64,000 nucleotides of DNA from Myxococcota bacterium (GCA_036012755.1 DASCPX010000193.1:53092-117091), one strand, 5' to 3'; positions 1 through 64,000 are shown, counted from the stretch's first letter. Notes: generated by a model not told the origin, from the sequence alone. Program-made: numbers and translations.

Positions 1-1
1 C

Positions 2-511
2 ACCACCTGGTCGAAGGTCGCCGAGCTCAACGCCCAGAAGGCCGTCGCGACCGGGGCGCCGGGACTCGCACCCGCCAGCGGGACCTACCGGGCCAGCCTC
101 GAGAACGAGGCGGTCGACGAGCAGATCACGGCCGCGCGAAAGGTCATCGACACCGAGCTCGACGAGATCGACGGAGTGGTCGGCCTGGTGCTCGCTCTCG
201 ACGGCGAGGTCGACAGCGCCGAGCTCTACGCCCACCCGAACCTCTTCGACAAGGCGCAGGTCGGCCTGGTCGACTCCTACGCCCGAGAGGCCCTGGGGCG
301 CGATCTCTTCGAGAAGCGCACCAATCCCCCCACCGCCACAGAAGCCGCCACCTTCGTACGAGAGGCCCGCGAAGCCAAGGTCGTCGAGGAAGAGGCCAAG
401 GCCTCATCCGTCTCACGCAGGCTGGACTCGCTGGAGTCAGAGGCCTTCGTGCTCTCTGCCGACGACGGCACGGTGGTGCGCGAGCGCATGCACAAGAAGA
501 AGAAGAAGTGA
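2..511 (+). CDS. DUF6569/ARPP-1-like protein, 5'-partial
   Basis: Frame is open from nt 2 (TTWSKVAELN...GTYRASL...VVGLVLALDGEVDSAELYAHPNLF...SYAREAL), resembling the C-terminal part of the ARPP-1 domain; stop overlaps the next start (GTGA). Confidence 0.6.
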   Translation, partial: TTWSKVAELNAQKAVATGAPGLAPASGTYRASLENEAVDEQITAARKVIDTELDEIDGVVGLVLALDGEVDSAELYAHPNLFDKAQVGLVDSYAREALGRDLFEKRTNPPTATEAATFVREAREAKVVEEEAKASSVSRRLDSLESEAFVLSADDGTVVRERMHKKKKK

Positions 512-1398
512 AGCGCGGGCGTTGGGCGCTCGCTGCCGCGTTCATGCTCATGCTCGTGCCCAACGTCGCCGCGGCCCTGCACGCCCGCGCGACGCTGACC
601 TTCGTCGAGGAGGGCGAGCGCACGCAAAACCCAGAGAACCTCGGCTCGTTGGAGGTCCTCGCGACGCTCTTGACCGGGGTTCGCGTCCCCAAGCCGACCT
701 CGGCCGAACCCACCGGCAAAATCGGCGAGCTCGCGATCACGGAGGCGCTGCCTGGCTAGACTGCCGAGGGCGTGGTGCTGCTGTTCCACGGCTACTCGGC
801 CAGCCGAGACCAGGTCGAGCCCGTCGCGGCCGTCTTTCGCCAGCTCGGATGGGCGACGATCACGGTGGACTTCCGCGGCCACGGCCACTCCCCGGGCAAC
901 ACCACGACCCTGGGCTGGCGCGAGGCAGAGGACGTCCGAGCGGTCTTCGAGGCCCAGGACGCCCGACCCATCGGGCTCTACGGCTTTTCGATGGGCGCCG
1001 CAGCGATGCACCGAGCGGCCCAGGACCTGGAGGGAGTCGACTTCCTGGTGAGCGAGGCCTGCTTCGGGCGCATGGAGGACACGGTGCGCGTCCGCTTCGA
1101 CGCGATGGGGCTGCCGTCGAGCCCGGGCACGGAGCTCCTCCTCTTCTGGGGCGGCGTCCTCGCCGACATCGACGCCGGAGCGCACAACCCGGTCGAGTAC
1201 GCCGCGAACGTGCAGGCCCCGCTGCTCGTCGTGCAAGGGGACGAGGACCTCCGCGTCACGCTGGAGACAGCCCGCGCGCTGGGTGGTGAGCTCGTCGTGC
1301 TCGAGGGGGTCGGACACGAGCTCGGGGCCGTGGCCGCTCCGGAGCGCTTCCGCGCTGGCCTCGATGGGTTCCTCCAGGAGCGCCTCGGCGAGCGCTGA
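508..1398 (+). pseudogene. N-terminally anchored alpha/beta hydrolase interrupted by an in-frame TAG at 757-759
   Basis: ORFs 508..759 and 772..1398 are in the same frame (LPG*TAEGVVLLFHGY). Motifs HGY, DFRGHG, GFSMG nucleophile elbow and GH are present. The stop could be a real lesion or a base-call error. Confidence 0.75.
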
Positions 1399-3600
1399 TC
1401 AGCTCGGGAACTCCCAGCCCGTGGCGGTGGTTCCGTCCTCGAAGACCCAGATGCGCTGGTCTGCATCCCAGGGACCGGTGTACTCGACGGTGCCACCACC
1501 GGGGAAGTCCACACTGATGACGTCGACGGTGTCGAGCTCGCCGAGCCCGAAGTGGAGATAGGCGCTGTCCTGGTCGCCCTGTCCCGTGCCGCCCGTGACG
1601 TGACGGACGACCGTGGTGTCACCGCTGCCGACCCGCACCGTGGCCCCGTAGGCGCCCCAGTTCGAGTCGACGCCGCCGATGGCTCGGACCTGCACCCAGT
1701 GGCCTGTCCCCGCCGTGTTCTCCAGCAGGTAGCTGGTGATGGTCAGGTCCTGGTCGCCGTCCTGGTCGAAGTCCGAGACCGCGACGCCCCAGGCGCCCGT
1801 GATGTCCTGGAGCCCGGCCGAGAGCACGTCGAGCTCGAAGGTGCCGTCACCGTTGCCCCAGTAGAAGTCCGTCGGGCGGCCGCTGTAGGTCGCCGAGATC
1901 ACGAGATCGAGGGCGCCGTCCTGGTCGAAGTCGGCGAGCACGGGGACCGAGTGGGTCTCAGAATAGCGCAGCCCCGACTCGTTGGAGTAGGGCGTGTCCC
2001 AGTCGCCCTGCTTGTCGACCCAGGTCCCGTCGCCAGCGTTGATCATCACGCGGGTCTTGTCAGAGAAGGTCCAGAAGCGCGGATGGGCGAGGTTGGCCTC
2101 GATGAGGTCGAAGCTCCCGTCGTTGTCCAGATCGCCCCAGGCCGCGCCGATGCTGTGGCCGTAGTAGGACGAGCCGAACTCCTTCACTCCGGCGAGCTCG
2201 GTCGCCACGCCGGCCTCCTGGACCCAGTCCTCGCCGCCCTCGCCCACGATGTTCCAGTAGAACAGGTTCTTGTGGAGCGTGTAGTCGTTGATGAAGATGT
2301 CGACCCAGCCATCCTGATCAGCGTCGATGGGCGCAGCGCCACGGCCGGAGTAGGGCCAGTCGGAGAAGCCGTACTCCCCGGTGATCTCGGTGAAGGTGCC
2401 GTCGCCGTTGTTCAGCCAGACCTGGTCCTTGTAGAAGTCCCAGTCGGTCCAGCAGATCATGTCCGGCACGTAGACGTCGAGGTCGCCGTCGTTGTCGAGG
2501 TCCCACCACGCCGCGGCTGGTGAGGGCTGGTGGTTCTGCGTCTCATCGGAGGCGCAGAGGTTGTAGTCCTGGATGTCCGTGACCCCCGCGGACTCGGTCA
2601 TGTCGATGAAGGTCCCGGAGCAGTCACCCTTCCAGAGGCTCTCGCCGGCGGTGGTGGACTCGGCGAAGACGAAGAGATCGAGGCAGCCGTCGTTGTCGTA
2701 GTCGCCCCAGACAGCGCCAGATGCCGACACCGAGTCCGACAGGTCCTGCGTGAGCTCGAAGGTGCCGTCGCCGAGGTTCCGGTAGATGCGGGAGTTGGTG
2801 TTGAGATCGTCCCAGCCGTCGTTGTCGAAGTCGCCCCAGGACTGGCGGGAGCCGACCGAGAGCTCGCCGGTGGCGTCGACGAAGACCTTGTCCTCTGGCG
2901 GGTCCTCCAGGTACTCGACGTAGATGCGGATGAGGTAGTCGTACTGGAAGGGGAAGGAATAGCCCGGGTAGTAGGTCGGCGTGCCGAGCTCCGGCGTGTT
3001 GAGCGCCGAGTGGCAGTCACCCCAGGAGCCGCACTCGGTGTTGTTGGCGCCAGCGTCGAACAGCACGGCGAGGTCGGTGTTGTCGGCCCGCTGGTGGGCG
3101 GCGTGGACCAGACCCGGCTGCTCCGTGTCGACCGGCGTGTCGAGGACGTAGGTGGTCCAGCCGCCGTCCTCGATGTCCTCTATGCAGCGGGTGCCCGTCC
3201 ACAGCGGGTCCTCGTGCCAGAAGTCGAAGCCGTTGTGACCGAAGTCCGGGTACACGCCCGCCTCGACCTCTGTGCCCTCGGGCCAGTCGGCAGGCAGGTT
3301 GGTGTAGGCGATCGCAAAGGCGTGGATGCGCGTCGGACGGTCCAGCTCGAAGCGCACGGACTCGTTGAGCACTGTGTCGCGCAGCTCGACGCCGTCCGCC
3401 GTCCAGGTCTGCCCGGTGATGTCGTAGACGCCCACACCGTCGTCCCAGGAGAGCTCCACCCAGCTCGGGTCGATGTCACCGAGCGCCGTGCCGCATCCCT
3501 CTGGGGCGCTGTCAACGCTGTCCAGACCGCTCTCGGGCTCGGGATCCGGGTCGGGCCTGGTGTCGTCAGGGCCATTGCAAGCAAGCACGAAGAGGAGCAC
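1399..3600 (-). CDS. CRTAC1/ASPIC-UnbV family FG-GAP repeat lipoprotein
   Basis: Repeated WGDxDNDGxxDL motifs; C-terminal GATVRV...Q...LHFGLG (ASPIC/UnbV); N-terminus MLLFVLAC; GGAGG upstream of the GTG. Confidence 0.85.
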   Translation of the reverse strand: MLLFVLACNGPDDTRPDPDPEPESGLDSVDSAPEGCGTALGDIDPSWVELSWDDGVGVYDITGQTWTADGVELRDTVLNESVRFELDRPTRIHAFAIAYTNLPADWPEGTEVEAGVYPDFGHNGFDFWHEDPLWTGTRCIEDIEDGGWTTYVLDTPVDTEQPGLVHAAHQRADNTDLAVLFDAGANNTECGSWGDCHSALNTPELGTPTYYPGYSFPFQYDYLIRIYVEYLEDPPEDKVFVDATGELSVGSRQSWGDFDNDGWDDLNTNSRIYRNLGDGTFELTQDLSDSVSASGAVWGDYDNDGCLDLFVFAESTTAGESLWKGDCSGTFIDMTESAGVTDIQDYNLCASDETQNHQPSPAAAWWDLDNDGDLDVYVPDMICWTDWDFYKDQVWLNNGDGTFTEITGEYGFSDWPYSGRGAAPIDADQDGWVDIFINDYTLHKNLFYWNIVGEGGEDWVQEAGVATELAGVKEFGSSYYGHSIGAAWGDLDNDGSFDLIEANLAHPRFWTFSDKTRVMINAGDGTWVDKQGDWDTPYSNESGLRYSETHSVPVLADFDQDGALDLVISATYSGRPTDFYWGNGDGTFELDVLSAGLQDITGAWGVAVSDFDQDGDQDLTITSYLLENTAGTGHWVQVRAIGGVDSNWGAYGATVRVGSGDTTVVRHVTGGTGQGDQDSAYLHFGLGELDTVDVISVDFPGGGTVEYTGPWDADQRIWVFEDGTTATGWEFPS

Positions 3601-3622
3601 GGAGAGACCTCCGAAGAGCGAG

Positions 3623-3628
3623 AACGTA
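3623..3628 (-). promoter_or_regulatory. putative -10 box TACGTT
   Basis: GCTACGTTC 22 nt upstream of GTG 3600; the identical 9-mer precedes the gene starting at 23145. Confidence 0.4.
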
Positions 3629-3658
3629 GCAGGTAGAACGCCCGGCCCGTCAGCTTCG

Positions 3659-5332
3659 TCAACGAGCGATGGTGATGCCCAGCTCTTCCAGGCGCTCCCT
3701 CAGCGCCTCCATGTCTCCCTCGCGCACCAGGCACTGACCGCGCACGACCTCTCGGGCCAGCAGCGGCCCGGCGATGTGGTCCCGCCGGATGGCGTCTGTC
3801 ACGCTGGCGGGGAGGTGGATCACCAGCGCCGCCTCGGTGCGGGCGGGCTCGACGCCGCTGGCGGCCCGGACCCGGACCTCGAGCTCCCCGGGCAAGGTGG
3901 AGTCGACGTGCAGACGCCGGAGGGTCTCGAGCAAGCCGTTGACGTCATCGACAGGTCGGGGGGCGACGTCGAAGTACCAGTGGCGGCGATCACGGCCCGC
4001 CAACGAGCCCACTCGCGCCAGCGCCGCGCGGACGGTGAGCGCGTCGCGACCAACCGGAACGACGATGCGATCCCCCTCCATGTGGAAGGCGGCCGGAGGC
4101 GGCTCCGTGTAGTCGATGACGCGACCGGCCCCCGGCCCCCGACGGAGCCTCCCCTCCTCGTCCTCCACGACGGTCACGCCCGAGAACAGGGTGATGCGCT
4201 CCGCGGAGCGCGCCCACTCCACGATGGACTGCTGCACCGTGAGCGGGACTCCGGTCCGGCTGTGCTCGGCCAGGAAGTCCAGGACATCGAGGTTCCCCAC
4301 CGCCATGTCCGCGGCGACGCCGCCTCGGGTGAGCTTGTGGCGGTGGACCCGGTCTCCATCGACGTATGGGGCGAGCCGGCAGAGACGCCCGTAGTCGCTG
4401 GAGGAGAGCTCTCCGGCGCCGACGATTATGTCCATGTCCGGAGTGAGCAGGAAACCCGTGGGGAGGCGTGGCTGCTCGCCGGGCTTGCGCACGGAGACGA
4501 GCCCCTCCGCGTCTCGAGAGCCCTCCAGCACGCCGATGCGATGGAAGACCTCTGCCGCGAGACGCAGGGCGGCGTCCGGGTTGCCGGGCAAGGCGCCCGC
4601 GGCCCTGTCGCCCAGCAGGGCGAGCACGTCATCGATCCTGGCCCAGTGCTCTCCGACGAGGCGCAACAGCAGGCGACCAGCGGCGTGCTCGTCGCTGTCG
4701 AGGACCACCGCAGGATCGACCAGCCTGCGAGGCCGGGACTCGGGGAAGCCATAGAGGCGACCCGCGGCTGGACGGGCCATGCCGCAGGCCCGGGCCAGGC
4801 GAAGGGCCAGACGCCAGCGCGCCGGATCCCCCAGGGAGCCGAGCAGCCGGTCGATCTGGTCCTTTCGCGGAGAGCCATCACGGGTCAGCGACGGAGGCCT
4901 GGCCTCCAGGGCCGCAGCGGCCACGACCCTGTCGAAGCGAGCATCCCCCGGCGGGAAGCTCGGGGCACCGGGGGCGGCCGGAAGGGCACCGGCGAAGGGA
5001 TGGCGACCACGCAGGTGCGGGCTCAGACGCGAAGCCGCAGCGTAGAACCGCGGGTCGATCGTCGCCCCGCTGGAGGGACGCGCCCGGGGCAGCACGAAGC
5101 CTCCGAGCCAGAGCATCTCGTGGGTCTCGATCCTCCCGGCGAAGCGCGGGTCGATGGGATCCCCGGCGTCCCCGGCCAACAGCAGGGTGTCGAGGAGGTC
5201 CCGGTCGTCCCCGCCGAGTGCCTCCGCGCGTCGCAGGACCGAGGAGGGGTCATCGATCTCGTCGATGCCTACGGGCATCTCGGCGCGGAAGCTCGCGTCG
5301 TAGGCGTCGACCAGCCGCGCGAGCTCGCTCAT
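3659..5332 (-). CDS. helicase-associated (XPB/Ssl2 N-terminal, Helicase_C_3-like) domain protein
   Basis: LLTPDMDII...LT...LDFLAEHSRTGVPLTVQQSIVEW resembles Helicase_C_3. Start placed at ATG 5332, which overlaps the upstream TGA (ATGA). Confidence 0.65.
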   Translation of the reverse strand: MSELARLVDAYDASFRAEMPVGIDEIDDPSSVLRRAEALGGDDRDLLDTLLLAGDAGDPIDPRFAGRIETHEMLWLGGFVLPRARPSSGATIDPRFYAAASRLSPHLRGRHPFAGALPAAPGAPSFPPGDARFDRVVAAAALEARPPSLTRDGSPRKDQIDRLLGSLGDPARWRLALRLARACGMARPAAGRLYGFPESRPRRLVDPAVVLDSDEHAAGRLLLRLVGEHWARIDDVLALLGDRAAGALPGNPDAALRLAAEVFHRIGVLEGSRDAEGLVSVRKPGEQPRLPTGFLLTPDMDIIVGAGELSSSDYGRLCRLAPYVDGDRVHRHKLTRGGVAADMAVGNLDVLDFLAEHSRTGVPLTVQQSIVEWARSAERITLFSGVTVVEDEEGRLRRGPGAGRVIDYTEPPPAAFHMEGDRIVVPVGRDALTVRAALARVGSLAGRDRRHWYFDVAPRPVDDVNGLLETLRRLHVDSTLPGELEVRVRAASGVEPARTEAALVIHLPASVTDAIRRDHIAGPLLAREVVRGQCLVREGDMEALRERLEELGITIAR

Positions 5333-5874
5333 GCGCCGGACTTGCTCGCCGTCCACTCGCCCCGAGCGGTGCACTCGATGCTGGTGTCGTCGTCGTCGGT
5401 CGAGATGCCGTACCAGGCGAAGCCCTCGATGTACACGCGGCCTCGATACACGTCGTCATAGGCCAGCCCCCCCATGGCGACGTGGATCATGCCGTAGCGG
5501 CTGTCCTGGTATTGGCCCGAGAAGGTGACGCCCCCGGTCGAGGACTCGATGCCCCAGAACTTCACGTCCTCGAGGTCCGGGTCGTCCCAGGTCGCGTAGA
5601 GCTGGTCGGGCCAGCGCCCACCTACCTCCATGGCACCGTCGAAGGGCAGGTCCGAGCCTGCCTTGAAGCCGTCGAGGCCGCAGCTCTCCGTGAACAGGTT
5701 CTTGCCTACGTCCGAGGTCCAGTTCCCGAGCACGTTGGGCACGTTGCCCGTGTCCCCTCCGGGGCCGTCGATGTCTCCGCAGACAGAGGTGCTGTCTTCG
5801 GCGCCCGAGTCGTCGTTGTTTCCGCGACAGGCCACGAGCGAAACGAGCAGCAGGATCAGGGATGGCGTGTTCAT
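5329..5874 (-). CDS. hypothetical lipoprotein
   Basis: MNTPSLILLLVSLVAC lipobox; ATGA overlap with the upstream stop at 5871. Confidence 0.75.
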   Translation of the reverse strand: MNTPSLILLLVSLVACRGNNDDSGAEDSTSVCGDIDGPGGDTGNVPNVLGNWTSDVGKNLFTESCGLDGFKAGSDLPFDGAMEVGGRWPDQLYATWDDPDLEDVKFWGIESSTGGVTFSGQYQDSRYGMIHVAMGGLAYDDVYRGRVYIEGFAWYGISTDDDDTSIECTARGEWTASKSGA

Positions 5875-6515
5875 GAGTCTTCTTCCTCGGTGATGACGAC
5901 CTCGACTCGGCGGTTTATCTCGCGCCCTTCGGCGGTCGCGTTGTCGACGATGGGGCGCCACTCGCCACGACCTGCGGCGGTGAAGCGATGGGGAGAGACC
6001 CCCCAGTCGGAGACGAAGGAGCGCACGACCGCGGCGGCTCGAGCAGCGGAGAGCTCCAGGTTCGACGGGTACTGACGCTTGAGCCGCCCGCTGATGGGGG
6101 TGTCGTCCGTGTGGCCGATGACCAGCACGTGGGTCTCCAGGTGCAGGTTGAGCGCGGTGCTCAAGAGGTCCATCACCATCTCGGACTCCGACCGCAGCCG
6201 GGTCGAGCCCGGGGCGAACATCGTCGCTCCCGGGAGGGTGACGATGGTCTGGTGCAGCCCCCGCTCGATGCCGACCTCCTGACCCGCGAAGACCTGGCGC
6301 AGCTCGGTGTAGATGACCGGAGGGGGAAGGGTCCCGCTGTCGCAGGTCTTCAGCTGCTCGCTCAGGCGGGCGTTCTCCTGCTTGAGCGCGATGACCTCGC
6401 GGTCGAGCTTCTGGACCAGGTCGGTCTCGCCCCGAACGTGGCGCGGGACGCAGCCCGCCACGAGAGCGAGGCTCGCTCCCGCCAGGAATGCTCGTCGATC
6501 GGTGTCGGCGCCCAT
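5871..6515 (-). CDS. OmpA/MotB C-terminal domain lipoprotein with Tat-like signal
   Basis: DRRAFL...LVAGC signal, coiled coil, GHTDD, NLELSAARA, NRRVE motifs. Confidence 0.9.
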   Translation of the reverse strand: MGADTDRRAFLAGASLALVAGCVPRHVRGETDLVQKLDREVIALKQENARLSEQLKTCDSGTLPPPVIYTELRQVFAGQEVGIERGLHQTIVTLPGATMFAPGSTRLRSESEMVMDLLSTALNLHLETHVLVIGHTDDTPISGRLKRQYPSNLELSAARAAAVVRSFVSDWGVSPHRFTAAGRGEWRPIVDNATAEGREINRRVEVVITEEEDS

Positions 6516-6523
6516 CTGGCCAG

Positions 6524-6529
6524 AGAATA
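6524..6529 (-). promoter_or_regulatory. putative -10 box TATTCT, leaderless-type
   Basis: 8 nt upstream of ATG 6515, no Shine-Dalgarno. Confidence 0.4.
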
Positions 6530-6530
6530 G

Positions 6531-6938
6531 CTACGAAGTCAGGGCCCTGGCGCGGATAGCGCGCAGGATGTCGAAACGCGTGATGGCTCCCACGAGGTCC
6601 CGGTCCCCCGAGACCACCGGCAAGCGGCGGAAGTCATGGTGCAGAAAGAGGCCCGCGGCGTAGTAGACGTTCATCTGCGGAGTGACCGTGACCGGGTCCC
6701 TGGTCATGAAGTCCGCGACCGTTCCCGCGGCGCGCGGTCCGCCGACTCCGCCGATGGTCAACAAGCGCAGCATGTCCTTCTCCGTGACGATGCCGATGAC
6801 ACGTCCGACCTCGTCGAGGACAGGAGCCCCGGTGACCTTCGAGTCCAGCGGGAACGCCACCGCCTCGTAGATGTCGACGTCCGCGGTCAGGCTCGGGACC
6901 ACCGTGTCCATGAACTCGCGAACGGTCGGCTGGCGCAT
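6531..6938 (-). CDS. CBS domain pair protein
   Basis: Two CBS repeats (VREFM...PVLD...GIVTEKD; VADFM...LPVV...GAITRFD); AGGAGG RBS. Confidence 0.9.
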   Translation of the reverse strand: MRQPTVREFMDTVVPSLTADVDIYEAVAFPLDSKVTGAPVLDEVGRVIGIVTEKDMLRLLTIGGVGGPRAAGTVADFMTRDPVTVTPQMNVYYAAGLFLHHDFRRLPVVSGDRDLVGAITRFDILRAIRARALTS

Positions 6939-6966
6939 TCGCCACCTCCTACACCGAGAATCGTCC

Positions 6967-7860
6967 TCAGCTGAGGGGGAGCGCGAGGCTGTCTATGACC
7001 CAGTCCTGGGGACCGAATGTCTTGGAGTTCTGGCGCGCCTGGCCAGAGGCGCGGAAGCGCAGGAAGCGATCAGCCCAGCGGCGCAGCGACAGCGGGAAGC
7101 GCCACTCCCACCGGTCTTTGCGGCGCACCCGCGCCATCATCATCCAGTGGAGCGTGATCGGGTGGTGCTCGACCGGGTCGCCGAGACATGGCATGCCCTC
7201 GAGATCCGCTGGGACCTTCGAGAAGGCGATTCGGCCGTCGGAGTCGACGCCGATCCAGTCGTTCTCAGGAGGGTGGCCGAGGGCATCCGCCCAGTCGAGC
7301 AGGCCCTGGAGATCCTCGTCGGCACCCTGGCGACGTGCCATCTTCGCGAAGGCGCGGCCGCATGCCTCTGCGTCGTTGGTGGCGCGATGGGCGCCTTCGA
7401 GTCGCACATCGAGCCGGCTGCAGAGGTCCTGGAGCTTGTGGGACCGGGCGTCGGGGAACACCCGCTTGGACAACAACAACGTGTCGATCTCGGCGAAGGG
7501 ATCGGGCCACACGCGCCCGGCCCGCTCGAACTCCATGGACAAGAAAGCGCGGTCGAAGGCGTAGTTGTGGGCGACACAGACACCGCCCTGCATGACGCGA
7601 GCGATCTCGTCGATCTTCCCGGCGAACAGCGGCGCGTTGGCGACGTCAGCGTCCGTGATTCCCGTGACCTGGGTCGCCTTGGGCGGGATCGGTCGCTCCG
7701 GGTTGAAGAGCGCGTGGTGACGCTGGACGCCGACGACCCGCCCCTCGCGGCCGATGGTCAACTCGACGGCGGCCCACTCCATGATGCGGTCGTCGTCGAA
7801 GGGTCTCAGTCCCGTCGTCTCGGTGTCGTAAGCGACGATGCGCAGCTCCTTCCACTTCAC
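6967..7860 (-). CDS. DnaQ-like DEDDh 3'-5' exonuclease
   Basis: YDTETTG (ExoI), AHNYAFD (ExoII), HRATND (ExoIII); GTG 7860 overlaps the upstream TGA. Confidence 0.9.
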   Translation of the reverse strand: MKWKELRIVAYDTETTGLRPFDDDRIMEWAAVELTIGREGRVVGVQRHHALFNPERPIPPKATQVTGITDADVANAPLFAGKIDEIARVMQGGVCVAHNYAFDRAFLSMEFERAGRVWPDPFAEIDTLLLSKRVFPDARSHKLQDLCSRLDVRLEGAHRATNDAEACGRAFAKMARRQGADEDLQGLLDWADALGHPPENDWIGVDSDGRIAFSKVPADLEGMPCLGDPVEHHPITLHWMMMARVRRKDRWEWRFPLSLRRWADRFLRFRASGQARQNSKTFGPQDWVIDSLALPLS

Positions 7861-8411
7861 AGCAAGGTCTCCACGGCGGCACGCGCCGCGTCCTGCGCAG
7901 CGTTGCGGTGGACGAGCCACTCTGCGTGGGCGTCGGGGCCGACGACATTGGAGATGCCGAGCACGGCCAGGAAGGGAACATCGCGCTGGGCGCAGGCACA
8001 GGCGGCGCCGAAGGCCTCCATGTGCTCCACCTGCCAGCCGTCCGAGAGCCGACCGGCGAGGACGGTGTCGGTCGTCACGGCGCCGACGGTCAGCACGTCG
8101 GCGCGAGGAAGGTCGACGCGCTCGAGGAACTCCGGGTGGCACTCCACCGGGGCGGGGCGGCGCGGTACGTAGCCGAGCCCCATCGCGGCGACCCCGTGAG
8201 AGAGCCCACAGCGACGGGCCGCCACGGCCTGGCCGATCTCGAGCCCACTTCCGGGGTAGGCACCCGCCGTGCCTATCAGGACCACCGCGTCCGGCCTGCG
8301 CTCGACGAGCAGCGTCGCCATGCGGGCGGCGACGACCACCGGACCGACGCCAAGGGCCGCTCCGTCGAGGTAGCCGAGCTCTTCGCGGACGGCAGAGACA
8401 AGGAGGATCAC
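7857..8411 (-). CDS. PNP/MTA-SAH nucleosidase family protein, futalosine hydrolase (MqnB)-like
   Basis: GVGPV, GTAGAY, HMEAFG, ISNVVG motifs. Confidence 0.7.
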   Translation of the reverse strand: MILLVSAVREELGYLDGAALGVGPVVVAARMATLLVERRPDAVVLIGTAGAYPGSGLEIGQAVAARRCGLSHGVAAMGLGYVPRRPAPVECHPEFLERVDLPRADVLTVGAVTTDTVLAGRLSDGWQVEHMEAFGAACACAQRDVPFLAVLGISNVVGPDAHAEWLVHRNAAQDAARAAVETLL

Positions 8412-9085
8412 GTCGCGGCAGCTATCACACTGGTGGTCCGGTCGCGGGCCTCTTCGAGCTGCGCGCGGAAATCACCGAGGCTCCAGAGCTTCGCTCCCGA
8501 GCGAGGTGTGCGGACCACCCAGCTGTCTCCGAAGTCGGGCTCCACGTCGGAGCCGCTGGTGGCCTCGACGAGGTGGACGAGGCTCTTGTGGGCCCCCCGG
8601 TGGGTCTGCCAGGCCTCGAAGGCCGTGCGCGAGACGAAGGCCCCGTCCGCGCAAGGCACGCCGTCGAGGCTGACCGGCGCGAAGAGCCTCGGGATCGCCA
8701 TCGACGCCGCCACCGCCCGGGGCAGCGGCCCCGAGGTGACCAGTCGGTGCTCCCCCGCCGCGGTCATCACACCCACGCCGAAGGGACGGGGCAGATCCTC
8801 GAAGCGGGCAGGCAACAGCTCGCTGATGTGCTCGATCACCGAGTCCATCGTGAAGAGCCCGCGCCACAGCGCGAGGTGGGGCGAACACAACGACAGCGGC
8901 CGGCGAGAGGACAGCTCCCGCGCGAGCTCCGCGGCGCTCAGCCCCGCCGTCCACAGGCTGCCGGCGAGCGCCCCGGAGCTGGTTCCGACGACACCGTCGA
9001 CCTCGATGCCCGCCTCCTCGACGGCGAGGAGGAAGCCACACTGACGGGCAAAGGCGAGGAAGCCACTGGAGAGGACCAGGTCCAC
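8408..9085 (-). CDS. patatin-like phospholipase
   Basis: LVLSSGFLAF, GTSSG nucleophile, DGA motif; start placed at GTG 9085. Confidence 0.85.
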   Translation of the reverse strand: MDLVLSSGFLAFARQCGFLLAVEEAGIEVDGVVGTSSGALAGSLWTAGLSAAELARELSSRRPLSLCSPHLALWRGLFTMDSVIEHISELLPARFEDLPRPFGVGVMTAAGEHRLVTSGPLPRAVAASMAIPRLFAPVSLDGVPCADGAFVSRTAFEAWQTHRGAHKSLVHLVEATSGSDVEPDFGDSWVVRTPRSGAKLWSLGDFRAQLEEARDRTTSVIAAAT

Positions 9086-9100
9086 GGTGTAGAGAGCCTC

Positions 9101-11080
9101 GTGCTGACGCTCCTTGCCGCGTGCGCTTCCGATCCGCCACCCGTGGCGTTGACCGAGGTGCCCATCGAGCACGCCCCGATCGTGCTCGTCACCCTGGACA
9201 CGACCCGCGCGGACCGGATCGGCGCCTATGGCCATGTGGCGGCTCGGACCCCGAACCTCGACGCGCTGGCCGCCAGGGGGACGCGCTTCTCCTCGGCCTG
9301 GGCGCCCGTACCGCTGACGATCCCCAGCCACTCGACGATCCTCACGGGCCTGCTCCCTCCACGCCACGGCGTCCGGGACAACGGCGACCACCGGCTCAGC
9401 GAGGACGCCACGACCCTCGCCGAGCACTTCGCCGCCGACGGCAGGCGCACCGCCGCGAGCGTGGGCGCCTTCGTGACCCAGTCACACTGGGGCTTCGGCC
9501 AGGGCTTCGATGTCTACGACGAGTCCCTCCACGTGGCCTCCGAGTCCCTGAGCTGGCACGTCGAGCGCCCAGCCAACGAGGTCGTGGCCGCGGCCGACAC
9601 CAGCGCCGACTTCCTCTGGGTGCACCTCTTCGACGCCCACGCCCCCTACCTCCCCGATCCGGCCTTCGAGGACCCCTACGACGCCGAGATCCACCGCCTC
9701 GATGTCGCCCTCGGTGTCCTGTTGTCGACCCTGCCGGCGGACGCCACCGTCGTGGTGGTCGGTGACCACGGAGAGGGCTTCGGCGAAGGCGGAGAGGACG
9801 CCCACGGCCTGCTGTTGGAGGACGGGGTCCTGCGCGTCCCCCTCATCGTCGCGGGGCCGGGCGTGCCCGTCGGCGTCGTCGAGCGACCGGTCTCCCTCGC
9901 CGACATCAGCCCGACGATCCTCCGCCTCGCCGGGCTGCCGGCGCCTGGCGACCTCGATGGCCGCGATCTCTTCGACGAGAGCGAGCGGATCGGCGTCTAC
10001 AGCGAGACCCGCTATGGCCACCACCACTTCGGCTGGACCCCGCTGGAGCGCTTGACGGCAGACAGCTCGAAGCTGGTGCGCGGCGCCCGCCTGGAGGGTG
10101 ACGAGACCCTGCTGGCAGAGCTCGACCGCCTCTCGTCGCTGCCGCCGGCCTTTGCCGCGGCCGAGGCGACCCTGGACCCGAGCACCGTCGAGCAGCTCCA
10201 AGCCCTGGGCTACCTCTCGGAGGGCGGCTCCGGCGCTCACTCGGGCATCGATCCGCGCGACGGCATCGAGCAGATCGCCAAGCTCGCCGCGCTCCGGGAG
10301 CTCCCCCCTGCAGAAGCCCTCGAGGCGATGGCGGTCCTGCTTGCGGAGAACCCCGGCTGGCGTGACCTGCGCATGCGCCGCGGCTTGTCGCTCGCCCGAC
10401 TGGGCAGGACCGACGAGGCCCTGGCCGAGCTCACAGACGCCTACCGGGACGGCCCGGGCAGCACGACCGCCGTCACCATCGGGGAGCTCTGGCTGCGGCA
10501 GGGGGACCCCGCCGAGGCCCTCGGCTGGTTCCTCGAGGCCCTCACCATCGATCCTCGCTCGGCGACCGCTCGAGCGGGCCAGGCACAGTGCCTGGCCATG
10601 TCGGGACAGCTCGACGCGGCTCAGGCCGTGATCGACGAGGGCCTCGCCGAGACCCCGGACCACGCCGACCTGCTGCTCGCCGGAGCTGTCCTCGCTCTCG
10701 CCACGCACCAAGGCGAAGAGGACTGGATCGAGGCGGTCGAGGACATCGTCGCCCGCCGGCCGACCCAGGCCCGGCTGAACCACGTGCTGGGCTCGCTACA
10801 CCTCCGCGCGGGTCACCCCGAGGAGGCCGAGCAGGCATTCGAGCAGGAGCTGCGGATGCAGCCTGGGAACGTCGCCGCTCGCCTCGACCTCGTGCGCCTC
10901 TACCAGGAACAGGGCCGGCTCGTCGACGTGGTGAAGGCCCTGCGACCGCTCGTCGCGCTGCAGCCAGAGGAGCCCGTGTGGCAGGCCATGACCGCCAGCG
11001 CCTACCTGGAAATGGGTCGAGCCGGCCTCGCCAAGGAGCACCTCCTGGCCTGCGCAGGCCATCCGGCCTGCCCCGAGTAG
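9101..11080 (+). CDS. sulfatase-like (alkaline phosphatase superfamily) lipoprotein with C-terminal TPR repeats
   Basis: LDTTRAD, PLTIPSHSTILTG, HLFDAH, GDHGE, then TPR-like helices. The real start is likely GTG 9101 (MLTLLAAC); the upstream part of the 1080-aa ORF is antisense to real genes. Confidence 0.85.
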   Translation: MLTLLAACASDPPPVALTEVPIEHAPIVLVTLDTTRADRIGAYGHVAARTPNLDALAARGTRFSSAWAPVPLTIPSHSTILTGLLPPRHGVRDNGDHRLSEDATTLAEHFAADGRRTAASVGAFVTQSHWGFGQGFDVYDESLHVASESLSWHVERPANEVVAAADTSADFLWVHLFDAHAPYLPDPAFEDPYDAEIHRLDVALGVLLSTLPADATVVVVGDHGEGFGEGGEDAHGLLLEDGVLRVPLIVAGPGVPVGVVERPVSLADISPTILRLAGLPAPGDLDGRDLFDESERIGVYSETRYGHHHFGWTPLERLTADSSKLVRGARLEGDETLLAELDRLSSLPPAFAAAEATLDPSTVEQLQALGYLSEGGSGAHSGIDPRDGIEQIAKLAALRELPPAEALEAMAVLLAENPGWRDLRMRRGLSLARLGRTDEALAELTDAYRDGPGSTTAVTIGELWLRQGDPAEALGWFLEALTIDPRSATARAGQAQCLAMSGQLDAAQAVIDEGLAETPDHADLLLAGAVLALATHQGEEDWIEAVEDIVARRPTQARLNHVLGSLHLRAGHPEEAEQAFEQELRMQPGNVAARLDLVRLYQEQGRLVDVVKALRPLVALQPEEPVWQAMTASAYLEMGRAGLAKEHLLACAGHPACPE

Positions 11081-11083
11081 GAT
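11078..11083 (+). promoter_or_regulatory. putative -10 box TAGGAT, leaderless-type, overlapping TAG stop
   Basis: 7 nt upstream of ATG 11091. Confidence 0.5.
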
Positions 11084-11090
11084 CCCGACG

Positions 11091-12278
11091 ATGGCGGACC
11101 CGAGACCCTGCCCCGGCTGCAAGCGACCGAACGCACCGCATCGGCGGACCTGCCTGTACTGCGGGCACGTGATGCCCAACCCGACCGCGCCGCCGTCTGC
11201 GAAGCGGCGGGACGTCCCGAAGAACCTCGACGCGATCTTTCGGCGAGCGATGAATCGGGGCAGCACCTCCGAGCTGAAGCAGGTCCTGGAGGACATCGAG
11301 GAGGTCGAAGTCGCCGCCCCGAGCCCCGACGACGCGCCGACGGACCCGCCTGGCGCGCTGGTGCAGAAGGAGGCGACGCCGGAGCACGAGACGACCCCAG
11401 AGGAGCTCGTCGACAGCGCCCGTTTTGAGCTCGGCGACTGGGAGGAGGACCCCGGCGGCGCCCTCCAGCGTGTCAACGCCGCCCGCACGGCGCTCCAGCG
11501 CCTCGCGAAGATCCTGGAGGCCACGCCAAGGCCTCCAGAGGTGCTCCTGCCCCCCTTCCGCCAGGCCTTCGCGCTCCTGGTCGAGACCTCCGGCGAACAG
11601 GGCGAACAGGGAGCCGTGGCGGACGCCCTGGAGCTGGATCTCCCGACCGCGCGCATGGTGGCGCTCTCCAAGCACCCGCGGGTCGCCAGGAGAGGAAACT
11701 GCCGCGCCGAGCTGGAGCGCTTCGCCGAGCGCTGGAGAGCCGGACTCGCCCGCGCCGCGCTGGTCTTCGACGAGGAGACCCTGAGGGCCCAACCGATGGC
11801 TCGCACGGCGCTGGAGCTACCGGCGGAGGGTCCCTGGACGGCCTCTGGGGGAGCCCTGTGGCTGGACCCGGAGGGCCCCAAGCGCCCCCGTGACATCGAA
11901 CCCTTCGAGGTGCGCCTGCTCGTCAGCGGCGAGGTCGTGATCAAGCGCTTCCGGATCAAGCGAGACAAGCGCGGGAACAAGGAGCTCTCGCCGAGCTCGG
12001 AGAGGCGCCTCACGGTCCTCGATCTGCACGGCGACGCCTGCGTCCTCCGGGTGGTCGAGGGGCTCACCAGGCTCACCGGCTGGGGGCTCGAGGGCCTCTC
12101 CCATCGCCAGGAGCTCAAGAGCCTCACCGAGCGGCTCGGCGACGCCGCGGAGGTGCTCGTCGCCAAGCGCATCTGCCAGCCGACCCGGAAGCCCGAAGAG
12201 GCCGAGGGCTGGGCCGAGGCTGCGGGCTGGCCCGCGTGGGAGGAACACAGCCGCGCCTGCCGACTCCTCTTCGGTTAG
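11091..12278 (+). CDS. hypothetical protein with N-terminal zinc ribbon
   Basis: CPGC...CLYC at the N-terminus; GC3-biased codon usage. Confidence 0.7.
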   Translation: MADPRPCPGCKRPNAPHRRTCLYCGHVMPNPTAPPSAKRRDVPKNLDAIFRRAMNRGSTSELKQVLEDIEEVEVAAPSPDDAPTDPPGALVQKEATPEHETTPEELVDSARFELGDWEEDPGGALQRVNAARTALQRLAKILEATPRPPEVLLPPFRQAFALLVETSGEQGEQGAVADALELDLPTARMVALSKHPRVARRGNCRAELERFAERWRAGLARAALVFDEETLRAQPMARTALELPAEGPWTASGGALWLDPEGPKRPRDIEPFEVRLLVSGEVVIKRFRIKRDKRGNKELSPSSERRLTVLDLHGDACVLRVVEGLTRLTGWGLEGLSHRQELKSLTERLGDAAEVLVAKRICQPTRKPEEAEGWAEAAGWPAWEEHSRACRLLFG

Positions 12279-12281
12279 ACC
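12276..12281 (+). promoter_or_regulatory. possible -10 box TAGACC overlapping TAG stop
   Basis: 6 nt upstream of ATG 12288; the last base deviates from TANNNT. Confidence 0.35.
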
Positions 12282-12287
12282 CCCGGC

Positions 12288-13199
12288 ATGCTGCTGCTCC
12301 TCTTCGCCTGCCCCTCTCCCAAGCCTGACGACTCCCAGGACTCAGCCGTCGAGGCCGACGCGGACACCGACGCCGACACGGACACCGACACGGACTCGGA
12401 CGCCGACGCGGACTCGGACGCCGACACGGACTCGGACACCGACACGGACACCGGGCCCTTCCACGAGACCGACTGCTTCGACGAGGTCGACAACGACGCC
12501 GACGGTCTGCTCGACTGCGAGGACGACGACTGTGTCGATGTCTGCATCGAAGACTGCGACAACGAGATCGACGACGACGGAGACGGAGACATCGACTGCG
12601 ACGACGACGAGTGCGTCGGTGACGAGGCCTGCGACTACCGCGCCTTCGACGTCACGCTGCGCTACGACCTCGAGCGCGTGGTCGCGGTCTGGGGCCCGCT
12701 GGTGCCCTACTACTACGACGAGTACACGATCGGCCTCGGCTACGGGACCTTCAAGATCCAGGGCACGTCACCAGACCCGGACACGGCGGACACCGCGGAC
12801 GAGAGCTACAGCTTCTCCTGTCGTGGGACCCTACGAGTCATATCGGATGGCATCGGCTACGACTCCGGGTACTACAGCGGGTATGCCGGGCTGTCGGAGG
12901 ACACGGGCTACTGCGCCGGCTGCGACGCGATGCTGAACCTCGATCCCGCGCTGGGCATGACGAACTTCATCGGCGACTGCCCGGTCAGCGTCCTGCCCAC
13001 CAGCCAGTGGGCCTTCTTCCAAGGGGAGCGCTCCTTCTGGAACGACGTCAGCGGCAGCTGGCAGGAGCAGTACCGTAGCAAGCTGTCCGGCGTCATCTGG
13101 GACGGCGACCCAGGCTACTACTACTACGGGGAATTCCAATACCCGCAGATGCTCACCGCCCAGACCTGGACCGGGGACTACCTCCCCTCCGATCTCTGA
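12288..13199 (+). CDS. Asp-rich, Cys-repeat lipoprotein
   Basis: MLLLLFAC, (DA/DT/DS)n tether, two C-x-D/N-x-x-D-N/D-D-x-DG-x-x-DC-x-D-x-D/E-C repeats. Confidence 0.8.
   Translation: MLLLLFACPSPKPDDSQDSAVEADADTDADTDTDTDSDADADSDADTDSDTDTDTGPFHETDCFDEVDNDADGLLDCEDDDCVDVCIEDCDNEIDDDGDGDIDCDDDECVGDEACDYRAFDVTLRYDLERVVAVWGPLVPYYYDEYTIGLGYGTFKIQGTSPDPDTADTADESYSFSCRGTLRVISDGIGYDSGYYSGYAGLSEDTGYCAGCDAMLNLDPALGMTNFIGDCPVSVLPTSQWAFFQGERSFWNDVSGSWQEQYRSKLSGVIWDGDPGYYYYGEFQYPQMLTAQTWTGDYLPSDL
12354..12452 (+). repeat. 6-bp coding microsatellite encoding (DA/DT/DS)n
   Basis: gacgcg/gacacc/gacacg/gactcg tandem units. Confidence 0.85.
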
Positions 13200-13208
13200 G
13201 TCGATCGC

Positions 13209-15473
13209 GTGTTCCGCGCGCTCGCCCGCCTGGTCCTCGGTCACCGCGTCCTCTCGACGTTGGTGCTGGCCGCCGTCATCGCGGTCTTCGCCGTGGGCGC
13301 GGTCGGGCTGACCGTCGACTTCTCCGCGAAGGCCTTCTACGGCACGGACAGCCCCGAGCTGGACCTGATGGAGGAGCACCAGGGCCGCTTCGGGTCCCAG
13401 GAGAACACCCTGTTGGTCCTGGTGGACGGCGGCGGAGAGACCGTGCTCACCCGAGAGCGCATCGCGGCCCTCGCGGCTCTCGGCGAGGATCTCGGCCAGA
13501 GCCCCCTGACCACAGAGGTGCGCTCGCTGGCCGACCTCACGCGGGTGTCGAGACCAGCCCCCGGCATCGTGCTCCCGGTCCCGATGATCAACGCCATCCC
13601 AAAGGACGAGGGCCGCGCCGAGGCCTGGCGGGCCGAGATCGCCAGCGACGTGAGCCTCACCCCGAGGCTGATCAGCGAAGACGGAGTCCACACGGCGATG
13701 CTCGTGGAGCTCTCTGTCGACGGCGACGACATCGACGGCGTGCGCAGCGCCGTCGTCGAGCTCGACGAGACCGTCGAGGCCCACGAAGGCAGGGCGGGCC
13801 TCAGCTTCCAGACAGCCGGCATCCCAGCGGTCCGGGGCGGCCTGATGGACGTCATCATCCGCGACCAGGTCTTCTTCGTCACCGTCAGCATGGTGCTGAT
13901 CGCCATCATCCTGATCCTGCTCTTCCGCAGCGCCCACGGCCTGACCATCCCGCTCGTCGCCGCCATCGTGCCGGCGATGATGCTCTTCGGCCTGATGGGC
14001 TGGACAGACGAGCCGGTGGGGCTCATCAACAACGCCTTCGCCACGCTCCTGCCCGTCATCGCGGTCGCTGACGCGATCCACATGGTGACCCGCTTCCACG
14101 AGGAGAGGCGGAAGCTGGCCACCCCCGGCCAGGGGCTGACGAAGGCCCAGCGCAAGCAGGCGGTCATCAGGGCCATGGGCGCCATCGGCGCGGCCTGCCT
14201 CTTGACCTCGCTGACGACCGCGGTCGGCTTCCTGAGCCTGAACCTCGCGTCGATGCGAATCCTGAAGAACTTCGGCCTCTACGCCGCAGCAGGCATCGGC
14301 TTCGCCTACTTCACGGTGCTGCTCATCGTGCCCCTGTGCCTGAGCCTGGTGAAGAGCCCGGTCCGCCAGGAGCACGGAGCCGGCCGCATCGATCTGGGGC
14401 TCTCCGCGTGCGCGCGCTTCGCCACCTCTCGACCGAAGCTGACCCTGGGGATCACCGCCGTGGTGGTCGCCGTCTTCACCGGCTTCGGAACGCAGGTCGA
14501 GGTCGACAACTGGCTCACGGGCATCCTGCCTCCCGAGAACCCGGTGACCCTCGCCAACGGCGTGCTCGACGAGCAGCTCGCGGGCATCATCGCCGTCGAG
14601 TACGCCCTGGAAGGCGACCTCCGCAGCCCGGACGGCCTCGAAGCCCTCTCCGAGGTCGCCAAGGACGTGCGCACCCTGCCAGAGGTCCGCGCCGTAGAGA
14701 GCCCGGCCAGCGTGGTGATGGGCGCCAGCGTGCTCTTCGGAGGTCCGCCGGCGATCCCCGGTGACCAGGCCTTCGTCGAGCGCATCTTCAGAGAGGCAGA
14801 CGAGGCCACCCGCGAGGTCCTCGTCGGCGAGCACGGAAGGCTCATCGTGCGCACCCGGGATGTCGGGGCCAACGCCTTCGCCGTGCTCCAGGAGGAGATC
14901 AACGACAAGGTGATCGCGCCCTTGTCAGAGGCAGGCATCAAGGCCCGGATCACGGGCAGCGCGGTAGTCGCCTACGCCGGTGTCAACGCGGTCACGACCG
15001 ACCTCCGCAACAGCCTCGGCTTCGCCTTCGTCGTCATCGCCGTCGTGATCACCCTCTTGTTCCGCTCGCTGAGGACCGGCCTCATCTCGCTCGTCCCCAA
15101 CGCCCTGCCGCTGGTCGTCGGCTACGGGACCCTGGGCCTGATGGGCTGGGACCTCGACCCCGGTCCAGCCATCGTCTTCACCGTGGCGCTCGGCATCGCG
15201 GTCGACGACTCGATCCACTTCCTCGCTCGCTTCCGCGAGGAGCGGGGAGAGGGTCGAGCCTGGACCGAGAGCATCCACAGGTCGGTACGCCACGCTGGAC
15301 GCGCGGTCTTCGTGACGACGGTGATCCTCTGCCTCGGCTTCGGCATCAACGTGTTCTCGAGCTTCCCGAGCAACCGCATCTTCGGAGCCGTGGGGGCCAT
15401 CGTGATCTTCACCGCGCTGTTGTGCGACCTCTTCGTCCTGCCCGCCCTCCTGCAGATCACGCGCCCACGGTAG
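13209..15473 (+). CDS. MMPL/RND family transporter
   Basis: Two repeats of TM + periplasmic domain + TM bundle; IAVADAIH and GIAVDDSIH motifs. Confidence 0.92.
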   Translation: MFRALARLVLGHRVLSTLVLAAVIAVFAVGAVGLTVDFSAKAFYGTDSPELDLMEEHQGRFGSQENTLLVLVDGGGETVLTRERIAALAALGEDLGQSPLTTEVRSLADLTRVSRPAPGIVLPVPMINAIPKDEGRAEAWRAEIASDVSLTPRLISEDGVHTAMLVELSVDGDDIDGVRSAVVELDETVEAHEGRAGLSFQTAGIPAVRGGLMDVIIRDQVFFVTVSMVLIAIILILLFRSAHGLTIPLVAAIVPAMMLFGLMGWTDEPVGLINNAFATLLPVIAVADAIHMVTRFHEERRKLATPGQGLTKAQRKQAVIRAMGAIGAACLLTSLTTAVGFLSLNLASMRILKNFGLYAAAGIGFAYFTVLLIVPLCLSLVKSPVRQEHGAGRIDLGLSACARFATSRPKLTLGITAVVVAVFTGFGTQVEVDNWLTGILPPENPVTLANGVLDEQLAGIIAVEYALEGDLRSPDGLEALSEVAKDVRTLPEVRAVESPASVVMGASVLFGGPPAIPGDQAFVERIFREADEATREVLVGEHGRLIVRTRDVGANAFAVLQEEINDKVIAPLSEAGIKARITGSAVVAYAGVNAVTTDLRNSLGFAFVVIAVVITLLFRSLRTGLISLVPNALPLVVGYGTLGLMGWDLDPGPAIVFTVALGIAVDDSIHFLARFREERGEGRAWTESIHRSVRHAGRAVFVTTVILCLGFGINVFSSFPSNRIFGAVGAIVIFTALLCDLFVLPALLQITRPR

Positions 15474-15476
15474 GAT
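15471..15476 (+). promoter_or_regulatory. putative -10 box TAGGAT, leaderless-type, overlapping TAG stop
   Basis: 7 nt upstream of ATG 15484. Confidence 0.5.
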
Positions 15477-15483
15477 GCCCGCG

Positions 15484-16395
15484 ATGGGGCTCCTCAGACG
15501 AGATGGAGACGAGCAGACCCTGCCAGCCCGATGCGTCCTGGGCCGGTCGGCCAACGCCTCGATCCGCCTCGACGACCCGCGGGTCAGCAGCGAGCACGCA
15601 CGCATCACCTGGACCGGTCGCACCTGGGAGATCCGAGACCTCGGCAGCACAAACGGCACATGGGTCGACGGCAAGCGCCTGGAAGCCGGGGGCCAGGCCA
15701 GCCTCTACCAGGGCGTCACCCTTGGCTTCGCCGATCCCACTTGCCCCTGGCAGCTGGCGGACGCGACCGGTCCCCTCGCCTGCGCGCGGAACCTCGTCGA
15801 GGGCACCCTCCACAGCGCCGAGGACGGGCTCCTGGGCCTCCCGCCGGGTAACGAGCCACGCCTCGTGGTCTACGAAGACACCGACGGACGCTGGGTCGGC
15901 GAGCACGACGGCGAGCCGGGATTCGTCGAGGACGGCAGCATCGTCGTGGTGGCGGGCAGCAGCTGGTGCCTCCACCTGCCCACCGCGAACGACCTCACGA
16001 TCGACTTCTCGAACGCCCCGCTGCGCCTCGATCAGCTCCAGCTCAGCTTCGCCGTGAGCTCGGACGAAGAGGACGTCCGCATGAGCGTCGTGCACGCCCG
16101 CGGCCGCGAAGCCCTCAAGTCACGGGTCCACCACTACCTCCTGCTGGTGCTCGCCCGACACCGCATCGAGGACGCCAAGGACGGCGTGGAGACCGGTGAA
16201 CAGGGCTGGGTCTACGGCGACGATCTCTCGCGCATGCTGCGGATCGAGGAGGAGCGCCTGAACGTCCAGATCTTCCGGGCACGAAAGGAGCTCGGTGAGC
16301 TCGGCGTGGCCGGCGCCGCGGGACTCATCGAGCGGCGGAAGGGCAGCAGGAAGCTGCGCATCGGTGTGCGGGAGCTCTCGGTCGAGAGCATGTAG
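15484..16395 (+). CDS. FHA domain protein with C-terminal winged-helix-like region
   Basis: GR...SSEHA...DLGSTNGTWV (FHA); C-terminal LNVQIFRARKEL. Alternative start at 15475. Confidence 0.85.
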   Translation: MGLLRRDGDEQTLPARCVLGRSANASIRLDDPRVSSEHARITWTGRTWEIRDLGSTNGTWVDGKRLEAGGQASLYQGVTLGFADPTCPWQLADATGPLACARNLVEGTLHSAEDGLLGLPPGNEPRLVVYEDTDGRWVGEHDGEPGFVEDGSIVVVAGSSWCLHLPTANDLTIDFSNAPLRLDQLQLSFAVSSDEEDVRMSVVHARGREALKSRVHHYLLLVLARHRIEDAKDGVETGEQGWVYGDDLSRMLRIEEERLNVQIFRARKELGELGVAGAAGLIERRKGSRKLRIGVRELSVESM

Positions 16396-18288
16396 TCACT
16401 CGGTGACGCAGCTCTTGTTCCCGGAGCTGCAGCGAAGGTGCAGCGTCTCCCCGGTCTTCACCTCGACGGAGGGTCCGGGCACGGTGTAGCCACCCGGGAA
16501 GCTGGGGAAGAGCTGGTAGGTGCCTGCTGGCAGATCCGCGCCGCCGGAGACCCGCGTCGATCCGCCCGGCCCCCTGAGCGTGACGAACTCCGCGTCGCCG
16601 TGGATCTCGATGCGCCCGAGGGTCGCCGGGGCCTCCTCCGGGGAGGTCTCGACCGACTCCTGGGGAGGCCGGGAGACCGCTCCACCGGTGCCAGGGCGCT
16701 CCTCGGCCGGCCGTGCCTCGATGTCCTCGATGACATCCTGGACGGAGTCCGAGGGGTTCCCGTCCGGAGGCAGGGCTACCGGGATCTCCTCCACGATGTC
16801 GCCCTCTTCCACCTCTCCGAACTCGACCTCGGGGGTGCGCGGCTCGTCCTCGCCGACCTGCTCCATCACCTCCTGGAGGGTCGGCCGGACCTCCGGCTCC
16901 GCCTTCTCCTGACCCCACCAGGCGACCAGGCCAATCCCCACCAAGAGCGTCATCACGACCACGCCGATCCCGAGGAGCATCATCGGGGCTCGACTCGGCG
17001 TCTCCGCCTGCTCGACCATCGGGCGAGGGGCGGTGGCGAGCTCGCTCGGTCGCTCCGCGCTGGGTTCCTCGAGCGGCTCCACGCCAGCTTCCTCGGGCGG
17101 CCCCACGCCAGGTTCATCGGGCGACTCCTCGGCGGTCTCCGCCGCAGGCTCCTCGTCGAGATCCTCTTCGAGCTCTTCGACGACCTCTTCAGCGGTCGGC
17201 TTCGGGCGCTCGTCAGTAGGCAGCGGCGCCATCTCGGGGATGGTCAGCTCTGGTTCGGAGGTGACAGGCAGGAGCCCGTGCTCATCGACGAAGTCATCCA
17301 CCGGACCGGCCATCGACTCCGCCGAGAGGTTCTCGGTCAGGACCCGACCGCACATGCTGTCGGCCTCGACCTCCCTGCCCGCGCGGACGAGCTCGCCGAC
17401 CACCTTCTCTGCCCAGTCGGCCAGCGTAGGCCCGGACGCCCGGTGGCGGAGGGCCTCTATGCGGGTGGCGAGATCACGCGGCGCCGGCCGGTCCTCGCCT
17501 TCGTAGGCCAGGGCCTCGCCGAGGATCGGCAGGATGTCCTCGCGCATGTCGGGGGCGACAGACTCCCAGGCATCGTGCAGGCCATCACGGAGCTTGACGC
17601 GATGCTGGCGGCGGCTGGGGCGCGTGCGCCCGAAGCGCTTGCCCACGAAGAGCTCGTACAGGACGCAGCCAAGGGCGTAGACGTCGCCCGCCGGGGTGTC
17701 CTCGAAGCCATAGCGCTCTGGGGCGAGGTAGGGCAGCGAGCCCATCACGTAGGCCTGCTGGGTCTCGGCCTCGCGGCTCTCGACGTTCGCTCGAGCGACA
17801 CCGAAGTCCAGGAGCTTCACGGCCCCACCCTCGGTCAGCAGGATGTTGGCGGGCTTCACGTCCCGGTGGACGAGGGCCAGCTTGGAGCCGTCGGGGCCGG
17901 TGGCCTTCGACACCGCGTGCAAGGTGCGGGCGACGCCGGAGACGATGTCCAGCGAGACGCTGGCTGGCGGCGGGCCAACCGAGCGCACGATGCGCGAGCA
18001 GTCGACGCCACGGACCAGCTCCATGACCATGGTCCAGCGGCCGTCGAGCTGGAGCAGGTCGTCGACGCGCACGATGCCGAAGTGGTTGAGGTTCGACAGG
18101 ATCCGCGCCTCGTCACGCAAGCGCTTCGCTGCGTCCTCGTTCGACGCCGCGTTCTCGTTCAGGACCTTCAGCGCGACTTCGCGCCTCAAGCCCGTGACCG
18201 TGAGCACCTCGGCCCGGTAGACGGTGCCGAAGCCACCGGATCCCAGCACCTCGAGGATGCGGTAGCGTCGGCCCTGTGCGGGTTGCAT
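16396..18288 (-). CDS. membrane Ser/Thr protein kinase
   Basis: GSGGFG, VALK, HRDVKPAN, DFG, APE; acidic linker, one TM helix, small extracellular domain. Confidence 0.95.
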   Translation of the reverse strand: MQPAQGRRYRILEVLGSGGFGTVYRAEVLTVTGLRREVALKVLNENAASNEDAAKRLRDEARILSNLNHFGIVRVDDLLQLDGRWTMVMELVRGVDCSRIVRSVGPPPASVSLDIVSGVARTLHAVSKATGPDGSKLALVHRDVKPANILLTEGGAVKLLDFGVARANVESREAETQQAYVMGSLPYLAPERYGFEDTPAGDVYALGCVLYELFVGKRFGRTRPSRRQHRVKLRDGLHDAWESVAPDMREDILPILGEALAYEGEDRPAPRDLATRIEALRHRASGPTLADWAEKVVGELVRAGREVEADSMCGRVLTENLSAESMAGPVDDFVDEHGLLPVTSEPELTIPEMAPLPTDERPKPTAEEVVEELEEDLDEEPAAETAEESPDEPGVGPPEEAGVEPLEEPSAERPSELATAPRPMVEQAETPSRAPMMLLGIGVVVMTLLVGIGLVAWWGQEKAEPEVRPTLQEVMEQVGEDEPRTPEVEFGEVEEGDIVEEIPVALPPDGNPSDSVQDVIEDIEARPAEERPGTGGAVSRPPQESVETSPEEAPATLGRIEIHGDAEFVTLRGPGGSTRVSGGADLPAGTYQLFPSFPGGYTVPGPSVEVKTGETLHLRCSSGNKSCVTE

Positions 18289-18295
18289 CCCGCGG

Positions 18296-18301
18296 AGGAT
18301 A
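18296..18301 (-). promoter_or_regulatory. putative -10 box TATCCT, leaderless-type
   Basis: 7 nt upstream of ATG 18288. Confidence 0.5.
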
Positions 18302-18323
18302 TCCCAAAAACAGGAGCCCCCGA

Positions 18324-19712
18324 GTGCGCCCTCGTCATGCCCTTGCCCTGCTGCTCGTGAGCGCTGTCGCGCTGGCCGAGGAGCGAGTCCCGCTGCAGGA
18401 TCGCTACACAGCAGAGGTCGAGCGCATCAGGGAAGCCGCGTCCCAGAGCGACGTCGCCTACAGACGCCTGCAGACACTCTGCGATGACATCGGCCACCGC
18501 ATCAGCGGGAGCGACGAGCTGGAGCGCGCCATCGACTGGGCTCACGGGCTGATGCGCGAGGACGGGCTCTCGGTCCACACCGAGCCGGTCCAGGTGCCGA
18601 AGTGGGTACGCGGCGAGGAGTCAGCGCGCGTGGTCGTGCCCTACCAGCGCGACCTCCAGGTGCTGGGCCTCGGCATGACCGTGGCCGGAGAGCTGCGCGC
18701 CGAGGTGGTCGCGGTGAGCTCCTGGGAGGAGCTCGAGGCCCTCGACGACAGCGCGATCGAGGGGCGGATCGTGCTCTACGACGTGCCGTTCACGACCTAC
18801 GGTGAGACCGTGCAGTACCGGGGTAAGGGACCGGTGGAGGCCGCGAAGCGAGGGGCCGTGGCCGTGCTCATCCGCTCTGTGACCTCCCAGAGCCTCCAGA
18901 CCCCGCACACCGGGGGGACCGGCTACGAAGACGACGTCCCGAAGATCCCGGCAGCGGCGCTGACCATCGAGGACGCCACCTGGATCCACCGCCTGCTCGA
19001 CCAGGGCTCCACCGTCGAGGTCGAGCTGACCCTCTCCGGCGAGCACCACGGCATGGTGGAGAGCAGGAACCTCATCGGCGAGCTCCCCGGCACCGAGCTG
19101 CCTGACGAGGTCGTCGTCGTGGGCTGCCACATCGACTCCTGGGACGTCGGGCAAGGGGCCCAGGACGATGGCGCTGGCTGCCTCATCGCCTGGGAGTCCG
19201 TGCGACTCCTGAGGGAGCTCGACATGGTGCCGCGACGCAGCGTGCGCGTCGTGCTCTTCACGAACGAGGAGAACGGGCTCGGCGGGGGCCGCAACTACGC
19301 AGAGGTCCACGCCGACGAGCTCGTCGATCACCAGGCGCTCTTGGAGTCCGACACCGGAAACGGCCTGGCCGGGGGCTTCAGGCTCGACACCAGCGGGCTG
19401 TCGGAGGCCAACGCCCTGCGCACACAGGGCCTCGTGGCCGAGCTCGGCGAGCTGCTCGACGGCCACATCACCCTGGGGCATGCCGGGGCCGACATCGGTC
19501 CCTCGGCCCGGGGTGGGGTCCCCGGGCTTGGGCTGGCCCACGATGCCAGCACCTACTGGCCCATCCACCACACCCACGCCGACACCTTCGACAAGATCGT
19601 GGAGGAGGATCTGCAAGCCAACATCGGGATGATGGCAGCGGCCGTGTGGGTCCTCGCAGAGATGGAGGAGCGCCTGGTGCTACCCGAGGACAAGAGGCGG
19701 TCACGGCGATGA
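18324..19712 (+). CDS. M28 family peptidase (carboxypeptidase Q-like, PA domain)
   Basis: GCHIDSWD, AQDDG, NEENG, ESD, HHT motifs; Sec signal from GTG 18324 with AGGAG RBS. Confidence 0.92.
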   Translation: MRPRHALALLLVSAVALAEERVPLQDRYTAEVERIREAASQSDVAYRRLQTLCDDIGHRISGSDELERAIDWAHGLMREDGLSVHTEPVQVPKWVRGEESARVVVPYQRDLQVLGLGMTVAGELRAEVVAVSSWEELEALDDSAIEGRIVLYDVPFTTYGETVQYRGKGPVEAAKRGAVAVLIRSVTSQSLQTPHTGGTGYEDDVPKIPAAALTIEDATWIHRLLDQGSTVEVELTLSGEHHGMVESRNLIGELPGTELPDEVVVVGCHIDSWDVGQGAQDDGAGCLIAWESVRLLRELDMVPRRSVRVVLFTNEENGLGGGRNYAEVHADELVDHQALLESDTGNGLAGGFRLDTSGLSEANALRTQGLVAELGELLDGHITLGHAGADIGPSARGGVPGLGLAHDASTYWPIHHTHADTFDKIVEEDLQANIGMMAAAVWVLAEMEERLVLPEDKRRSRR

Positions 19713-20254
19713 TCTGGCTCCTGCTGGGCGCTTGGACCCCAAAGGTCGAGCAGGGGCCGGTCGACCTGGAGGCCGTCGAGGAGTGGTCCACGCTCATCCG
19801 TCACTGTCCGAGCGGCACCTCACAGTGGGTTGCGCGCTACCAGGACGGCCGGCTCGAGAAGCTGGGCATGGTCGGTACGGGCGAGGTCGACCGCGCCTTG
19901 GAGAGCTGCCTGGAGGCGGGTCTCCGACAGCGCGCCGTCGAGGGTGACGTGCTCGTGCGCATCCGGTGGACCGACGACACGCGCGAGGCATGGGAGCGCC
20001 AGAGCCTCGCAATCCTCGACCAGATCGTCGGCCCGCGCGAGGTCCACAGCTGCGCCACGCTGCGCTTCCCAATCGGGGCCGAGGGCGTCCTCGGCGCCCC
20101 CACGCTGCACTCGTCCTCGTCGGACGAGGCCCTCGACCGCCTCGCGCTTGACTCGGTGGCTGCCTTCGACGACGGTATGCCGCCCGTGCCGGAGTCACTC
20201 CGCGCGGTCTACGGTGACCACGTCGACCTCTGCGTCGGCGGCATCCCCAAGTGA
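19709..20254 (+). CDS. exported protein with TonB C-terminal-like domain
   Basis: MIWLLLGA start overlapping TGA; LRFPIGAEG...SSSDEALDRLALDSV...MPPVP resembles TonB_C. Confidence 0.55.
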   Translation: MIWLLLGAWTPKVEQGPVDLEAVEEWSTLIRHCPSGTSQWVARYQDGRLEKLGMVGTGEVDRALESCLEAGLRQRAVEGDVLVRIRWTDDTREAWERQSLAILDQIVGPREVHSCATLRFPIGAEGVLGAPTLHSSSSDEALDRLALDSVAAFDDGMPPVPESLRAVYGDHVDLCVGGIPK

Positions 20255-20257
20255 AGA

Positions 20258-21142
20258 GTGGTCCTCCTCGCGCGCTTTCCGAGCCCTGAAGCCGGCCTGT
20301 CCTTCGACGCCGACGACCTCCTCGAGTCCCTCGCCGAGCTCGATCCGGGTCAACCCCTGGTCATCTGGGTCCCGGGGAACTCCCCTGACGACGACGCCGT
20401 ACGCGCCCAGGCCGAGCGCCTGGCAGACCGCCTCGAGGTGGGGGTCGTCGCGTTCTCGTGGGCTGGGGGCTCCGGCTCGGCCGCCGGCAGCATCGACAAG
20501 GGAATGCGACCTCGCAACGCGGGCTACGGGCTCCTCGAGCTCCTGGCCACGCTGCTCCACACCGACGGGCTCAGGAGCATGTGGGCCGGACGCGCCGTCG
20601 CGCTGATCGTGCACGGGCGGGCCGCGAAGGTCCTCAAGGCCGCGGTGGTGGAGCGGCCCGACCTGATCGGAGAGATGTGCACCAGCGTGGTCATGGCCGC
20701 CGCCGACATCTCCTACGAGCTGCAGATCGACTGGCTCGCAAGGCTCACCCCCCGCCAGACGCCCGACGCCGTCAGTGTCCTCTGGCACGACGGTGACGCG
20801 GCCCTCGACAACCTCCTCGATGGCCGCCTCCTCTACGCCGCGCGCGAGGTGCGGGTGCCCCAGGACCTCCTCGAGACCCAGGTCGGGGTCTTCGGGGACT
20901 CCGATCCCTTCCACGCCGTGCCCGAGTTCGAGTACATCGACGTCTCGCCCTGGGTGACGCCCCAAGAGGCACAGCCCTGGCCAGAAGACGCCATCCACCT
21001 CAGCGACGAGGACCTCCAGGCGGTCGACGAGCGTCGCGCAACCGCGGTCGACGAGCCCTGCCACACCTACGCGTGGACCTGTGATCACCCGGACTTCAGC
21101 GAGCTCCTGTCTCGCCTGATCACCAAGGGAGGCACCTGGTGA
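20258..21142 (+). CDS. degenerate alpha/beta hydrolase fold protein (DUF900-like)
   Basis: LVIWVPG, VVAFSW, ALIVHGRAA (elbow without Ser), VMAAADI. Confidence 0.5.
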   Translation: MVLLARFPSPEAGLSFDADDLLESLAELDPGQPLVIWVPGNSPDDDAVRAQAERLADRLEVGVVAFSWAGGSGSAAGSIDKGMRPRNAGYGLLELLATLLHTDGLRSMWAGRAVALIVHGRAAKVLKAAVVERPDLIGEMCTSVVMAAADISYELQIDWLARLTPRQTPDAVSVLWHDGDAALDNLLDGRLLYAAREVRVPQDLLETQVGVFGDSDPFHAVPEFEYIDVSPWVTPQEAQPWPEDAIHLSDEDLQAVDERRATAVDEPCHTYAWTCDHPDFSELLSRLITKGGTW

Positions 21143-21987
21143 GCTTCACCCCCGACACCCTCGCCGGAGAGCGCATCCTCGTCACGGGCGGCGGGACCGG
21201 GTTGGGCCAGGCGATGGCGATCGGCTTCGCCGCCTCCGGCGCAGAGGTCGCCGTGCTGGGACGCCGACAGCGGCCTCTAGAGGAGACCGTCGAGGCCATC
21301 CGGTCCGCTGGCGGGACGGCTGACTATGCCCATGGGGTCGACGTCCGCGATGCGGCCGCCCTGGACGAGGCGGTCGGTGACCTCGAAGAGCGCCTGGGCC
21401 CGCTGAGCGGGCTGGTCAACAACGCCGCCGGCAACTTCCTCGCCTGCACAGAGGACATCAGCCCCAACGGCTTCGACGCGGTCGTCCGCATCGTGCTCCA
21501 CGGCTCCTTCCACGCCACGCAGGCCTGCGGACGCAGGTGGATCGAGCGCAAGCAGGCGGGCACGGTGCTCAGCATCGTCACCACCTACGCCTGGACCGGC
21601 TCGGCCTTCGTCGTCCCCTCGGCCTGCGCCAAGGCGGGGGTGCTCGCCATGACTCGCAGCCTGGCGGTGGAGTGGGCCACCTATGGCATCCGGCTCAACG
21701 CCATCGCGCCAGGTCCCTTCCCGACCGAGGGGGCCTTCAGCAAGCTCATGCCACCCGGAATGGACGAAGAGGCCCGCAACGCCGTGCCCCTGAAGCGCTT
21801 CGGCGAGCCTGGCGAGCTCAGCGATCTCGCCACCTACCTCATGAGCTCCATGTCGGCCTACGTGACCGGAGAGGTGGTCACGATCGACGGCGGCGAGTGG
21901 CTGCAGAACGGCCAGGAGTTCGGACGCTTCGCCCACTACCCGCGCGAGAACGTCAAGGCGCTCCTCGGTCGGATCAGGAAGAGCTAG
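21139..21987 (+). CDS. SDR oxidoreductase, 2,4-dienoyl-CoA reductase-like
   Basis: TGGGTGLG, NNAAGNF, SACAKAG, AIAPGPFPT motifs. Confidence 0.92.
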   Translation: MSFTPDTLAGERILVTGGGTGLGQAMAIGFAASGAEVAVLGRRQRPLEETVEAIRSAGGTADYAHGVDVRDAAALDEAVGDLEERLGPLSGLVNNAAGNFLACTEDISPNGFDAVVRIVLHGSFHATQACGRRWIERKQAGTVLSIVTTYAWTGSAFVVPSACAKAGVLAMTRSLAVEWATYGIRLNAIAPGPFPTEGAFSKLMPPGMDEEARNAVPLKRFGEPGELSDLATYLMSSMSAYVTGEVVTIDGGEWLQNGQEFGRFAHYPRENVKALLGRIRKS

Positions 21988-22555
21988 ACTCGCACTCGGG
22001 CGCCTGGGCGCTCGCCACGTCCGTCGGATCCGGAAGCACCTTGACCTCTGCCTCCGTGCAGAAGTCGCGCCCGCCCGTGTCGGTGACGCACATCTCGACG
22101 TGCACCTCGCGGCAGGACAGGGCCCAGCCCGTTGTCAGCTCTGGATCGAGGCTGCGGGTGTCCAGGTAGAGGTACATGTTCGGGAAGGCGCCCTCGCAGG
22201 CGGACTCGCCCACGATCTGCACGTGGTAGTTGAGCTCTTGTGTCACGGCGACGCCCGTCTCCACGTCCGTGACCTGCGCCCAGATGCGGATGACGTTGCG
22301 GGTGTTGCCCACGCGCAGCGCAGCCGGGAGGTGCCAGCCTCCCTGGGGTCCGTGGACCATCTCGAGGCCCGCGGGATCGAGGTCCTCGAAGCCCTCGATC
22401 CCAGTGCCGATGCTGGCCCAGGGGTCCTCGCACTTGCAGATGTCGTCGATGGCGCCGATCTGGGTACCGGTGTCCTCTGCGATCTCGCAGGTCGTAACGA
22501 CCGGGCCGCTGTCGTCAGGTTCCGATGGGCATGCGACGAGCGCCAACAACAACAT
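21974..22555 (-). CDS. hypothetical lipoprotein
   Basis: MLLLALVAC start at ATG 22555; HGPQGGWH motif. Confidence 0.75.
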   Translation of the reverse strand: MLLLALVACPSEPDDSGPVVTTCEIAEDTGTQIGAIDDICKCEDPWASIGTGIEGFEDLDPAGLEMVHGPQGGWHLPAALRVGNTRNVIRIWAQVTDVETGVAVTQELNYHVQIVGESACEGAFPNMYLYLDTRSLDPELTTGWALSCREVHVEMCVTDTGGRDFCTEAEVKVLPDPTDVASAQAPECESSSS

Positions 22556-22617
22556 CGTTTTCGACCTTTGGCTGGCCCTGCGCCCCCAGCATAGACCAGG
22601 GGCGGACGGGTCGGACG

Positions 22618-23145
22618 CTACTCGCTCGCGCTGAAGCTGCCCGTGCCCGCGATGACGTACCCGCTCTCCGAGTAGGAGACCTCGAAGCCCCCCTCCACAG
22701 TCGTGGCCGTGTAGGTCCCATGCCATGGGACCGTACCCATGGCGCCGCTGTCGGAGATGTCACCCGAGATCTCGGTGGCGCTGGTGGTCGCGCCGGTGAG
22801 CGTGCCGGTCTGTGTCCCGAAGGCCCCGAGCATGCCAGCGAAGTCGCAGGACCACTCCCCCGCGACGTCGGAGGCTCCGATCCAGCCGACCGTGACGTAC
22901 CCGGAGCAGGTGTCCGAGGCGTGGGAGTTGGCCTCCTCGACGACGAGGGAGATCTCGCCGGTCATGTCCGCGTCCGCGTCACCGTCCGCATCGGCGTCCG
23001 TGTCCGTGTCCGCGTCCGCGTCCGCGTCTGTGTCCGTGTCCGTGTCCGTGTCAGCGTCGGTGTCAGCGTCTGACTCGACGGAGCTGTCGTCGGTGGCAGG
23101 GTCCTTGTCGCAGCCCGATCCCAAGGAAAGAAGCAGGGTAATCAT
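22618..23145 (-). CDS. Asp-rich hypothetical lipoprotein
   Basis: MITLLLSLGSGC, (DA/DT)n tether; GAGGAG RBS. Confidence 0.8.
   Translation of the reverse strand: MITLLLSLGSGCDKDPATDDSSVESDADTDADTDTDTDTDADADADTDTDADADGDADADMTGEISLVVEEANSHASDTCSGYVTVGWIGASDVAGEWSCDFAGMLGAFGTQTGTLTGATTSATEISGDISDSGAMGTVPWHGTYTATTVEGGFEVSYSESGYVIAGTGSFSASE
22966..23076 (-). repeat. coding microsatellite (DA/DT)n
   Basis: gtccgc/gtccgt tandem units. Confidence 0.85.
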
Positions 23146-23172
23146 CGTGTCTCCTCACGTTGGAAGGGCGGG

Positions 23173-23178
23173 AACGTA
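23173..23178 (-). promoter_or_regulatory. putative -10 box TACGTT
   Basis: GCTACGTTC upstream of the RBS of the gene starting at 23145. Confidence 0.4.
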
Positions 23179-23208
23179 GCACGCCGAGGCAGGGGTCTCG
23201 GGACCTGT

Positions 23209-23224
23209 TGGCACGGATCTTCCA
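23209..23224 (+). promoter_or_regulatory. sigma54-like promoter variant
   Basis: TGGCACG-N4-TTCCA versus consensus TGGCACG-N4-TTGCW; mismatch in the conserved -12 GC. Confidence 0.3.
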
Positions 23225-23287
23225 AGCCTCCAATCTGGCGATCGGGAGGTCCCACGGGCAATTAGGCGCACCACCACGGAGGCTTCG

Positions 23288-24781
<1,494 letters not shown>

Positions 24782-24790
24782 CATCCATCT

Positions 24791-25768
24791 GTGAGCTACG
24801 GCGAACTCGAACAGGTCATCAGGGGTTGTCGCGCCCGCGGTGACCTCCTCGGAGAGGCAGAGGCCCGAGCGGAGAAGGCCCAGCTCCACAGCAAGGCGGA
24901 GCAGTGGGTCGAGGGCGCCCAGGAGATGCACTGGGCTGCTCGCCTGGCCATGGACGCCGGCTCGATGGCCCTCCACGGCCAGTACCTCTACGGCAAGGGC
25001 ACCCTGCTCGCAGAGGCCGGCCCATCGCTTCGTGGCGAGGCTCTCTCGGCCCTTCGCAAGGCGGCCGCGGCTGCGCAAGTGGGAGGCAACATGGGCGTCG
25101 CCCACCAGGCCCTGCGGCTCCAGATGGAGCTCCACGCAGAGGTCCACAGGTGGGATGCAGCGGCGATGATCGCACAGCAGCTCGTCAAGAGCCTCGAGGG
25201 CCTCGGACCCAGCCTGGAGCTCATCGATCTGCTGCGCACGCAGGCCCTCATGCTGCTGCGCTGCGGTGGCGACGGCCCAAAGCGGGCGCTCCGCGTCCTC
25301 GCCCGCTCAGAGGCCCTCGCCTCCAGCATGGGCCAGTCCGGACGCGCGCTCCAGGCCCGCCTCGACGCCCACCTCCTGGCGGCCAGCATGGCTCTGGACG
25401 TGCCCTCTGTCGGCGAGCTCGTCAACAACACCGACGGCCCCCTGCTCGCTGCCGCCAGCGCGGCGTTGTTCGGCGAGGACCACTCCGGCGCCGTCGAAGC
25501 CGCAGAGCGTGCCCGCGCAGAGGCCCTGGACCATGGCAACGCCCCTCGCTATCTCGCCGCCTGCCTGCTGTTGGCCGAAGCCCACGAGGAGCTCGGGGAG
25601 CGCGAGGCCGTCCTCGACGTGCTGCTCACCTGCAGGGCGACCTTGACGGAGGAGCGAGGCGCCGACGCCGCCGTCCCCGCCATCGACGCCCTGGACGCGC
25701 TGAGGAAGCGCTGGGGCGAAGAGGCGGTTCGCGAGGCCCTGGACGCCTACGGCGCAGCCGGGGGCTGA
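24791..25768 (+). CDS. alpha-helical repeat (TPR-like) hypothetical protein
   Basis: Ala/Leu-rich amphipathic helices throughout. Confidence 0.6.
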   Translation: MSYGELEQVIRGCRARGDLLGEAEARAEKAQLHSKAEQWVEGAQEMHWAARLAMDAGSMALHGQYLYGKGTLLAEAGPSLRGEALSALRKAAAAAQVGGNMGVAHQALRLQMELHAEVHRWDAAAMIAQQLVKSLEGLGPSLELIDLLRTQALMLLRCGGDGPKRALRVLARSEALASSMGQSGRALQARLDAHLLAASMALDVPSVGELVNNTDGPLLAAASAALFGEDHSGAVEAAERARAEALDHGNAPRYLAACLLLAEAHEELGEREAVLDVLLTCRATLTEERGADAAVPAIDALDALRKRWGEEAVREALDAYGAAGG

Positions 25769-25772
25769 GGCA

Positions 25773-26906
25773 TCAGGCCGCTGCGGCCGCGCCCTTGGCC
25801 CTTCGCACGAGCATGATCACCCCCGCGAAGGCGCCGAGGCTCGCGATGAGCAGCAGGACGCCGACGAGCGGGCGAGCCACGATCCAGCTGACGGCGATCG
25901 TGAAGAGGCTCAAGAAGGCCGCGAGCAGGAAGGCGAAGAGCCCGACTCCTCCGCTGATCGCGGGCCCGAAGAAGGGCACGCGGTCGGCGATGACCTTGAC
26001 CGGACCGAAGAGGAGCCCCAGCCCCACGAACATCATCAGGAAGCCGACGAAGCGGAGGATCCACGTCAGCAACACGTTGTCGTCGTGTGCCGCCTGGAAC
26101 ATCGCCTCCGCCGACATCACGCCGGACCTGACCAGGAGCAGCTTGTCGCCCGCCTCGGTCTGGTAGGCCTCCATCGTCGAGCTGGTCTGGCGCCCCACGA
26201 GTGAGACCGGGCCCTCGGGCACCGCCTCGTACTCGATGCGCGTATCGCCGATGGTCGGAGTGGCGGGATCGGGGCCGATGTAGAGCATGCCGTTGTGGGC
26301 CTTGCCCCCTCCGGCCGCGGCCATGTCGTCGGAGACCGCGACGCCCTCCCAGTTGCTCAGCTTCAGGATCTGGTCGGCGGACATCTGCCAGGCGCCGACG
26401 GTGGCCCGGGACACCGCCCAGGACTCGGTGGTGAAGGGCATCGAGGCCGGGTTCACGTGGCCGTTCTGCTCCTCGAAGTCCGTGTAGTCGACGAGGTTCG
26501 GGGACCAGCCCTTCTCGTAATAGAAGGTCGTGTACTCCTTGCCGTCCTTGGTCTTCTTCTCCTCGCGCTCCAGCCACTGGTACATCTCGACGGAGCGCTC
26601 GAGCCGAAGGCCCTTGGCCTCGACCGCGAGCACCGGATCCTTCAGGGTCTCGACGGTCTTGGCCTCTCCCGAGATGTGGACCAGCTTGCCCTGGTTGCCA
26701 GGATCGACCGAGGCGGAGTCGACCTCGACGACGAGCCCGGAGCCCTCGTCGAGGGACTTGGCTGTCTGGACGCTGCGACACTCGTTGAACAACAGCAGCG
26801 GGAACGCCAGGAAGAACAGCGCCAAGCCCGCGAGGACCTTCTTGATGGACTCGCCGAGGGTGGAGAAGAAGCCCTTCTCGGTGACTTTAGTAATCTTGTC
26901 AACCAC
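25773..26906 (-). CDS. TMEM43 (DUF1625) family membrane protein
   Basis: LLFNECRSV, GKLVHISG, LERSVEMYQW, IGDTRI; C-terminal TM helices. Confidence 0.9.
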   Translation of the reverse strand: MVDKITKVTEKGFFSTLGESIKKVLAGLALFFLAFPLLLFNECRSVQTAKSLDEGSGLVVEVDSASVDPGNQGKLVHISGEAKTVETLKDPVLAVEAKGLRLERSVEMYQWLEREEKKTKDGKEYTTFYYEKGWSPNLVDYTDFEEQNGHVNPASMPFTTESWAVSRATVGAWQMSADQILKLSNWEGVAVSDDMAAAGGGKAHNGMLYIGPDPATPTIGDTRIEYEAVPEGPVSLVGRQTSSTMEAYQTEAGDKLLLVRSGVMSAEAMFQAAHDDNVLLTWILRFVGFLMMFVGLGLLFGPVKVIADRVPFFGPAISGGVGLFAFLLAAFLSLFTIAVSWIVARPLVGVLLLIASLGAFAGVIMLVRRAKGAAAAA

Positions 26907-27368
26907 TTAGAAGTACCAGCGGGCGCCTACGAAGGTGTTGTGGCCGTAGTAGGTGTTGGAGGAGAAGAGAGTCGGGGTGATGTAGGAGTTGTGGTGGATG
27001 AAGGCCTCTGCCGGGACGGTCTTGAAGCGCATCGTCGCGCCCACACCACCGCCTGCGCCAAGGAGCGCGCCCGACCAGCGCAGCCCTCCGATCACGCCGA
27101 CGTTCCAGTACATGTTCAGCCGCGCCCAGTCCCAGTCGCCGATCTGCCAGAAGAGCTGCTCGTAGGCGACGTGGCCGGAGAGGCCGTAGAGGAGGCCGCC
27201 GCCAGCGTAGAAGCCGACGCCAGCCTTCTTGTTCATCCAGTACTTGCCGTTGAGGTTGTGGGGGTAGCCCAAGCTCACGCCGAGCCCGAAGGGGTTGGAG
27301 GTGCCCGCGGGGGGGGGATCGCCAGCGAGGGCGGGAGTGGTGGCCAGTAAAACCAGGAGAGAGAGCAT
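26907..27368 (-). CDS. small outer-membrane beta-barrel protein (DUF3996-like)
   Basis: Signal peptide, FGLGVSLGYP...NGKYW, alternating strands, C-terminal GARWYF. Confidence 0.7.
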   Translation of the reverse strand: MLSLLVLLATTPALAGDPPPAGTSNPFGLGVSLGYPHNLNGKYWMNKKAGVGFYAGGGLLYGLSGHVAYEQLFWQIGDWDWARLNMYWNVGVIGGLRWSGALLGAGGGVGATMRFKTVPAEAFIHHNSYITPTLFSSNTYYGHNTFVGARWYF

Positions 27369-27396
27369 CGCGACCTCACATTCGGATTGAGCGGCG

Positions 27397-27402
27397 AGTC
27401 TA
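27397..27402 (-). promoter_or_regulatory. putative -10 box TAGACT overlapping the kinase TAG stop
   Basis: 28 nt upstream of ATG 27368, with GAGG in between. Confidence 0.4.
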
Positions 27403-29241
27403 TTCCACGCCGAGCAACGCGCGGACCTGCTTCAGCCGGAAGGGCTTGTTCAATGTGGGATTCGGGATCTCGCCGAGGAAGCGGCGAGCGTCCTGGGTGA
27501 AGGCCCCTCCGGTGACGAAGACGACCCTGGTCTGGAGCTCCGGAGGCAGGCTCTCGAAGACCTCGATGCCGGTCACCTCGGGCATCATCAAGTCGCAAAA
27601 GATGCGGTCCCAGCCGTCATCGTCAGCAACGAGTTCCTGGGCCTCGCGACCGGAGTGACAGACGGTCACGTCGGCGTGAGCTGACAGGCCGGCTTCCAGG
27701 ATCTCGCAGATGTCGGGCTCGTCGTCGATGACCAGCACGCGCAGGCGCCCGACGGGGATGCGACGGGGCGCGGTGACTTCGTCCGGCAGGACCTGCTTGA
27801 CGACCTCTGCGGGGCGCAGGCGCACGGTGAAGGTCGCGCCGACCGCGGTGTCCTCGAGCGCGATGCGACCGCCGAGTCCGGTCACGATGGTGTGGCAGAT
27901 CCACAGCCCGAGCCCCGTGCCCTGTCCGCCCGTGACGAAAGGCTTCCACATGCGCTCCTTGAGCTCCTCTGGGACGCCGGGGCCGTTGTCCTGCACCTGG
28001 GTGACGATCCACTCGTCCTCGACGAAGGTGCGCACCGTGAGGCGGAACTCCGTTGCGTGGCCGACCTCCAGGGCACGCGACGCGTTCAGCAAGAGGTTCA
28101 GGAAGACCTGGAACAGCCGGCCCTCGTGGCCCTCCACCGGTGGAACGCCGCCGAACTCCCGCACGACCTCCGCCCGGTGCCGGAGCTCGTTCTCGGCCAG
28201 CGACAGCGCCTTCTCCAGCACCGCGTCGAGGTCCACGGCCTCGCGTCCGCTCGCGGGATCGCGCGCCAGGCCCATGAGGTCCCCGGTGACCCGGGCGATG
28301 CGCTCGGCGCCGCTGCGGACCTTCGAGAGGTGCAGGCGGAGCTGCTCGCCCTGGGCCTGTTCCTCAGCGAGCTCGACGTGGCGAAGCACGACCGTGAGCG
28401 GGTTGTTGATCTCGTGGGTGACGCCGGCGGCGAGGGTACCGACGGCGGCCAGCCGATCGGAGTGGACCAGGCGGGCCTCCAGCTCGCGGGCCTTGTCCTG
28501 GGCGTCCATCCACTGGGTGACGTCGTGGCTGATGCCGATGAGCCCCGCCAGCTTTCCGTCCGCGTCGTAGTAGGGGTACTTCGTCGTGAACAGCGTCTTG
28601 CCCTGCACCTCCGATCGCCGCGGCTGATAGGTCCAGGGCTTCTCGGTCGAGAGCACCTTCCGGTCGATGCCATCGATGTGCTCGGCCGCTTCCGCGTCGA
28701 TGATCTCCCGATCGTGCCGGCCGATCACCTTCTCGATCGGAAGGCCCAAGAGCGCGGCGCCAGCGGGGTTGATGAAGACGTAGAGGCCGTTGAGGTCCTT
28801 GATGAAGATGGCGTCACGGGCGCGCTCGACCACGCTCCGGAAGATGTGGCGCAGGTCTCGGAGCTGGGCCTCCGCCCGGCGCGCGGACCAAGGGCGGACC
28901 CGGGCCCAGACCCACCCGCCGCGAGTGCGGGCCTCGATGACGACAGGGTCCCCCTCCAGATCGCGCACCCGGACGCGCATCCGGTTCAGCTCCTCCAGCC
29001 GCCTCAGGCCCTTGGCGATGATGCTCCGATCAGCGGCGTGGACCAGCTCGGCAATGCGCATCCCGCGCATGTCGGCCCGCCACGCAGCGGAGTGGGCGAC
29101 GATCCGACCATTACGCAAGAGGCAGGCCCGCTCTGGCGTGAGCGACAGGAGCGCCTCGAGGGCCTCTCTGGCGATGGCGTCCGAGCGGGAGATAGCCTGA
29201 CTCCATGCTGTTGTTCCTTCTACCGCGCGCCGCGCTTCCAT
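27400..29241 (-). CDS. PAS domain hybrid sensor histidine kinase/response regulator
   Basis: PAS, THEINNPL H-box, NLLLNA, DNGPG, GTGLGL, receiver (IDDE, DLMMP, KPF). Start uncertain: 29241 overlaps the divergent gene. Confidence 0.9.
   Translation of the reverse strand: MEARRAVEGTTAWSQAISRSDAIAREALEALLSLTPERACLLRNGRIVAHSAAWRADMRGMRIAELVHAADRSIIAKGLRRLEELNRMRVRVRDLEGDPVVIEARTRGGWVWARVRPWSARRAEAQLRDLRHIFRSVVERARDAIFIKDLNGLYVFINPAGAALLGLPIEKVIGRHDREIIDAEAAEHIDGIDRKVLSTEKPWTYQPRRSEVQGKTLFTTKYPYYDADGKLAGLIGISHDVTQWMDAQDKARELEARLVHSDRLAAVGTLAAGVTHEINNPLTVVLRHVELAEEQAQGEQLRLHLSKVRSGAERIARVTGDLMGLARDPASGREAVDLDAVLEKALSLAENELRHRAEVVREFGGVPPVEGHEGRLFQVFLNLLLNASRALEVGHATEFRLTVRTFVEDEWIVTQVQDNGPGVPEELKERMWKPFVTGGQGTGLGLWICHTIVTGLGGRIALEDTAVGATFTVRLRPAEVVKQVLPDEVTAPRRIPVGRLRVLVIDDEPDICEILEAGLSAHADVTVCHSGREAQELVADDDGWDRIFCDLMMPEVTGIEVFESLPPELQTRVVFVTGGAFTQDARRFLGEIPNPTLNKPFRLKQVRALLGVE
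29193..29198 (+). promoter_or_regulatory. putative -10 box TAGCCT, leaderless-type
   Basis: 6 nt upstream of ATG 29205. Confidence 0.5.
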
Positions 29242-31289
29242 GTGGGCTCGTCTCGTCGCCGAGCGAGCCGGTCACCTTCGCAGCCGCCGCCGGAGTGGGC
29301 AGCGCGTCACTCAGCAAGGACCACGTCACGGTCCACACCAAGGACACCGTGGACTACGTCTACACCGTCGGAGTCGGGGGGCTCGGTGTGGGCGACACCA
29401 TTCGCATCGAGGACCCGCTCTTCCACGGAATGCGCTGGTCCAAGTGGGGCGCGCCCTATGACGATCCTGCGAAGTGCTCGGAGCTGACAGAGGACCAGAC
29501 GGCGTCTGGCTCGCTGGTCACAGCCTCCACCGACGGCCCGGCCACCCTCGGCATGTCTCGAAACGTCGACGTCGAGGATCTCCACCAGTACGCCTACACA
29601 GAGGTCTGGATCGACAGCGGTGAGCTGGCGGAGGGGGACCAGGTCCTGGTCCGCTACGGGGACGTCTCCGGCGGCGAGCACTGCGGCCACCAGTTCCCGG
29701 ACCGAGCCTTCGACAACGTCCTGTGGCGCTCCTACGAGCAGCTGGGCTCCGCCACGGAGTTCTCTGCGGTCGAGCCCGCCCCCACCTTCGACGTCGAGGC
29801 CATCCCCACCGCCTCGACGCTGCTGGTCGTCGCCCCTTCCTACGTGCAGATCGGCGAGGAGTTCACGCTCCGGGTGGCCCACCTCGACCGCCTCGGCAAT
29901 CCCGTGCCCCAGGTCACGGACTTCGTGGTCGAAGCAGAGGGTCAGACTCACGCGATGACCACCGAAGACGGCGGTGTCACGACCTTCACCCTCAGCCTGG
30001 ACGAAGCCGGGGTCCACCGCCTGGCGGTCGGCTCCGGACCGCTCAGCGGCATCTCGAACCCCATCGTCGTCAGCGAAGACCCGCCGACGAGGCGGCTCTA
30101 CTGGGGCGACCTCCACGTCCATCACGGCCACCACTACCCAGACGGAGCCGGCGGTCGTGTCAACCAGAACCACCAGTACGGCCGCGACGTCATCGGACTC
30201 GACGTGGTGAGCGAGTCCATGAAGCTCGCCCCCATCGAGATCGACGGCGACGCCCTGTGGGAGATCCTCGAAGAGGACTGCGTAGCCGAGACGCGCGACG
30301 ACTACCTCGTCTTGTTGTCCTTCGAGTGGATGGGCAACCTCGTCGCCACGGGCCAGGGTCACCACAACCTCTACTTCGACTCCTGCGACATCCCCCTGCC
30401 CTCCCACAACGACCTGGGCCCGCTGGCCGATGACGACGGCGTCTACGCCTGGCAGGTCGAGCAAGACAAAGCGGGCGTGCGGAGCGTCGCCGTCCCCCAC
30501 GCCACCGTCTACACCGGCTTCAACTGGGACGACCGGGATGACACCCTCCGCAGCGTGGCCGAGGTCTACAGCGAGTGGGGCCACAGCCTCGACGTCGGGG
30601 GTCCGGGTTCGGTCGTCTCGGCCCTGTCCAAGGGCCTCCGCTTCGGCTTCATCGCCGCCAGCGACAACCACGACGGCTGGATGGGCAACCCCTTCTCGGA
30701 GAAGTCGACGAGGAGCGGCCTGGCGGCCTTCTGGGCAGAGGACCTCGACCGGGACGCCATCTGGGAGTCGCTCCAGGGCAAGCACACCTACGGCACGACG
30801 GGCGAGCGCATCATCGTGGAGTGGCGGCTCTCCGACGGCGGCGTCACCACCCTCGAGGGCGGCGAGGTGGTCGTCGCATCACCCGAGCTCGCCTGGAAGG
30901 TCTACGGCACGGGCACTGTTCGTGAGATCACGATCTGGGGCATCGAGCTCGACGGGCAGGCCGTAGCGCTCCACCAGGAGCAGGTCAGCGGCCTGGACAG
31001 CGAGGGCAGCGTCGCCGTCGACGCCAAGGCGATGGCCCTCTGGCTCTCGGTGGAGCAAGCCGACGGAGAGTGGGCATGGAGCACCCCGATCTGGATCACC
31101 GACAGCTGCTCCGCCGGCTTCGACGACCCCGCCGGTCACTGCGGCCCCGACACCGGGACACCGGAGTCGAGCCCGGACTCGGGCGACTCGGGGATCGAGG
31201 GGCCGCGAAGTCGCTGTGAAGGCTGCGGGGTCCCTGGCGCAGGCCCCTGGTTGTTGGGCATGCTGCTGTTGATGAGACGGCGACGATGA
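29205..31289 (+). CDS. DUF3604/PHP-like metallohydrolase with MYXO-CTERM-like tail
   Basis: WGDLHVH, FEW, EVYSEWG, ASDNHDG, YGTTG; C-terminal GCG...hydrophobic...RRRR. Confidence 0.8.
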   Translation: MLLFLLPRAALPCGLVSSPSEPVTFAAAAGVGSASLSKDHVTVHTKDTVDYVYTVGVGGLGVGDTIRIEDPLFHGMRWSKWGAPYDDPAKCSELTEDQTASGSLVTASTDGPATLGMSRNVDVEDLHQYAYTEVWIDSGELAEGDQVLVRYGDVSGGEHCGHQFPDRAFDNVLWRSYEQLGSATEFSAVEPAPTFDVEAIPTASTLLVVAPSYVQIGEEFTLRVAHLDRLGNPVPQVTDFVVEAEGQTHAMTTEDGGVTTFTLSLDEAGVHRLAVGSGPLSGISNPIVVSEDPPTRRLYWGDLHVHHGHHYPDGAGGRVNQNHQYGRDVIGLDVVSESMKLAPIEIDGDALWEILEEDCVAETRDDYLVLLSFEWMGNLVATGQGHHNLYFDSCDIPLPSHNDLGPLADDDGVYAWQVEQDKAGVRSVAVPHATVYTGFNWDDRDDTLRSVAEVYSEWGHSLDVGGPGSVVSALSKGLRFGFIAASDNHDGWMGNPFSEKSTRSGLAAFWAEDLDRDAIWESLQGKHTYGTTGERIIVEWRLSDGGVTTLEGGEVVVASPELAWKVYGTGTVREITIWGIELDGQAVALHQEQVSGLDSEGSVAVDAKAMALWLSVEQADGEWAWSTPIWITDSCSAGFDDPAGHCGPDTGTPESSPDSGDSGIEGPRSRCEGCGVPGAGPWLLGMLLLMRRRR

Positions 31290-32272
31290 TCCTCCTGCTC
31301 GCGTGTGTGGCGACTGTTCCCTCCCTTCCGAGCGAACCGGTCGACAGCGAGCAGCGACTCGACAGCGAGCCCATCGACAGCGAGGACACCGGCTACACCC
31401 CGGACGAGTACGACTGCGACGACCTCCCCGACTTCAACCTCGGCAGCGAGGTCCTCGACCATGCCCGCGGCTACCACGGGAACGCCTTCGACGACGAGGG
31501 CAACATCATCGGGTGGGACCCCGAGCGGGACGCGCTGGTCAAGGCCAGCTACGACGGCGACAGCGACACCTGGCTCCCGGGTCTCACCTCTGTGGAGCAG
31601 ATCACGCGGAACTCGGCGGGGGATCTGTACTTCGTCGACAGCTCGCGCGCGGCCGTCTTCCGCGTCACACCAGAGGGCGGCCAGGAGCGCCTCACCGGCG
31701 GCCTGTTGAGCGGCTACGGCATCACCTTCGGCCCCGACGGCATGCTCTATGTCTCCGACGGCAACGTGGTGCGCATCGACCCGGAGACCGGTGACAAGGA
31801 GACCATCGTGAAGATGCCCGATGGGGGCAACTCCTGGACGGCCCACGCCGTCGACTGGAACCTCGACAGCACCAGGCTGTACATCGCGACCGTGCCCTAC
31901 GGGGACCTGTTGCAGGTCGAACTGGACGAGAACCTCGACCCCATCGGCGAGCCGGAGATGCTCCTGCGGCTCCCGGGTTACTGGCTCGACGCCGTCAGGG
32001 TGGACGCCTGCGACAACCTCTGGGTCGCCGAGTTCGCCGAGCTGAGTCTGTATCGCATAAACGATCGCGGCGAGTGGGACGAGATGGTCGACGGCGACCG
32101 CTCCCGCTACTACGGCCACGGCATCGTCTGGGGCACAGGCCACGACGGCTGGCGCGCCGACGCGCTCTACCAACCGCTGCCCTACAACAGCTCGAAGGTC
32201 CAGGAGGTCATCATCGGAGTCCCCGACGGGAACACCGTGAGGACCTGGAAGGGCGAGCCGGTCGAGTACTGA
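31286..32272 (+). CDS. SMP-30/gluconolactonase-like beta-propeller lipoprotein
   Basis: MILLLAC; GITFGPDGMLYVSD and DAVRVDACDNLWVAE blades. Confidence 0.8.
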   Translation: MILLLACVATVPSLPSEPVDSEQRLDSEPIDSEDTGYTPDEYDCDDLPDFNLGSEVLDHARGYHGNAFDDEGNIIGWDPERDALVKASYDGDSDTWLPGLTSVEQITRNSAGDLYFVDSSRAAVFRVTPEGGQERLTGGLLSGYGITFGPDGMLYVSDGNVVRIDPETGDKETIVKMPDGGNSWTAHAVDWNLDSTRLYIATVPYGDLLQVELDENLDPIGEPEMLLRLPGYWLDAVRVDACDNLWVAEFAELSLYRINDRGEWDEMVDGDRSRYYGHGIVWGTGHDGWRADALYQPLPYNSSKVQEVIIGVPDGNTVRTWKGEPVEY

Positions 32273-32311
32273 TCGTCGACACCATCCTCGCCTCCGGTGG
32301 CTCCTTCGACG

Positions 32312-34456
32312 CTAGGCCTTCAGCTGGTCACCGATCGGCATCTCCCGAATCCGTGTGCCGGTCGCCGTGAAGATCGCGTTGCACACCGCGCCCGCGATCG
32401 GCGGAACCCCGGGCTCGCCGATGCCGCCGGGCGCGTGATCGTTCTCCACGATGTGGACCTCGACGGCCGGCGACTTCGCCAGGCCCATGAGCTCGTACTC
32501 GTGGAAGTTCGTCTGTTTCACGGCGCCCTCGGCGATCTCCAGCTTCTCCGCGTTCAGCGCCGAGAGCCCCATGGACAGCCCCGAGAGGATCTGGGACCTG
32601 ATCGTGTCCGGGTGGACGAACTGCCCACAGTCCACGGCCGCGGTGACCCGGTGGACGTGGACAGAGCCGTCGGTGACCGTGATGTCGGCGACCTCGGCCA
32701 CGATGCTGCCAAATGACTTGAAGATCGCGGTCCCGCGGGTCATGCCCTCTGGGACCTCGCCGGCTTTTTCGAGCGCGAGCTCGTAGCAGATGCGGTGGCG
32801 CTCGTTGTCGAGCAGCGCGCGCCGATACTCGATTGGATCCTGGCCAGCCGCGTGCGCCAGCTCGTCGATGAAGCACTCGCGGAAGAAGCCGTTGGTCGAC
32901 CCGTGCACGCTCCGCCACCAGCCGACGGGGATCGGCAGGGAGACCCTGGAGTAGTCGACCCGCGAGTTGGGCACGGCGTAGGGGTGGTGGTCCATGCCGC
33001 CGACGGCCGTCTCGGTCGCCGCGTTCAAGCTCAGCAGGAAGCCGGGCAGGAGATCCTCCAACAGGCTCTGGGCGACCAGCTCCACGTGCCAGTCTGTGGG
33101 GAGTCCGTCCGCGCCGAGCTTCGCCCGCTGCCTGCACAGGACCCGGGGTCGGTAGAAGCCGTGAGCGAAGCACTCCTCGCGGGTCCACATCAGCTTCACC
33201 GGGCCGCCGAACTCCTTGGCGACCTTGACCGCGTAGTCCGTGAAGTCCCAGAAGGACTTGCGCCCGAAGCCGCCGCCCAGGAAGGTCGTGTGCACATGGA
33301 CCATCTCCTCGGGGAGACCGGTCAGCTTCGCCGCCTGGCGCTTGACGACCTGAGGCACCTGGGTCGGGGCCCAGACGTCCACGCGGTCGTCCTGTACCCA
33401 CGCCGTGGCGTTGAGCGGCTCGATGGGGGCGTGCTCGAGGAAGGGCACCTCGTAGGTGGCTTCGATGTCGGTCTCGCCGATCTTGCCTCGACTCCACACG
33501 GTCTTTCCATTGCCGAGCGCGTCGTTGAGCTTCCTGCCGATCTCGGCGTCGTCGAGCTCGCCCCACTTGCCCTTGTCCCACTCCACCTCGACCAGGGCCA
33601 GGGCCTTCTTGGCATGCCAGAAGGTGTCAGCGACCACCACGACCGCTTCCTCGATCTGGAAGATGTCTTCGACGCCGGTCACCTCGCGGGCCTTGGCGTC
33701 GTCGAAGGAGACGAGCTTCCCACCGAAGTGCGGACAGGCCTTCAGCGTGGCGACCAGCATGTCCTCCATGCCGACGTCGACACCGAAGACCGCGGACCCG
33801 TCGACCTTGGGCGGCAGGTCCAGCCGCGGCGGCGAGGTCCCCATCAAGGTGCGCTGGGACCTGGTCTTCAAGGTCACGCTGCTCGGCGGTGACAACAGCG
33901 CCGCGTCGGCAGCCAGCTCTCCGAAGCCTGCAGACTGCTCTCCGGCGCTGACGACTCCCTTCTCGACGCTGCACTCCGAGACCTCGACGCCGAAGCGGAT
34001 CGCGGCGGCCTCGACCAGCATCGCCCGGGCCTTGGCCCCCACCTCGCGGAGCACGTCCCAGTGACCGCGGACCGACAGCGAGCCCCCGGTGCCCTGGCTC
34101 TCGCCCGGGTAGTCGATGTTCGGATGTCGGTAGGCCCTGTCCGCCGGAGCGCTCTCGGCGCGCACGAGCTCCCAGTCGGCGTCGAGCTCCTCGGCAAGGA
34201 GCATGGGCAGGGACGTGTACACACCCTGGCCCATCTCAGAGGCCCCCATGCGCAGGGTCGTCACGCCGTTGGGGGCGATGCGGATCCAGGCGTTGAGCTG
34301 GGCGATGTCCCCCTCTGCGAGGGCTTCGCCGAGTGAGATCGTCTTGTCGATCTCCGGCATGACGTGCCCGCAACCGGGAACCGTGAAGCCGAGGATCAGG
34401 CCCACGGACGAACCGAGCATGGCGCGGCGGGTCAGGTTGATCATCGTCGCCATCAC
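32312..34456 (-). CDS. xanthine dehydrogenase family molybdopterin subunit (IorB-like)
   Basis: Tat motif [34 protein letters not shown]. Confidence 0.95.
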
Positions 34457-34956
34457 TCACCTCCGTCGGCCGGAGCGTCTTCCGGGCTGGTCTCTTCCAC
34501 CGGCTCCGGGGGCGGCTCGGGCATCTTCGCCGAGGCGTTGTGGATCCCCTTGCGGATGCGGTCGTAGGTCGCGCAGCGGCAGAGGTTCGTCATCCTCTCG
34601 TCGATGTCGCCGTCAGTCGGCTGCCGGATCTCGTCGAGCAGGGCGGAAGCAGCCATGAGCTGGCCCGACTGGCAGTACCCGCACTGGGGCACCTGCTCCT
34701 CCAGCCATGCCTCCTGCACCGGGTGGTCGAGACCCTCGATGGTGGTGATCTCGGCGCCGCTGGCCACGACCACCGGCAGGATGCAGGTCCGCACGGGCTT
34801 GCCGTTGAGGAGCACCGTGCAGGCTCCGCACACGCCGACACCGCAGCCGAACTTCGTACCCGTCAGGCCGAGCTGCTCGCGTATCACCCACAGAAGCGGG
34901 GTGTCGTCTTCGACGTCGAGGGCCTTCGCCTGGCCATTGATGGTGAAGTGGATCAT
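34453..34956 (-). CDS. 2x[2Fe-2S] small subunit (IorA-like)
   Basis: [12 protein letters not shown]...C, QCGYCQ, NLCRC; ATG 34956 overlaps the upstream TGA. Confidence 0.95.
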
Positions 34957-35741
34957 CTCGCCTCCAACATGGCGGCTATAGCCGCTCCGATCTCGACAGC
35001 GTGGGACTTCTGGATGTTGTGGCCCCCGGTCGGCCAGCTCAAGCGCGGACCTTCGGGGAGGCGAGCGACCAGCTCTGCGCCGATGGCCGGCTCGACGTGG
35101 GGGTCGTCCTCTGCCCAGGCGAGCAGGGTCGGGACCGCGATGCTGCCCAGCGCTGCCTCGATGCCGTCGAAGTCGATGCCGGCTGCGCAGTCGAGTGTGT
35201 GCAAGAGCGCCGGCTCGTCCCAGACGGGCGGGAAGCCCGCGGCGCTGAAGCCCTTGACGACCATCGGGACGAGGACCGGGCGCATGAAGGTGCCCAGCAG
35301 CCATGCCCAGGGCTTGGGGTTCCACCGGCGCAGGGAGTGGTGGGGGCGCACCCCGATGCTGGCCAGGAGCACGAGCGCACGGACCCTCGGCCCAAGGGCA
35401 GCGGCCGCGCAGATGGCGATCCCACCTCCCATCGAGTGACCGACGAGGCCGAAGTCCTGCAGACCCAGGACGTCGCAGGCCTGCACGACGAGCTCGGCGC
35501 GTCCGGTCACCGATGTCGCCGGCCCTGTCGACAGCGGCGTCCCACCCATTCCCGGAAGCTGGATTCGGATGACCCGGAAGCCGGGCAGCGCCGGTGCCAG
35601 CCACCGGTAGTCACGAGGCCCGCCGGGGTAGCCGTGCACGAGGAGCAGCGCCGGGCCATCACCCTCGTCGGTGTAGACCATCGGCCCATCGGGCAGCTGG
35701 AGCGTGCGCGGCTCGGGGTCGCTGGGGTGCTCCGGTGTCAC
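34953..35741 (-). CDS. alpha/beta fold hydrolase
   Basis: HGYPG, GHSMGG, ED, GGH motifs; start placed at GTG 35741. Confidence 0.85.
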
Positions 35742-35825
35742 CGCGCCTTCGTAGCCTGATTCTGCCGCTAATGTCCGCCGTCGACCATGCCGCTTCCCGA
35801 GTGAACCCCCTCCCGGACCTCGCGC

Positions 35826-36971
35826 ATGCTCATCAGCCTCATCTTCGCCTGCACCGCCCCCGAGTACGACCTCTCCGACGACGCCCTCGCCGAGCTCGAC
35901 GAGAGCCAGGTCCACCCCTCCAGGGTGCTGGTGTTCGACGAAGACGGCAGCTGGGAGATGGTCGACGAAGACGACCCGATTGCAGCGGTCCAGGCCTACC
36001 GCAGTCGCGGCGTCTACGCGGAGCCGGACCTGCGGCGCAGCATCGGCAGCCTCAACGGCGGGAGCGACCCGCTCAGCGGCTTCCAGTGGCACCTCGAGCT
36101 CATCGGCGTCGACTCCGAGCGCGCCGAGTACACCGGCGTGGGCGCCACCGTCGCCGTCGTCGACACAGGCGTGTCCAGCGGCGGCAGCGACACTCCGTTC
36201 TTCCTGCTCGACGGCTGGGACTTCGTCGAGGACGGCCCGGTCGCGCTGGACTTCAACGGCCACGGCACCCACGTCGCCGGCACCATCGCCCAGGCCTCCA
36301 ACAACAGCATCGGCGTCGCCGGCGTCGCTCCCGACGCCACGATCCTCCCGGTCCGCGTGCTGGACGCCGACGGGAGCGGATGGGCCTCTGACGTCGCCAG
36401 CGGCATCGCCTATGCCGTCGACGAGGGCGCCGATGTCATCAACCTCTCGCTGGGCAGCTCCAGCCCGTCGAGGGCCGAGCGCCGGGCCATTCGCTACGCC
36501 CTCGAAGCAGGAGTGCTCGTCGTGGCCGCCTCTGGCAACGACTCCGGTCCCACCAGCTACCCGGCCCGCTACTCAGAGGTCGTCGCGGTCTCCGCGGTGG
36601 GCGGGGACGGGCGCGTCACCAGCTACAGCAACACAGGCGCAATCGAGCTCGCCGCTCCTGGTGGAGACGTCAGCAGCGACTACAACGGCGACGGCTTCGG
36701 CGACGGGGTCCTCCAGGAGACCTTCGTCGACGACGAGTGGGGCTACTGGTTCTTCCAGGGCACAAGCATGGCCGCTCCGCACGTCTCGGGCGTCGCCGCG
36801 CTGCTCGTGGCCGAGGGGGCCACCGCAGACGAGGCCCGCCACATCCTCCGGGACACAGCCGATGATCTCGGCCGCCCGGGCAGGGACGGCCGGTCTGGCT
36901 ATGGCCTCATCGACGCCGAAGCTGCGCTCACCGCCTACGCCGGGCCCCCGGAAGATCAGGACCCGATCTAG
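35826..36971 (+). CDS. S8 subtilisin-like serine protease lipoprotein
   Basis: VAVVDTG, HGTHVAG, GTSMAAPHV triad; MLISLIFAC. Confidence 0.95.
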   Translation: MLISLIFACTAPEYDLSDDALAELDESQVHPSRVLVFDEDGSWEMVDEDDPIAAVQAYRSRGVYAEPDLRRSIGSLNGGSDPLSGFQWHLELIGVDSERAEYTGVGATVAVVDTGVSSGGSDTPFFLLDGWDFVEDGPVALDFNGHGTHVAGTIAQASNNSIGVAGVAPDATILPVRVLDADGSGWASDVASGIAYAVDEGADVINLSLGSSSPSRAERRAIRYALEAGVLVVAASGNDSGPTSYPARYSEVVAVSAVGGDGRVTSYSNTGAIELAAPGGDVSSDYNGDGFGDGVLQETFVDDEWGYWFFQGTSMAAPHVSGVAALLVAEGATADEARHILRDTADDLGRPGRDGRSGYGLIDAEAALTAYAGPPEDQDPI

Positions 36972-39208
36972 GGACCGCTCCACCTCGCAGCACCGCTGGC
37001 GACGAGGATCTCGTCGATCTCGGCCAGACCTCGCAGGTTGGCGTCCGGCTCGCCTGCCAGCTCTCGCAAGGTCGGGTCCGGATGGGTCACGTCGTAGATA
37101 TGGATGTACCAGGTCTTGTCGGCCTGCGGATCCGAGCTGCGCACGAGCCGCGACAGGTAGCGGTTCAAGAGCGTCCAGTCGTTGTCGACCAGCTCGACCC
37201 CCCAGCGCTGGCTCTCCCGCCAGGCGCCGCCGTATGCCATGGGGTCGATCGCGTTGACGAGCCAGGTGGTGCCTGGCAGGTACAGCATGCCGGAGCTCCC
37301 CCCTTCGTGCCAGGTCTGCACGTCCTCGCCGAGCTCGAAGACCTCCAGGCGATCCCGGATGTCGACCGGGAACTGCTCCTTCTTGCGGAAGCCGTTGTCC
37401 CCCACCTCCGGGATGCCCCCAGCCAGCGCGAAGTAGTGGAGCTCGAAGCCGCCCGCGTCTCGAATCGCCGAGACCCAGCTGGCGTCCTCCCAGGCCATCG
37501 TGAGCCCGTCAGCGGAGTTCCCCGCACAGATCTCGGGCTCGACGGGCAGCTCGAAGTCCCGCAGCGACTGCTGGAAGAGCTCGTACTCGGCCTGGCTGTC
37601 GATGGGAAGAGCGATGCCCTCGACCCGATCCGCGAAGCGGGCCTCGAAGCCCTCTGGATGATCGTGTGGAGTGTGAGTCCAGTGCGCCAGCTCGAGGCCC
37701 CGGTCCACCGCGCTCTGCAAGGCGCCGTCGAGGTCCTCGCCTACCCCCGGGAGGCCGGACTGCGCACAGAGCTCCGCCTGCAACAGGACGCTCGGGTTCA
37801 CCCCGAGCAGCGTCGGCCGATCCAACTCGACGAGGTAGTCGAGGTTGGGCCCGAGCCGCTCCGAGATGGACCAGGACAAGGCGCAACATCCACGCTCTCG
37901 GTCGTCGTCGAAGGCCTCGATGCAGTCCGACTCGCCGAGGGTCCAGTCCGTATCGATCCGACCGTCGACCGGTGACTCCAGCACCGGAGCCAGGAACAGC
38001 TCTACCGGGTTCGCGGCGATGCGCTCCAAGGCCTCGACCGGGTAGCCCGCCCACAACAGCGCCGGGTGCTCGCCGTCCTCGCAGTACTCGGCCCAGTCTC
38101 CGGAGCAGCCCGCCGAGCCAGCCGGAAAGGCCAGGACCAGGTCGTGGGGTGCGACGTCGAGGACAGCCGCGATCGGTGTCGTGGGGAAGCTCGTTCCAGT
38201 AGCGGCCAGGCCCTCTGGACCGGCCAGGTAGACCGACTCGCCACAGATCACCCAGGCCACGTGCAGCCCATCGAGGACATCTGCGACGATGAAGTCGATC
38301 TCCTCGGTGAGCTCGAAGACGGCGCCGTCAGTGCCGTCGGTCCAGGCGAGCACGTCCGAGGCAGTCCAGACCACCTCGCCATCGGTCGCCACCAGGGCGG
38401 GGGCTCCGCTCACCTCCATCACAGCGCCGCCCACCAGGTGAGCCTCGCCGTCCGCGACGAGCACGTCCCGCCCAAGGACATCGGGCACGGGCACCTCGCC
38501 ACGCTCGCTTGCCTTCGGCGTCGCCGAGTCCAGGCCCTCGATGCCCCAGATCCGCCCGGTCTGCGGATCCAGCAGGCGCGAGCCCCAAGGCACCACACCG
38601 GCGGGCAGATCCCCTTCGACCGGCCGGGGCAGGCTGAGGAAGTCATAGCTGCCCGTGTCACCAGCGGCGTCCTCCACTCCGGCGTCGAGGACCCAGGCAG
38701 CGCCCACGCCATCGGTCTCGCCGACGAGCACCACGACTCGAGCCTCTTCGTGGAAGAGCCCCGCCCGGACCCCGGGCATGCCCTCGGCGAAGCCCCCGTG
38801 GTGGAACCTCCAGCCTTCGGGGACCGTGCCGTCGCGCTGGAGCTCGCTGCCGTCGCAGTCACCACTCTGGCCTGCGGCGTAGGGAAGGACACCGAGACAC
38901 TCGGCCTCCGTGTCCCAGTTGGTGGCGCCCTGGAACTGGTCCGTGACCCACAGACCCCAGTCGGGGAAGGTGTAGAAGGGCGTCCGCCGCCATGCCCGTC
39001 CGGCCTCCGGGTCCAGGAGCAGCACGTCACCGCTTCGATCCACCGTGACGAGCTCCCCTTGGGTCTGTGTCGACTCCCCCAGCCCGGTCGCCGGCCGCAT
39101 GACGATGGCCGCGGTCCCGATCTCGCGGAGGGTGAGCACCGCTGGCGGCACAGGGCGGGTCGGCGGGCCGGTGTCCGAGCCGCCGCAGGCCAACAGACCG
39201 ATGATCAC
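36968..39208 (-). CDS. large hypothetical lipoprotein, possible metal-binding HTH motif in C-terminal half
   Basis: MIIGLLAC; LELAHWTHTPH; GC3-biased 746-aa ORF coupled to its neighbours. Confidence 0.7.
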   Translation of the reverse strand: MIIGLLACGGSDTGPPTRPVPPAVLTLREIGTAAIVMRPATGLGESTQTQGELVTVDRSGDVLLLDPEAGRAWRRTPFYTFPDWGLWVTDQFQGATNWDTEAECLGVLPYAAGQSGDCDGSELQRDGTVPEGWRFHHGGFAEGMPGVRAGLFHEEARVVVLVGETDGVGAAWVLDAGVEDAAGDTGSYDFLSLPRPVEGDLPAGVVPWGSRLLDPQTGRIWGIEGLDSATPKASERGEVPVPDVLGRDVLVADGEAHLVGGAVMEVSGAPALVATDGEVVWTASDVLAWTDGTDGAVFELTEEIDFIVADVLDGLHVAWVICGESVYLAGPEGLAATGTSFPTTPIAAVLDVAPHDLVLAFPAGSAGCSGDWAEYCEDGEHPALLWAGYPVEALERIAANPVELFLAPVLESPVDGRIDTDWTLGESDCIEAFDDDRERGCCALSWSISERLGPNLDYLVELDRPTLLGVNPSVLLQAELCAQSGLPGVGEDLDGALQSAVDRGLELAHWTHTPHDHPEGFEARFADRVEGIALPIDSQAEYELFQQSLRDFELPVEPEICAGNSADGLTMAWEDASWVSAIRDAGGFELHYFALAGGIPEVGDNGFRKKEQFPVDIRDRLEVFELGEDVQTWHEGGSSGMLYLPGTTWLVNAIDPMAYGGAWRESQRWGVELVDNDWTLLNRYLSRLVRSSDPQADKTWYIHIYDVTHPDPTLRELAGEPDANLRGLAEIDEILVASGAARWSGP

Positions 39209-41229
39209 GGCGACCAGATCGACCAGCTCCGATCCCCACTGGAGACAGTGGCGAAGACGCCGTCACTCCCGACCGAGATGGTCCGCAGCCAGGCCGCGCC
39301 AGTGTCGGTGCAGGTCGGCTCCTGGGCGGCGGTGTCGCGGCTGCAGACCTCGACGGTGTCGCTGGAGAGCCGGGCCCACCAGAAGGCGCCGTCATGGAAG
39401 ACCGGAGAGACGTGGACGAGCACCGTCCCCGAGCTGTCGAGCCGCTCCGCCTCGGTCCAGGTCTCCCCGGCGTCCGAGCTCGACTTCTGCATGACGGTGT
39501 TGCCGAACTCCTCGCGAGACAAGAGGTAGACGAGGTGCACCTCGTCCTCGACCAGCCCGAGCGACGGGCGCTCCATGCGGCCCTCGCCCTGGGTGTCGAG
39601 GACCTTGTTCCAGATGGGGTTCTCGTCAGGATTCCAGACCACCTTGAAGGTCTTGATGTGTCGGGTCGAGCGGTCCGTGGTGCCCGCGTCCGCGGAGGCG
39701 AAGGCGACCCAGGCGAAGTCGTCGCCCAGGGCCAGCGTGGGGTGGGTGGCGAGGCTGAAGTCGTTGGTCCCGGAGCCCATGCCCTCCCAACCGGAGTCCT
39801 CGGACCAGCGCACGATACGGATGGCCTTCGTCGCGTCATCCGGCCTGGCGACGATGGAGTTCTTCGTGTCGGCGTAGACCGCCCACAGTCTCTCCTGGTC
39901 GTCGGCCTGCAGCGTCGGAGACCACCAGGGGCTCACCTCCGGCTCGTCTGCGAAGCCGATCTGGGTCCAGCCCTCGCCCGAGTCTCGGAGACACTTCGGG
40001 ACCCAGGGCATCGCCTCGTCGTCGTCCAGGGAGAGCTGGCGCCAGCAGAGGTGGTCCACGTCTCCGGCGGAGATCGCGCGGGGAGCCTCGGCCCAGCCGG
40101 AGCTCAGGATCTCGCCGTCGGCTTCGACGCGCGGCCGACCGTCGACGTAGGTGGAGACGAGCTCGATGCCGCCAGCATGAGCGACCTCCAGCGGCCCCTC
40201 GGCGCCGTCGCCGGAGAGGCTTCGACCCGTGGAGTGGGGCATCTCGACGCCGACCATCTCAGCGACGGTCTGTGTCAGATCATGCAGCGTGACGGTGTCG
40301 GTCAGCGTGACGCCCTTGTCGACGCCAGGGCCGACGAGGAACATCGGGATCTCGCGGCAGCCAGCGCAGGAGTCACCGTGCTGACGCCAGTCCTCCTCCG
40401 CGCCGAAACGGTGTCGCCCGTGGTCGCTCACCAGGACCAGCGCCGTGGTCCCGGCGTAGGGTTCGTTGTCCTGGAGCCAGTCCCAGAGCTCGGCGATGGG
40501 CCCATCCACGGTCTTGATGGACTGTGGGTAGGCCTGTGGGGGCCCATAGTGCCCCGTCCGGTCGATGTTCTTGAGGTTCCAGACCACCAGCTTGCCCTCG
40601 TTGTTCGCGAGGTGGTCCTGGAGCGCCTCCAGCGTGGGCAGGTCGTCCGCCAGGGGCATCTCCGGGTTGTCCGGATCCGGGATGAAGGTGTAGTCGGCCC
40701 CGTGGTCCTCGCCGAAGCGGGGGTGCAGCGACCACGTGAGGCCCATCATCAAGGCGGCGTTGGCGCCGAAGTGGACCTCTTGATCCGAAGAGCCGTGCTT
40801 CGCCCGAACAGCCTCGAACAGCGTCGGGAACTCCGGTCGGTAGAGCCCCGGATCCCGCGTCGAGGCGTCGACGCCGTAGTTCCCGTAGGGCGTGTTCGTC
40901 CCGATCAGCAGGTCGCAGTGACCCGGGCCGGTGGTCGTGATCCCGGTGGAGATGCCGGGAAGGACCAGGGTCCCCCGCGAAAACAGCCGGTCGCGGACCT
41001 CTGGCATGAAGTCCTCTGTGGACTCGCCGGTGGTGTTCGACGTCGTGCCGCTGCCAAAGGACTCCTCCAGCCTCGCGCCGTCCATGACGACCACCACGAC
41101 GTGCTCGAGGTCCCCGGTCAGCTCGTCGCTGTCGTCGAGCACGACGACGCCAGTCTCGGTCCGGCTCTCGTCTTCGACGACCGGCTCGCTGTCCGCCGCG
41201 GGCCGACAGGCAAGGAGTGCGAGCAGCAT
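39205..41229 (-). CDS. alkaline phosphatase superfamily lipoprotein with C-terminal propeller/BNR region
   Basis: MDGAR, TTTGPGH, DRTGH, SDHG, QHG; SSDAGETW Asp-box. Confidence 0.8.
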   Translation of the reverse strand: MLLALLACRPAADSEPVVEDESRTETGVVVLDDSDELTGDLEHVVVVVMDGARLEESFGSGTTSNTTGESTEDFMPEVRDRLFSRGTLVLPGISTGITTTGPGHCDLLIGTNTPYGNYGVDASTRDPGLYRPEFPTLFEAVRAKHGSSDQEVHFGANAALMMGLTWSLHPRFGEDHGADYTFIPDPDNPEMPLADDLPTLEALQDHLANNEGKLVVWNLKNIDRTGHYGPPQAYPQSIKTVDGPIAELWDWLQDNEPYAGTTALVLVSDHGRHRFGAEEDWRQHGDSCAGCREIPMFLVGPGVDKGVTLTDTVTLHDLTQTVAEMVGVEMPHSTGRSLSGDGAEGPLEVAHAGGIELVSTYVDGRPRVEADGEILSSGWAEAPRAISAGDVDHLCWRQLSLDDDEAMPWVPKCLRDSGEGWTQIGFADEPEVSPWWSPTLQADDQERLWAVYADTKNSIVARPDDATKAIRIVRWSEDSGWEGMGSGTNDFSLATHPTLALGDDFAWVAFASADAGTTDRSTRHIKTFKVVWNPDENPIWNKVLDTQGEGRMERPSLGLVEDEVHLVYLLSREEFGNTVMQKSSSDAGETWTEAERLDSSGTVLVHVSPVFHDGAFWWARLSSDTVEVCSRDTAAQEPTCTDTGAAWLRTISVGSDGVFATVSSGDRSWSIWSP

Positions 41230-42137
41230 CAGTTGGCCTCGAGCACGGTGAGGTAGGGCGGAGCCGGGTGCGTGCAGGTGCTGCAGCGCAGGGCGAGCAC
41301 CCAGGTGCCGGCCCCGTCGATGCCCTCGAAGCCCTCCAGCTCTGACAGCATCAGGCTCGTGACGCCGTTGAGCTCGGCGTCGTAGAGGTCGTCTGCGACG
41401 AGCTCGAGATCGAGGAACTGCTGCTCGAGATCCGCCGCCGAGAGCTCCGCATAGTGGCTGATCATGATCCGGTCGATCCCACCGTGATCGAAGTCGTTTT
41501 GGAGGCCATCGACGGTGAGCCCGCTCCAGTCGACGCGGACCTCGTTCGTTCCGCTCGGGAAGCTCATCGAGCCGTCGATGGCGACGCTGAAGTCGAGCAC
41601 GGTGTCCGTGTTCTCGATGGCGATCTCGGTCACGTCGCTCTCCGAGACCGGAGAGAGGAACTTCAGCATGCGCGAGCCGACCCCCGGGGTCGTCCCTGAC
41701 TGGACGACGACGAGCCAGCTGGCGATCTTGTCGGTCTCGAGGCGGAACTGGTTCTCGACGTCGATGTCGTTGCCGAGCAGCGTGAAGTCGGCGATCCCGG
41801 TCACCGTCGCGTCCCCGGGCTCGTTCAGGAAGAAGCCGGCGACGTCCGACTGCAACAGGGAGTTGTTGGACAGCGAGTCCATCACCTGTTCCTCGTCGAG
41901 GTAGCGAAATGCCAACAGCGTCAGCATGTCGATGTCCTCGACCGGGTCGGTCTCGTGGAGCTGGAGGTCCGTGTCGAGTCCGGACCAGTCGAGCTGCACG
42001 TCGGCGTAGGACTGGACCTCGATGGTGGTGATGTCGAGGCCACCGTCGAAGAAGTAGTTGTCGTCGTCGGCCAGCGTCACGGGCTCGGGCTCGGAGCTGG
42101 AGCCGTTGCAGGCGAGGATTGGCAGGAGGAGGGTCAT
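41229..42137 (-). CDS. hypothetical lipoprotein
   Basis: MTLLLPILAC at ATG 42137 overlapping TGA; internally duplicated DWSGL motif; C-terminal CSTCTHPAP. Confidence 0.75.
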   Translation of the reverse strand: MTLLLPILACNGSSSEPEPVTLADDDNYFFDGGLDITTIEVQSYADVQLDWSGLDTDLQLHETDPVEDIDMLTLLAFRYLDEEQVMDSLSNNSLLQSDVAGFFLNEPGDATVTGIADFTLLGNDIDVENQFRLETDKIASWLVVVQSGTTPGVGSRMLKFLSPVSESDVTEIAIENTDTVLDFSVAIDGSMSFPSGTNEVRVDWSGLTVDGLQNDFDHGGIDRIMISHYAELSAADLEQQFLDLELVADDLYDAELNGVTSLMLSELEGFEGIDGAGTWVLALRCSTCTHPAPPYLTVLEAN

Positions 42138-43390
42138 GGGAGGCTCGGGACCCACTCGGTGTAGCCGACCCCGGCGCCGATGTCGGTGTAGAGCTCCCAG
42201 AGCAGCTCGCCCTCGGGGCTGACCTGCTCGATGCGACCGGCTGTGGTCCAGCTCACCAGCGTCGTGTCGTCGATCCGCACGACCGATCCCAGGGCGTAGT
42301 TGTAGAGCGTCGGATCGGGCCGGTAGACCCAGACCTCCTCGGCCGTGCCGCCCTCCAGATCGATGGCGTACTCGACCACCCTGGAGTCCGCCTCCTCCGT
42401 GCTGCCGTTGTCGAAGACCAGCAGTCCCCCGTCGATGGCGTCGAACTGGTGCTGGTTCACGGGGTGGGCCTTCTCGCCCTCGATGGCGAGGTCCCCGAAC
42501 TCGCCGAGGGCCCAGTCCAGCTGCCCGTCCGCGTCGATACAAGCGATGGTGTTGAGGTTCCGCATGGAGACGAGGAAGCCGCCGTCGTCCGGGTCCATCG
42601 CGTTGGCGTGGTGCCAGTACCTGCGGCGCTCCTCGTCCGCGTACTCCGCCTCGAAGGGGAAGGAGTCGAAGCCGTTCCAGAGCTCGGTGGTGTTCCCATC
42701 GCGGTCCAGCTGCAGCACGGAGTCGCCGAGGACCTCGCGCCCGTCCTCGACGATGGAGGTGAGGCCCTGGTAGGCGTAGACGCCGTCATCTATCTGGAAG
42801 AAGTCGTGGTGGTAGTCCGGGGCCTGGATGACGTTGGTCTCCGAGCCGTCCCAGCTGACCTCGATGAGCTCGTTGTGGCGATCCGTGGCCGTGGGGTCGT
42901 TGGTAGAGACGCCGAAGACCATGCCGCTGCCGTCGAGCATCGGCATCGCCCGCCCGAGCTGGATGTTGGAGCGGTCGTCGAGCCACCACCAGACGAGGTC
43001 GCCGTCGGCGTCGAGGATGGCCGCGGCGCTGGTGGCAGAGAGGAAGGTCGTGACCATGAAGCCGCCGGTCAGCGCCGGCTCGCCGGAGACGTTGAGGCCT
43101 GGAAGGACGTTGGGCGGGCTCTCGGTGGCCACCACGGTGCCGCCGGAGGAGCCCTCGCTCTCGACCTCGAAGACGTAGGTCGTGTCTGCCTTGAGGCCGA
43201 GGACGAGCACCTCGCCGTCCCCCTCGATGCTGTGGTCGAGGTCGCCGCCCTGCACGCCGTAGCGAACGGTGCCCTGGCCCCCGTCCCAGCTCAAGCTGAC
43301 GACGGTGGAGATGTCCTCTGAGAGGCTCGCCTCGACGACGAGCCCCTCCTCGGCGGGGCCCGTGCAGGCCCCCGAAAACAGCCAGATCAA
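42134..43390 (-). CDS. aryl-sulfate sulfotransferase (ASST)-like lipoprotein
   Basis: HHDF, HANAM, SMRN, QHQ, FDNG motifs; N-terminal FN3-like region; TTG start with GGAGG. Confidence 0.85.
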   Translation of the reverse strand: MIWLFSGACTGPAEEGLVVEASLSEDISTVVSLSWDGGQGTVRYGVQGGDLDHSIEGDGEVLVLGLKADTTYVFEVESEGSSGGTVVATESPPNVLPGLNVSGEPALTGGFMVTTFLSATSAAAILDADGDLVWWWLDDRSNIQLGRAMPMLDGSGMVFGVSTNDPTATDRHNELIEVSWDGSETNVIQAPDYHHDFFQIDDGVYAYQGLTSIVEDGREVLGDSVLQLDRDGNTTELWNGFDSFPFEAEYADEERRRYWHHANAMDPDDGGFLVSMRNLNTIACIDADGQLDWALGEFGDLAIEGEKAHPVNQHQFDAIDGGLLVFDNGSTEEADSRVVEYAIDLEGGTAEEVWVYRPDPTLYNYALGSVVRIDDTTLVSWTTAGRIEQVSPEGELLWELYTDIGAGVGYTEWVPSLP

Positions 43391-43436
43391 AGCGCCTCCA
43401 GGAGCCTTCTATAGCCTCTGGATGACCCCCAGCGCC

Positions 43437-44552
43437 CTACTCGTCGATCACCGAGAGCACCATCTCGGCGATCGCCGCGTGGCCCGAGGCGTTGGGGTGG
43501 ATGCAGGTGTCGTCGAACCACGTGGCCGCGCTGGAGCCGCGGTAGCACGGGGCCGAGGAGTCGCCGGCGTTGTAGCCGTGGCCGCAGAAGCCCTCTCGCA
43601 ACAGCAGCATGTCCGTCTGCGTGTCCACCGCCAGGGCAAGGTAGTCGCCCATCGCCCGGCGGGTGAGCTCGTCGATGAAGGCCGAGTCGACGTCGCCGTA
43701 GCCCACCATGTCGGCTCCAGGGCAGGACCCCAGGTCCATCGTGCCGTCGCTGTACTCGTAGACGTTCGCGAAGATCACGTAGACGCCGCCTGGGAAGTCC
43801 TCTCCGGCGATCCAGGTGACCGCCCCCTCCATGAGCTCCACCCACTCCTCGTACTTCGCCTCGATCTCGGCCTCGCCCGCCCCCTCCATCTGGGCCTGGA
43901 TGGCCTTGAAGACGTCGTTGCCGCCAGAGGTCATCACCACCAGCGTCGACAGGTCGCGGTCCGACTCGGGCAGGCAGTCCAGCACCTGGGAGTTGTCGCG
44001 CATGAGGTCATCGGTCCGCCCGCCCCACTTCGCGCACACGCCGAAGTCACCGCTGAAGGTCTCGTAGGGCTTGCCCGAGATGAGGTCGGCCTGCTGCCAG
44101 AGCCACTCCGGCTTCTCCAGGCCGTAGCGCTCCGCGAGGGTCTCCGCGAGCACGTTGCGGTACCAGGCTTCGCTGGCTGTGGGCGGGCTGCCAAGGGTCA
44201 CGGAGTCCCCGATGAACACGACCCGCTCGATGTCGTCGGGGATGTCCTGGTGATCCGTGCCGAGGCAGTGGCTGCCGATGCGAGCACCCGCCTGGTCGTA
44301 GTCCGGGAGGGGGTAGTCCGGGGACATGAACGACGCGAAGCAGTCGCTGTAGATGTCGCCGGAGGGGGGCTCGTCCCCCGTGTCGTCCAGAGGATCGTCG
44401 TCGGGGTCGTCGGTCTCGGAGTCGTCCGAGCCGCCGGGCTCGCCGTCGTCGCCGGTGTCCTCCCAGATCGGGCTCGACCGGTCGGGTTTGTCCACCGCGA
44501 CCTCGAAGGTGTTCTCGACAGGAGAACACGCAAGGGTGAGCAAAAGGCCCAT
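43437..44552 (-). CDS. SGNH/GDSL hydrolase lipoprotein
   Basis: GDSV block I, GGND block III, DTCIHPN block V; MGLLLTLAC. Confidence 0.9.
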   Translation of the reverse strand: MGLLLTLACSPVENTFEVAVDKPDRSSPIWEDTGDDGEPGGSDDSETDDPDDDPLDDTGDEPPSGDIYSDCFASFMSPDYPLPDYDQAGARIGSHCLGTDHQDIPDDIERVVFIGDSVTLGSPPTASEAWYRNVLAETLAERYGLEKPEWLWQQADLISGKPYETFSGDFGVCAKWGGRTDDLMRDNSQVLDCLPESDRDLSTLVVMTSGGNDVFKAIQAQMEGAGEAEIEAKYEEWVELMEGAVTWIAGEDFPGGVYVIFANVYEYSDGTMDLGSCPGADMVGYGDVDSAFIDELTRRAMGDYLALAVDTQTDMLLLREGFCGHGYNAGDSSAPCYRGSSAATWFDDTCIHPNASGHAAIAEMVLSVIDE

Positions 44553-44625
44553 TCCTCCGACCTCCTCGGCGCCAGAAGGGCGGGGTATACACCGCGTCTA
44601 CCCACGAGACAAGTCCACAGAGGCT

Positions 44626-45579
44626 ATGAGCGTCGCGATGTTGCCGCTGACCATCGCTCGGTGTGCTCTCCACGCGCCCTCGAAGATCGAGACCGCAGGG
44701 GACCTGTCCCCCCGGGTCGGTCGCAGCGCAGACTGGATCAAGAAGCGCTCCCGCGTCCACGAGCGCCGGATCCACGACGGGCCGGTCGAGGTCCTCGCCG
44801 CCGAGGCGATCCGGGGTCTGGAGCTCGACGAGCCACCAGAGCTGCTCATCAACTGCGGGCTCACGCCGCGCCAGCTGATCCCGGACACCTCGACCTTCGT
44901 GGCACGCGAGCTCGGCTGGAGCGAGATCCCCACGTGGTCGATCCATGCCACCTGCATGGGCTTCTTCGTCGGCCTCCAGCAGGCGGCGGCCCTGTTGGCG
45001 GCCGACAGCTACGAGCGCATCGTGCTCGTCGCCGCCGAGCGGGGCAGCATCTGCCGGGACTTCGACCAGCCCGAGTCCAGCGTGCTGATCGGGGACGGCG
45101 CCGGAGCGGCGCTCGTGACGAGGGGACCGGGCAGGCTCATCGACTGGCGCATGAAGACCTTCCCCGAGCACGCGGAGCTCGCCCAGCTCCAGGGATGCGG
45201 GATCCACCGGCACCCGAACAACCCCGAGACCCAGGCCTCCGACAACCTCTTCCACATGGCCGGACCGCGGCTCTACCGCCACGGCCTGAAGCACATGACA
45301 CAGATGCTGGACGACATCCTCGGGGACAACGGCATCGAGCGAAAACGAGTGAAGCGGGTCGTGCCACACCAGGCCTCCGGGCCCGCGACCGACGCGATCG
45401 TGCGCTACTTCTCGGAAGAACAGGTCGTGGACATCATCGGCTCCTACGGCAACTGCATCGCAGCGTCGATGCCGATGGCCCTGGCCACGGTCGCTGACGA
45501 GATGAGCCGGGGCGACATCCTGTTGATGATGGGGACCGGAGCCGGTCTCAGCGTCGGAGCCGCGCTGCTGGAATGGTGA
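44626..45579 (+). CDS. KAS III/FabH-like condensing enzyme
   Basis: Cys-His-Asn triad: HATCMG, VPHQAS, GNCIAAS; GDGAGA, GAGLS. Start 44626 or 44638. Confidence 0.9.
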   Translation: MSVAMLPLTIARCALHAPSKIETAGDLSPRVGRSADWIKKRSRVHERRIHDGPVEVLAAEAIRGLELDEPPELLINCGLTPRQLIPDTSTFVARELGWSEIPTWSIHATCMGFFVGLQQAAALLAADSYERIVLVAAERGSICRDFDQPESSVLIGDGAGAALVTRGPGRLIDWRMKTFPEHAELAQLQGCGIHRHPNNPETQASDNLFHMAGPRLYRHGLKHMTQMLDDILGDNGIERKRVKRVVPHQASGPATDAIVRYFSEEQVVDIIGSYGNCIAASMPMALATVADEMSRGDILLMMGTGAGLSVGAALLEW

Positions 45580-46685
45580 CGCAGATGGTGAAGCTGGACA
45601 CGATGCTAGCGCGGATGGGCGCCGCCCGGCGCGCTATCGCTACGACTTGGAGTCTGCATGTCGGCCCGGTGGTCACGGCCTTCTTCTACGTCCAGCTGCG
45701 CATCGCCGTCTGGTGGGGTCAGGTCATGGACTCCGTGTTCTTTCCGGCGGTCGCGAAGCAGGAGATCAAGGCCCCGATCGTGATCGTGGGGAATCCTCGG
45801 ACGGGCACGACCTTCCTGCAGCGCTTCCTGCACGACAACGGCATCGGCACCGGGCAGCAACTGTGGCGCATGCTCTACCCGAGCCTGACCCTGCAGTTCT
45901 TCATCGGGCCGCTGTTGCCGCTCTTGGAGAAGATCAGCCCGGCTCGCCACCACTCAACGGCGGCCCACGAGACCAGCCTCACCGGTGTCGAGACGGACGA
46001 TGTCAGCGTCTTCTTCCGCTACTTCGACGGCTTCTTCCTCTACGGCTTCCTCCTGGCCTGGGCGGACGAAGACCACGAGCCCTCCTTCGACCCACAGACC
46101 AGGGACACCAGCGAGCGGGACTTCGCCTGGCTGGAGGACCTCTGGAAGCGCAACCTGGTGGCCACCGGTGGAGACCGGGTCGTCGCCAAGCTCTTCTCGT
46201 TGGCCCCTCGCCTGCCCGCCTTCCACGAGCGCTTCCCGGACGCCCGCATCCTCTTCATGGCCCGAGACCCGCTGTCCGTCATCCCCTCCGGCATGTCGCT
46301 GGTGACCGGCGTGCTCGACAAGCGGTTCGGCTTCTGGGACCTCCCCGACGACGTTCGCCGACGGTGGACGGAGCGTCTCTATGCAGCGCTCGTGAAGCTC
46401 TTCATCCGTTTCACCGATGACTACAACTCAGGCGCCATCGACCGCGACAAGGTCTTCGTCGTGCGCTTCGACCGGCTCATGTCCGACTTCGAGGGGCTGA
46501 TGGCCGAGATCCTGGAGTTCGTGGGTCACGAACCGAGCGTGGAGCTCCACAACGTCATCGTGCAGCGGGCAGAGAAGCAGCGGGCCTACAAGAGCAAGCA
46601 CGGCTACGACCTGGAGCGCTTCTTCCTCGACGAAGACCGCATCCGAAGGGACTGCGCGCCCTTCTACGAGACCTTCCTGAGCTGA
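45573..46685 (+). CDS. PAPS-dependent sulfotransferase (Sulfotransfer_3-like)
   Basis: GNPRTGTT 5'-PSB loop, RDPLSVIPS 3'-PB; overlaps the FabH-like stop. Confidence 0.9.
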   Translation: MVTQMVKLDTMLARMGAARRAIATTWSLHVGPVVTAFFYVQLRIAVWWGQVMDSVFFPAVAKQEIKAPIVIVGNPRTGTTFLQRFLHDNGIGTGQQLWRMLYPSLTLQFFIGPLLPLLEKISPARHHSTAAHETSLTGVETDDVSVFFRYFDGFFLYGFLLAWADEDHEPSFDPQTRDTSERDFAWLEDLWKRNLVATGGDRVVAKLFSLAPRLPAFHERFPDARILFMARDPLSVIPSGMSLVTGVLDKRFGFWDLPDDVRRRWTERLYAALVKLFIRFTDDYNSGAIDRDKVFVVRFDRLMSDFEGLMAEILEFVGHEPSVELHNVIVQRAEKQRAYKSKHGYDLERFFLDEDRIRRDCAPFYETFLS

Positions 46686-46732
46686 CCGCCTCACCACTCC
46701 GGGGTCTGGATCTCGGACTCGGCGGTGCGGCG

Positions 46733-46938
46733 GATCATGGGCTGATTGTAAGTCCGATTTACCGCGGCGATCACGTAGGTGGATCGGATGATCGCGCCGC
46801 AACGGGCCCGCCGGGGTAGGCGGCCCGACGAAGGCGTGTCTGGACACTTCGAGGAGGGCCAACGCCGCCCGGCGGTGTCCGGGGCAAGCGAGGGACGGTC
46901 AACCGAAGTGATCGACGCAATACAATCAGCCCATAATC
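46733..46938. repeat. ~206-bp palindromic MITE-like element / rod-like structured RNA
   Basis: Terminal IR ATGGGCTGATTGTA (46737-46750) / TACAATCAGCCCAT (46921-46934), plus nested inner stems. Confidence 0.7.
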
Positions 46939-49270
46939 AGAGGGCCCACACGTTGACCAGAGCCTTGTCGAGGTGGGCCGCGTAGAGCCGCCTGTCGACC
47001 TCGTCGTAGAAGTAGTGGGCCGGGATCACGCCGCTCTGGACCAGGGGCTTCCTGTCGACGACCTCGAGGCTCTTCGCGTCGCAGATCACCAGGTACTCGC
47101 GGCGTTTGTCGTCCATCTCGACCGCGATCATCTGCTTCCCGGAGTGGAGGAGCTTGGTGAAGGGGGCCTCGCCAACCGGCGCGAGGGTGTCGGCGTCCAG
47201 GATCAACCCGCCGAGGAAGAGCCGATGGCCCACCGAGTCGTAGACGAAGGCATCCAGTCCGGTGTTCGTCGTCTTCCTCTTCGATGACTTGCCGCCGGAA
47301 CCCTTGGCACCGGACTTCGAGCCCTTCTCGGCCTCCTTCCCAAGCGGCGTCTCCGCAGACTTGCCGGCCTTGGCATCCTTGCCAGCCTTGGACTCCTTGG
47401 TGGCCTTGGCGTCCTTGGTGGCCTTGGCGTCCTTGGTGGCCTTGGCGTCCTTGCCACCCTTGGGGGGCTTGCCCTCCTTCTCGATGCCCCGCTTCTTCTG
47501 CCGCGGCTTGTCGGGCAGGTCGGCCTTGCCAGCCTTGCCGGCCTTGCCCTCCTTGCCCTCCTTCTCCGCCCGCTGTTGCTTGCCGTTGCCGCTCCGGGCG
47601 TCCTCGCGAAGCTCCTGTCGCATGAGCTCCTTGCCGTCGTCCAGGGCCAGGGCCAGCACGGTCTCGCCACGCAGGGCCACGTAGAGCCGGTCCTTGCCGA
47701 AGGCGACCAGACCCTTGCCCGGGCCTGCGTCCGGGCCCACCGCGAACTCCGAGTACTGCTTCTTCCAGACGACCCGGCCCGTCTTGGTGTCCGCGAGCAC
47801 GATCCAGCCGGTCTCGGGCTGGGCCACTGCGGCGAGGCCCGATGCTGGGTCGTAGGCCAGGTCACCGAGCGAGTCCCCAGTGCTCGCGGGGATGCCGAGG
47901 TCCAGCCTCTTTGGGCTCGATGCCTTCTTGCCGATGTCCCACTGGTAGATCGCGGCGTCGTAGTGGGTGGCGACCAACAGGCGGTCGCGCTTGGCGTCCA
48001 GGGCCATCTCGAAGGGCCAGGGCAGCTCTCCCATCTCCGTGACCTTTCCCTTGCGGTCCCAGCGGTAGATCGTGCTGCCGCCGAGCCGAGACAGCACATA
48101 CCGGTCTCCCCCGGGATCTACGACCACACCCTCGGCTGACAGGGCGATGTGCACCTCGCCCTCGATCTCGCCGCTGGCGACGTCGATGACCGCGACGCTG
48201 CCGTCGCCGCCGTGGGCGACGAAGGCCTTGCCCGCGCCAGCGTCCCCAGCGATGCCGAGGGACTCGTAGCCGGTCTCCAGCTGGGCCTGCACAGCGCCGG
48301 TCCGGAGGTCCAGGAGCCAGGTCTCGCCCCCCGGGCGGCCCTTGGCGAAGCCGGCGTCGGAGAGCGTCAGCACCACGACATCACCGATGACCTGCATCCG
48401 CTTGGGCACATGGCCGACCTCTGTACGCCAGAGGACCTTGCCCTTGGGGCTGACCCGCACGATCTCGTCGGTCCCGAAGACCATCCCGCCGTCATCGAGG
48501 GCGGCGAGTCGCTTCGGGAGCCGCTCGGAGACCCCGCTCGGACTGAAGACGGCGACCTGGGTGATTTCACGGGTCTTCGGATCGAACAGGAGCGCCTTGC
48601 CACCTTGGGGCCCGCCGGCGACGACCGCGACGTTTCGCCCGTTCGGGCTCGTAGAGACGGAGCGCGCCCTGTCGATGGGGATGTCCATCGTCGATTGGCA
48701 GCTCGGATCGTAGCCGGTGATGACGCCGGTGTCCTGGTTGCAGATCCAGGTCCATCCGTCCCCATCGATGGCGCATGATTGTGTCGGATATCCTTGAGAA
48801 GGACCCTCCTTCGGATCGATCTTCGTCACCAGCTTCCCGCTGTCGATGTCGACGACACGAATCTGTGCGAACTTCGAGTTGACCCACACGATCCGGCGAC
48901 TGCGCGAGTCGAAGAACACGTTGGCGATGTTCCAGCTCTCGGTCAGCTCGAGGTCCACCGCCTGGACCGGGTGTCCGACAGCGACGTCCGTGGCCACGAG
49001 CCAACCGCTGGTGATGGAGCTGTGCCAGAGGCGGTCCTCTTTCGCGTCGTAGATGAGCGGCAAGCCCTTGACCGCGTTGGGCACGGCGACTCCCCAGACG
49101 GCCTCTGAGAGCACCAGGCGCTCCACCGGCAAGGGGGCATCGGCCAGCAGGTTGTCGTCCGGCACCTCCGGAACAGGCAGGACCAGCTCGGCCTGCTCCC
49201 CCTTGGGCGTGGCGTTGGACTCCTGGTCGGGACCGCAGGAGAAGGCGAACAGCAGGGTCAAGGAGATCAT
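46937..49270 (-). CDS. YncE-like beta-propeller lipoprotein with Lys-rich insert
   Basis: MISLTLLFAFSC; repeated propeller blades; K/A/G-rich low-complexity segment. Confidence 0.75.
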   Translation of the reverse strand: MISLTLLFAFSCGPDQESNATPKGEQAELVLPVPEVPDDNLLADAPLPVERLVLSEAVWGVAVPNAVKGLPLIYDAKEDRLWHSSITSGWLVATDVAVGHPVQAVDLELTESWNIANVFFDSRSRRIVWVNSKFAQIRVVDIDSGKLVTKIDPKEGPSQGYPTQSCAIDGDGWTWICNQDTGVITGYDPSCQSTMDIPIDRARSVSTSPNGRNVAVVAGGPQGGKALLFDPKTREITQVAVFSPSGVSERLPKRLAALDDGGMVFGTDEIVRVSPKGKVLWRTEVGHVPKRMQVIGDVVVLTLSDAGFAKGRPGGETWLLDLRTGAVQAQLETGYESLGIAGDAGAGKAFVAHGGDGSVAVIDVASGEIEGEVHIALSAEGVVVDPGGDRYVLSRLGGSTIYRWDRKGKVTEMGELPWPFEMALDAKRDRLLVATHYDAAIYQWDIGKKASSPKRLDLGIPASTGDSLGDLAYDPASGLAAVAQPETGWIVLADTKTGRVVWKKQYSEFAVGPDAGPGKGLVAFGKDRLYVALRGETVLALALDDGKELMRQELREDARSGNGKQQRAEKEGKEGKAGKAGKADLPDKPRQKKRGIEKEGKPPKGGKDAKATKDAKATKDAKATKESKAGKDAKAGKSAETPLGKEAEKGSKSGAKGSGGKSSKRKTTNTGLDAFVYDSVGHRLFLGGLILDADTLAPVGEAPFTKLLHSGKQMIAVEMDDKRREYLVICDAKSLEVVDRKPLVQSGVIPAHYFYDEVDRRLYAAHLDKALVNVWAL
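47365..47454 (-). repeat. 18-bp tandem repeat x5 encoding KDAKAT-like units
   Basis: tggccttggcgtccttgg x3 (47401-47454) plus two degenerate copies. Confidence 0.9.
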
Positions 49271-51543
49271 CGGCCGATCCTACGCGTGACGGGAATCCAG
49301 AGCAGGCCCAGCTGGACGACCCTGATGTCTTTCTTGCGGAGGCGCACCTCGCGCTCCTCTGTGTCTTCGACGGCCGCGAGCTCGACCTCTTCGATGGCGG
49401 CGATGCGATCCTGGAGGTCGATCGCGATGTCGCCGAGCTCAGCCCGAAGCTCCTCGATCTCGTCAGCGACCTTCTGGACACGAGCCTTCGCCTCGCTCGT
49501 GCGGCTGCGCTTGGAGACGACCCGGGAGACGGATCTCCGGCGCGCGCTGAAGATGGACAGAAGGGTCTCCCCCGCGTTGACGGCCTCCTCGGCCCGTCGC
49601 GAAGAGAGCTGCCCTTCCCGCTCGGTGAGGGTGCGCTGGCGCGCCCGGATGCGCTTCTCCACGGCCTCGACCTTGCGGCGGGTGCTCGCCTCGAGCTTCG
49701 CGACCTTGGCGTCGATCCGGTCTCTGATGGCGAGCCTGCAGCGCTCGGCGAACTGCTCGCTGGTCTCGCCCGCCCGCCCGTAGAGCCGCAGGGTCGGGTT
49801 CACGAACATGCCCCGGGTCTCGCTGCGGTAGACGGCCTCGACCAGCGCGGCCCTGGCGGCCTTCCACTCGCGTGCCTCGTCGATCCAGTCGGGGACGCTG
49901 GCGAACAGTCCGTCTTCGGGGGCCTCGACGAGGTCCTCGTCCCGTAGTCGCGGGCGAACGAACTCATCGCTGAAGCCCGCCTCCGGAAGGGGGAAGAGCA
50001 CGCGGTGCTCGCTGTGGTCGAGCACGAAGCCGTGACGGGCCTGCTCGAAGTGGAGCGACAGCTCCGCATGCAGCGCCGGCCGCAGCACGACCCGCCCGTC
50101 CTGGCGAGCCGGTTCGGCGAAGACCGCGAACTCCGGCCCCAGGCGCGCCGAGAACACGACGCGGGGGTCCAGGCACTTCTGGGTCACGGACACTGGCGGA
50201 GGCACCTCGGGCAGCCTCCACTTCTGGTCAGGAAGGGACTCGATGACCGGCGGGACAATGGGCTCGCGAGGGGCGCGTTGGGCCTGGATCTCCCTCTTGG
50301 TGAAGGGCCCGCGGAGGTAGCACATCGCCCAGCGGGTGCCGAAGGTGGCGGTGCCGCCCTTGGCCCTGGCCATCAGGAAGTGGCGCCTCGGGAGCTCACC
50401 GAGATCGACGTCGGGGTCCGGGAGGCCCTTCAAGAGCCTGCGCCGGTCCTGCTCGGTCCGAAGACGCCCTACGAACCACAGCCCGGCGTTGGACAGGGCC
50501 TTGTAGTCGAGGTCGACCGGGTTCTGCGTGGCGAGCAGCACCCCGAGGCCCACCGCCCGGGCCTGCTTCATCAGCGTCAGCACAGGGCCCTTCGTCGGGG
50601 GCGTCCTGGGGTGCGGCGGCAGGTAGCCGGCGGCCTCGTCGAGGAAGACCAGGGCGCGCAGGCGCTCGGTTCCGGGCTGGGTCCGGGTCCAGGCGACGAC
50701 GCGGCCCAACAGCAGTGACACGAAGAACTGCCGCTCTGACTCGGAGAGGTGGGACAGGCAGAAGACGTGGACGCCGCCGGAGAGCATGTCCTCGACGTCG
50801 AGGGGGGAGCCGTGGGTCCACGAGGCGAAGCTCGGCGAGGCGATGACGCCGTTGAGCAGCATCGCCAGGTCCATGCGGTCGTCCGGCGGGTAGAAGCGGT
50901 CGGTCGGGAAGACACCGACCTTCTCGAAGGGCGGATCGACGATGTGGGTGATCAGCGCCTCGATGTCGAGGTCCTCGCCCTGCTGCCACGCCTGCTCGAT
51001 GATCGTCGAGAGCACGATGTGGGCCGGATCACGGACTGGATCAGCGGTGCGCCCGACGAGACCGAGCAGACCGCTGACCGTGTCGCCGACGAGTCCGCGG
51101 AGGGCCTCGCCGTCCGAGACGTCCGAGGGCGCCGCCAGCGCGGCGAGCACATCGACGGGCTCGCCGGCCTCGCTGCCCGGCGTGTAGAGCGTCAGGTCGA
51201 GTTTGTCCCGAAGGTCCAGGAGGTCCTCCGAGCCGAGGTCGAAGCTCGCGAGCCCCTCTCTCCACCGAGTGGCCAGCTCCGCGGGATCCTGTCCGTCGGC
51301 CCAGGGCGCGAAGTCCTCTGGCGCCAGCTCCGGGAAGACCAGCGAGAGGTTGCCCAGGTCGCCCTTGGGGTCGATCGCGATGATGGGGACGCCCGCGCGC
51401 ACCATCTCCTCGAGCAAGACGAGGCAGAGCCCGGTCTTGCCGCTGCCCGTCATGCCGACGACCACGCCGTGGGTGCGGAAGTCCTCGGGATCGACCTCGA
51501 GCGGGCCTTCGTCCGAAGCGCCGATGCAGAGTCTCTTCTTCAT
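49267..51543 (-). CDS. HerA/FtsK-like ATPase (DUF87/DUF853) with C-terminal coiled coil
   Basis: GMTGSGKT, IDPKGD, FLDEA, ATQNPVDLDYK. Confidence 0.9.
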   Translation of the reverse strand: MKKRLCIGASDEGPLEVDPEDFRTHGVVVGMTGSGKTGLCLVLLEEMVRAGVPIIAIDPKGDLGNLSLVFPELAPEDFAPWADGQDPAELATRWREGLASFDLGSEDLLDLRDKLDLTLYTPGSEAGEPVDVLAALAAPSDVSDGEALRGLVGDTVSGLLGLVGRTADPVRDPAHIVLSTIIEQAWQQGEDLDIEALITHIVDPPFEKVGVFPTDRFYPPDDRMDLAMLLNGVIASPSFASWTHGSPLDVEDMLSGGVHVFCLSHLSESERQFFVSLLLGRVVAWTRTQPGTERLRALVFLDEAAGYLPPHPRTPPTKGPVLTLMKQARAVGLGVLLATQNPVDLDYKALSNAGLWFVGRLRTEQDRRRLLKGLPDPDVDLGELPRRHFLMARAKGGTATFGTRWAMCYLRGPFTKREIQAQRAPREPIVPPVIESLPDQKWRLPEVPPPVSVTQKCLDPRVVFSARLGPEFAVFAEPARQDGRVVLRPALHAELSLHFEQARHGFVLDHSEHRVLFPLPEAGFSDEFVRPRLRDEDLVEAPEDGLFASVPDWIDEAREWKAARAALVEAVYRSETRGMFVNPTLRLYGRAGETSEQFAERCRLAIRDRIDAKVAKLEASTRRKVEAVEKRIRARQRTLTEREGQLSSRRAEEAVNAGETLLSIFSARRRSVSRVVSKRSRTSEAKARVQKVADEIEELRAELGDIAIDLQDRIAAIEEVELAAVEDTEEREVRLRKKDIRVVQLGLLWIPVTRRIGR

Positions 51544-51549
51544 GGGGGC

Positions 51550-51555
51550 ATCCTA
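51550..51555 (-). promoter_or_regulatory. putative -10 box TAGGAT, leaderless-type, overlapping TAG stop
   Basis: 6 nt upstream of ATG 51543. Confidence 0.5.
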
Positions 51556-52191
51556 GATCATGCCTTGGAGGCCCCAGTGCGGAGCGAGGATCAGCCCCGA
51601 GAGGTCGTGCTCCGATCCGAAGGCATCTACGGAGCCCCGAGCGTGGAGCACCGTGAGTTCGGCGCCGAAGTGGACCCAGCGCCAGCCGATCGCCCCCCCG
51701 ACGAAGCCCCCCGCGCAGGTCATCGTGCCAGTGCTGCGCTCCTGCCCGATCCCCAGGTCGCTCCCGTCGAGCTCGAAGACATAGGGAGAGACCTGGGTCT
51801 TGGCGCCCCACCAGAGCCGACCCCACTCGTCGAACTCGCGGCCGACCGTCACCGACGCGGTCGTGTCGAGGCGCCGTAGCTTGCTCACGCGGACCGCCTT
51901 GTTGGCCCAGTCCAGCACCGAGAACCAGGCCCCGCCGCTGCCGTAGCCAGGCCCCGTCAGCGCGATCGCCGACAGCCCGCCGACGAGCACCTCCCGCTCT
52001 TCCGTGGAGAGCGAGTCGTCCTCTTCGAGCTCGTCGATGAGCGTCCTGGCCGGATCGATCGCTTCTCTCACCCCCGCGGTGGGCACGACCACCGAGTTGA
52101 TCTGGGAGACGTGGACCTCGCCGCCACGAAGTACGCGCGCGGACCGCATCTCGGCGAGGTTGATGGCGCAGCCCAGCGTCCACAGGAGCAT
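51553..52191 (-). CDS. hypothetical lipoprotein, beta-strand-rich C-terminus
   Basis: MLLWTLGC; start overlaps the upstream stop (TGATG). Confidence 0.7.
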   Translation of the reverse strand: MLLWTLGCAINLAEMRSARVLRGGEVHVSQINSVVVPTAGVREAIDPARTLIDELEEDDSLSTEEREVLVGGLSAIALTGPGYGSGGAWFSVLDWANKAVRVSKLRRLDTTASVTVGREFDEWGRLWWGAKTQVSPYVFELDGSDLGIGQERSTGTMTCAGGFVGGAIGWRWVHFGAELTVLHARGSVDAFGSEHDLSGLILAPHWGLQGMI

Positions 52192-52658
52192 CAGATGTGC
52201 TCACCCATCGGGGCCTCCGAGGGGGCCTCGAGCACCACTGGCACGGTGAGAGCCTGGCCGTCCACGCGCAGCTCGAGGTGGAGGGTGAGCGCCGAGTGCC
52301 GACGCAGATCCCTGCCGTACTGGTGGACGCGGACCATGGCCCGAGCGTCGCCGCCGGGTGGCAGCGCGAGCACCTCGTCCTTGGGCTGGAAGCCGAGGAT
52401 CAGTCGCGCGAAGTCGGTGCCCTTCCCGTCACCGACGAAGGCTGGCCACGCCTCGCCATCGGGCAGGGACAGCCTGCTCTGTCGCAGCTCGACCTCGAAG
52501 GGCTCGTCGGTCTGGTTCACGATGGAGAGCTCGATGCTGGCGTCCTTCTGTTGGACGCGGGTCTCCGCCACGCGCACGACGATCGGATCCGCCGGCGCCG
52601 GGTCCGCGGAGAACTCCCACGTTCGCTTCATCGCCAGGCAGGACAGGAGCCAGATCAT
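52191..52658 (-). CDS. hypothetical lipoprotein, Ig-like strand pattern
   Basis: MIWLLSC; IELSIVNQTDEPFEV. Confidence 0.7.
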   Translation of the reverse strand: MIWLLSCLAMKRTWEFSADPAPADPIVVRVAETRVQQKDASIELSIVNQTDEPFEVELRQSRLSLPDGEAWPAFVGDGKGTDFARLILGFQPKDEVLALPPGGDARAMVRVHQYGRDLRRHSALTLHLELRVDGQALTVPVVLEAPSEAPMGEHI

Positions 52659-52664
52659 TGGAGA

Positions 52665-52670
52665 ACGCTA
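52665..52670 (-). promoter_or_regulatory. putative -10 box TAGCGT, leaderless-type
   Basis: 6 nt upstream of ATG 52658. Confidence 0.5.
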
Positions 52671-52723
52671 CTCCGAGAACGGAAGGAAGTGCTTGACGCC
52701 GCCGCACTGAGCAGAATCTCGAC

Positions 52724-53084
52724 ATGGCGCTTCGACTCTTGGTCATCGACGACGAAGCGCCGGTCCTCCGGTCCATCGCCCGGCTCTTCCAGCGAGAGCA
52801 CGAGGTCGTGACGGCGTCCGACGCCATCAAGGGACTGGAGATCGCGCTGAACGAGGACTTCGACGGCATCCTGGTCGACATGCGGATGCCGAAGATGGGG
52901 GGGCCGGGAGTTCGCGGAGAAGCTGATCGCGGCCCGTCCCGAGACCCAGCCAAAGGTCGTCCTGCTCACGGGCGGGGACGCCACCGACTCGACCGCCCGC
53001 CCGGCGCCGCTGATCTGGAAGCCCCTGACACCAGAGGACGTGAAGCGTCTCACCTGGTGGTGGGACGGTCAGAGGTCTCAGTAG
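52724..53084 (+). pseudogene. single-domain response regulator frameshifted at a G7 run
   Basis: IDDE and VDMRMP in the first frame; removing one G at 52897-52903 continues GGREFAEKL...VVLLTG...IWKPL to TAG 53082-53084. Confidence 0.8.
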
Positions 53085-54895
53085 CAGAGGCCGAACCAGG
53101 GCTCTCCGCCGTCGGTGTATTCCTGGTGGCAGACGCCGTTGCCGGGTGAACAAGCGTCTCCGGGGGTGCAGAGCTCGTAGCAGCGCCAGGTGAACCAGCT
53201 GCAGAAGAGCCCCTTCTCGCAGAGCGAGGTCGAGTAGTCGCAGGTCTCGAAGGCCCCCCGGTCTCCGGAGGGCCAGCAATACGAAGTGTCGACGTCGGCG
53301 GGCACGCAGTTGTAGCCGTAGTAGTCGGGCTCGCAGTCCTGGTCCGACCAGGAGCACGAGTCCTCGTGGCAGACACCCTCGGTGGTCGTGGAGAGCCCGT
53401 CCTGCGGCATGCACCAGGTGTCCTCGTCGCACCAGCCGGTGGTGGCGTAGGGCTCGTCACAGGCCTCTGCGCAGACATGGTCCACGAGGTCGCAGACGCC
53501 GCTGGAGCAGTCCCGGTCATCGAGGCAGAAGGGCCCGCCGGCGGACTGCCAGACGTCAGCCCCGACGACCTCGCCACCCTGGTACACGAGCACCAGCGTC
53601 TGGGTGTTGGAGATGTCCTCGAGGGGATCGGCCGCGAGCACGACGAGGTCGGCCCGATAGCCGGCGGCCACCTGGCCCAGGTCATCCCAGCCCCAGGCCT
53701 GGGCGGCGCCGTCGGTCGCGGCGACGAGCACGTCGAGTTCGTCCATGCCGGCCTCGACAAGCGCCTCGAGCTCCCAGTGCAGGGCCACCCCGTGGGGCAC
53801 GAAGTAGTAGCCGGCGTCGGAGCCGGGCAACAGGGGCGCCTCGGCGGCGACCAGCGTGGCCAGGTTCTGGGCGTGCATGACCGTCCAGGCCTCGTCCGCG
53901 TCGGCCCAGTCCTGGTAGCTGGCGGGGTGGTCCTGGACCCACCGCCAGGTCTCCAGCGTGGCCTCTTCCACGTGCTGGTAGCCCCCGTCGTCGAGGTCTG
54001 CGGAGAGGGTCCTCGGGAGGCCCTCCGAGGCTCCTCGTGTGCTGGCGATCAGCGAGGCCCCAGCTGCCTGATCGGCGGTGATGACATCGGCGAAGGGTAC
54101 GTGCGCGATGCGCGGCGCGCCGTTGGCGATGGCGTCCTCAAGGTCCTCGCCAGAGGCCACGTGGACGAGGCTGGGGGCCACCGAGGTGATGTCCGCGAGG
54201 TCCCCGAGGTCCAGCCTCGGCCAGCTCCGGTCTATGCCCGTCTCGGTGAGGGCCACCTTGACGAAGTCGGCGCCGCCGTCCATGAGTCGGGTCGCGTCTG
54301 CGTCTGCGTCGTCGACGAAGGCGCAGATGTCCGAGGGCGCCAGCTCGCAGGGGTGGCTGCCGTCGGTGGTGAGGAAGGGCCCCGCGGCGAGCATGCGAGG
54401 GCCGCTGAGCTCGCCGGCGTTCACGCGGTCGCGAAGGGACCAGGTCCACTCGGGGCCGCCGGCGTCCACGACGGCCGTGACCCCCCAGCTGAGGGTGGCG
54501 GAGAGGTCCTCTTCCACCGTCGGGCCCACGTCCCAGGCGGCGCCGCCGTAGGAGAGGTGCACGTGGGAGTCGATGAGCCCGGGGATCACCGTCAGGCCGG
54601 TGAGCGGGACCACGGTGGCGTCCCCGGTCCAGCTCTCGGTCGGGACCACGTCCCAGATGAGATCGCCCACCAGCACGATGTCCATGTCCTCGCGCACGCC
54701 CAGGACATCGACGACGCGCACCCCGCCGAGCACCGTCGAGCCCTCTGGGACCTCGACCGGCTCCGCCTCGGAGTCAGGGGAGGAGTCGGAGTCCCGGCTC
54801 TCGTGGACGACCTCGCTGTCATCCGGGGCGGAGCTGTCGTCCGTCGGGCTCGGCGAGTCATCGCTCGGCGAGGTGCATGCGAAGAGGAGCCACAT
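53078..54895 (-). CDS. amidohydrolase family lipoprotein with Cys-rich C-terminal domain
   Basis: PGLIDSHVH, K, H, H, GSDAG, G.RADLVVL; start MWLLFAC at 54895; 20 Cys in the last ~150 aa. Confidence 0.9.
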   Translation of the reverse strand: MWLLFACTSPSDDSPSPTDDSSAPDDSEVVHESRDSDSSPDSEAEPVEVPEGSTVLGGVRVVDVLGVREDMDIVLVGDLIWDVVPTESWTGDATVVPLTGLTVIPGLIDSHVHLSYGGAAWDVGPTVEEDLSATLSWGVTAVVDAGGPEWTWSLRDRVNAGELSGPRMLAAGPFLTTDGSHPCELAPSDICAFVDDADADATRLMDGGADFVKVALTETGIDRSWPRLDLGDLADITSVAPSLVHVASGEDLEDAIANGAPRIAHVPFADVITADQAAGASLIASTRGASEGLPRTLSADLDDGGYQHVEEATLETWRWVQDHPASYQDWADADEAWTVMHAQNLATLVAAEAPLLPGSDAGYYFVPHGVALHWELEALVEAGMDELDVLVAATDGAAQAWGWDDLGQVAAGYRADLVVLAADPLEDISNTQTLVLVYQGGEVVGADVWQSAGGPFCLDDRDCSSGVCDLVDHVCAEACDEPYATTGWCDEDTWCMPQDGLSTTTEGVCHEDSCSWSDQDCEPDYYGYNCVPADVDTSYCWPSGDRGAFETCDYSTSLCEKGLFCSWFTWRCYELCTPGDACSPGNGVCHQEYTDGGEPWFGLCY

Positions 54896-54902
54896 CGGCC
54901 AC

Positions 54903-54908
54903 AGCCTA
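54903..54908 (-). promoter_or_regulatory. putative -10 box TAGGCT, leaderless-type
   Basis: 7 nt upstream of ATG 54895. Confidence 0.5.
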
Positions 54909-54956
54909 CTTGGCATCGGAGGGAGCGTGCATTAGTTGGCCCGCACAGGAGGGCCC

Positions 54957-55175
54957 TTGGCCAGCGACGACCTGATCGAAATCGAAGGTGTGGTGATCGA
55001 GGTTCATCCCGGAGGGACGTTCCTGGTCGAGACGGAAGCCAAGACGAAGGTGCAAGCGCACCTCGCCGGCAAGCTCCGCCGCTTCCGCATCCGCGTCGTC
55101 CTCGGCGACCGCGTGACCGTCGCGGTGAGCCCCTACGACCTCTCGAAGGGGCGGATCGTCTTCCGGCACAAGTAG
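54957..55175 (+). CDS. infA: translation initiation factor IF-1
   Basis: 72 aa, IEIEGVVIE...AHLAGKLR...GDRVTV...SPYDLSKGRIVFR; TTG start with AGGAGG RBS. Confidence 0.95.
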   Translation: MASDDLIEIEGVVIEVHPGGTFLVETEAKTKVQAHLAGKLRRFRIRVVLGDRVTVAVSPYDLSKGRIVFRHK

Positions 55176-55240
55176 GGAGCCGCAGCCGACGCTGACCCCG
55201 CGGGCGATGCAGCCACACTCCCAGCCGCACTCGTCAACCT

Positions 55241-55271
55241 TGCATTTCTACCATCGTGTAGTAGAAATGCA
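55241..55271. promoter_or_regulatory. perfect 11-bp inverted repeat operator upstream of the ATPase gene
   Basis: TGCATTTCTAC-N9-GTAGAAATGCA, overlapping a TTGCAT -35-like box, 3 nt before ATG 55275. Confidence 0.65.
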
Positions 55272-55274
55272 TGG

Positions 55275-56441
55275 ATGATCCCGCGTCGCCTCCTTCACGA
55301 GATCCAGCGCGGCTTGGACCGCCAGGCCGCAGTGGTCCTCCTCGGTCCGAGGCAGGTGGGCAAGACCACGCTCGCGCTGAAGATCGCCGAAGAGCGCCAG
55401 GCGCTCTACCTCGACCTGGAGCTGGCCTCGGACCGGGCGAAGCTCGCCGACGCCGAGTTCTTCCTTGGCCAACACACCGATGAGTTGGTCATCCTCGACG
55501 AGATCCAGCGCGCTCCGGCCTTGTTCGAGACCCTGCGAGGGCTCATCGACCAGGGACGCCGGACCGGCCATGGTCGCGGGCGCTTCCTGCTGTTGGGCTC
55601 GGCCTCCCTCGACCTCCTCCGCCAGTCGTCGGAGAGCCTCGCTGGTCGGGTCACGCTCATCGAGTTCGGCCCCCTCGACGTCCTCGAGACGGGCGCGCTC
55701 GATGTCCGGAGCCTCTGGCTGCGCGGCGGGTTCCCAGAGAGCTACCTCGCTGACGATGACCGAGACAGCCTGACCTGGCGAAGGGACTTCGTGCGGACCT
55801 ACCTGGAGCGGGACATCCCCCAGCTCGGCCCGCGCATCCCCGCGGAGACGCTGCGCCGCTTCTGGACGATGCTCGCGCACTCCCAAGGCGCCATGCTGAA
55901 CATGTCACGCCTGGCCTCGGGGCTCGGTGTGAGCGGCCAGACGGTCGGCCGGTACACCGACCTCCTGGTCGACCTGCTGCTGGTCCGACGGCTCCAGCCG
56001 CTACACCGGAACATCGGGAAGCGGCTGGTGAAGTCGCCGAAGGTCTTCGTTCGAGACAGCGGAATCGTGCACGCGCTCCTGGGACTGGAGCACCTGGATG
56101 ACCTGCTCGGGCACCCGGTGGTCGGTCCGAGCTGGGAGGGATTCGTCATCGAGACCCTGGTCGGACTCGCGCCCGAACCGACCAACGCCAGCTTCTTCCG
56201 GACGACGGGCGGCGCCGAGATCGACCTCGTACTGGAGCTGCCAAACCACGAGACCTGGGCGATCGAGGTCAAGTTCGGGCTCGTCCCAAAGGTCTCTCGA
56301 GGGTTCCACAATGCCCGAGCGGACATCAGGCCAGACCGCTCCTTCGTCGTCTACGGCGGGGCCGACCGCCTCCCACTGACCCGGGGAGTCGAGGCCATCA
56401 GTCTCCAGGAGCTCGCCCGGGAGCTCGTCGGGCTCAAATGA
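55275..56441 (+). CDS. AAA_14 ATPase with DUF4143 (HTH + PD-(D/E)xK-like) domain
   Basis: GPRQVGKT, LDEIQ, LLGS, GGFP, KSPK, EIDLV...IEVK. Confidence 0.93.
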   Translation: MIPRRLLHEIQRGLDRQAAVVLLGPRQVGKTTLALKIAEERQALYLDLELASDRAKLADAEFFLGQHTDELVILDEIQRAPALFETLRGLIDQGRRTGHGRGRFLLLGSASLDLLRQSSESLAGRVTLIEFGPLDVLETGALDVRSLWLRGGFPESYLADDDRDSLTWRRDFVRTYLERDIPQLGPRIPAETLRRFWTMLAHSQGAMLNMSRLASGLGVSGQTVGRYTDLLVDLLLVRRLQPLHRNIGKRLVKSPKVFVRDSGIVHALLGLEHLDDLLGHPVVGPSWEGFVIETLVGLAPEPTNASFFRTTGGAEIDLVLELPNHETWAIEVKFGLVPKVSRGFHNARADIRPDRSFVVYGGADRLPLTRGVEAISLQELARELVGLK

Positions 56442-56472
56442 ACCGCTGGACTCGATCGTGAGGGCGCTCCAC

Positions 56473-57579
56473 GGCGTTGGTGCATGGCTCCGGTTGACCT
56501 GGAGCGGGGGAGCGCGGAAGCTGGACATGCTTTGGAATCTGGAGAGCAGGAGATGGCCGCGAGGACGAAGAGCAAGGTCACGCCGAAGTACAAGACGAAG
56601 TATCGGGTGACGAACTGGCCGGCCTACGAGGCGTCTCTCCGGAAGCGAGGCGACGTGACCCTCTGGTTTGATGAAGAGGCCATTCTCGCGTGGAACGCGG
56701 CCAAGGGCGGAACCCCAGGTGGTCAGCGGACGTACTCCAACCTGGCCATCCTGACGGCGATGACGCTTCGGACGGTCTTCCGTCTGCCGCTTCGCCAGAC
56801 CGAAGGCTTCGTGGCGTCGTTGATCGCGCTGATGGGCCTGGAGCTGGACACGCCAGACCACACGACACTCTCCCGGCGTGGACGTGACGTAGAGGTTCCG
56901 ATGCCCGCGAGGTCCCTTGGTGGGGCGGTCCATCTCGTCATCGACTCGACCGGTCTGAAGATGATGGGCGACGGGGAGTGGCACGCCCACAAGCACAGGA
57001 CCTCGAACAGGCGGCGCTCGTGGCGCAAGCTGCACCTGGGCGTGGACGAGCAGGGCTTCATTCTCGCCTGGGACCTCACGGGAGCTCGAGTCGACGACAG
57101 CCCAATCGGCGTCTCCATGCTCGAGGAACTCGATGTGACCATCAAGCGGTTCACAGCGTACGGAGCCTACGACTCGAGGGCGATCTACCAGGCCGTCGCG
57201 AAAGCGGGGACTCCGGACGTGACCGTGGTGGTCCCGCCCAGCAGGAGAGCTGCTGTCGACCCTGCTGCCGTCTGGCCCTGGGACCAGCGGAACGCTGCAA
57301 TCGAGAGGATCGCGGAGGTGGGCAGACGCCAGTGGAGAAAGGAGTCCGGGGCTCACCGGCAAGCCCGAGCCGAGAACGCCATGTTCCGGTACAAGCGCAT
57401 CATCGGGGACGGGCTGAGGTCGAGGAGCTTCAATGCCCAGACCAGAGAGGCGATGGTCGCCGTGCGCGTGTTGAACCGGATGACCCAGCTCGGGAAGCCG
57501 AGCTCAGTGGCGATCCAGACCTGAATACGAGCGATCCAGACGCACGCACGCCCCCGGAATCGGGTCGTGCAACAACGCC
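56473..57579 (+). mobile_element. IS5 family (IS903 group) insertion sequence, ~1.1 kb
   Basis: IRL GGCGTTGGTGCATG; IRR reverse complement GGCGTTGTTGCACG; single transposase; no exact target duplication. Confidence 0.9.
56553..57524 (+). CDS. IS5 family transposase, probably inactive (DGAYD to YGAYD)
   Basis: YRVTNWPAY, LRQTEG, PDHTTLSRR, IDSTGLK, WRKLH, AENAMFRYK; AGGAG RBS before ATG 56553. Confidence 0.9.
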   Translation: MAARTKSKVTPKYKTKYRVTNWPAYEASLRKRGDVTLWFDEEAILAWNAAKGGTPGGQRTYSNLAILTAMTLRTVFRLPLRQTEGFVASLIALMGLELDTPDHTTLSRRGRDVEVPMPARSLGGAVHLVIDSTGLKMMGDGEWHAHKHRTSNRRRSWRKLHLGVDEQGFILAWDLTGARVDDSPIGVSMLEELDVTIKRFTAYGAYDSRAIYQAVAKAGTPDVTVVVPPSRRAAVDPAAVWPWDQRNAAIERIAEVGRRQWRKESGAHRQARAENAMFRYKRIIGDGLRSRSFNAQTREAMVAVRVLNRMTQLGKPSSVAIQT

Positions 57580-57661
57580 GCGCGCAATCATGGCGGACCT
57601 CGACGTCTACCTGGAGCTCTTCCTCGACCAGTTTCCGGACGCACCTCGATCCCAGCCATGA
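57580..57661 (+). pseudogene. orphan 3' gene remnant abutting the IS end
   Basis: RAIMADLDVYLELFLDQFPDAPRSQP* with host-like codons; its TGA overlaps the next ATG. Confidence 0.5.
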
Positions 57662-58929
57662 TCCTTCTCTTGTTTGCATGCGCCGACGACGAACCGGCCG
57701 TTCCGGGCCCCGGCGAGCACCTCTGGCTCGACGACGAGGGCCGCCACGTCATGCACCGGGGCATGAACGTCAACAACACGGCAAAAGGCAGCGAGGACAA
57801 CCTCCCCGGCCTCGAGGACCACGAGATCGACCTCCTCGTGACCCACGGCGTCACCCTCGTGCGCTACCTCGTCTTCTGGCACGCCCTGGAGCCGGTCGCC
57901 GGCGAGTACGACGAGGCCTACGTGCAGCGAGTGGCAGACGACATCGGCCGCTTCACCGACCGGGGACTCTCCGTCCTCGTCGACATGCACCAGGACGTCT
58001 ACGGCGAGGGCTTCGGACACGCGGGCCTGCCCGCCTGGACCTGCGACCAGGCGCTCTACGACAGCTACGTGCCCCCCACCGGCTCCTGGTACCTGGCCTA
58101 CGCCCGGGTCGAGGTCCAGGAGTGCTTCGACCGCTTCTGGGCCAGCGAGGAGCTCCAGCAGGCCAACGCCGACGCATGGGCCGAGCTCTCGGTGGTTCTG
58201 GCAGAGGACCCCGGCGTCGTGGCCTTCGAGGTCATGAACGAGCCCTTCTGGGGAACGATAGAGGTCGAGCAGTTCGAGGGCGAGGTCCTCCCGGCCTTCT
58301 ACGCCACGGTGGCGGATGCCCTGCCCGCGGATCGGCCGGTCGTCGTCGAGCCGAGCGTGAGCGCGAACGTGCTCAAGGAGACCTCGCTCGCGCTGCCCGA
58401 CGGAGACTGGATCCTGGGGCCGCACTACTACCCGCTCTACGCAGAGGAGGGGCTGGGCTTCGACGGGGACTTCGACGAGGAGGAGGCGGACCTGCGCTGG
58501 TGGGCAACAGAGGCAGAAGAGCGAGACATCCCCTTGCTGATCGGGGAGTTCGGCATCTTCTCCGACTTCGGCAACGAGGCCGACTACGTGCGCTCGCTGG
58601 TGGACGTCATCGCCGAAGAGGGAGGCTCCACCGCCTACTGGTCCTACGACCGCAACGACAGCTGGGCGCCGCTGACCTCTGAGGGCGAGGCGGGAGCCGG
58701 CCTGGAGGGCTACGACCGCCCCTGGCTCCACCGCACGCCCGGGCCCTTCGTGGTCGACACGCTGGGCTGGCGGATCACCGGGACCTCGGTGCAGGCGGAC
58801 ATCGAGGTGGTCGTCCCCGGGACCTGCGAGCCCGATGGGGACTGGGACCCCATCCGGCGCGTGCTGTCGATCCCGGCCCCGGCCCCGGGAGAGGAGCTGG
58901 TGGTGCTCGTGGACGGCTGCAGCCCCTGA
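57658..58929 (+). CDS. GH5 glycoside hydrolase lipoprotein, endoglycoceramidase-like
   Basis: RGMN, DMHQD, MNEP acid/base, HYY, IGEFG nucleophile; MILLLFAC. Confidence 0.88.
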   Translation: MILLLFACADDEPAVPGPGEHLWLDDEGRHVMHRGMNVNNTAKGSEDNLPGLEDHEIDLLVTHGVTLVRYLVFWHALEPVAGEYDEAYVQRVADDIGRFTDRGLSVLVDMHQDVYGEGFGHAGLPAWTCDQALYDSYVPPTGSWYLAYARVEVQECFDRFWASEELQQANADAWAELSVVLAEDPGVVAFEVMNEPFWGTIEVEQFEGEVLPAFYATVADALPADRPVVVEPSVSANVLKETSLALPDGDWILGPHYYPLYAEEGLGFDGDFDEEEADLRWWATEAEERDIPLLIGEFGIFSDFGNEADYVRSLVDVIAEEGGSTAYWSYDRNDSWAPLTSEGEAGAGLEGYDRPWLHRTPGPFVVDTLGWRITGTSVQADIEVVVPGTCEPDGDWDPIRRVLSIPAPAPGEELVVLVDGCSP

Positions 58930-59719
58930 GCTTCGACGTCGTCATCATCGGCTACGGCTACGGGGGCATGCTCCCGGCGCTGAAGCTCGCCCGCGCTGGA
59001 GCGAAGGTCGCGCTGATCTAGCGAGGCCGACGCTGGGACTTCGAGGAGTTCCAGCGCACCTACCATCCGGCCTACCTCGAGCAGCTCTACGAGGTGCGGT
59101 GGTCCACCGAACTGACCGAGATCTACAGGGGGGCTCGCATCCTCGGCGGCGGCTCGGTGCTCAACGACATGATGCACCAGCGCACCCCGCGCGAGGCCTT
59201 CGACTGGGTCGACCCCGACACGATGCGGCGGGCCTGGCCCAGAGAGGTGGACCGCAGGGCCCTGGACCCGCACTACCGGGAGCTGGAAGAGCTGCTCGGA
59301 GTCCGCCACCTGAGCTGGGCGGACATCTCGATGATCGGCGGCAGCTTCGCTCGCATGTTCGCCGAGGCAGGCCTGAGCTGCGACCGTGGGCGCTTCAACT
59401 TCGGCTGGTGCGGTCGCTGCGGCTTCTGCGAGGCCGGCTGCGACGTGCCCTCCGCCAAGATCACCCTGGTCCACAAGGTGCTGCCGGAGCTCGAAGCCAC
59501 GGGCAACGCCGAGATCCACGAGCTCACCACAGCCCTTCGCATCACGCGGACCGCTGGAGGCTACGCGGTCGAGGTGGAGCCAGAGGGCCGCTTCGAAGCG
59601 CCGAAGGTGATCTGCGCCGCCGGGCCGCTGGGCACCGTGCCGCTGCTGCTGCGCTCCGAGCGCGCCCTTGGTGGACTCCCGGCGACCCTGGGCCGGTGGA
59701 TCAGCAACACCTGTCCTGA
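58926..59719 (+). pseudogene. GMC oxidoreductase remnant (in-frame TAG, C-terminal half missing)
   Basis: FDVVIIGYGYGG...KVALI*RG (TAG 59019-59021 at the conserved Glu), LGGGSVLN, CGRCGFCEAGC, AAGPLGT; runs into the convergent kinase gene. Confidence 0.8.
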
Positions 59720-59721
59720 AA

Positions 59722-60768
59722 TCACTCGAACGGCAGCTCCACGACCACTCGAGCGCCGCCGAGGTGACCGTCCTCGAACCAGATGCGGCCACCGTGGGCC
59801 CGGATCGAGCGCTGGGCGAGCGGGAGTCCCAAGCCGCTGCCCCGGGTCCGCAGCGTGAAGAAGGGCTCGAAGACACGCTCGCGCAGCTCGGGGTCGAGGC
59901 CGGGGCCGTCGTCGTCGATGCTGAGCAGGCAGGTCGTGCCCACGGCTCGCTGGCCCACCTGCACCACCCCGCGCCCGTCCACCGCCTGCCCCGCGTTCAG
60001 CAGCAGGTTCAAGAGGACACCGCGGAGCTGCTCGGGGTCGGCGGAGACCGTCGCCTGACCCAGGTCTCGCCGAAGGTCGATCTCGTCGAAGAGGGAGTCC
60101 TTCGACGCTTCCTCCAGCACCAGCCGCACCCAGCGCCCGAGGTCGATCGGCCGCCGGGTCGGCGTCTTGGGTCGCGCGAAGTCGAGCAGCTCCGTCAGGG
60201 TGTCGTTCAGGCCCCGGATGCGGATGCGGACGTCCCCGACCACGCGCAGCTCACGACTGCCTTCTTCGAGGCGCCCCTCGATGACCTGCAGGGTCGCCGC
60301 GATCCCGGCCAGGGGGTTGCGGATCTCATGGGCGATCGCAGCAGCCACCTCGCCCATCTTCACCAGCTCCCGGCGCTCGGCCAGGGCTCTCTCGCTGGCC
60401 CTGAGGCGCTCTTGCGTGCGCTGCTGCAGGGTCACGCCGACGGCGGTGGTCCAGACAGCGAAGATGGCGAGACCTCGATTGGCGATGACGATGCCCGGGT
60501 CTCCGGCTGGCAGCGAGAGGTAGAAGCCCGTGATGGTCAGCGCCGTGCCGATGAGCGCGAAGACGACGGCGTGGTGGCGATAGGGCGACCAGAAGCCCAA
60601 CAGGACGGGGACGATGTAGGGCACGCCACCGGCGAAGCCCAGCGGGAAGGCCGTGTCCATGGCCAGGATGAACATCGAGAGCGCGCCGGTGGCGGCCAGC
60701 GCCCAGCTCTTGTGGAGCGCCGTAGTGGCAGCCTCGTCGCCCTCTTGGTTGGGCGTGTCCTGGCTCAT
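59722..60768 (-). CDS. membrane sensor histidine kinase
   Basis: N-terminal TM helices, AHEIRNPL, NLLLNA, DDGPG, GSGLGL. Confidence 0.92.
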   Translation of the reverse strand: MSQDTPNQEGDEAATTALHKSWALAATGALSMFILAMDTAFPLGFAGGVPYIVPVLLGFWSPYRHHAVVFALIGTALTITGFYLSLPAGDPGIVIANRGLAIFAVWTTAVGVTLQQRTQERLRASERALAERRELVKMGEVAAAIAHEIRNPLAGIAATLQVIEGRLEEGSRELRVVGDVRIRIRGLNDTLTELLDFARPKTPTRRPIDLGRWVRLVLEEASKDSLFDEIDLRRDLGQATVSADPEQLRGVLLNLLLNAGQAVDGRGVVQVGQRAVGTTCLLSIDDDGPGLDPELRERVFEPFFTLRTRGSGLGLPLAQRSIRAHGGRIWFEDGHLGGARVVVELPFE

Positions 60769-60839
60769 CGGCCGACCACGACCCAGAGCTAACGAGCCTG
60801 CACACGGCGGGAGACCCACCGTGCGCAGGCTGTCGACCC

Positions 60840-61955
60840 TCAGGGGAGGGCGTTGATGACATCGACCAGGCCGTCTGTGTCGGTCTCGATGAAGTCATCC
60901 GCGCTGGCGAACACCGTGACGTGGTTCTCCTCGATGGTCTGTGACTGGATCGCGTAGCTCCAGTCTCCGTCGAGCTCCGTCACGAAGATGACGTGCACCT
61001 TGAGACCGATGGGGATGAGCCCGTAGTGCTCGCTGAAGAGCTCGGTGTCCGAGTCGTAGGTGTCGAACTGGGCGAGGGCGGTGGGCTCGCCGTCGTAGGA
61101 CAGGTACACGGCACAGTTCTCGTCATCCCAGCCATCGGGGACGTCGACATGGATCGTCGTCTTGGGGCGGGGGTCCGACCACCACTTGTCGATGTTGGTC
61201 CAACCGAACTCGCTGGAGAGCATCCAGTACGAGCCCCCGACGCCATCGCCATCGCCTTCGATCCCGAAGCCGTCGCGGTCCTGCTTCTCCTCGACCCACA
61301 CGACCTCGTCGTCGATGCCGACACCTGCGCCCGCGGGGTCCTCGCCTCGGAACAACACCATCTCCGTGTCGGCTCCGCCGGTGTTCTCGGCCGGAGCCAT
61401 CAAGAACATCGGGTCTGCCAGCGACAGGGCCTCTCCGTCCTGGGTGGCGCTCACGAAGTGCTCGCCGCCCGACACGAGCTGGGCCATCTCACCGCTGTTG
61501 TTCCGACCCACGCTGGGGACGTCGGCCACGAGCATGTTGCCCTTGGCATAGAGCTCGATGAGCTCGATCTCGATGTCACCGGCCACTACGGCGCCATCCT
61601 GGTCGAGGAGGCTGTTCGCCGAGAACATCACCGTGGTCCCCTGGGTGCCCTCGACGCTGGAGTACTCCCCGGCGTCGACGGAGAAGGTCTGGACCAATCC
61701 GGCCCGCGCCTCGCCGGAGAGAGCGCCGAAGGCCTCTGCGCTCGGCGGCTCCTGGCCCTGCGGCTCACCGGTGTCGCCGGTGTCGCGGGCCGTGTCGCCG
61801 GTGTCGCGGGCCGAGTCACCGGTGTCCGCGGACGAGTCGACGCCAGAGTCGCGGGGATCCGGGTCCGCCGGGTCGTCGAGCGGCGGCATGCAGCCCGCCA
61901 GGCTGAAGACGACGGCGCCGATGGCCAGGTTGAAGAAGGTCGTGTCGGTCCTCAT
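60840..61955 (-). CDS. hypothetical lipoprotein with canonical signal peptide
   Basis: MRTDTTFFNLAIGAVVFSLAGC, GAGGAG RBS; ARDTGD repeats; LVSGGE, FGWTNID motifs. Confidence 0.8.
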   Translation of the reverse strand: MRTDTTFFNLAIGAVVFSLAGCMPPLDDPADPDPRDSGVDSSADTGDSARDTGDTARDTGDTGEPQGQEPPSAEAFGALSGEARAGLVQTFSVDAGEYSSVEGTQGTTVMFSANSLLDQDGAVVAGDIEIELIELYAKGNMLVADVPSVGRNNSGEMAQLVSGGEHFVSATQDGEALSLADPMFLMAPAENTGGADTEMVLFRGEDPAGAGVGIDDEVVWVEEKQDRDGFGIEGDGDGVGGSYWMLSSEFGWTNIDKWWSDPRPKTTIHVDVPDGWDDENCAVYLSYDGEPTALAQFDTYDSDTELFSEHYGLIPIGLKVHVIFVTELDGDWSYAIQSQTIEENHVTVFASADDFIETDTDGLVDVINALP

Positions 61956-62087
61956 GAGAGTCTCCTCTTGTTGTGCTGATCGGGCCAGGCGGCTCGCCGG
62001 GCTCACTGCTGATCAAGGGGACGCGGACTGGGGAGTTTCACGTCGGGGCCGCGATGGTTCCTGGCGACGCCCCCGGCGGCGGGTCAA

Positions 62088-62840
62088 ATGACGATAGCCA
62101 CCAGGCCCATGAAGCTCTCCGACGCCATCGTCGCGCCAGACTCCAGCTGGAGTCAGGGTCGCAGCCTCTTCGGGGGGCTGCTGTCTGCCGCGGCGCTCCG
62201 CTCCATGCGGGCGCTCGTGCCCGACCGACCGTTGCGCGGCCTGCAAGCGGCCTTCATCGCGCCGGTCTCAGCCCCCTTCGGTCTCGACGCCACCCTGGTC
62301 CGCGCGGGCAAGCACCTCTCCCACGCCCGCGCGTCGATCGGCGATGCCTTCTGGGCGCAGGCCACCTTCGGTCACCCAAGGGCCTCTGCCATCTCCCTCT
62401 GCCCGGAAGCCGTCGAGCTCCCCGAGGAAGGCAAGGAGCTGCCCTTCCTCGCTGGGGTCACGCCGGAGTTCACCCGCCACTTGCGACACCGGTGGATCTC
62501 AGGCGGCCTGCCCTTCTCCTTCTCGGAGCGGTCGTCGTTCTCGGGGACCTGCGCCTTCCGGGACGCCGAGCCAGCCACAGAGGAGCACATCGTCGCCCTG
62601 CTGGACTGCTGGCCCTCGCCGGTCCTCCAGATGCTCGACAACGTGACCAACAGCTCGACGGTCAGCTGGACCGTCCAGCGGACCTCTGCGCCGATCGAGG
62701 GCGACGCCAGCGACGACTGGTACTTCAGCGCCCGGACCGCTCATGCCGACGAGGGCTACGCAGAGGTCCACGGCACGCTCCACGACCCGCGCGGACGCCT
62801 CGTGGCGACGATGCAGCAGTTGGTAGCTGTCTTCGGCTGA
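62088..62840 (+). CDS. acyl-CoA thioesterase, TesB-like double hotdog
   Basis: WSQGRSLFGG, LLDCWP, STVSW, G.L.A...Q. Alternative start at 62109. Confidence 0.85.
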   Translation: MTIATRPMKLSDAIVAPDSSWSQGRSLFGGLLSAAALRSMRALVPDRPLRGLQAAFIAPVSAPFGLDATLVRAGKHLSHARASIGDAFWAQATFGHPRASAISLCPEAVELPEEGKELPFLAGVTPEFTRHLRHRWISGGLPFSFSERSSFSGTCAFRDAEPATEEHIVALLDCWPSPVLQMLDNVTNSSTVSWTVQRTSAPIEGDASDDWYFSARTAHADEGYAEVHGTLHDPRGRLVATMQQLVAVFG

Positions 62841-62872
62841 GCGATGCTACGGTGCTCTCTTCGGCACCGCGG

Positions 62873-63844
62873 ATGCGACCAGTGATTCTGCTTTCATGCC
62901 TCTCCTGCAGCGACTACAGCCTGCAGGGCAAGCAAGACGTGCTCCCTGGCGAACCGGGTGAGTCCGCCGAGCCGCTGCCCGGGCTGGAGGTCTCCCCCCG
63001 CAGCCACGACTTCGGCGCGCTGGATGTCGGAGGGAGCTCGGATGTGGCCATCGCCCTTCAGAGCATCGGCGATGTCCCCGTGACCGTGAGCCGCCTGGAG
63101 TGGGCGGGCAGCACCGACCTCTTCTACACGCCGCCCGGGGACCTCCCGCTCACCCTGGAGCCCGGCGAGTCAGAGGTCATCGTCGTGAGCTACACGCCGA
63201 CCGACGAAGGCGCCGACGAGGCCCTGCTGAACGTCATCTCCGACGACCCGGACGACCCCGAGCAGGACGTCGATCTCTCAGGATCCGCCAAGACCTTCGA
63301 GGGCTTCTCGACCGGCTGGTACGTCGTCGACGACGGCGTCGCCTACGAGACCACCAGCAACGGCTCCTACGTCGTGGACCATCACGGCGACACCGATCTG
63401 TACTGGTACGAGCCCTCCGGCGCCCACGGGCTGCTCGGCTCCTCCGACGCCCAGGCCGACTTCGCCCTGATGAGGGACTACGTCATCGCTCGCGCGGGCT
63501 CGCCCTACCCTGCGACCGAGCCCTTCGACTACGACGCCAGCAGCTCGCTGGCCACCTTCGAGTACGCCACCTTCACCTACTTCCTCTGCGACTTCTGGCT
63601 CGACGCTGGCGAGGACCCCAGTCTCTACACGATCGCCTCGGGCAGCGTCGACGACGGCATCCAGGTGATGGTCAACGGCGAGATCCTGGGCCACCTGAAG
63701 CTCGGCGAGACCGGCGAGTGGCCGCTGTCGAACGCAAACCCCGGCGAGGTCAACACCCTCGTCGTCATCCTCGTCGACGACTCCGCCGTCAACAAGTACA
63801 TCCACGACCTCGGCTTCTACAAGGACGGGGTCTTCGTACAGTGA
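62873..63844 (+). CDS. lipoprotein with Ig-like (choice-of-anchor D/ASH-like) domain
   Basis: MRPVILLSCLSC; VSPRSHDFG...LEPGES...YTP...SDDPD...LSG. Confidence 0.75.
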   Translation: MRPVILLSCLSCSDYSLQGKQDVLPGEPGESAEPLPGLEVSPRSHDFGALDVGGSSDVAIALQSIGDVPVTVSRLEWAGSTDLFYTPPGDLPLTLEPGESEVIVVSYTPTDEGADEALLNVISDDPDDPEQDVDLSGSAKTFEGFSTGWYVVDDGVAYETTSNGSYVVDHHGDTDLYWYEPSGAHGLLGSSDAQADFALMRDYVIARAGSPYPATEPFDYDASSSLATFEYATFTYFLCDFWLDAGEDPSLYTIASGSVDDGIQVMVNGEILGHLKLGETGEWPLSNANPGEVNTLVVILVDDSAVNKYIHDLGFYKDGVFVQ

Positions 63845-64000
63845 AGCTGACGGTCTCGGGAGACAACCTCGCCGAGTCGATGGGCCTGCTCTCCGGCATG
63901 GTCCCCACGCCCCTGGTCCACATCACCTTCGGCATGGGCTACGCCCGCGCGGTCGTCGCCGCGACCCGGCTCGGTGTCTTCGACGCGCTGGGACGGGGGG
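63841..64000 (+). CDS. SAM-dependent O-methyltransferase, N-terminal dimerisation region, 3'-partial
   Basis: GTGA overlap; MKLTVSGDNLAESMGLLSGMVPTPL...ARAVVAATRLGVFDAL. Confidence 0.65.
   Translation, partial: MKLTVSGDNLAESMGLLSGMVPTPLVHITFGMGYARAVVAATRLGVFDALGRG

What the first reader, a model, noticed from the sequence alone, without database searches (positions are those of the whole stretch)
1399..58929. Ultra-short, uncharged lipoprotein signal peptides across the window: candidate non-canonical export system
Seen: exported-type proteins start MLLFVLAC (3600), MLTLLAAC (9101), MLLLLFAC (12288), MLLLALVAC (22555), MILLLAC (31286), MLISLIFAC (35826), MIIGLLAC (39208), MLLALLAC (41229), MTLLLPILAC (42137), MIWLFSGAC (43390), MGLLLTLAC (44552), MLLWTLGC (52191), MIWLLSC (52658), MWLLFAC (54895) and MILLLFAC (57658). 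Cys is at residue 7-10 and no Lys/Arg precedes it. For eleven of these the ORF track shows no earlier in-frame start, and several starts are pinned by stop/start overlaps, an RBS or a -10 box, so they are not simple mis-calls. The cargo (subtilase, GH5, ASST, SGNH, FG-GAP, disulfide-rich domains) is typically extracytoplasmic. Established: Sec/SPII signals normally have a basic n-region and a longer h-region, usually about 15-30 aa before the lipobox Cys. Inference: this lineage uses a minimal signal, implying altered SecA/SRP/YidC/Lgt/LspA recognition, a lipidated but uncleaved N-terminus, or a separate pathway. A canonical signal (61955) and Tat signals (6515, 34456) coexist in the same window.
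Basis: partly seen in the sequence, partly recalled or inferred. Interest (0 to 1): 0.88.

Follow-up and report, generated by a model that had tools for sequence, protein, structure and literature searches.

The report
Ultra-short uncharged lipoprotein export signals
In this uncultured bacterium roughly one gene in ten encodes an exported-type protein whose lipid-anchoring signal is only Met plus about six greasy residues with no positive charge, far below the textbook minimum, and it appears to be a shrunken ordinary signal rather than a new export system.

Summary
Observation confirmed and genome-wide. All 15 claimed starts exist and 11 of 15 have no earlier in-frame start. In the whole genome, 602 of 4,471 coding frames have only a short uncharged leader plus lipobox Cys, 407 of them at the first possible start.

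Start mis-calling is excluded. In-frame stops upstream of 694 short starts are as frequent as out-of-frame stops, and Shine-Dalgarno sites sit at the right spacing.

The Cys aligns with the lipobox Cys of canonical signals in homologs. Position -1 is Ala/Gly/Ser in 91% of leaders.

The trait is graded across the order: long with Arg, then about 12 residues with one Arg, then uncharged, then 7-8 residues in this genus. Type-I signals are shortened too.

I found no trait-linked change in SecY, SecA, Ffh, YidC, LspA or Lgt.

Best reading: derived minimal Sec/signal-peptidase-II signals, compensated by Leu density, using ordinary machinery. A separate pathway is not supported.

This scan flagged the same phenomenon before: twice in other windows of this genome and once in another genome. 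Six literature searches found no description.

The parts
1399..3600 (-). FG-GAP/ASPIC protein, leader MLLFVLAC (GTG start)
   Evidence: No upstream in-frame start in 33 codons; GGAG upstream; Pfam FG-GAP_3, UnbV_ASPIC
9101..11080 (+). Sulfatase + TPR protein, leader MLTLLAAC (GTG start); start not pinned
   Evidence: 7 upstream in-frame starts, the nearest 75 codons away; GC3 in frame falls upstream; Pfam Sulfatase, TPR
12288..13199 (+). Unknown protein with acidic DTDADTD tether, leader MLLLLFAC
   Evidence: In-frame TAG 3 codons upstream; no Pfam family
21974..22555 (-). Unknown 193-aa protein, leader MLLLALVAC
   Evidence: One upstream ATG 57 codons away; GC3 falls upstream
23288..24781 (+).
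   Evidence: First start in frame, GGAG upstream; ortholog series across the order
31286..32272 (+). SMP-30/gluconolactonase-like protein, leader MILLLAC
   Evidence: ATGA overlap with the stop of upstream ORF 29205..31289; Pfam SGL
35826..36971 (+). Subtilase (Peptidase_S8), leader MLISLIFAC
   Evidence: In-frame TGA 7 codons upstream; Pfam S8 at 6.9e-53; same-genus homologs start VSVILLLVAC and VLLFALAC
36968..39208 (-). Unknown 746-aa protein, leader MIIGLLAC (GTG start)
   Evidence: GTGA overlap with the stop of the upstream gene 39205..41229; no upstream in-frame start
39205..41229 (-). Metalloenzyme/phosphodiesterase/sulfatase-like protein, leader MLLALLAC
   Evidence: TGATG overlap with the upstream gene's stop; no start codon in 341 upstream in-frame codons; Pfam
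41229..42137 (-). Unknown 302-aa protein, leader MTLLLPILAC
   Evidence: ATGA overlap with the stop of the ASST gene 42134..43390; GC3 falls upstream
42134..43390 (-). Arylsulfotransferase (ASST), leader MIWLFSGAC (TTG start)
   Evidence: In-frame TAG 6 codons upstream; GGAGG 5 nt upstream; Pfam Arylsulfotrans
43437..44552 (-). GDSL/SGNH hydrolase, leader MGLLLTLAC
   Evidence: No upstream start in 15 codons; GAGGAGG...GGAGGA upstream; Pfam Lipase_GDSL_2
46937..49270 (-). Extra case: 777-aa protein, leader MISLTLLFAFSC
   Evidence: In-frame stop 3 codons upstream; ATGA overlap with upstream gene 49267..51543
51553..52191 (-). Unknown 212-aa protein, leader MLLWTLGC
   Evidence: In-frame TGA 3 codons upstream; TGATG overlap with the upstream gene's stop
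52191..52658 (-). Unknown 155-aa protein, leader MIWLLSC
   Evidence: In-frame TAG 3 codons upstream, GGAG upstream
53078..54895 (-). Amidohydrolase, leader MWLLFAC, or MPSRLWPMWLLFAC from an ATG 7 codons upstream
   Evidence: In-frame stop 12 codons upstream, so at most 13 residues before the Cys; Pfam Amidohydro_1
57658..58929 (+). GH5 cellulase-family protein, leader MILLLFAC
   Evidence: No upstream in-frame start in 58 codons; Pfam Cellulase
5871..6515 (-). Contrast: Tat-type signal with lipobox (MGADTDRRAFLAGASLALVAGC)
32312..34456 (-). Contrast: Tat-type signal ([29 protein letters not shown])
60840..61955 (-). Contrast: charged N-terminus followed by a hydrophobic stretch (MRTDTTFFNLAIGAVVFS)

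Best explanation
These are genuine, evolutionarily shrunken Sec / signal-peptidase-II signal peptides. Translation starts at the short start. The leader is fMet, then about 4-8 mostly Leu residues, then the lipobox L-L-A-C.

I infer that it is still taken through the single ordinary SecYEG translocon, lipidated on the Cys by Lgt, cut by LspA, N-acylated by Lnt and sorted by Lol.

The loss of the basic n-region and of about half the h-region is offset by a much denser hydrophobic core. It is probably also offset by the strongly acidic, Pro/Ser-rich early mature region, which keeps an N-to-C charge dipole and can be driven outward by the membrane potential.

The state arose stepwise within one order of uncultured bacteria and is most extreme in this genus. 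A minority of lipoproteins in the same cell keep textbook signals.

Shown here: the starts, the genome-wide scale, the Cys homology with canonical lipoboxes, the -1 rule, the gradient across relatives, the presence of the machinery and its lack of trait-linked change. Inferred: actual export, lipidation, cleavage and the compensation mechanism.
For: **Starts**
- 407 of 4,471 coding frames carry the short leader at the first possible start, and 602 have no canonical alternative.
- In the independently defined set of 444, 186 have an in-frame stop fewer than 8 codons upstream and 233 fewer than 12.
- Upstream of 694 short starts, a stop lies within 12 codons in 34.0% in frame versus 25.8% and 27.1% in the other frames. 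This matches true canonical starts (23.5% versus 25.9% and 18.5%). At the positive control, 7 codons before a canonical Cys, the rate is 0% within 8 codons.
- GGAG peaks 9-10 nt upstream, at 9.7% and 7.9% of starts at those two positions, versus about 0.3-2% per position at internal ATG/GTG.

**Lipobox identity**
- Position -1 is A/G/S in 91.4% of 444 leaders that were selected without any -1 rule, versus 16% A/G/S in the rest of the leader. Leu dominates -2 and -3.

**Homology**
- Of 31 homolog pairs, 12 subjects have canonical SPII (G003, G006, G020, G028), 12 have short leaders (G002, G005, G008, G012) and 7 got no lipobox call. The Cys and the following residues align.
- For one window ortholog: 3 of 3 f5 loci have 18-22 residues with Arg; 11 of 12 readable f7 loci carry one Arg in the first 6 residues; 9 of 9 f1 loci are uncharged.

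**Cargo**
- The window cargo is extracytoplasmic in type: S8, GH5, sulfatase, ASST, GDSL, FG-GAP.

**Compensation**
- Core hydropathy is 2.92 versus 2.30 (p=3.6e-10) and Leu is 55% versus 34%.
- Mature residues +2..+21 have net charge -3.07, against a background of -0.54.

**Machinery**
- Present: 2 LspA and 5 Lgt, 1 Lnt above cut-off, 1 SecY and 2 LolA, and single SecA, Ffh and YidC.
- No trait-linked paralog was found.
Against: - There is no experimental evidence of export, lipidation or cleavage, and no RNA or proteome data.
- A leader of 6-8 residues is shorter than anything I know to work with Sec or LspA, and summed hydropathy is lower than in canonical leaders (17.5 versus 26.9).
- The acidic mature region does not differ significantly between the short and canonical classes (-3.07 versus -2.40, p=0.15). 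It therefore cannot by itself explain why short leaders work.
- Two compositionally different classes coexist in one genome (median 8 versus 18 residues), with partly different cargo. That would also fit two routes.
- I compared residues only in SecY. SecA, Ffh, YidC, SecE/G, Lnt and Lol were at most counted.
- Gene calling used my own GC3-based script. It mis-called one real window gene (35826) and fails on low-GC relatives. Samples of relatives are small, at 25-90 genes each.
Confidence: 0.6

Rival explanations
1. Two routes in one cell. Short Leu-rich uncharged leaders are handled by a different targeting or insertion route from the canonical leaders, for example strictly co-translational SRP/YidC-assisted insertion, or a factor not yet recognised. 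Lgt/LspA processing would follow either way.
For: - G000 holds both classes with different composition (median 8 versus 18 residues; Leu 55% versus 34%).
- The canonical set is enriched in small periplasmic housekeeping types: solute-binding proteins, cytochrome c, thioredoxin/AhpC, PPIase and M48. Pal also keeps a canonical signal.
- The short set in the window is mostly hydrolases on acidic tethers.
- A divergent tandem lgt copy is found only in genus g1.
- One SecY column, equivalent to E. coli I290, is Leu in all 9 trait-high sequences and Ile/Ala in all 12 trait-low sequences.
Against: - SecY, SecA, Ffh and YidC are single-copy in trait-high and trait-low genomes.
- The g1-only lgt copy is not found in the trait-high genera g4 and g7.
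- lspA and lgt copy numbers do not track the trait.
- The cargo split is not clean: a subtilase occurs in both classes, and 20 of the 40 canonical proteins scanned have no Pfam family.
- Across relatives the leaders form a continuum, not two discrete kinds.
Confidence: 0.17
2. The leader is not cleaved. The short hydrophobic N-terminus plus a lipidated or unlipidated Cys stays on the protein as a membrane anchor.
For: A 6-8-residue leader may be too short to span from the cytoplasm to the LspA active site. No data here show cleavage.
Against: - Position -1 is Ala/Gly/Ser in 91.4% of leaders versus 16% elsewhere in the leader. That is the signature of a peptidase site, not of an anchor.
- Both LspA copies keep their catalytic motifs.
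- Homologs with canonical, cleavable signals share the same Cys and the same following residues.
Confidence: 0.1
3. Artefact: the true starts lie upstream (non-standard start codons, frameshifts, assembly errors), or the motif occurs by chance on cytoplasmic proteins.
For: - 4 of the 15 window starts are not pinned by the absence of an upstream start.
- The genome is a 250-contig assembly of high GC, where spurious open frames are common.
Against: - In-frame stops are as common as out-of-frame stops upstream of 694 short starts.
- 186 of 444 have a stop fewer than 8 codons upstream.
- Lys/Arg is not enriched in frame upstream (13.4% versus 15.6% and 15.2%).
- A shifted-frame Met-plus-basic peptide is open in only 53 of 444 per frame (no control was run for this figure).
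- Shine-Dalgarno sites sit at the right spacing.
- The same short starts occur in independent assemblies of relatives.
- The rate is 13.5% of genes here versus 2.4% in trait-low relatives scored by the same script.
Confidence: 0.04

Closest known systems
Canonical bacterial lipoprotein (Sec / signal peptidase II) signal peptides, E. coli Lpp type
   Same: N-terminal position, a hydrophobic stretch ending in a lipobox with invariant Cys and a small residue at -1. Lgt, LspA, Lnt and LolA are present. The Cys is homologous to that of canonical signals in relatives.
   Different: There is no positively charged n-region, and only about 4-8 hydrophobic residues instead of a full h-region. The Cys sits at residue 7-10 rather than about 15-30. 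Position -2 is mostly Leu rather than Ala/Ser. The review PMC9360617 (passages read) defines the lipoprotein signal as having a positively charged n-region, an h-region and Leu-Ala/Ser-Gly/Ala-Cys. The PROSITE PS51257-type rule (recalled, not checked in a call) requires a basic residue near the N-terminus and a Cys much further in, so it would miss these.
Engineered E. coli signal peptides in which hydrophobicity compensates for lost charge or length (polymeric Leu/Ala cores; work of Kendall and of Mizushima in the early 1990s; recalled, not seen in any call)
   Same: The principle fits: a denser Leu core can offset a missing basic n-region or a shorter core. Here the short leaders are 55% Leu in the core versus 34% in canonical ones.
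   Different: Those are laboratory mutants of single proteins that keep longer cores. Here the state is natural, covers about 9-13% of a proteome, and goes to 5-6 hydrophobic residues with no charge.
Type IV prepilin (class III) leaders
   Same: A very short leader of a few residues before the cleavage site.
   Different: Prepilin leaders are basic and are cut before the hydrophobic segment by a different peptidase on the cytoplasmic side (general knowledge; the review PMC9360617 mentions the class). Here the hydrophobic segment is itself the leader and ends in a lipobox.
Earlier notes of this scan on the same phenomenon (e1-7686119 and e1-7819839 in this genome; e1-2195045 in another genome)
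   Same: Same observation and the same main reading.
   Different: Those are unchecked AI notes on other DNA. I re-derived the observation independently.

Membership tests
Sec/SPase II lipoprotein signal peptide | Lipobox with invariant Cys at +1 and a small residue (Gly/Ala/Ser) at -1 | tested here: met
   -1 is A 288, G 64, S 54 of 444 leaders chosen without a -1 rule (91.4%). -3 is Leu in 247.
Sec/SPase II lipoprotein signal peptide | Ala/Ser (small or neutral) at -2 | tested here: not met
   -2 is Leu in 268 of 444, Phe in 39 and Ile in 33. Ala (22) and Ser (24) together make 46. The canonical definition is from PMC9360617.
Sec/SPase II lipoprotein signal peptide | Positively charged n-region | tested here: not met
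   No Lys/Arg precedes the Cys in the 15 window leaders or, by the classifier's definition, in the 602 short-only genes. In-frame upstream sequence is not coding.
Sec/SPase II lipoprotein signal peptide | h-region long enough for a membrane-embedded helix; Cys usually at about residue 15-30 | tested here: not met
   Median 8 residues before the Cys. The distribution peaks at 7 (181 genes), followed by 8 (115) and 6 (102).
Sec/SPase II lipoprotein signal peptide | Homology of the Cys with the lipobox Cys of accepted lipoproteins | tested here: met
   12 of 31 homolog pairs have a canonical SPII subject with aligned Cys and flanks. An ortholog series across 30 loci shows the same.
Sec/SPase II lipoprotein signal peptide | Processing enzymes Lgt, LspA and Lnt encoded, with catalytic motifs | tested here: met
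   Both LspA copies keep GNxxDR and FNxAD.
Sec/SPase II lipoprotein signal peptide | Actual diacylglyceryl transfer and cleavage before the Cys | not testable with these tools
   Needs lipoproteomics or reporter assays.
Separate or novel export pathway | A dedicated component present in trait-high genomes and missing from trait-low ones | tested here: not met
   None was found among SecY, SecA, Ffh, YidC, LspA and Lgt. Other components and unknown genes were not screened.

The most novel reading that the evidence does not exclude
The minimal leaders define a second mode of membrane entry, not just a weak Sec signal. An uncharged formyl-Met-poly-Leu hexa- or heptapeptide would partition wholly into the bilayer. 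The acidic tether would then be pulled across by the membrane potential, with SRP/YidC or an unrecognised factor and without a cytoplasmically anchored n-region. This would present the Cys to Lgt/LspA from the outer leaflet. Under this reading the cell runs two lipoprotein entry routes side by side, and the textbook three-part signal is not a requirement of lipoprotein biogenesis.
Probability: 0.17. Interest if true: 0.92.

Novelty: new variant of a known kind. Interest (0 to 1): 0.78.

Why it matters
If these 7-8-residue uncharged leaders really drive export and lipidation, they set a natural lower limit for a Sec/lipoprotein signal well below the textbook form. They also come with a ready-made evolutionary series (long with Arg, then 12 residues with one Arg, then uncharged, then 7-8) for working out which features are dispensable.

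In practice, rule-based and probably trained predictors will miss most of the envelope proteome of this lineage, about one gene in ten. Metabolic and ecological readings of these metagenome-assembled genomes would then under-count exported hydrolases.

Such leaders would also be the shortest known secretion and lipid-anchoring tags for protein engineering.

Tried and rejected
- **RNA evidence.** One search failed on a length slip of one base and was corrected. No RNA holder was listed.
- **Hidden n-region in another frame.** An open Met-plus-basic peptide occurs in 53 of 444 genes per shifted frame, so this got no support. No control was run for that figure.
- **Copy number of lspA and lgt against the trait.** No tracking.
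- **Lgt paralog tree.** The first attempt contained a 15-row artefact from wrong-strand translation. The corrected tree shows no clade restricted to trait-high genomes.
- **SecY prl-type changes.** The residues aligning with E. coli F286, I408 and I278 are conserved. Only a conservative Ile-to-Leu column separates high from low genomes. That these are prlA4 and pore-ring sites is recalled, not taken from a call.
- **Acidic mature region as a class-specific compensator.** Acidic in both classes, with a non-significant difference (p=0.15).
- **Generic classifier for type-I signals.** Too noisy, since it picks up Rossmann-type cytoplasmic N-termini. I relied on BamD and TonB-dependent receptors instead.
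- **LptE as a housekeeping lipoprotein test.** The Pfam model matched nothing in 5 genomes.
- **BamD.** Not a lipoprotein in this order.
- **Naming the organism.** The nearest named record is only 'MAG: Proteobacteria bacterium', and more distant hits are Deltaproteobacteria/Myxococcota MAGs. No cultured relative was identified.
- **Low-GC relatives.** G029 and G010 could not be scored by my GC3-based caller.
- **Literature.** Six full-text searches listed nothing that describes such leaders. I saw listings and abstracts only, apart from passages of PMC9360617.

Full report

Yes. All 15 N-termini are present at the stated coordinates and strands, with Cys at residue 7-10 and no Lys/Arg before it.

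In-frame stops lie only 3 codons upstream of 12288, 52191 and 52658, 6 upstream of 43390 and 7 upstream of 35826. Starts at 31286, 39208, 41229, 42137 and 52191 overlap the stop codon of a real upstream gene.

The four unpinned starts are 9101, 22555, 42137 and 54895.
- For 9101, 22555 and 42137, third-position GC in the gene's frame collapses just upstream.
- For 54895 an ATG 7 codons upstream would give MPSRLWPMWLLFAC. That is still only 13 residues, with one Arg.

The window contains two more such genes, at 23288 and 49270. The cargo is of extracytoplasmic type: subtilase, GH5, sulfatase, arylsulfotransferase, GDSL hydrolase, FG-GAP/ASPIC, amidohydrolase and SMP-30-like. Six of the 15 have no Pfam family.

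**2. Scale**

The window is G000:C193:53092-117091, in a 6.73-Mb, 250-contig assembly of 68% GC. I called coding frames by codon-position GC.
- 444 of 4,587 frames begin, at the most upstream possible start, with Met, 4-10 uncharged residues, then Cys. The start codons are ATG 275, GTG 152 and TTG 17.
- A stricter classifier with a lipobox rule finds 602 of 4,471 genes that have only a short option, 407 of them at the first start.
- 182 genes have a canonical option, and 91 of these also have a short one.
- The number of residues before the Cys peaks at 7 (181 genes), then 8 (115), 6 (102) and 9 (96).

Limits of this caller: it is home-made, it mis-called one real gene in the window (the subtilase at 35826 lost to an antisense frame), and it fails on low-GC relatives.

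**3. Are the starts right?**

Three population tests say yes.
- **(a) Upstream stops.** Upstream of 694 short starts, a stop codon lies within 12 codons in 34.0% in frame, versus 25.8% and 27.1% in the other two frames. So nothing keeps the frame open. Genuine canonical starts look the same (23.5% versus 25.9% and 18.5%). At the positive control, a point 7 codons before the Cys of canonical signals, there are no in-frame stops within 8 codons.
- **(b) Upstream charge.** Lys/Arg is not enriched in frame upstream (13.4% versus 15.6% and 15.2%). A Met-plus-basic peptide in a shifted frame is open in only 53 of 444 genes per frame (no control was run for that figure).
- **(c) Ribosome-binding sites.** GGAG peaks 9-10 nt before the short starts, at 9.7% and 7.9% of starts at those two positions, against about 0.3-2% per position at internal ATG/GTG. 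The fraction with a Shine-Dalgarno core is 0.39 versus 0.16.

**4. Are they lipoprotein signals?**

In the 444 leaders, which were chosen with no rule for position -1, that position is Ala/Gly/Ser in 91.4%, against 16% in the rest of the leader. Positions -2 and -3 are mostly Leu. This is what a signal peptidase II site requires, apart from Leu at -2.

I compared the 407 short-leader proteins with genes in sampled stretches of relatives and found 31 homolog pairs (at least 35% identity and 70% coverage; some subjects recur as paralogs). The subject has a canonical signal in 12 pairs, a short leader in 12 and no lipobox call in 7. The Cys and the following residues align. One example is G000 MTLLLLASFAC|RNKD against G003 MRRLALAALLLSAAGC|RNTD.

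The window gene at 23288 gives a clean series over 30 loci of the order:

| Group | Loci | Leader |
|---|---|---|
| f5 | 3 of 3 | 18-22 residues with Arg (MRLAPSFLPLHPFLLSLFLLSAC) |
| f7 | 11 of 12 readable | one Arg within the first 6 residues; 11-13 residues where the Cys is in view (MRLVLVLALATGC) |
| f1 | 9 of 9 | uncharged (g7 MLGSTLSLALLLALGAC; g4 MSASLLFLLSLSAC; g1 MPTLIISLSLLAC) |

Three f7 loci were unreadable, two at contig ends and one with the start out of view. In several others the Cys lay outside the printed part.

**5. Distribution**

Sampling 20-140 kb from 22 relatives with the same script gave the following short-only counts.

| Trait level | Genome (group): short-only of genes |
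|---|---|
| High | G002 (g1) 12 of 82; G012 (g4) 14 of 90; G005 (g4) 5 of 59; G008 (g7) 8 of 58 |
| Intermediate | G007 (g6) 6 of 79; G004 (g3) 4 of 63; G021 (f4) 4 of 63; G024 (f7) 5 of 63 |
| Low | G003 2 of 75; G006 3 of 73; G013 1 of 36; G009 1 of 34; G020 1 of 90; G026 1 of 55; G028 1 of 78; G022 0 of 27; G019 1 of 33; G025 0 of 25; G030 2 of 62 |

The sample from G023 (16 genes, none short) was too small to class, and two low-GC genomes could not be scored.

Pooled with the slightly stricter count, the rates are 37 of 286 (high), 19 of 284 (intermediate) and 12 of 500 (low).

On a SecY tree, g1 and g4 form a clade, while g7 is sister to the trait-low g5/g9 group. The extreme state therefore arose more than once or was lost in some lineages.

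**6. Not only lipoproteins**

- BamD has a type-I signal in this order. It reads MFALLLTLSLPAVA|AKN in G000, against MRILGYFSLIACLFLGLSSPAEA in G002 and MRLALLIATLCGPAFA in G012.
- A TonB-dependent receptor of G000 has only 40 codons between the upstream stop and the Plug domain. Its signal is M-LYILATSAIA|EDE.
- G012 receptors read MLSLLPLLLA|QEP and MSPISPILLLSLALA|QED, while G028 receptors keep Arg-rich n-regions.

These are few cases, and my generic type-I classifier was too noisy to give a rate.

**7. Two classes in one genome**

79 G000 genes keep a credible textbook signal. Examples are MKKILLIAGGTLALTAC, and Pal with MRITTLLFLTLTMAATC.

I scanned 40 of the 79 against Pfam. Twenty have no family. 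The rest include two AhpC/thioredoxin proteins, a PPIase, two solute-binding proteins, a cytochrome c, an M48 peptidase, TAtT and VWA/YfbK. There is also one subtilase, so the functional split is suggestive, not clean.

Short leaders have a denser core: hydropathy 2.92 versus 2.30 (p=3.6e-10) and Leu 55% versus 34%. Their summed hydropathy is lower, at 17.5 versus 26.9.

Early mature regions are very acidic in both classes: net -3.07 and -2.40 over 20 residues, against a background of -0.54. The difference between classes is not significant (p=0.15).

**8. Machinery**

G000 has two tandem lspA and two tandem lgt genes at C59:100000-102591, plus three more lgt copies. It also has one Lnt above cut-off, one SecY and two LolA, and single SecA, Ffh and YidC, as do G002, G012, G003 and G028.

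- Across 31 genomes, lspA is found 0-2 times (1-2 in all but one genome) and lgt 3-6 times, with no relation to the trait. The tandem lspA/lgt arrangement also occurs in trait-low genomes.
- Both LspA copies keep the two Asp motifs.
- A corrected tree of 67 Lgt sequences shows four orthogroups, each with high, intermediate and low genomes. It also shows one divergent tandem copy found only in g1 and not in g4 or g7 (one search was flawed by wrong-strand translation).
- SecY keeps the residues that align with E. coli F286, I408 and I278. That these are prlA4 and pore-ring sites is recalled, not taken from a call.
- The only SecY column that separates 9 trait-high from 12 trait-low sequences is Leu versus Ile/Ala, at the equivalent of E. 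coli I290 in TM7. This is a conservative change and only a weak lead.

**9. Reading**

The simplest account is that these are ordinary lipoprotein and type-I signals shrunk step by step. They remain functional through Leu density and an acidic tether, and they use the standard pathway (confidence 0.6).

A second entry route for the short class is not excluded (0.17). An uncleaved anchor is disfavoured by the -1 rule (0.10). Artefact is close to excluded (0.04).

**10. Known or new?**

The review PMC9360617 (passages read) defines lipoprotein signals by a positively charged n-region, an h-region and Leu-Ala/Ser-Gly/Ala-Cys. These leaders fail the first two criteria and depart at -2.

Six full-text searches listed no description of such leaders. 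I saw listings and abstracts only, and subscription journals are not covered.

This scan has noted the phenomenon before, on other windows of this genome (e1-7686119, e1-7819839) and on another genome (e1-2195045). The labels 'Myxococcota' and 'marine' come from those notes and from titles of distant hits. I did not verify them.

I file this as a new variant of a known kind.

Noticed in passing
G000:C59:100000-102591 (locus L003), outside the window: A tightly packed lspA-lspA-lgt-lgt operon. Similar tandem arrangements occur in G002, G005, G012, G007, G022 and G026. Every genome of the order searched has 3-6 lgt homologs, an unusually high number.
   Followed up: partly
Genome-wide; window examples at 12288, 52191, 52658 and 49270: In 104 of 444 short-leader genes the nearest in-frame stop is 3-4 codons upstream. 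Base composition upstream of the start suggests a T-A-G-G-(A/G) consensus at -12 to -8. The stop may often be part of a TAGGAG/TGAGG-type ribosome-binding site.
   Followed up: partly
Loci L094-L098 (BamD homologs of G002, G012, G003, G000, G028): BamD (YfiO family) has a type-I signal with no lipobox Cys at the cleavage site in all 5 genomes examined, unlike the lipoprotein BamD of E. coli (the E. coli state is recalled).
   Followed up: no
G000, G002, G012, G003, G028 (whole genomes): The Pfam LptE model (PF04390) found no match in any of the 5 genomes, while it rang in 3 control genomes. Either LptE is very divergent here or it is replaced.
   Followed up: no
window 5871-6515 (-) and 32312-34456 (-): Twin-arginine-type signals that end in a lipobox-like Cys (…DRRAFLAGASLALVAGC; …[21 protein letters not shown]). 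These are candidate Tat-exported lipoproteins that keep full-length signals in the same genome.
   Followed up: no
window 12288-13199 (+) and many G000 lipoproteins; loci L328-L355: Long Asp-Thr/Asp-Ala/Asp-Ser repeat tethers (DTDADTDTDSD...) directly after the lipobox, often followed by DDDGDG calcium-binding-type repeats. Their length varies strongly between orthologs.
   Followed up: no
G000 whole genome: Lipobox-bearing genes make up about 15% of coding frames (602 short-only plus about 80 canonical, of 4,471), against about 7% (37 of 500) in pooled trait-low relatives. The lineage seems unusually rich in lipoproteins.
   Followed up: partly
SecY, locus L091, residue 288 (equivalent to E. 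coli I290, TM7): Leu in all 9 trait-high sequences and in 5 of 6 intermediate ones; Ile or Ala in all 12 trait-low ones. On the SecY tree this needs at least two changes.
   Followed up: partly
G000:C127:60944-61267 (locus L250) and G002:C255 (L259): The TonB-dependent receptor Plug domain lies far inside a long open frame, behind an internal signal-like stretch (…LLPLLLLAMLVPGLARA|DED).
   Followed up: no
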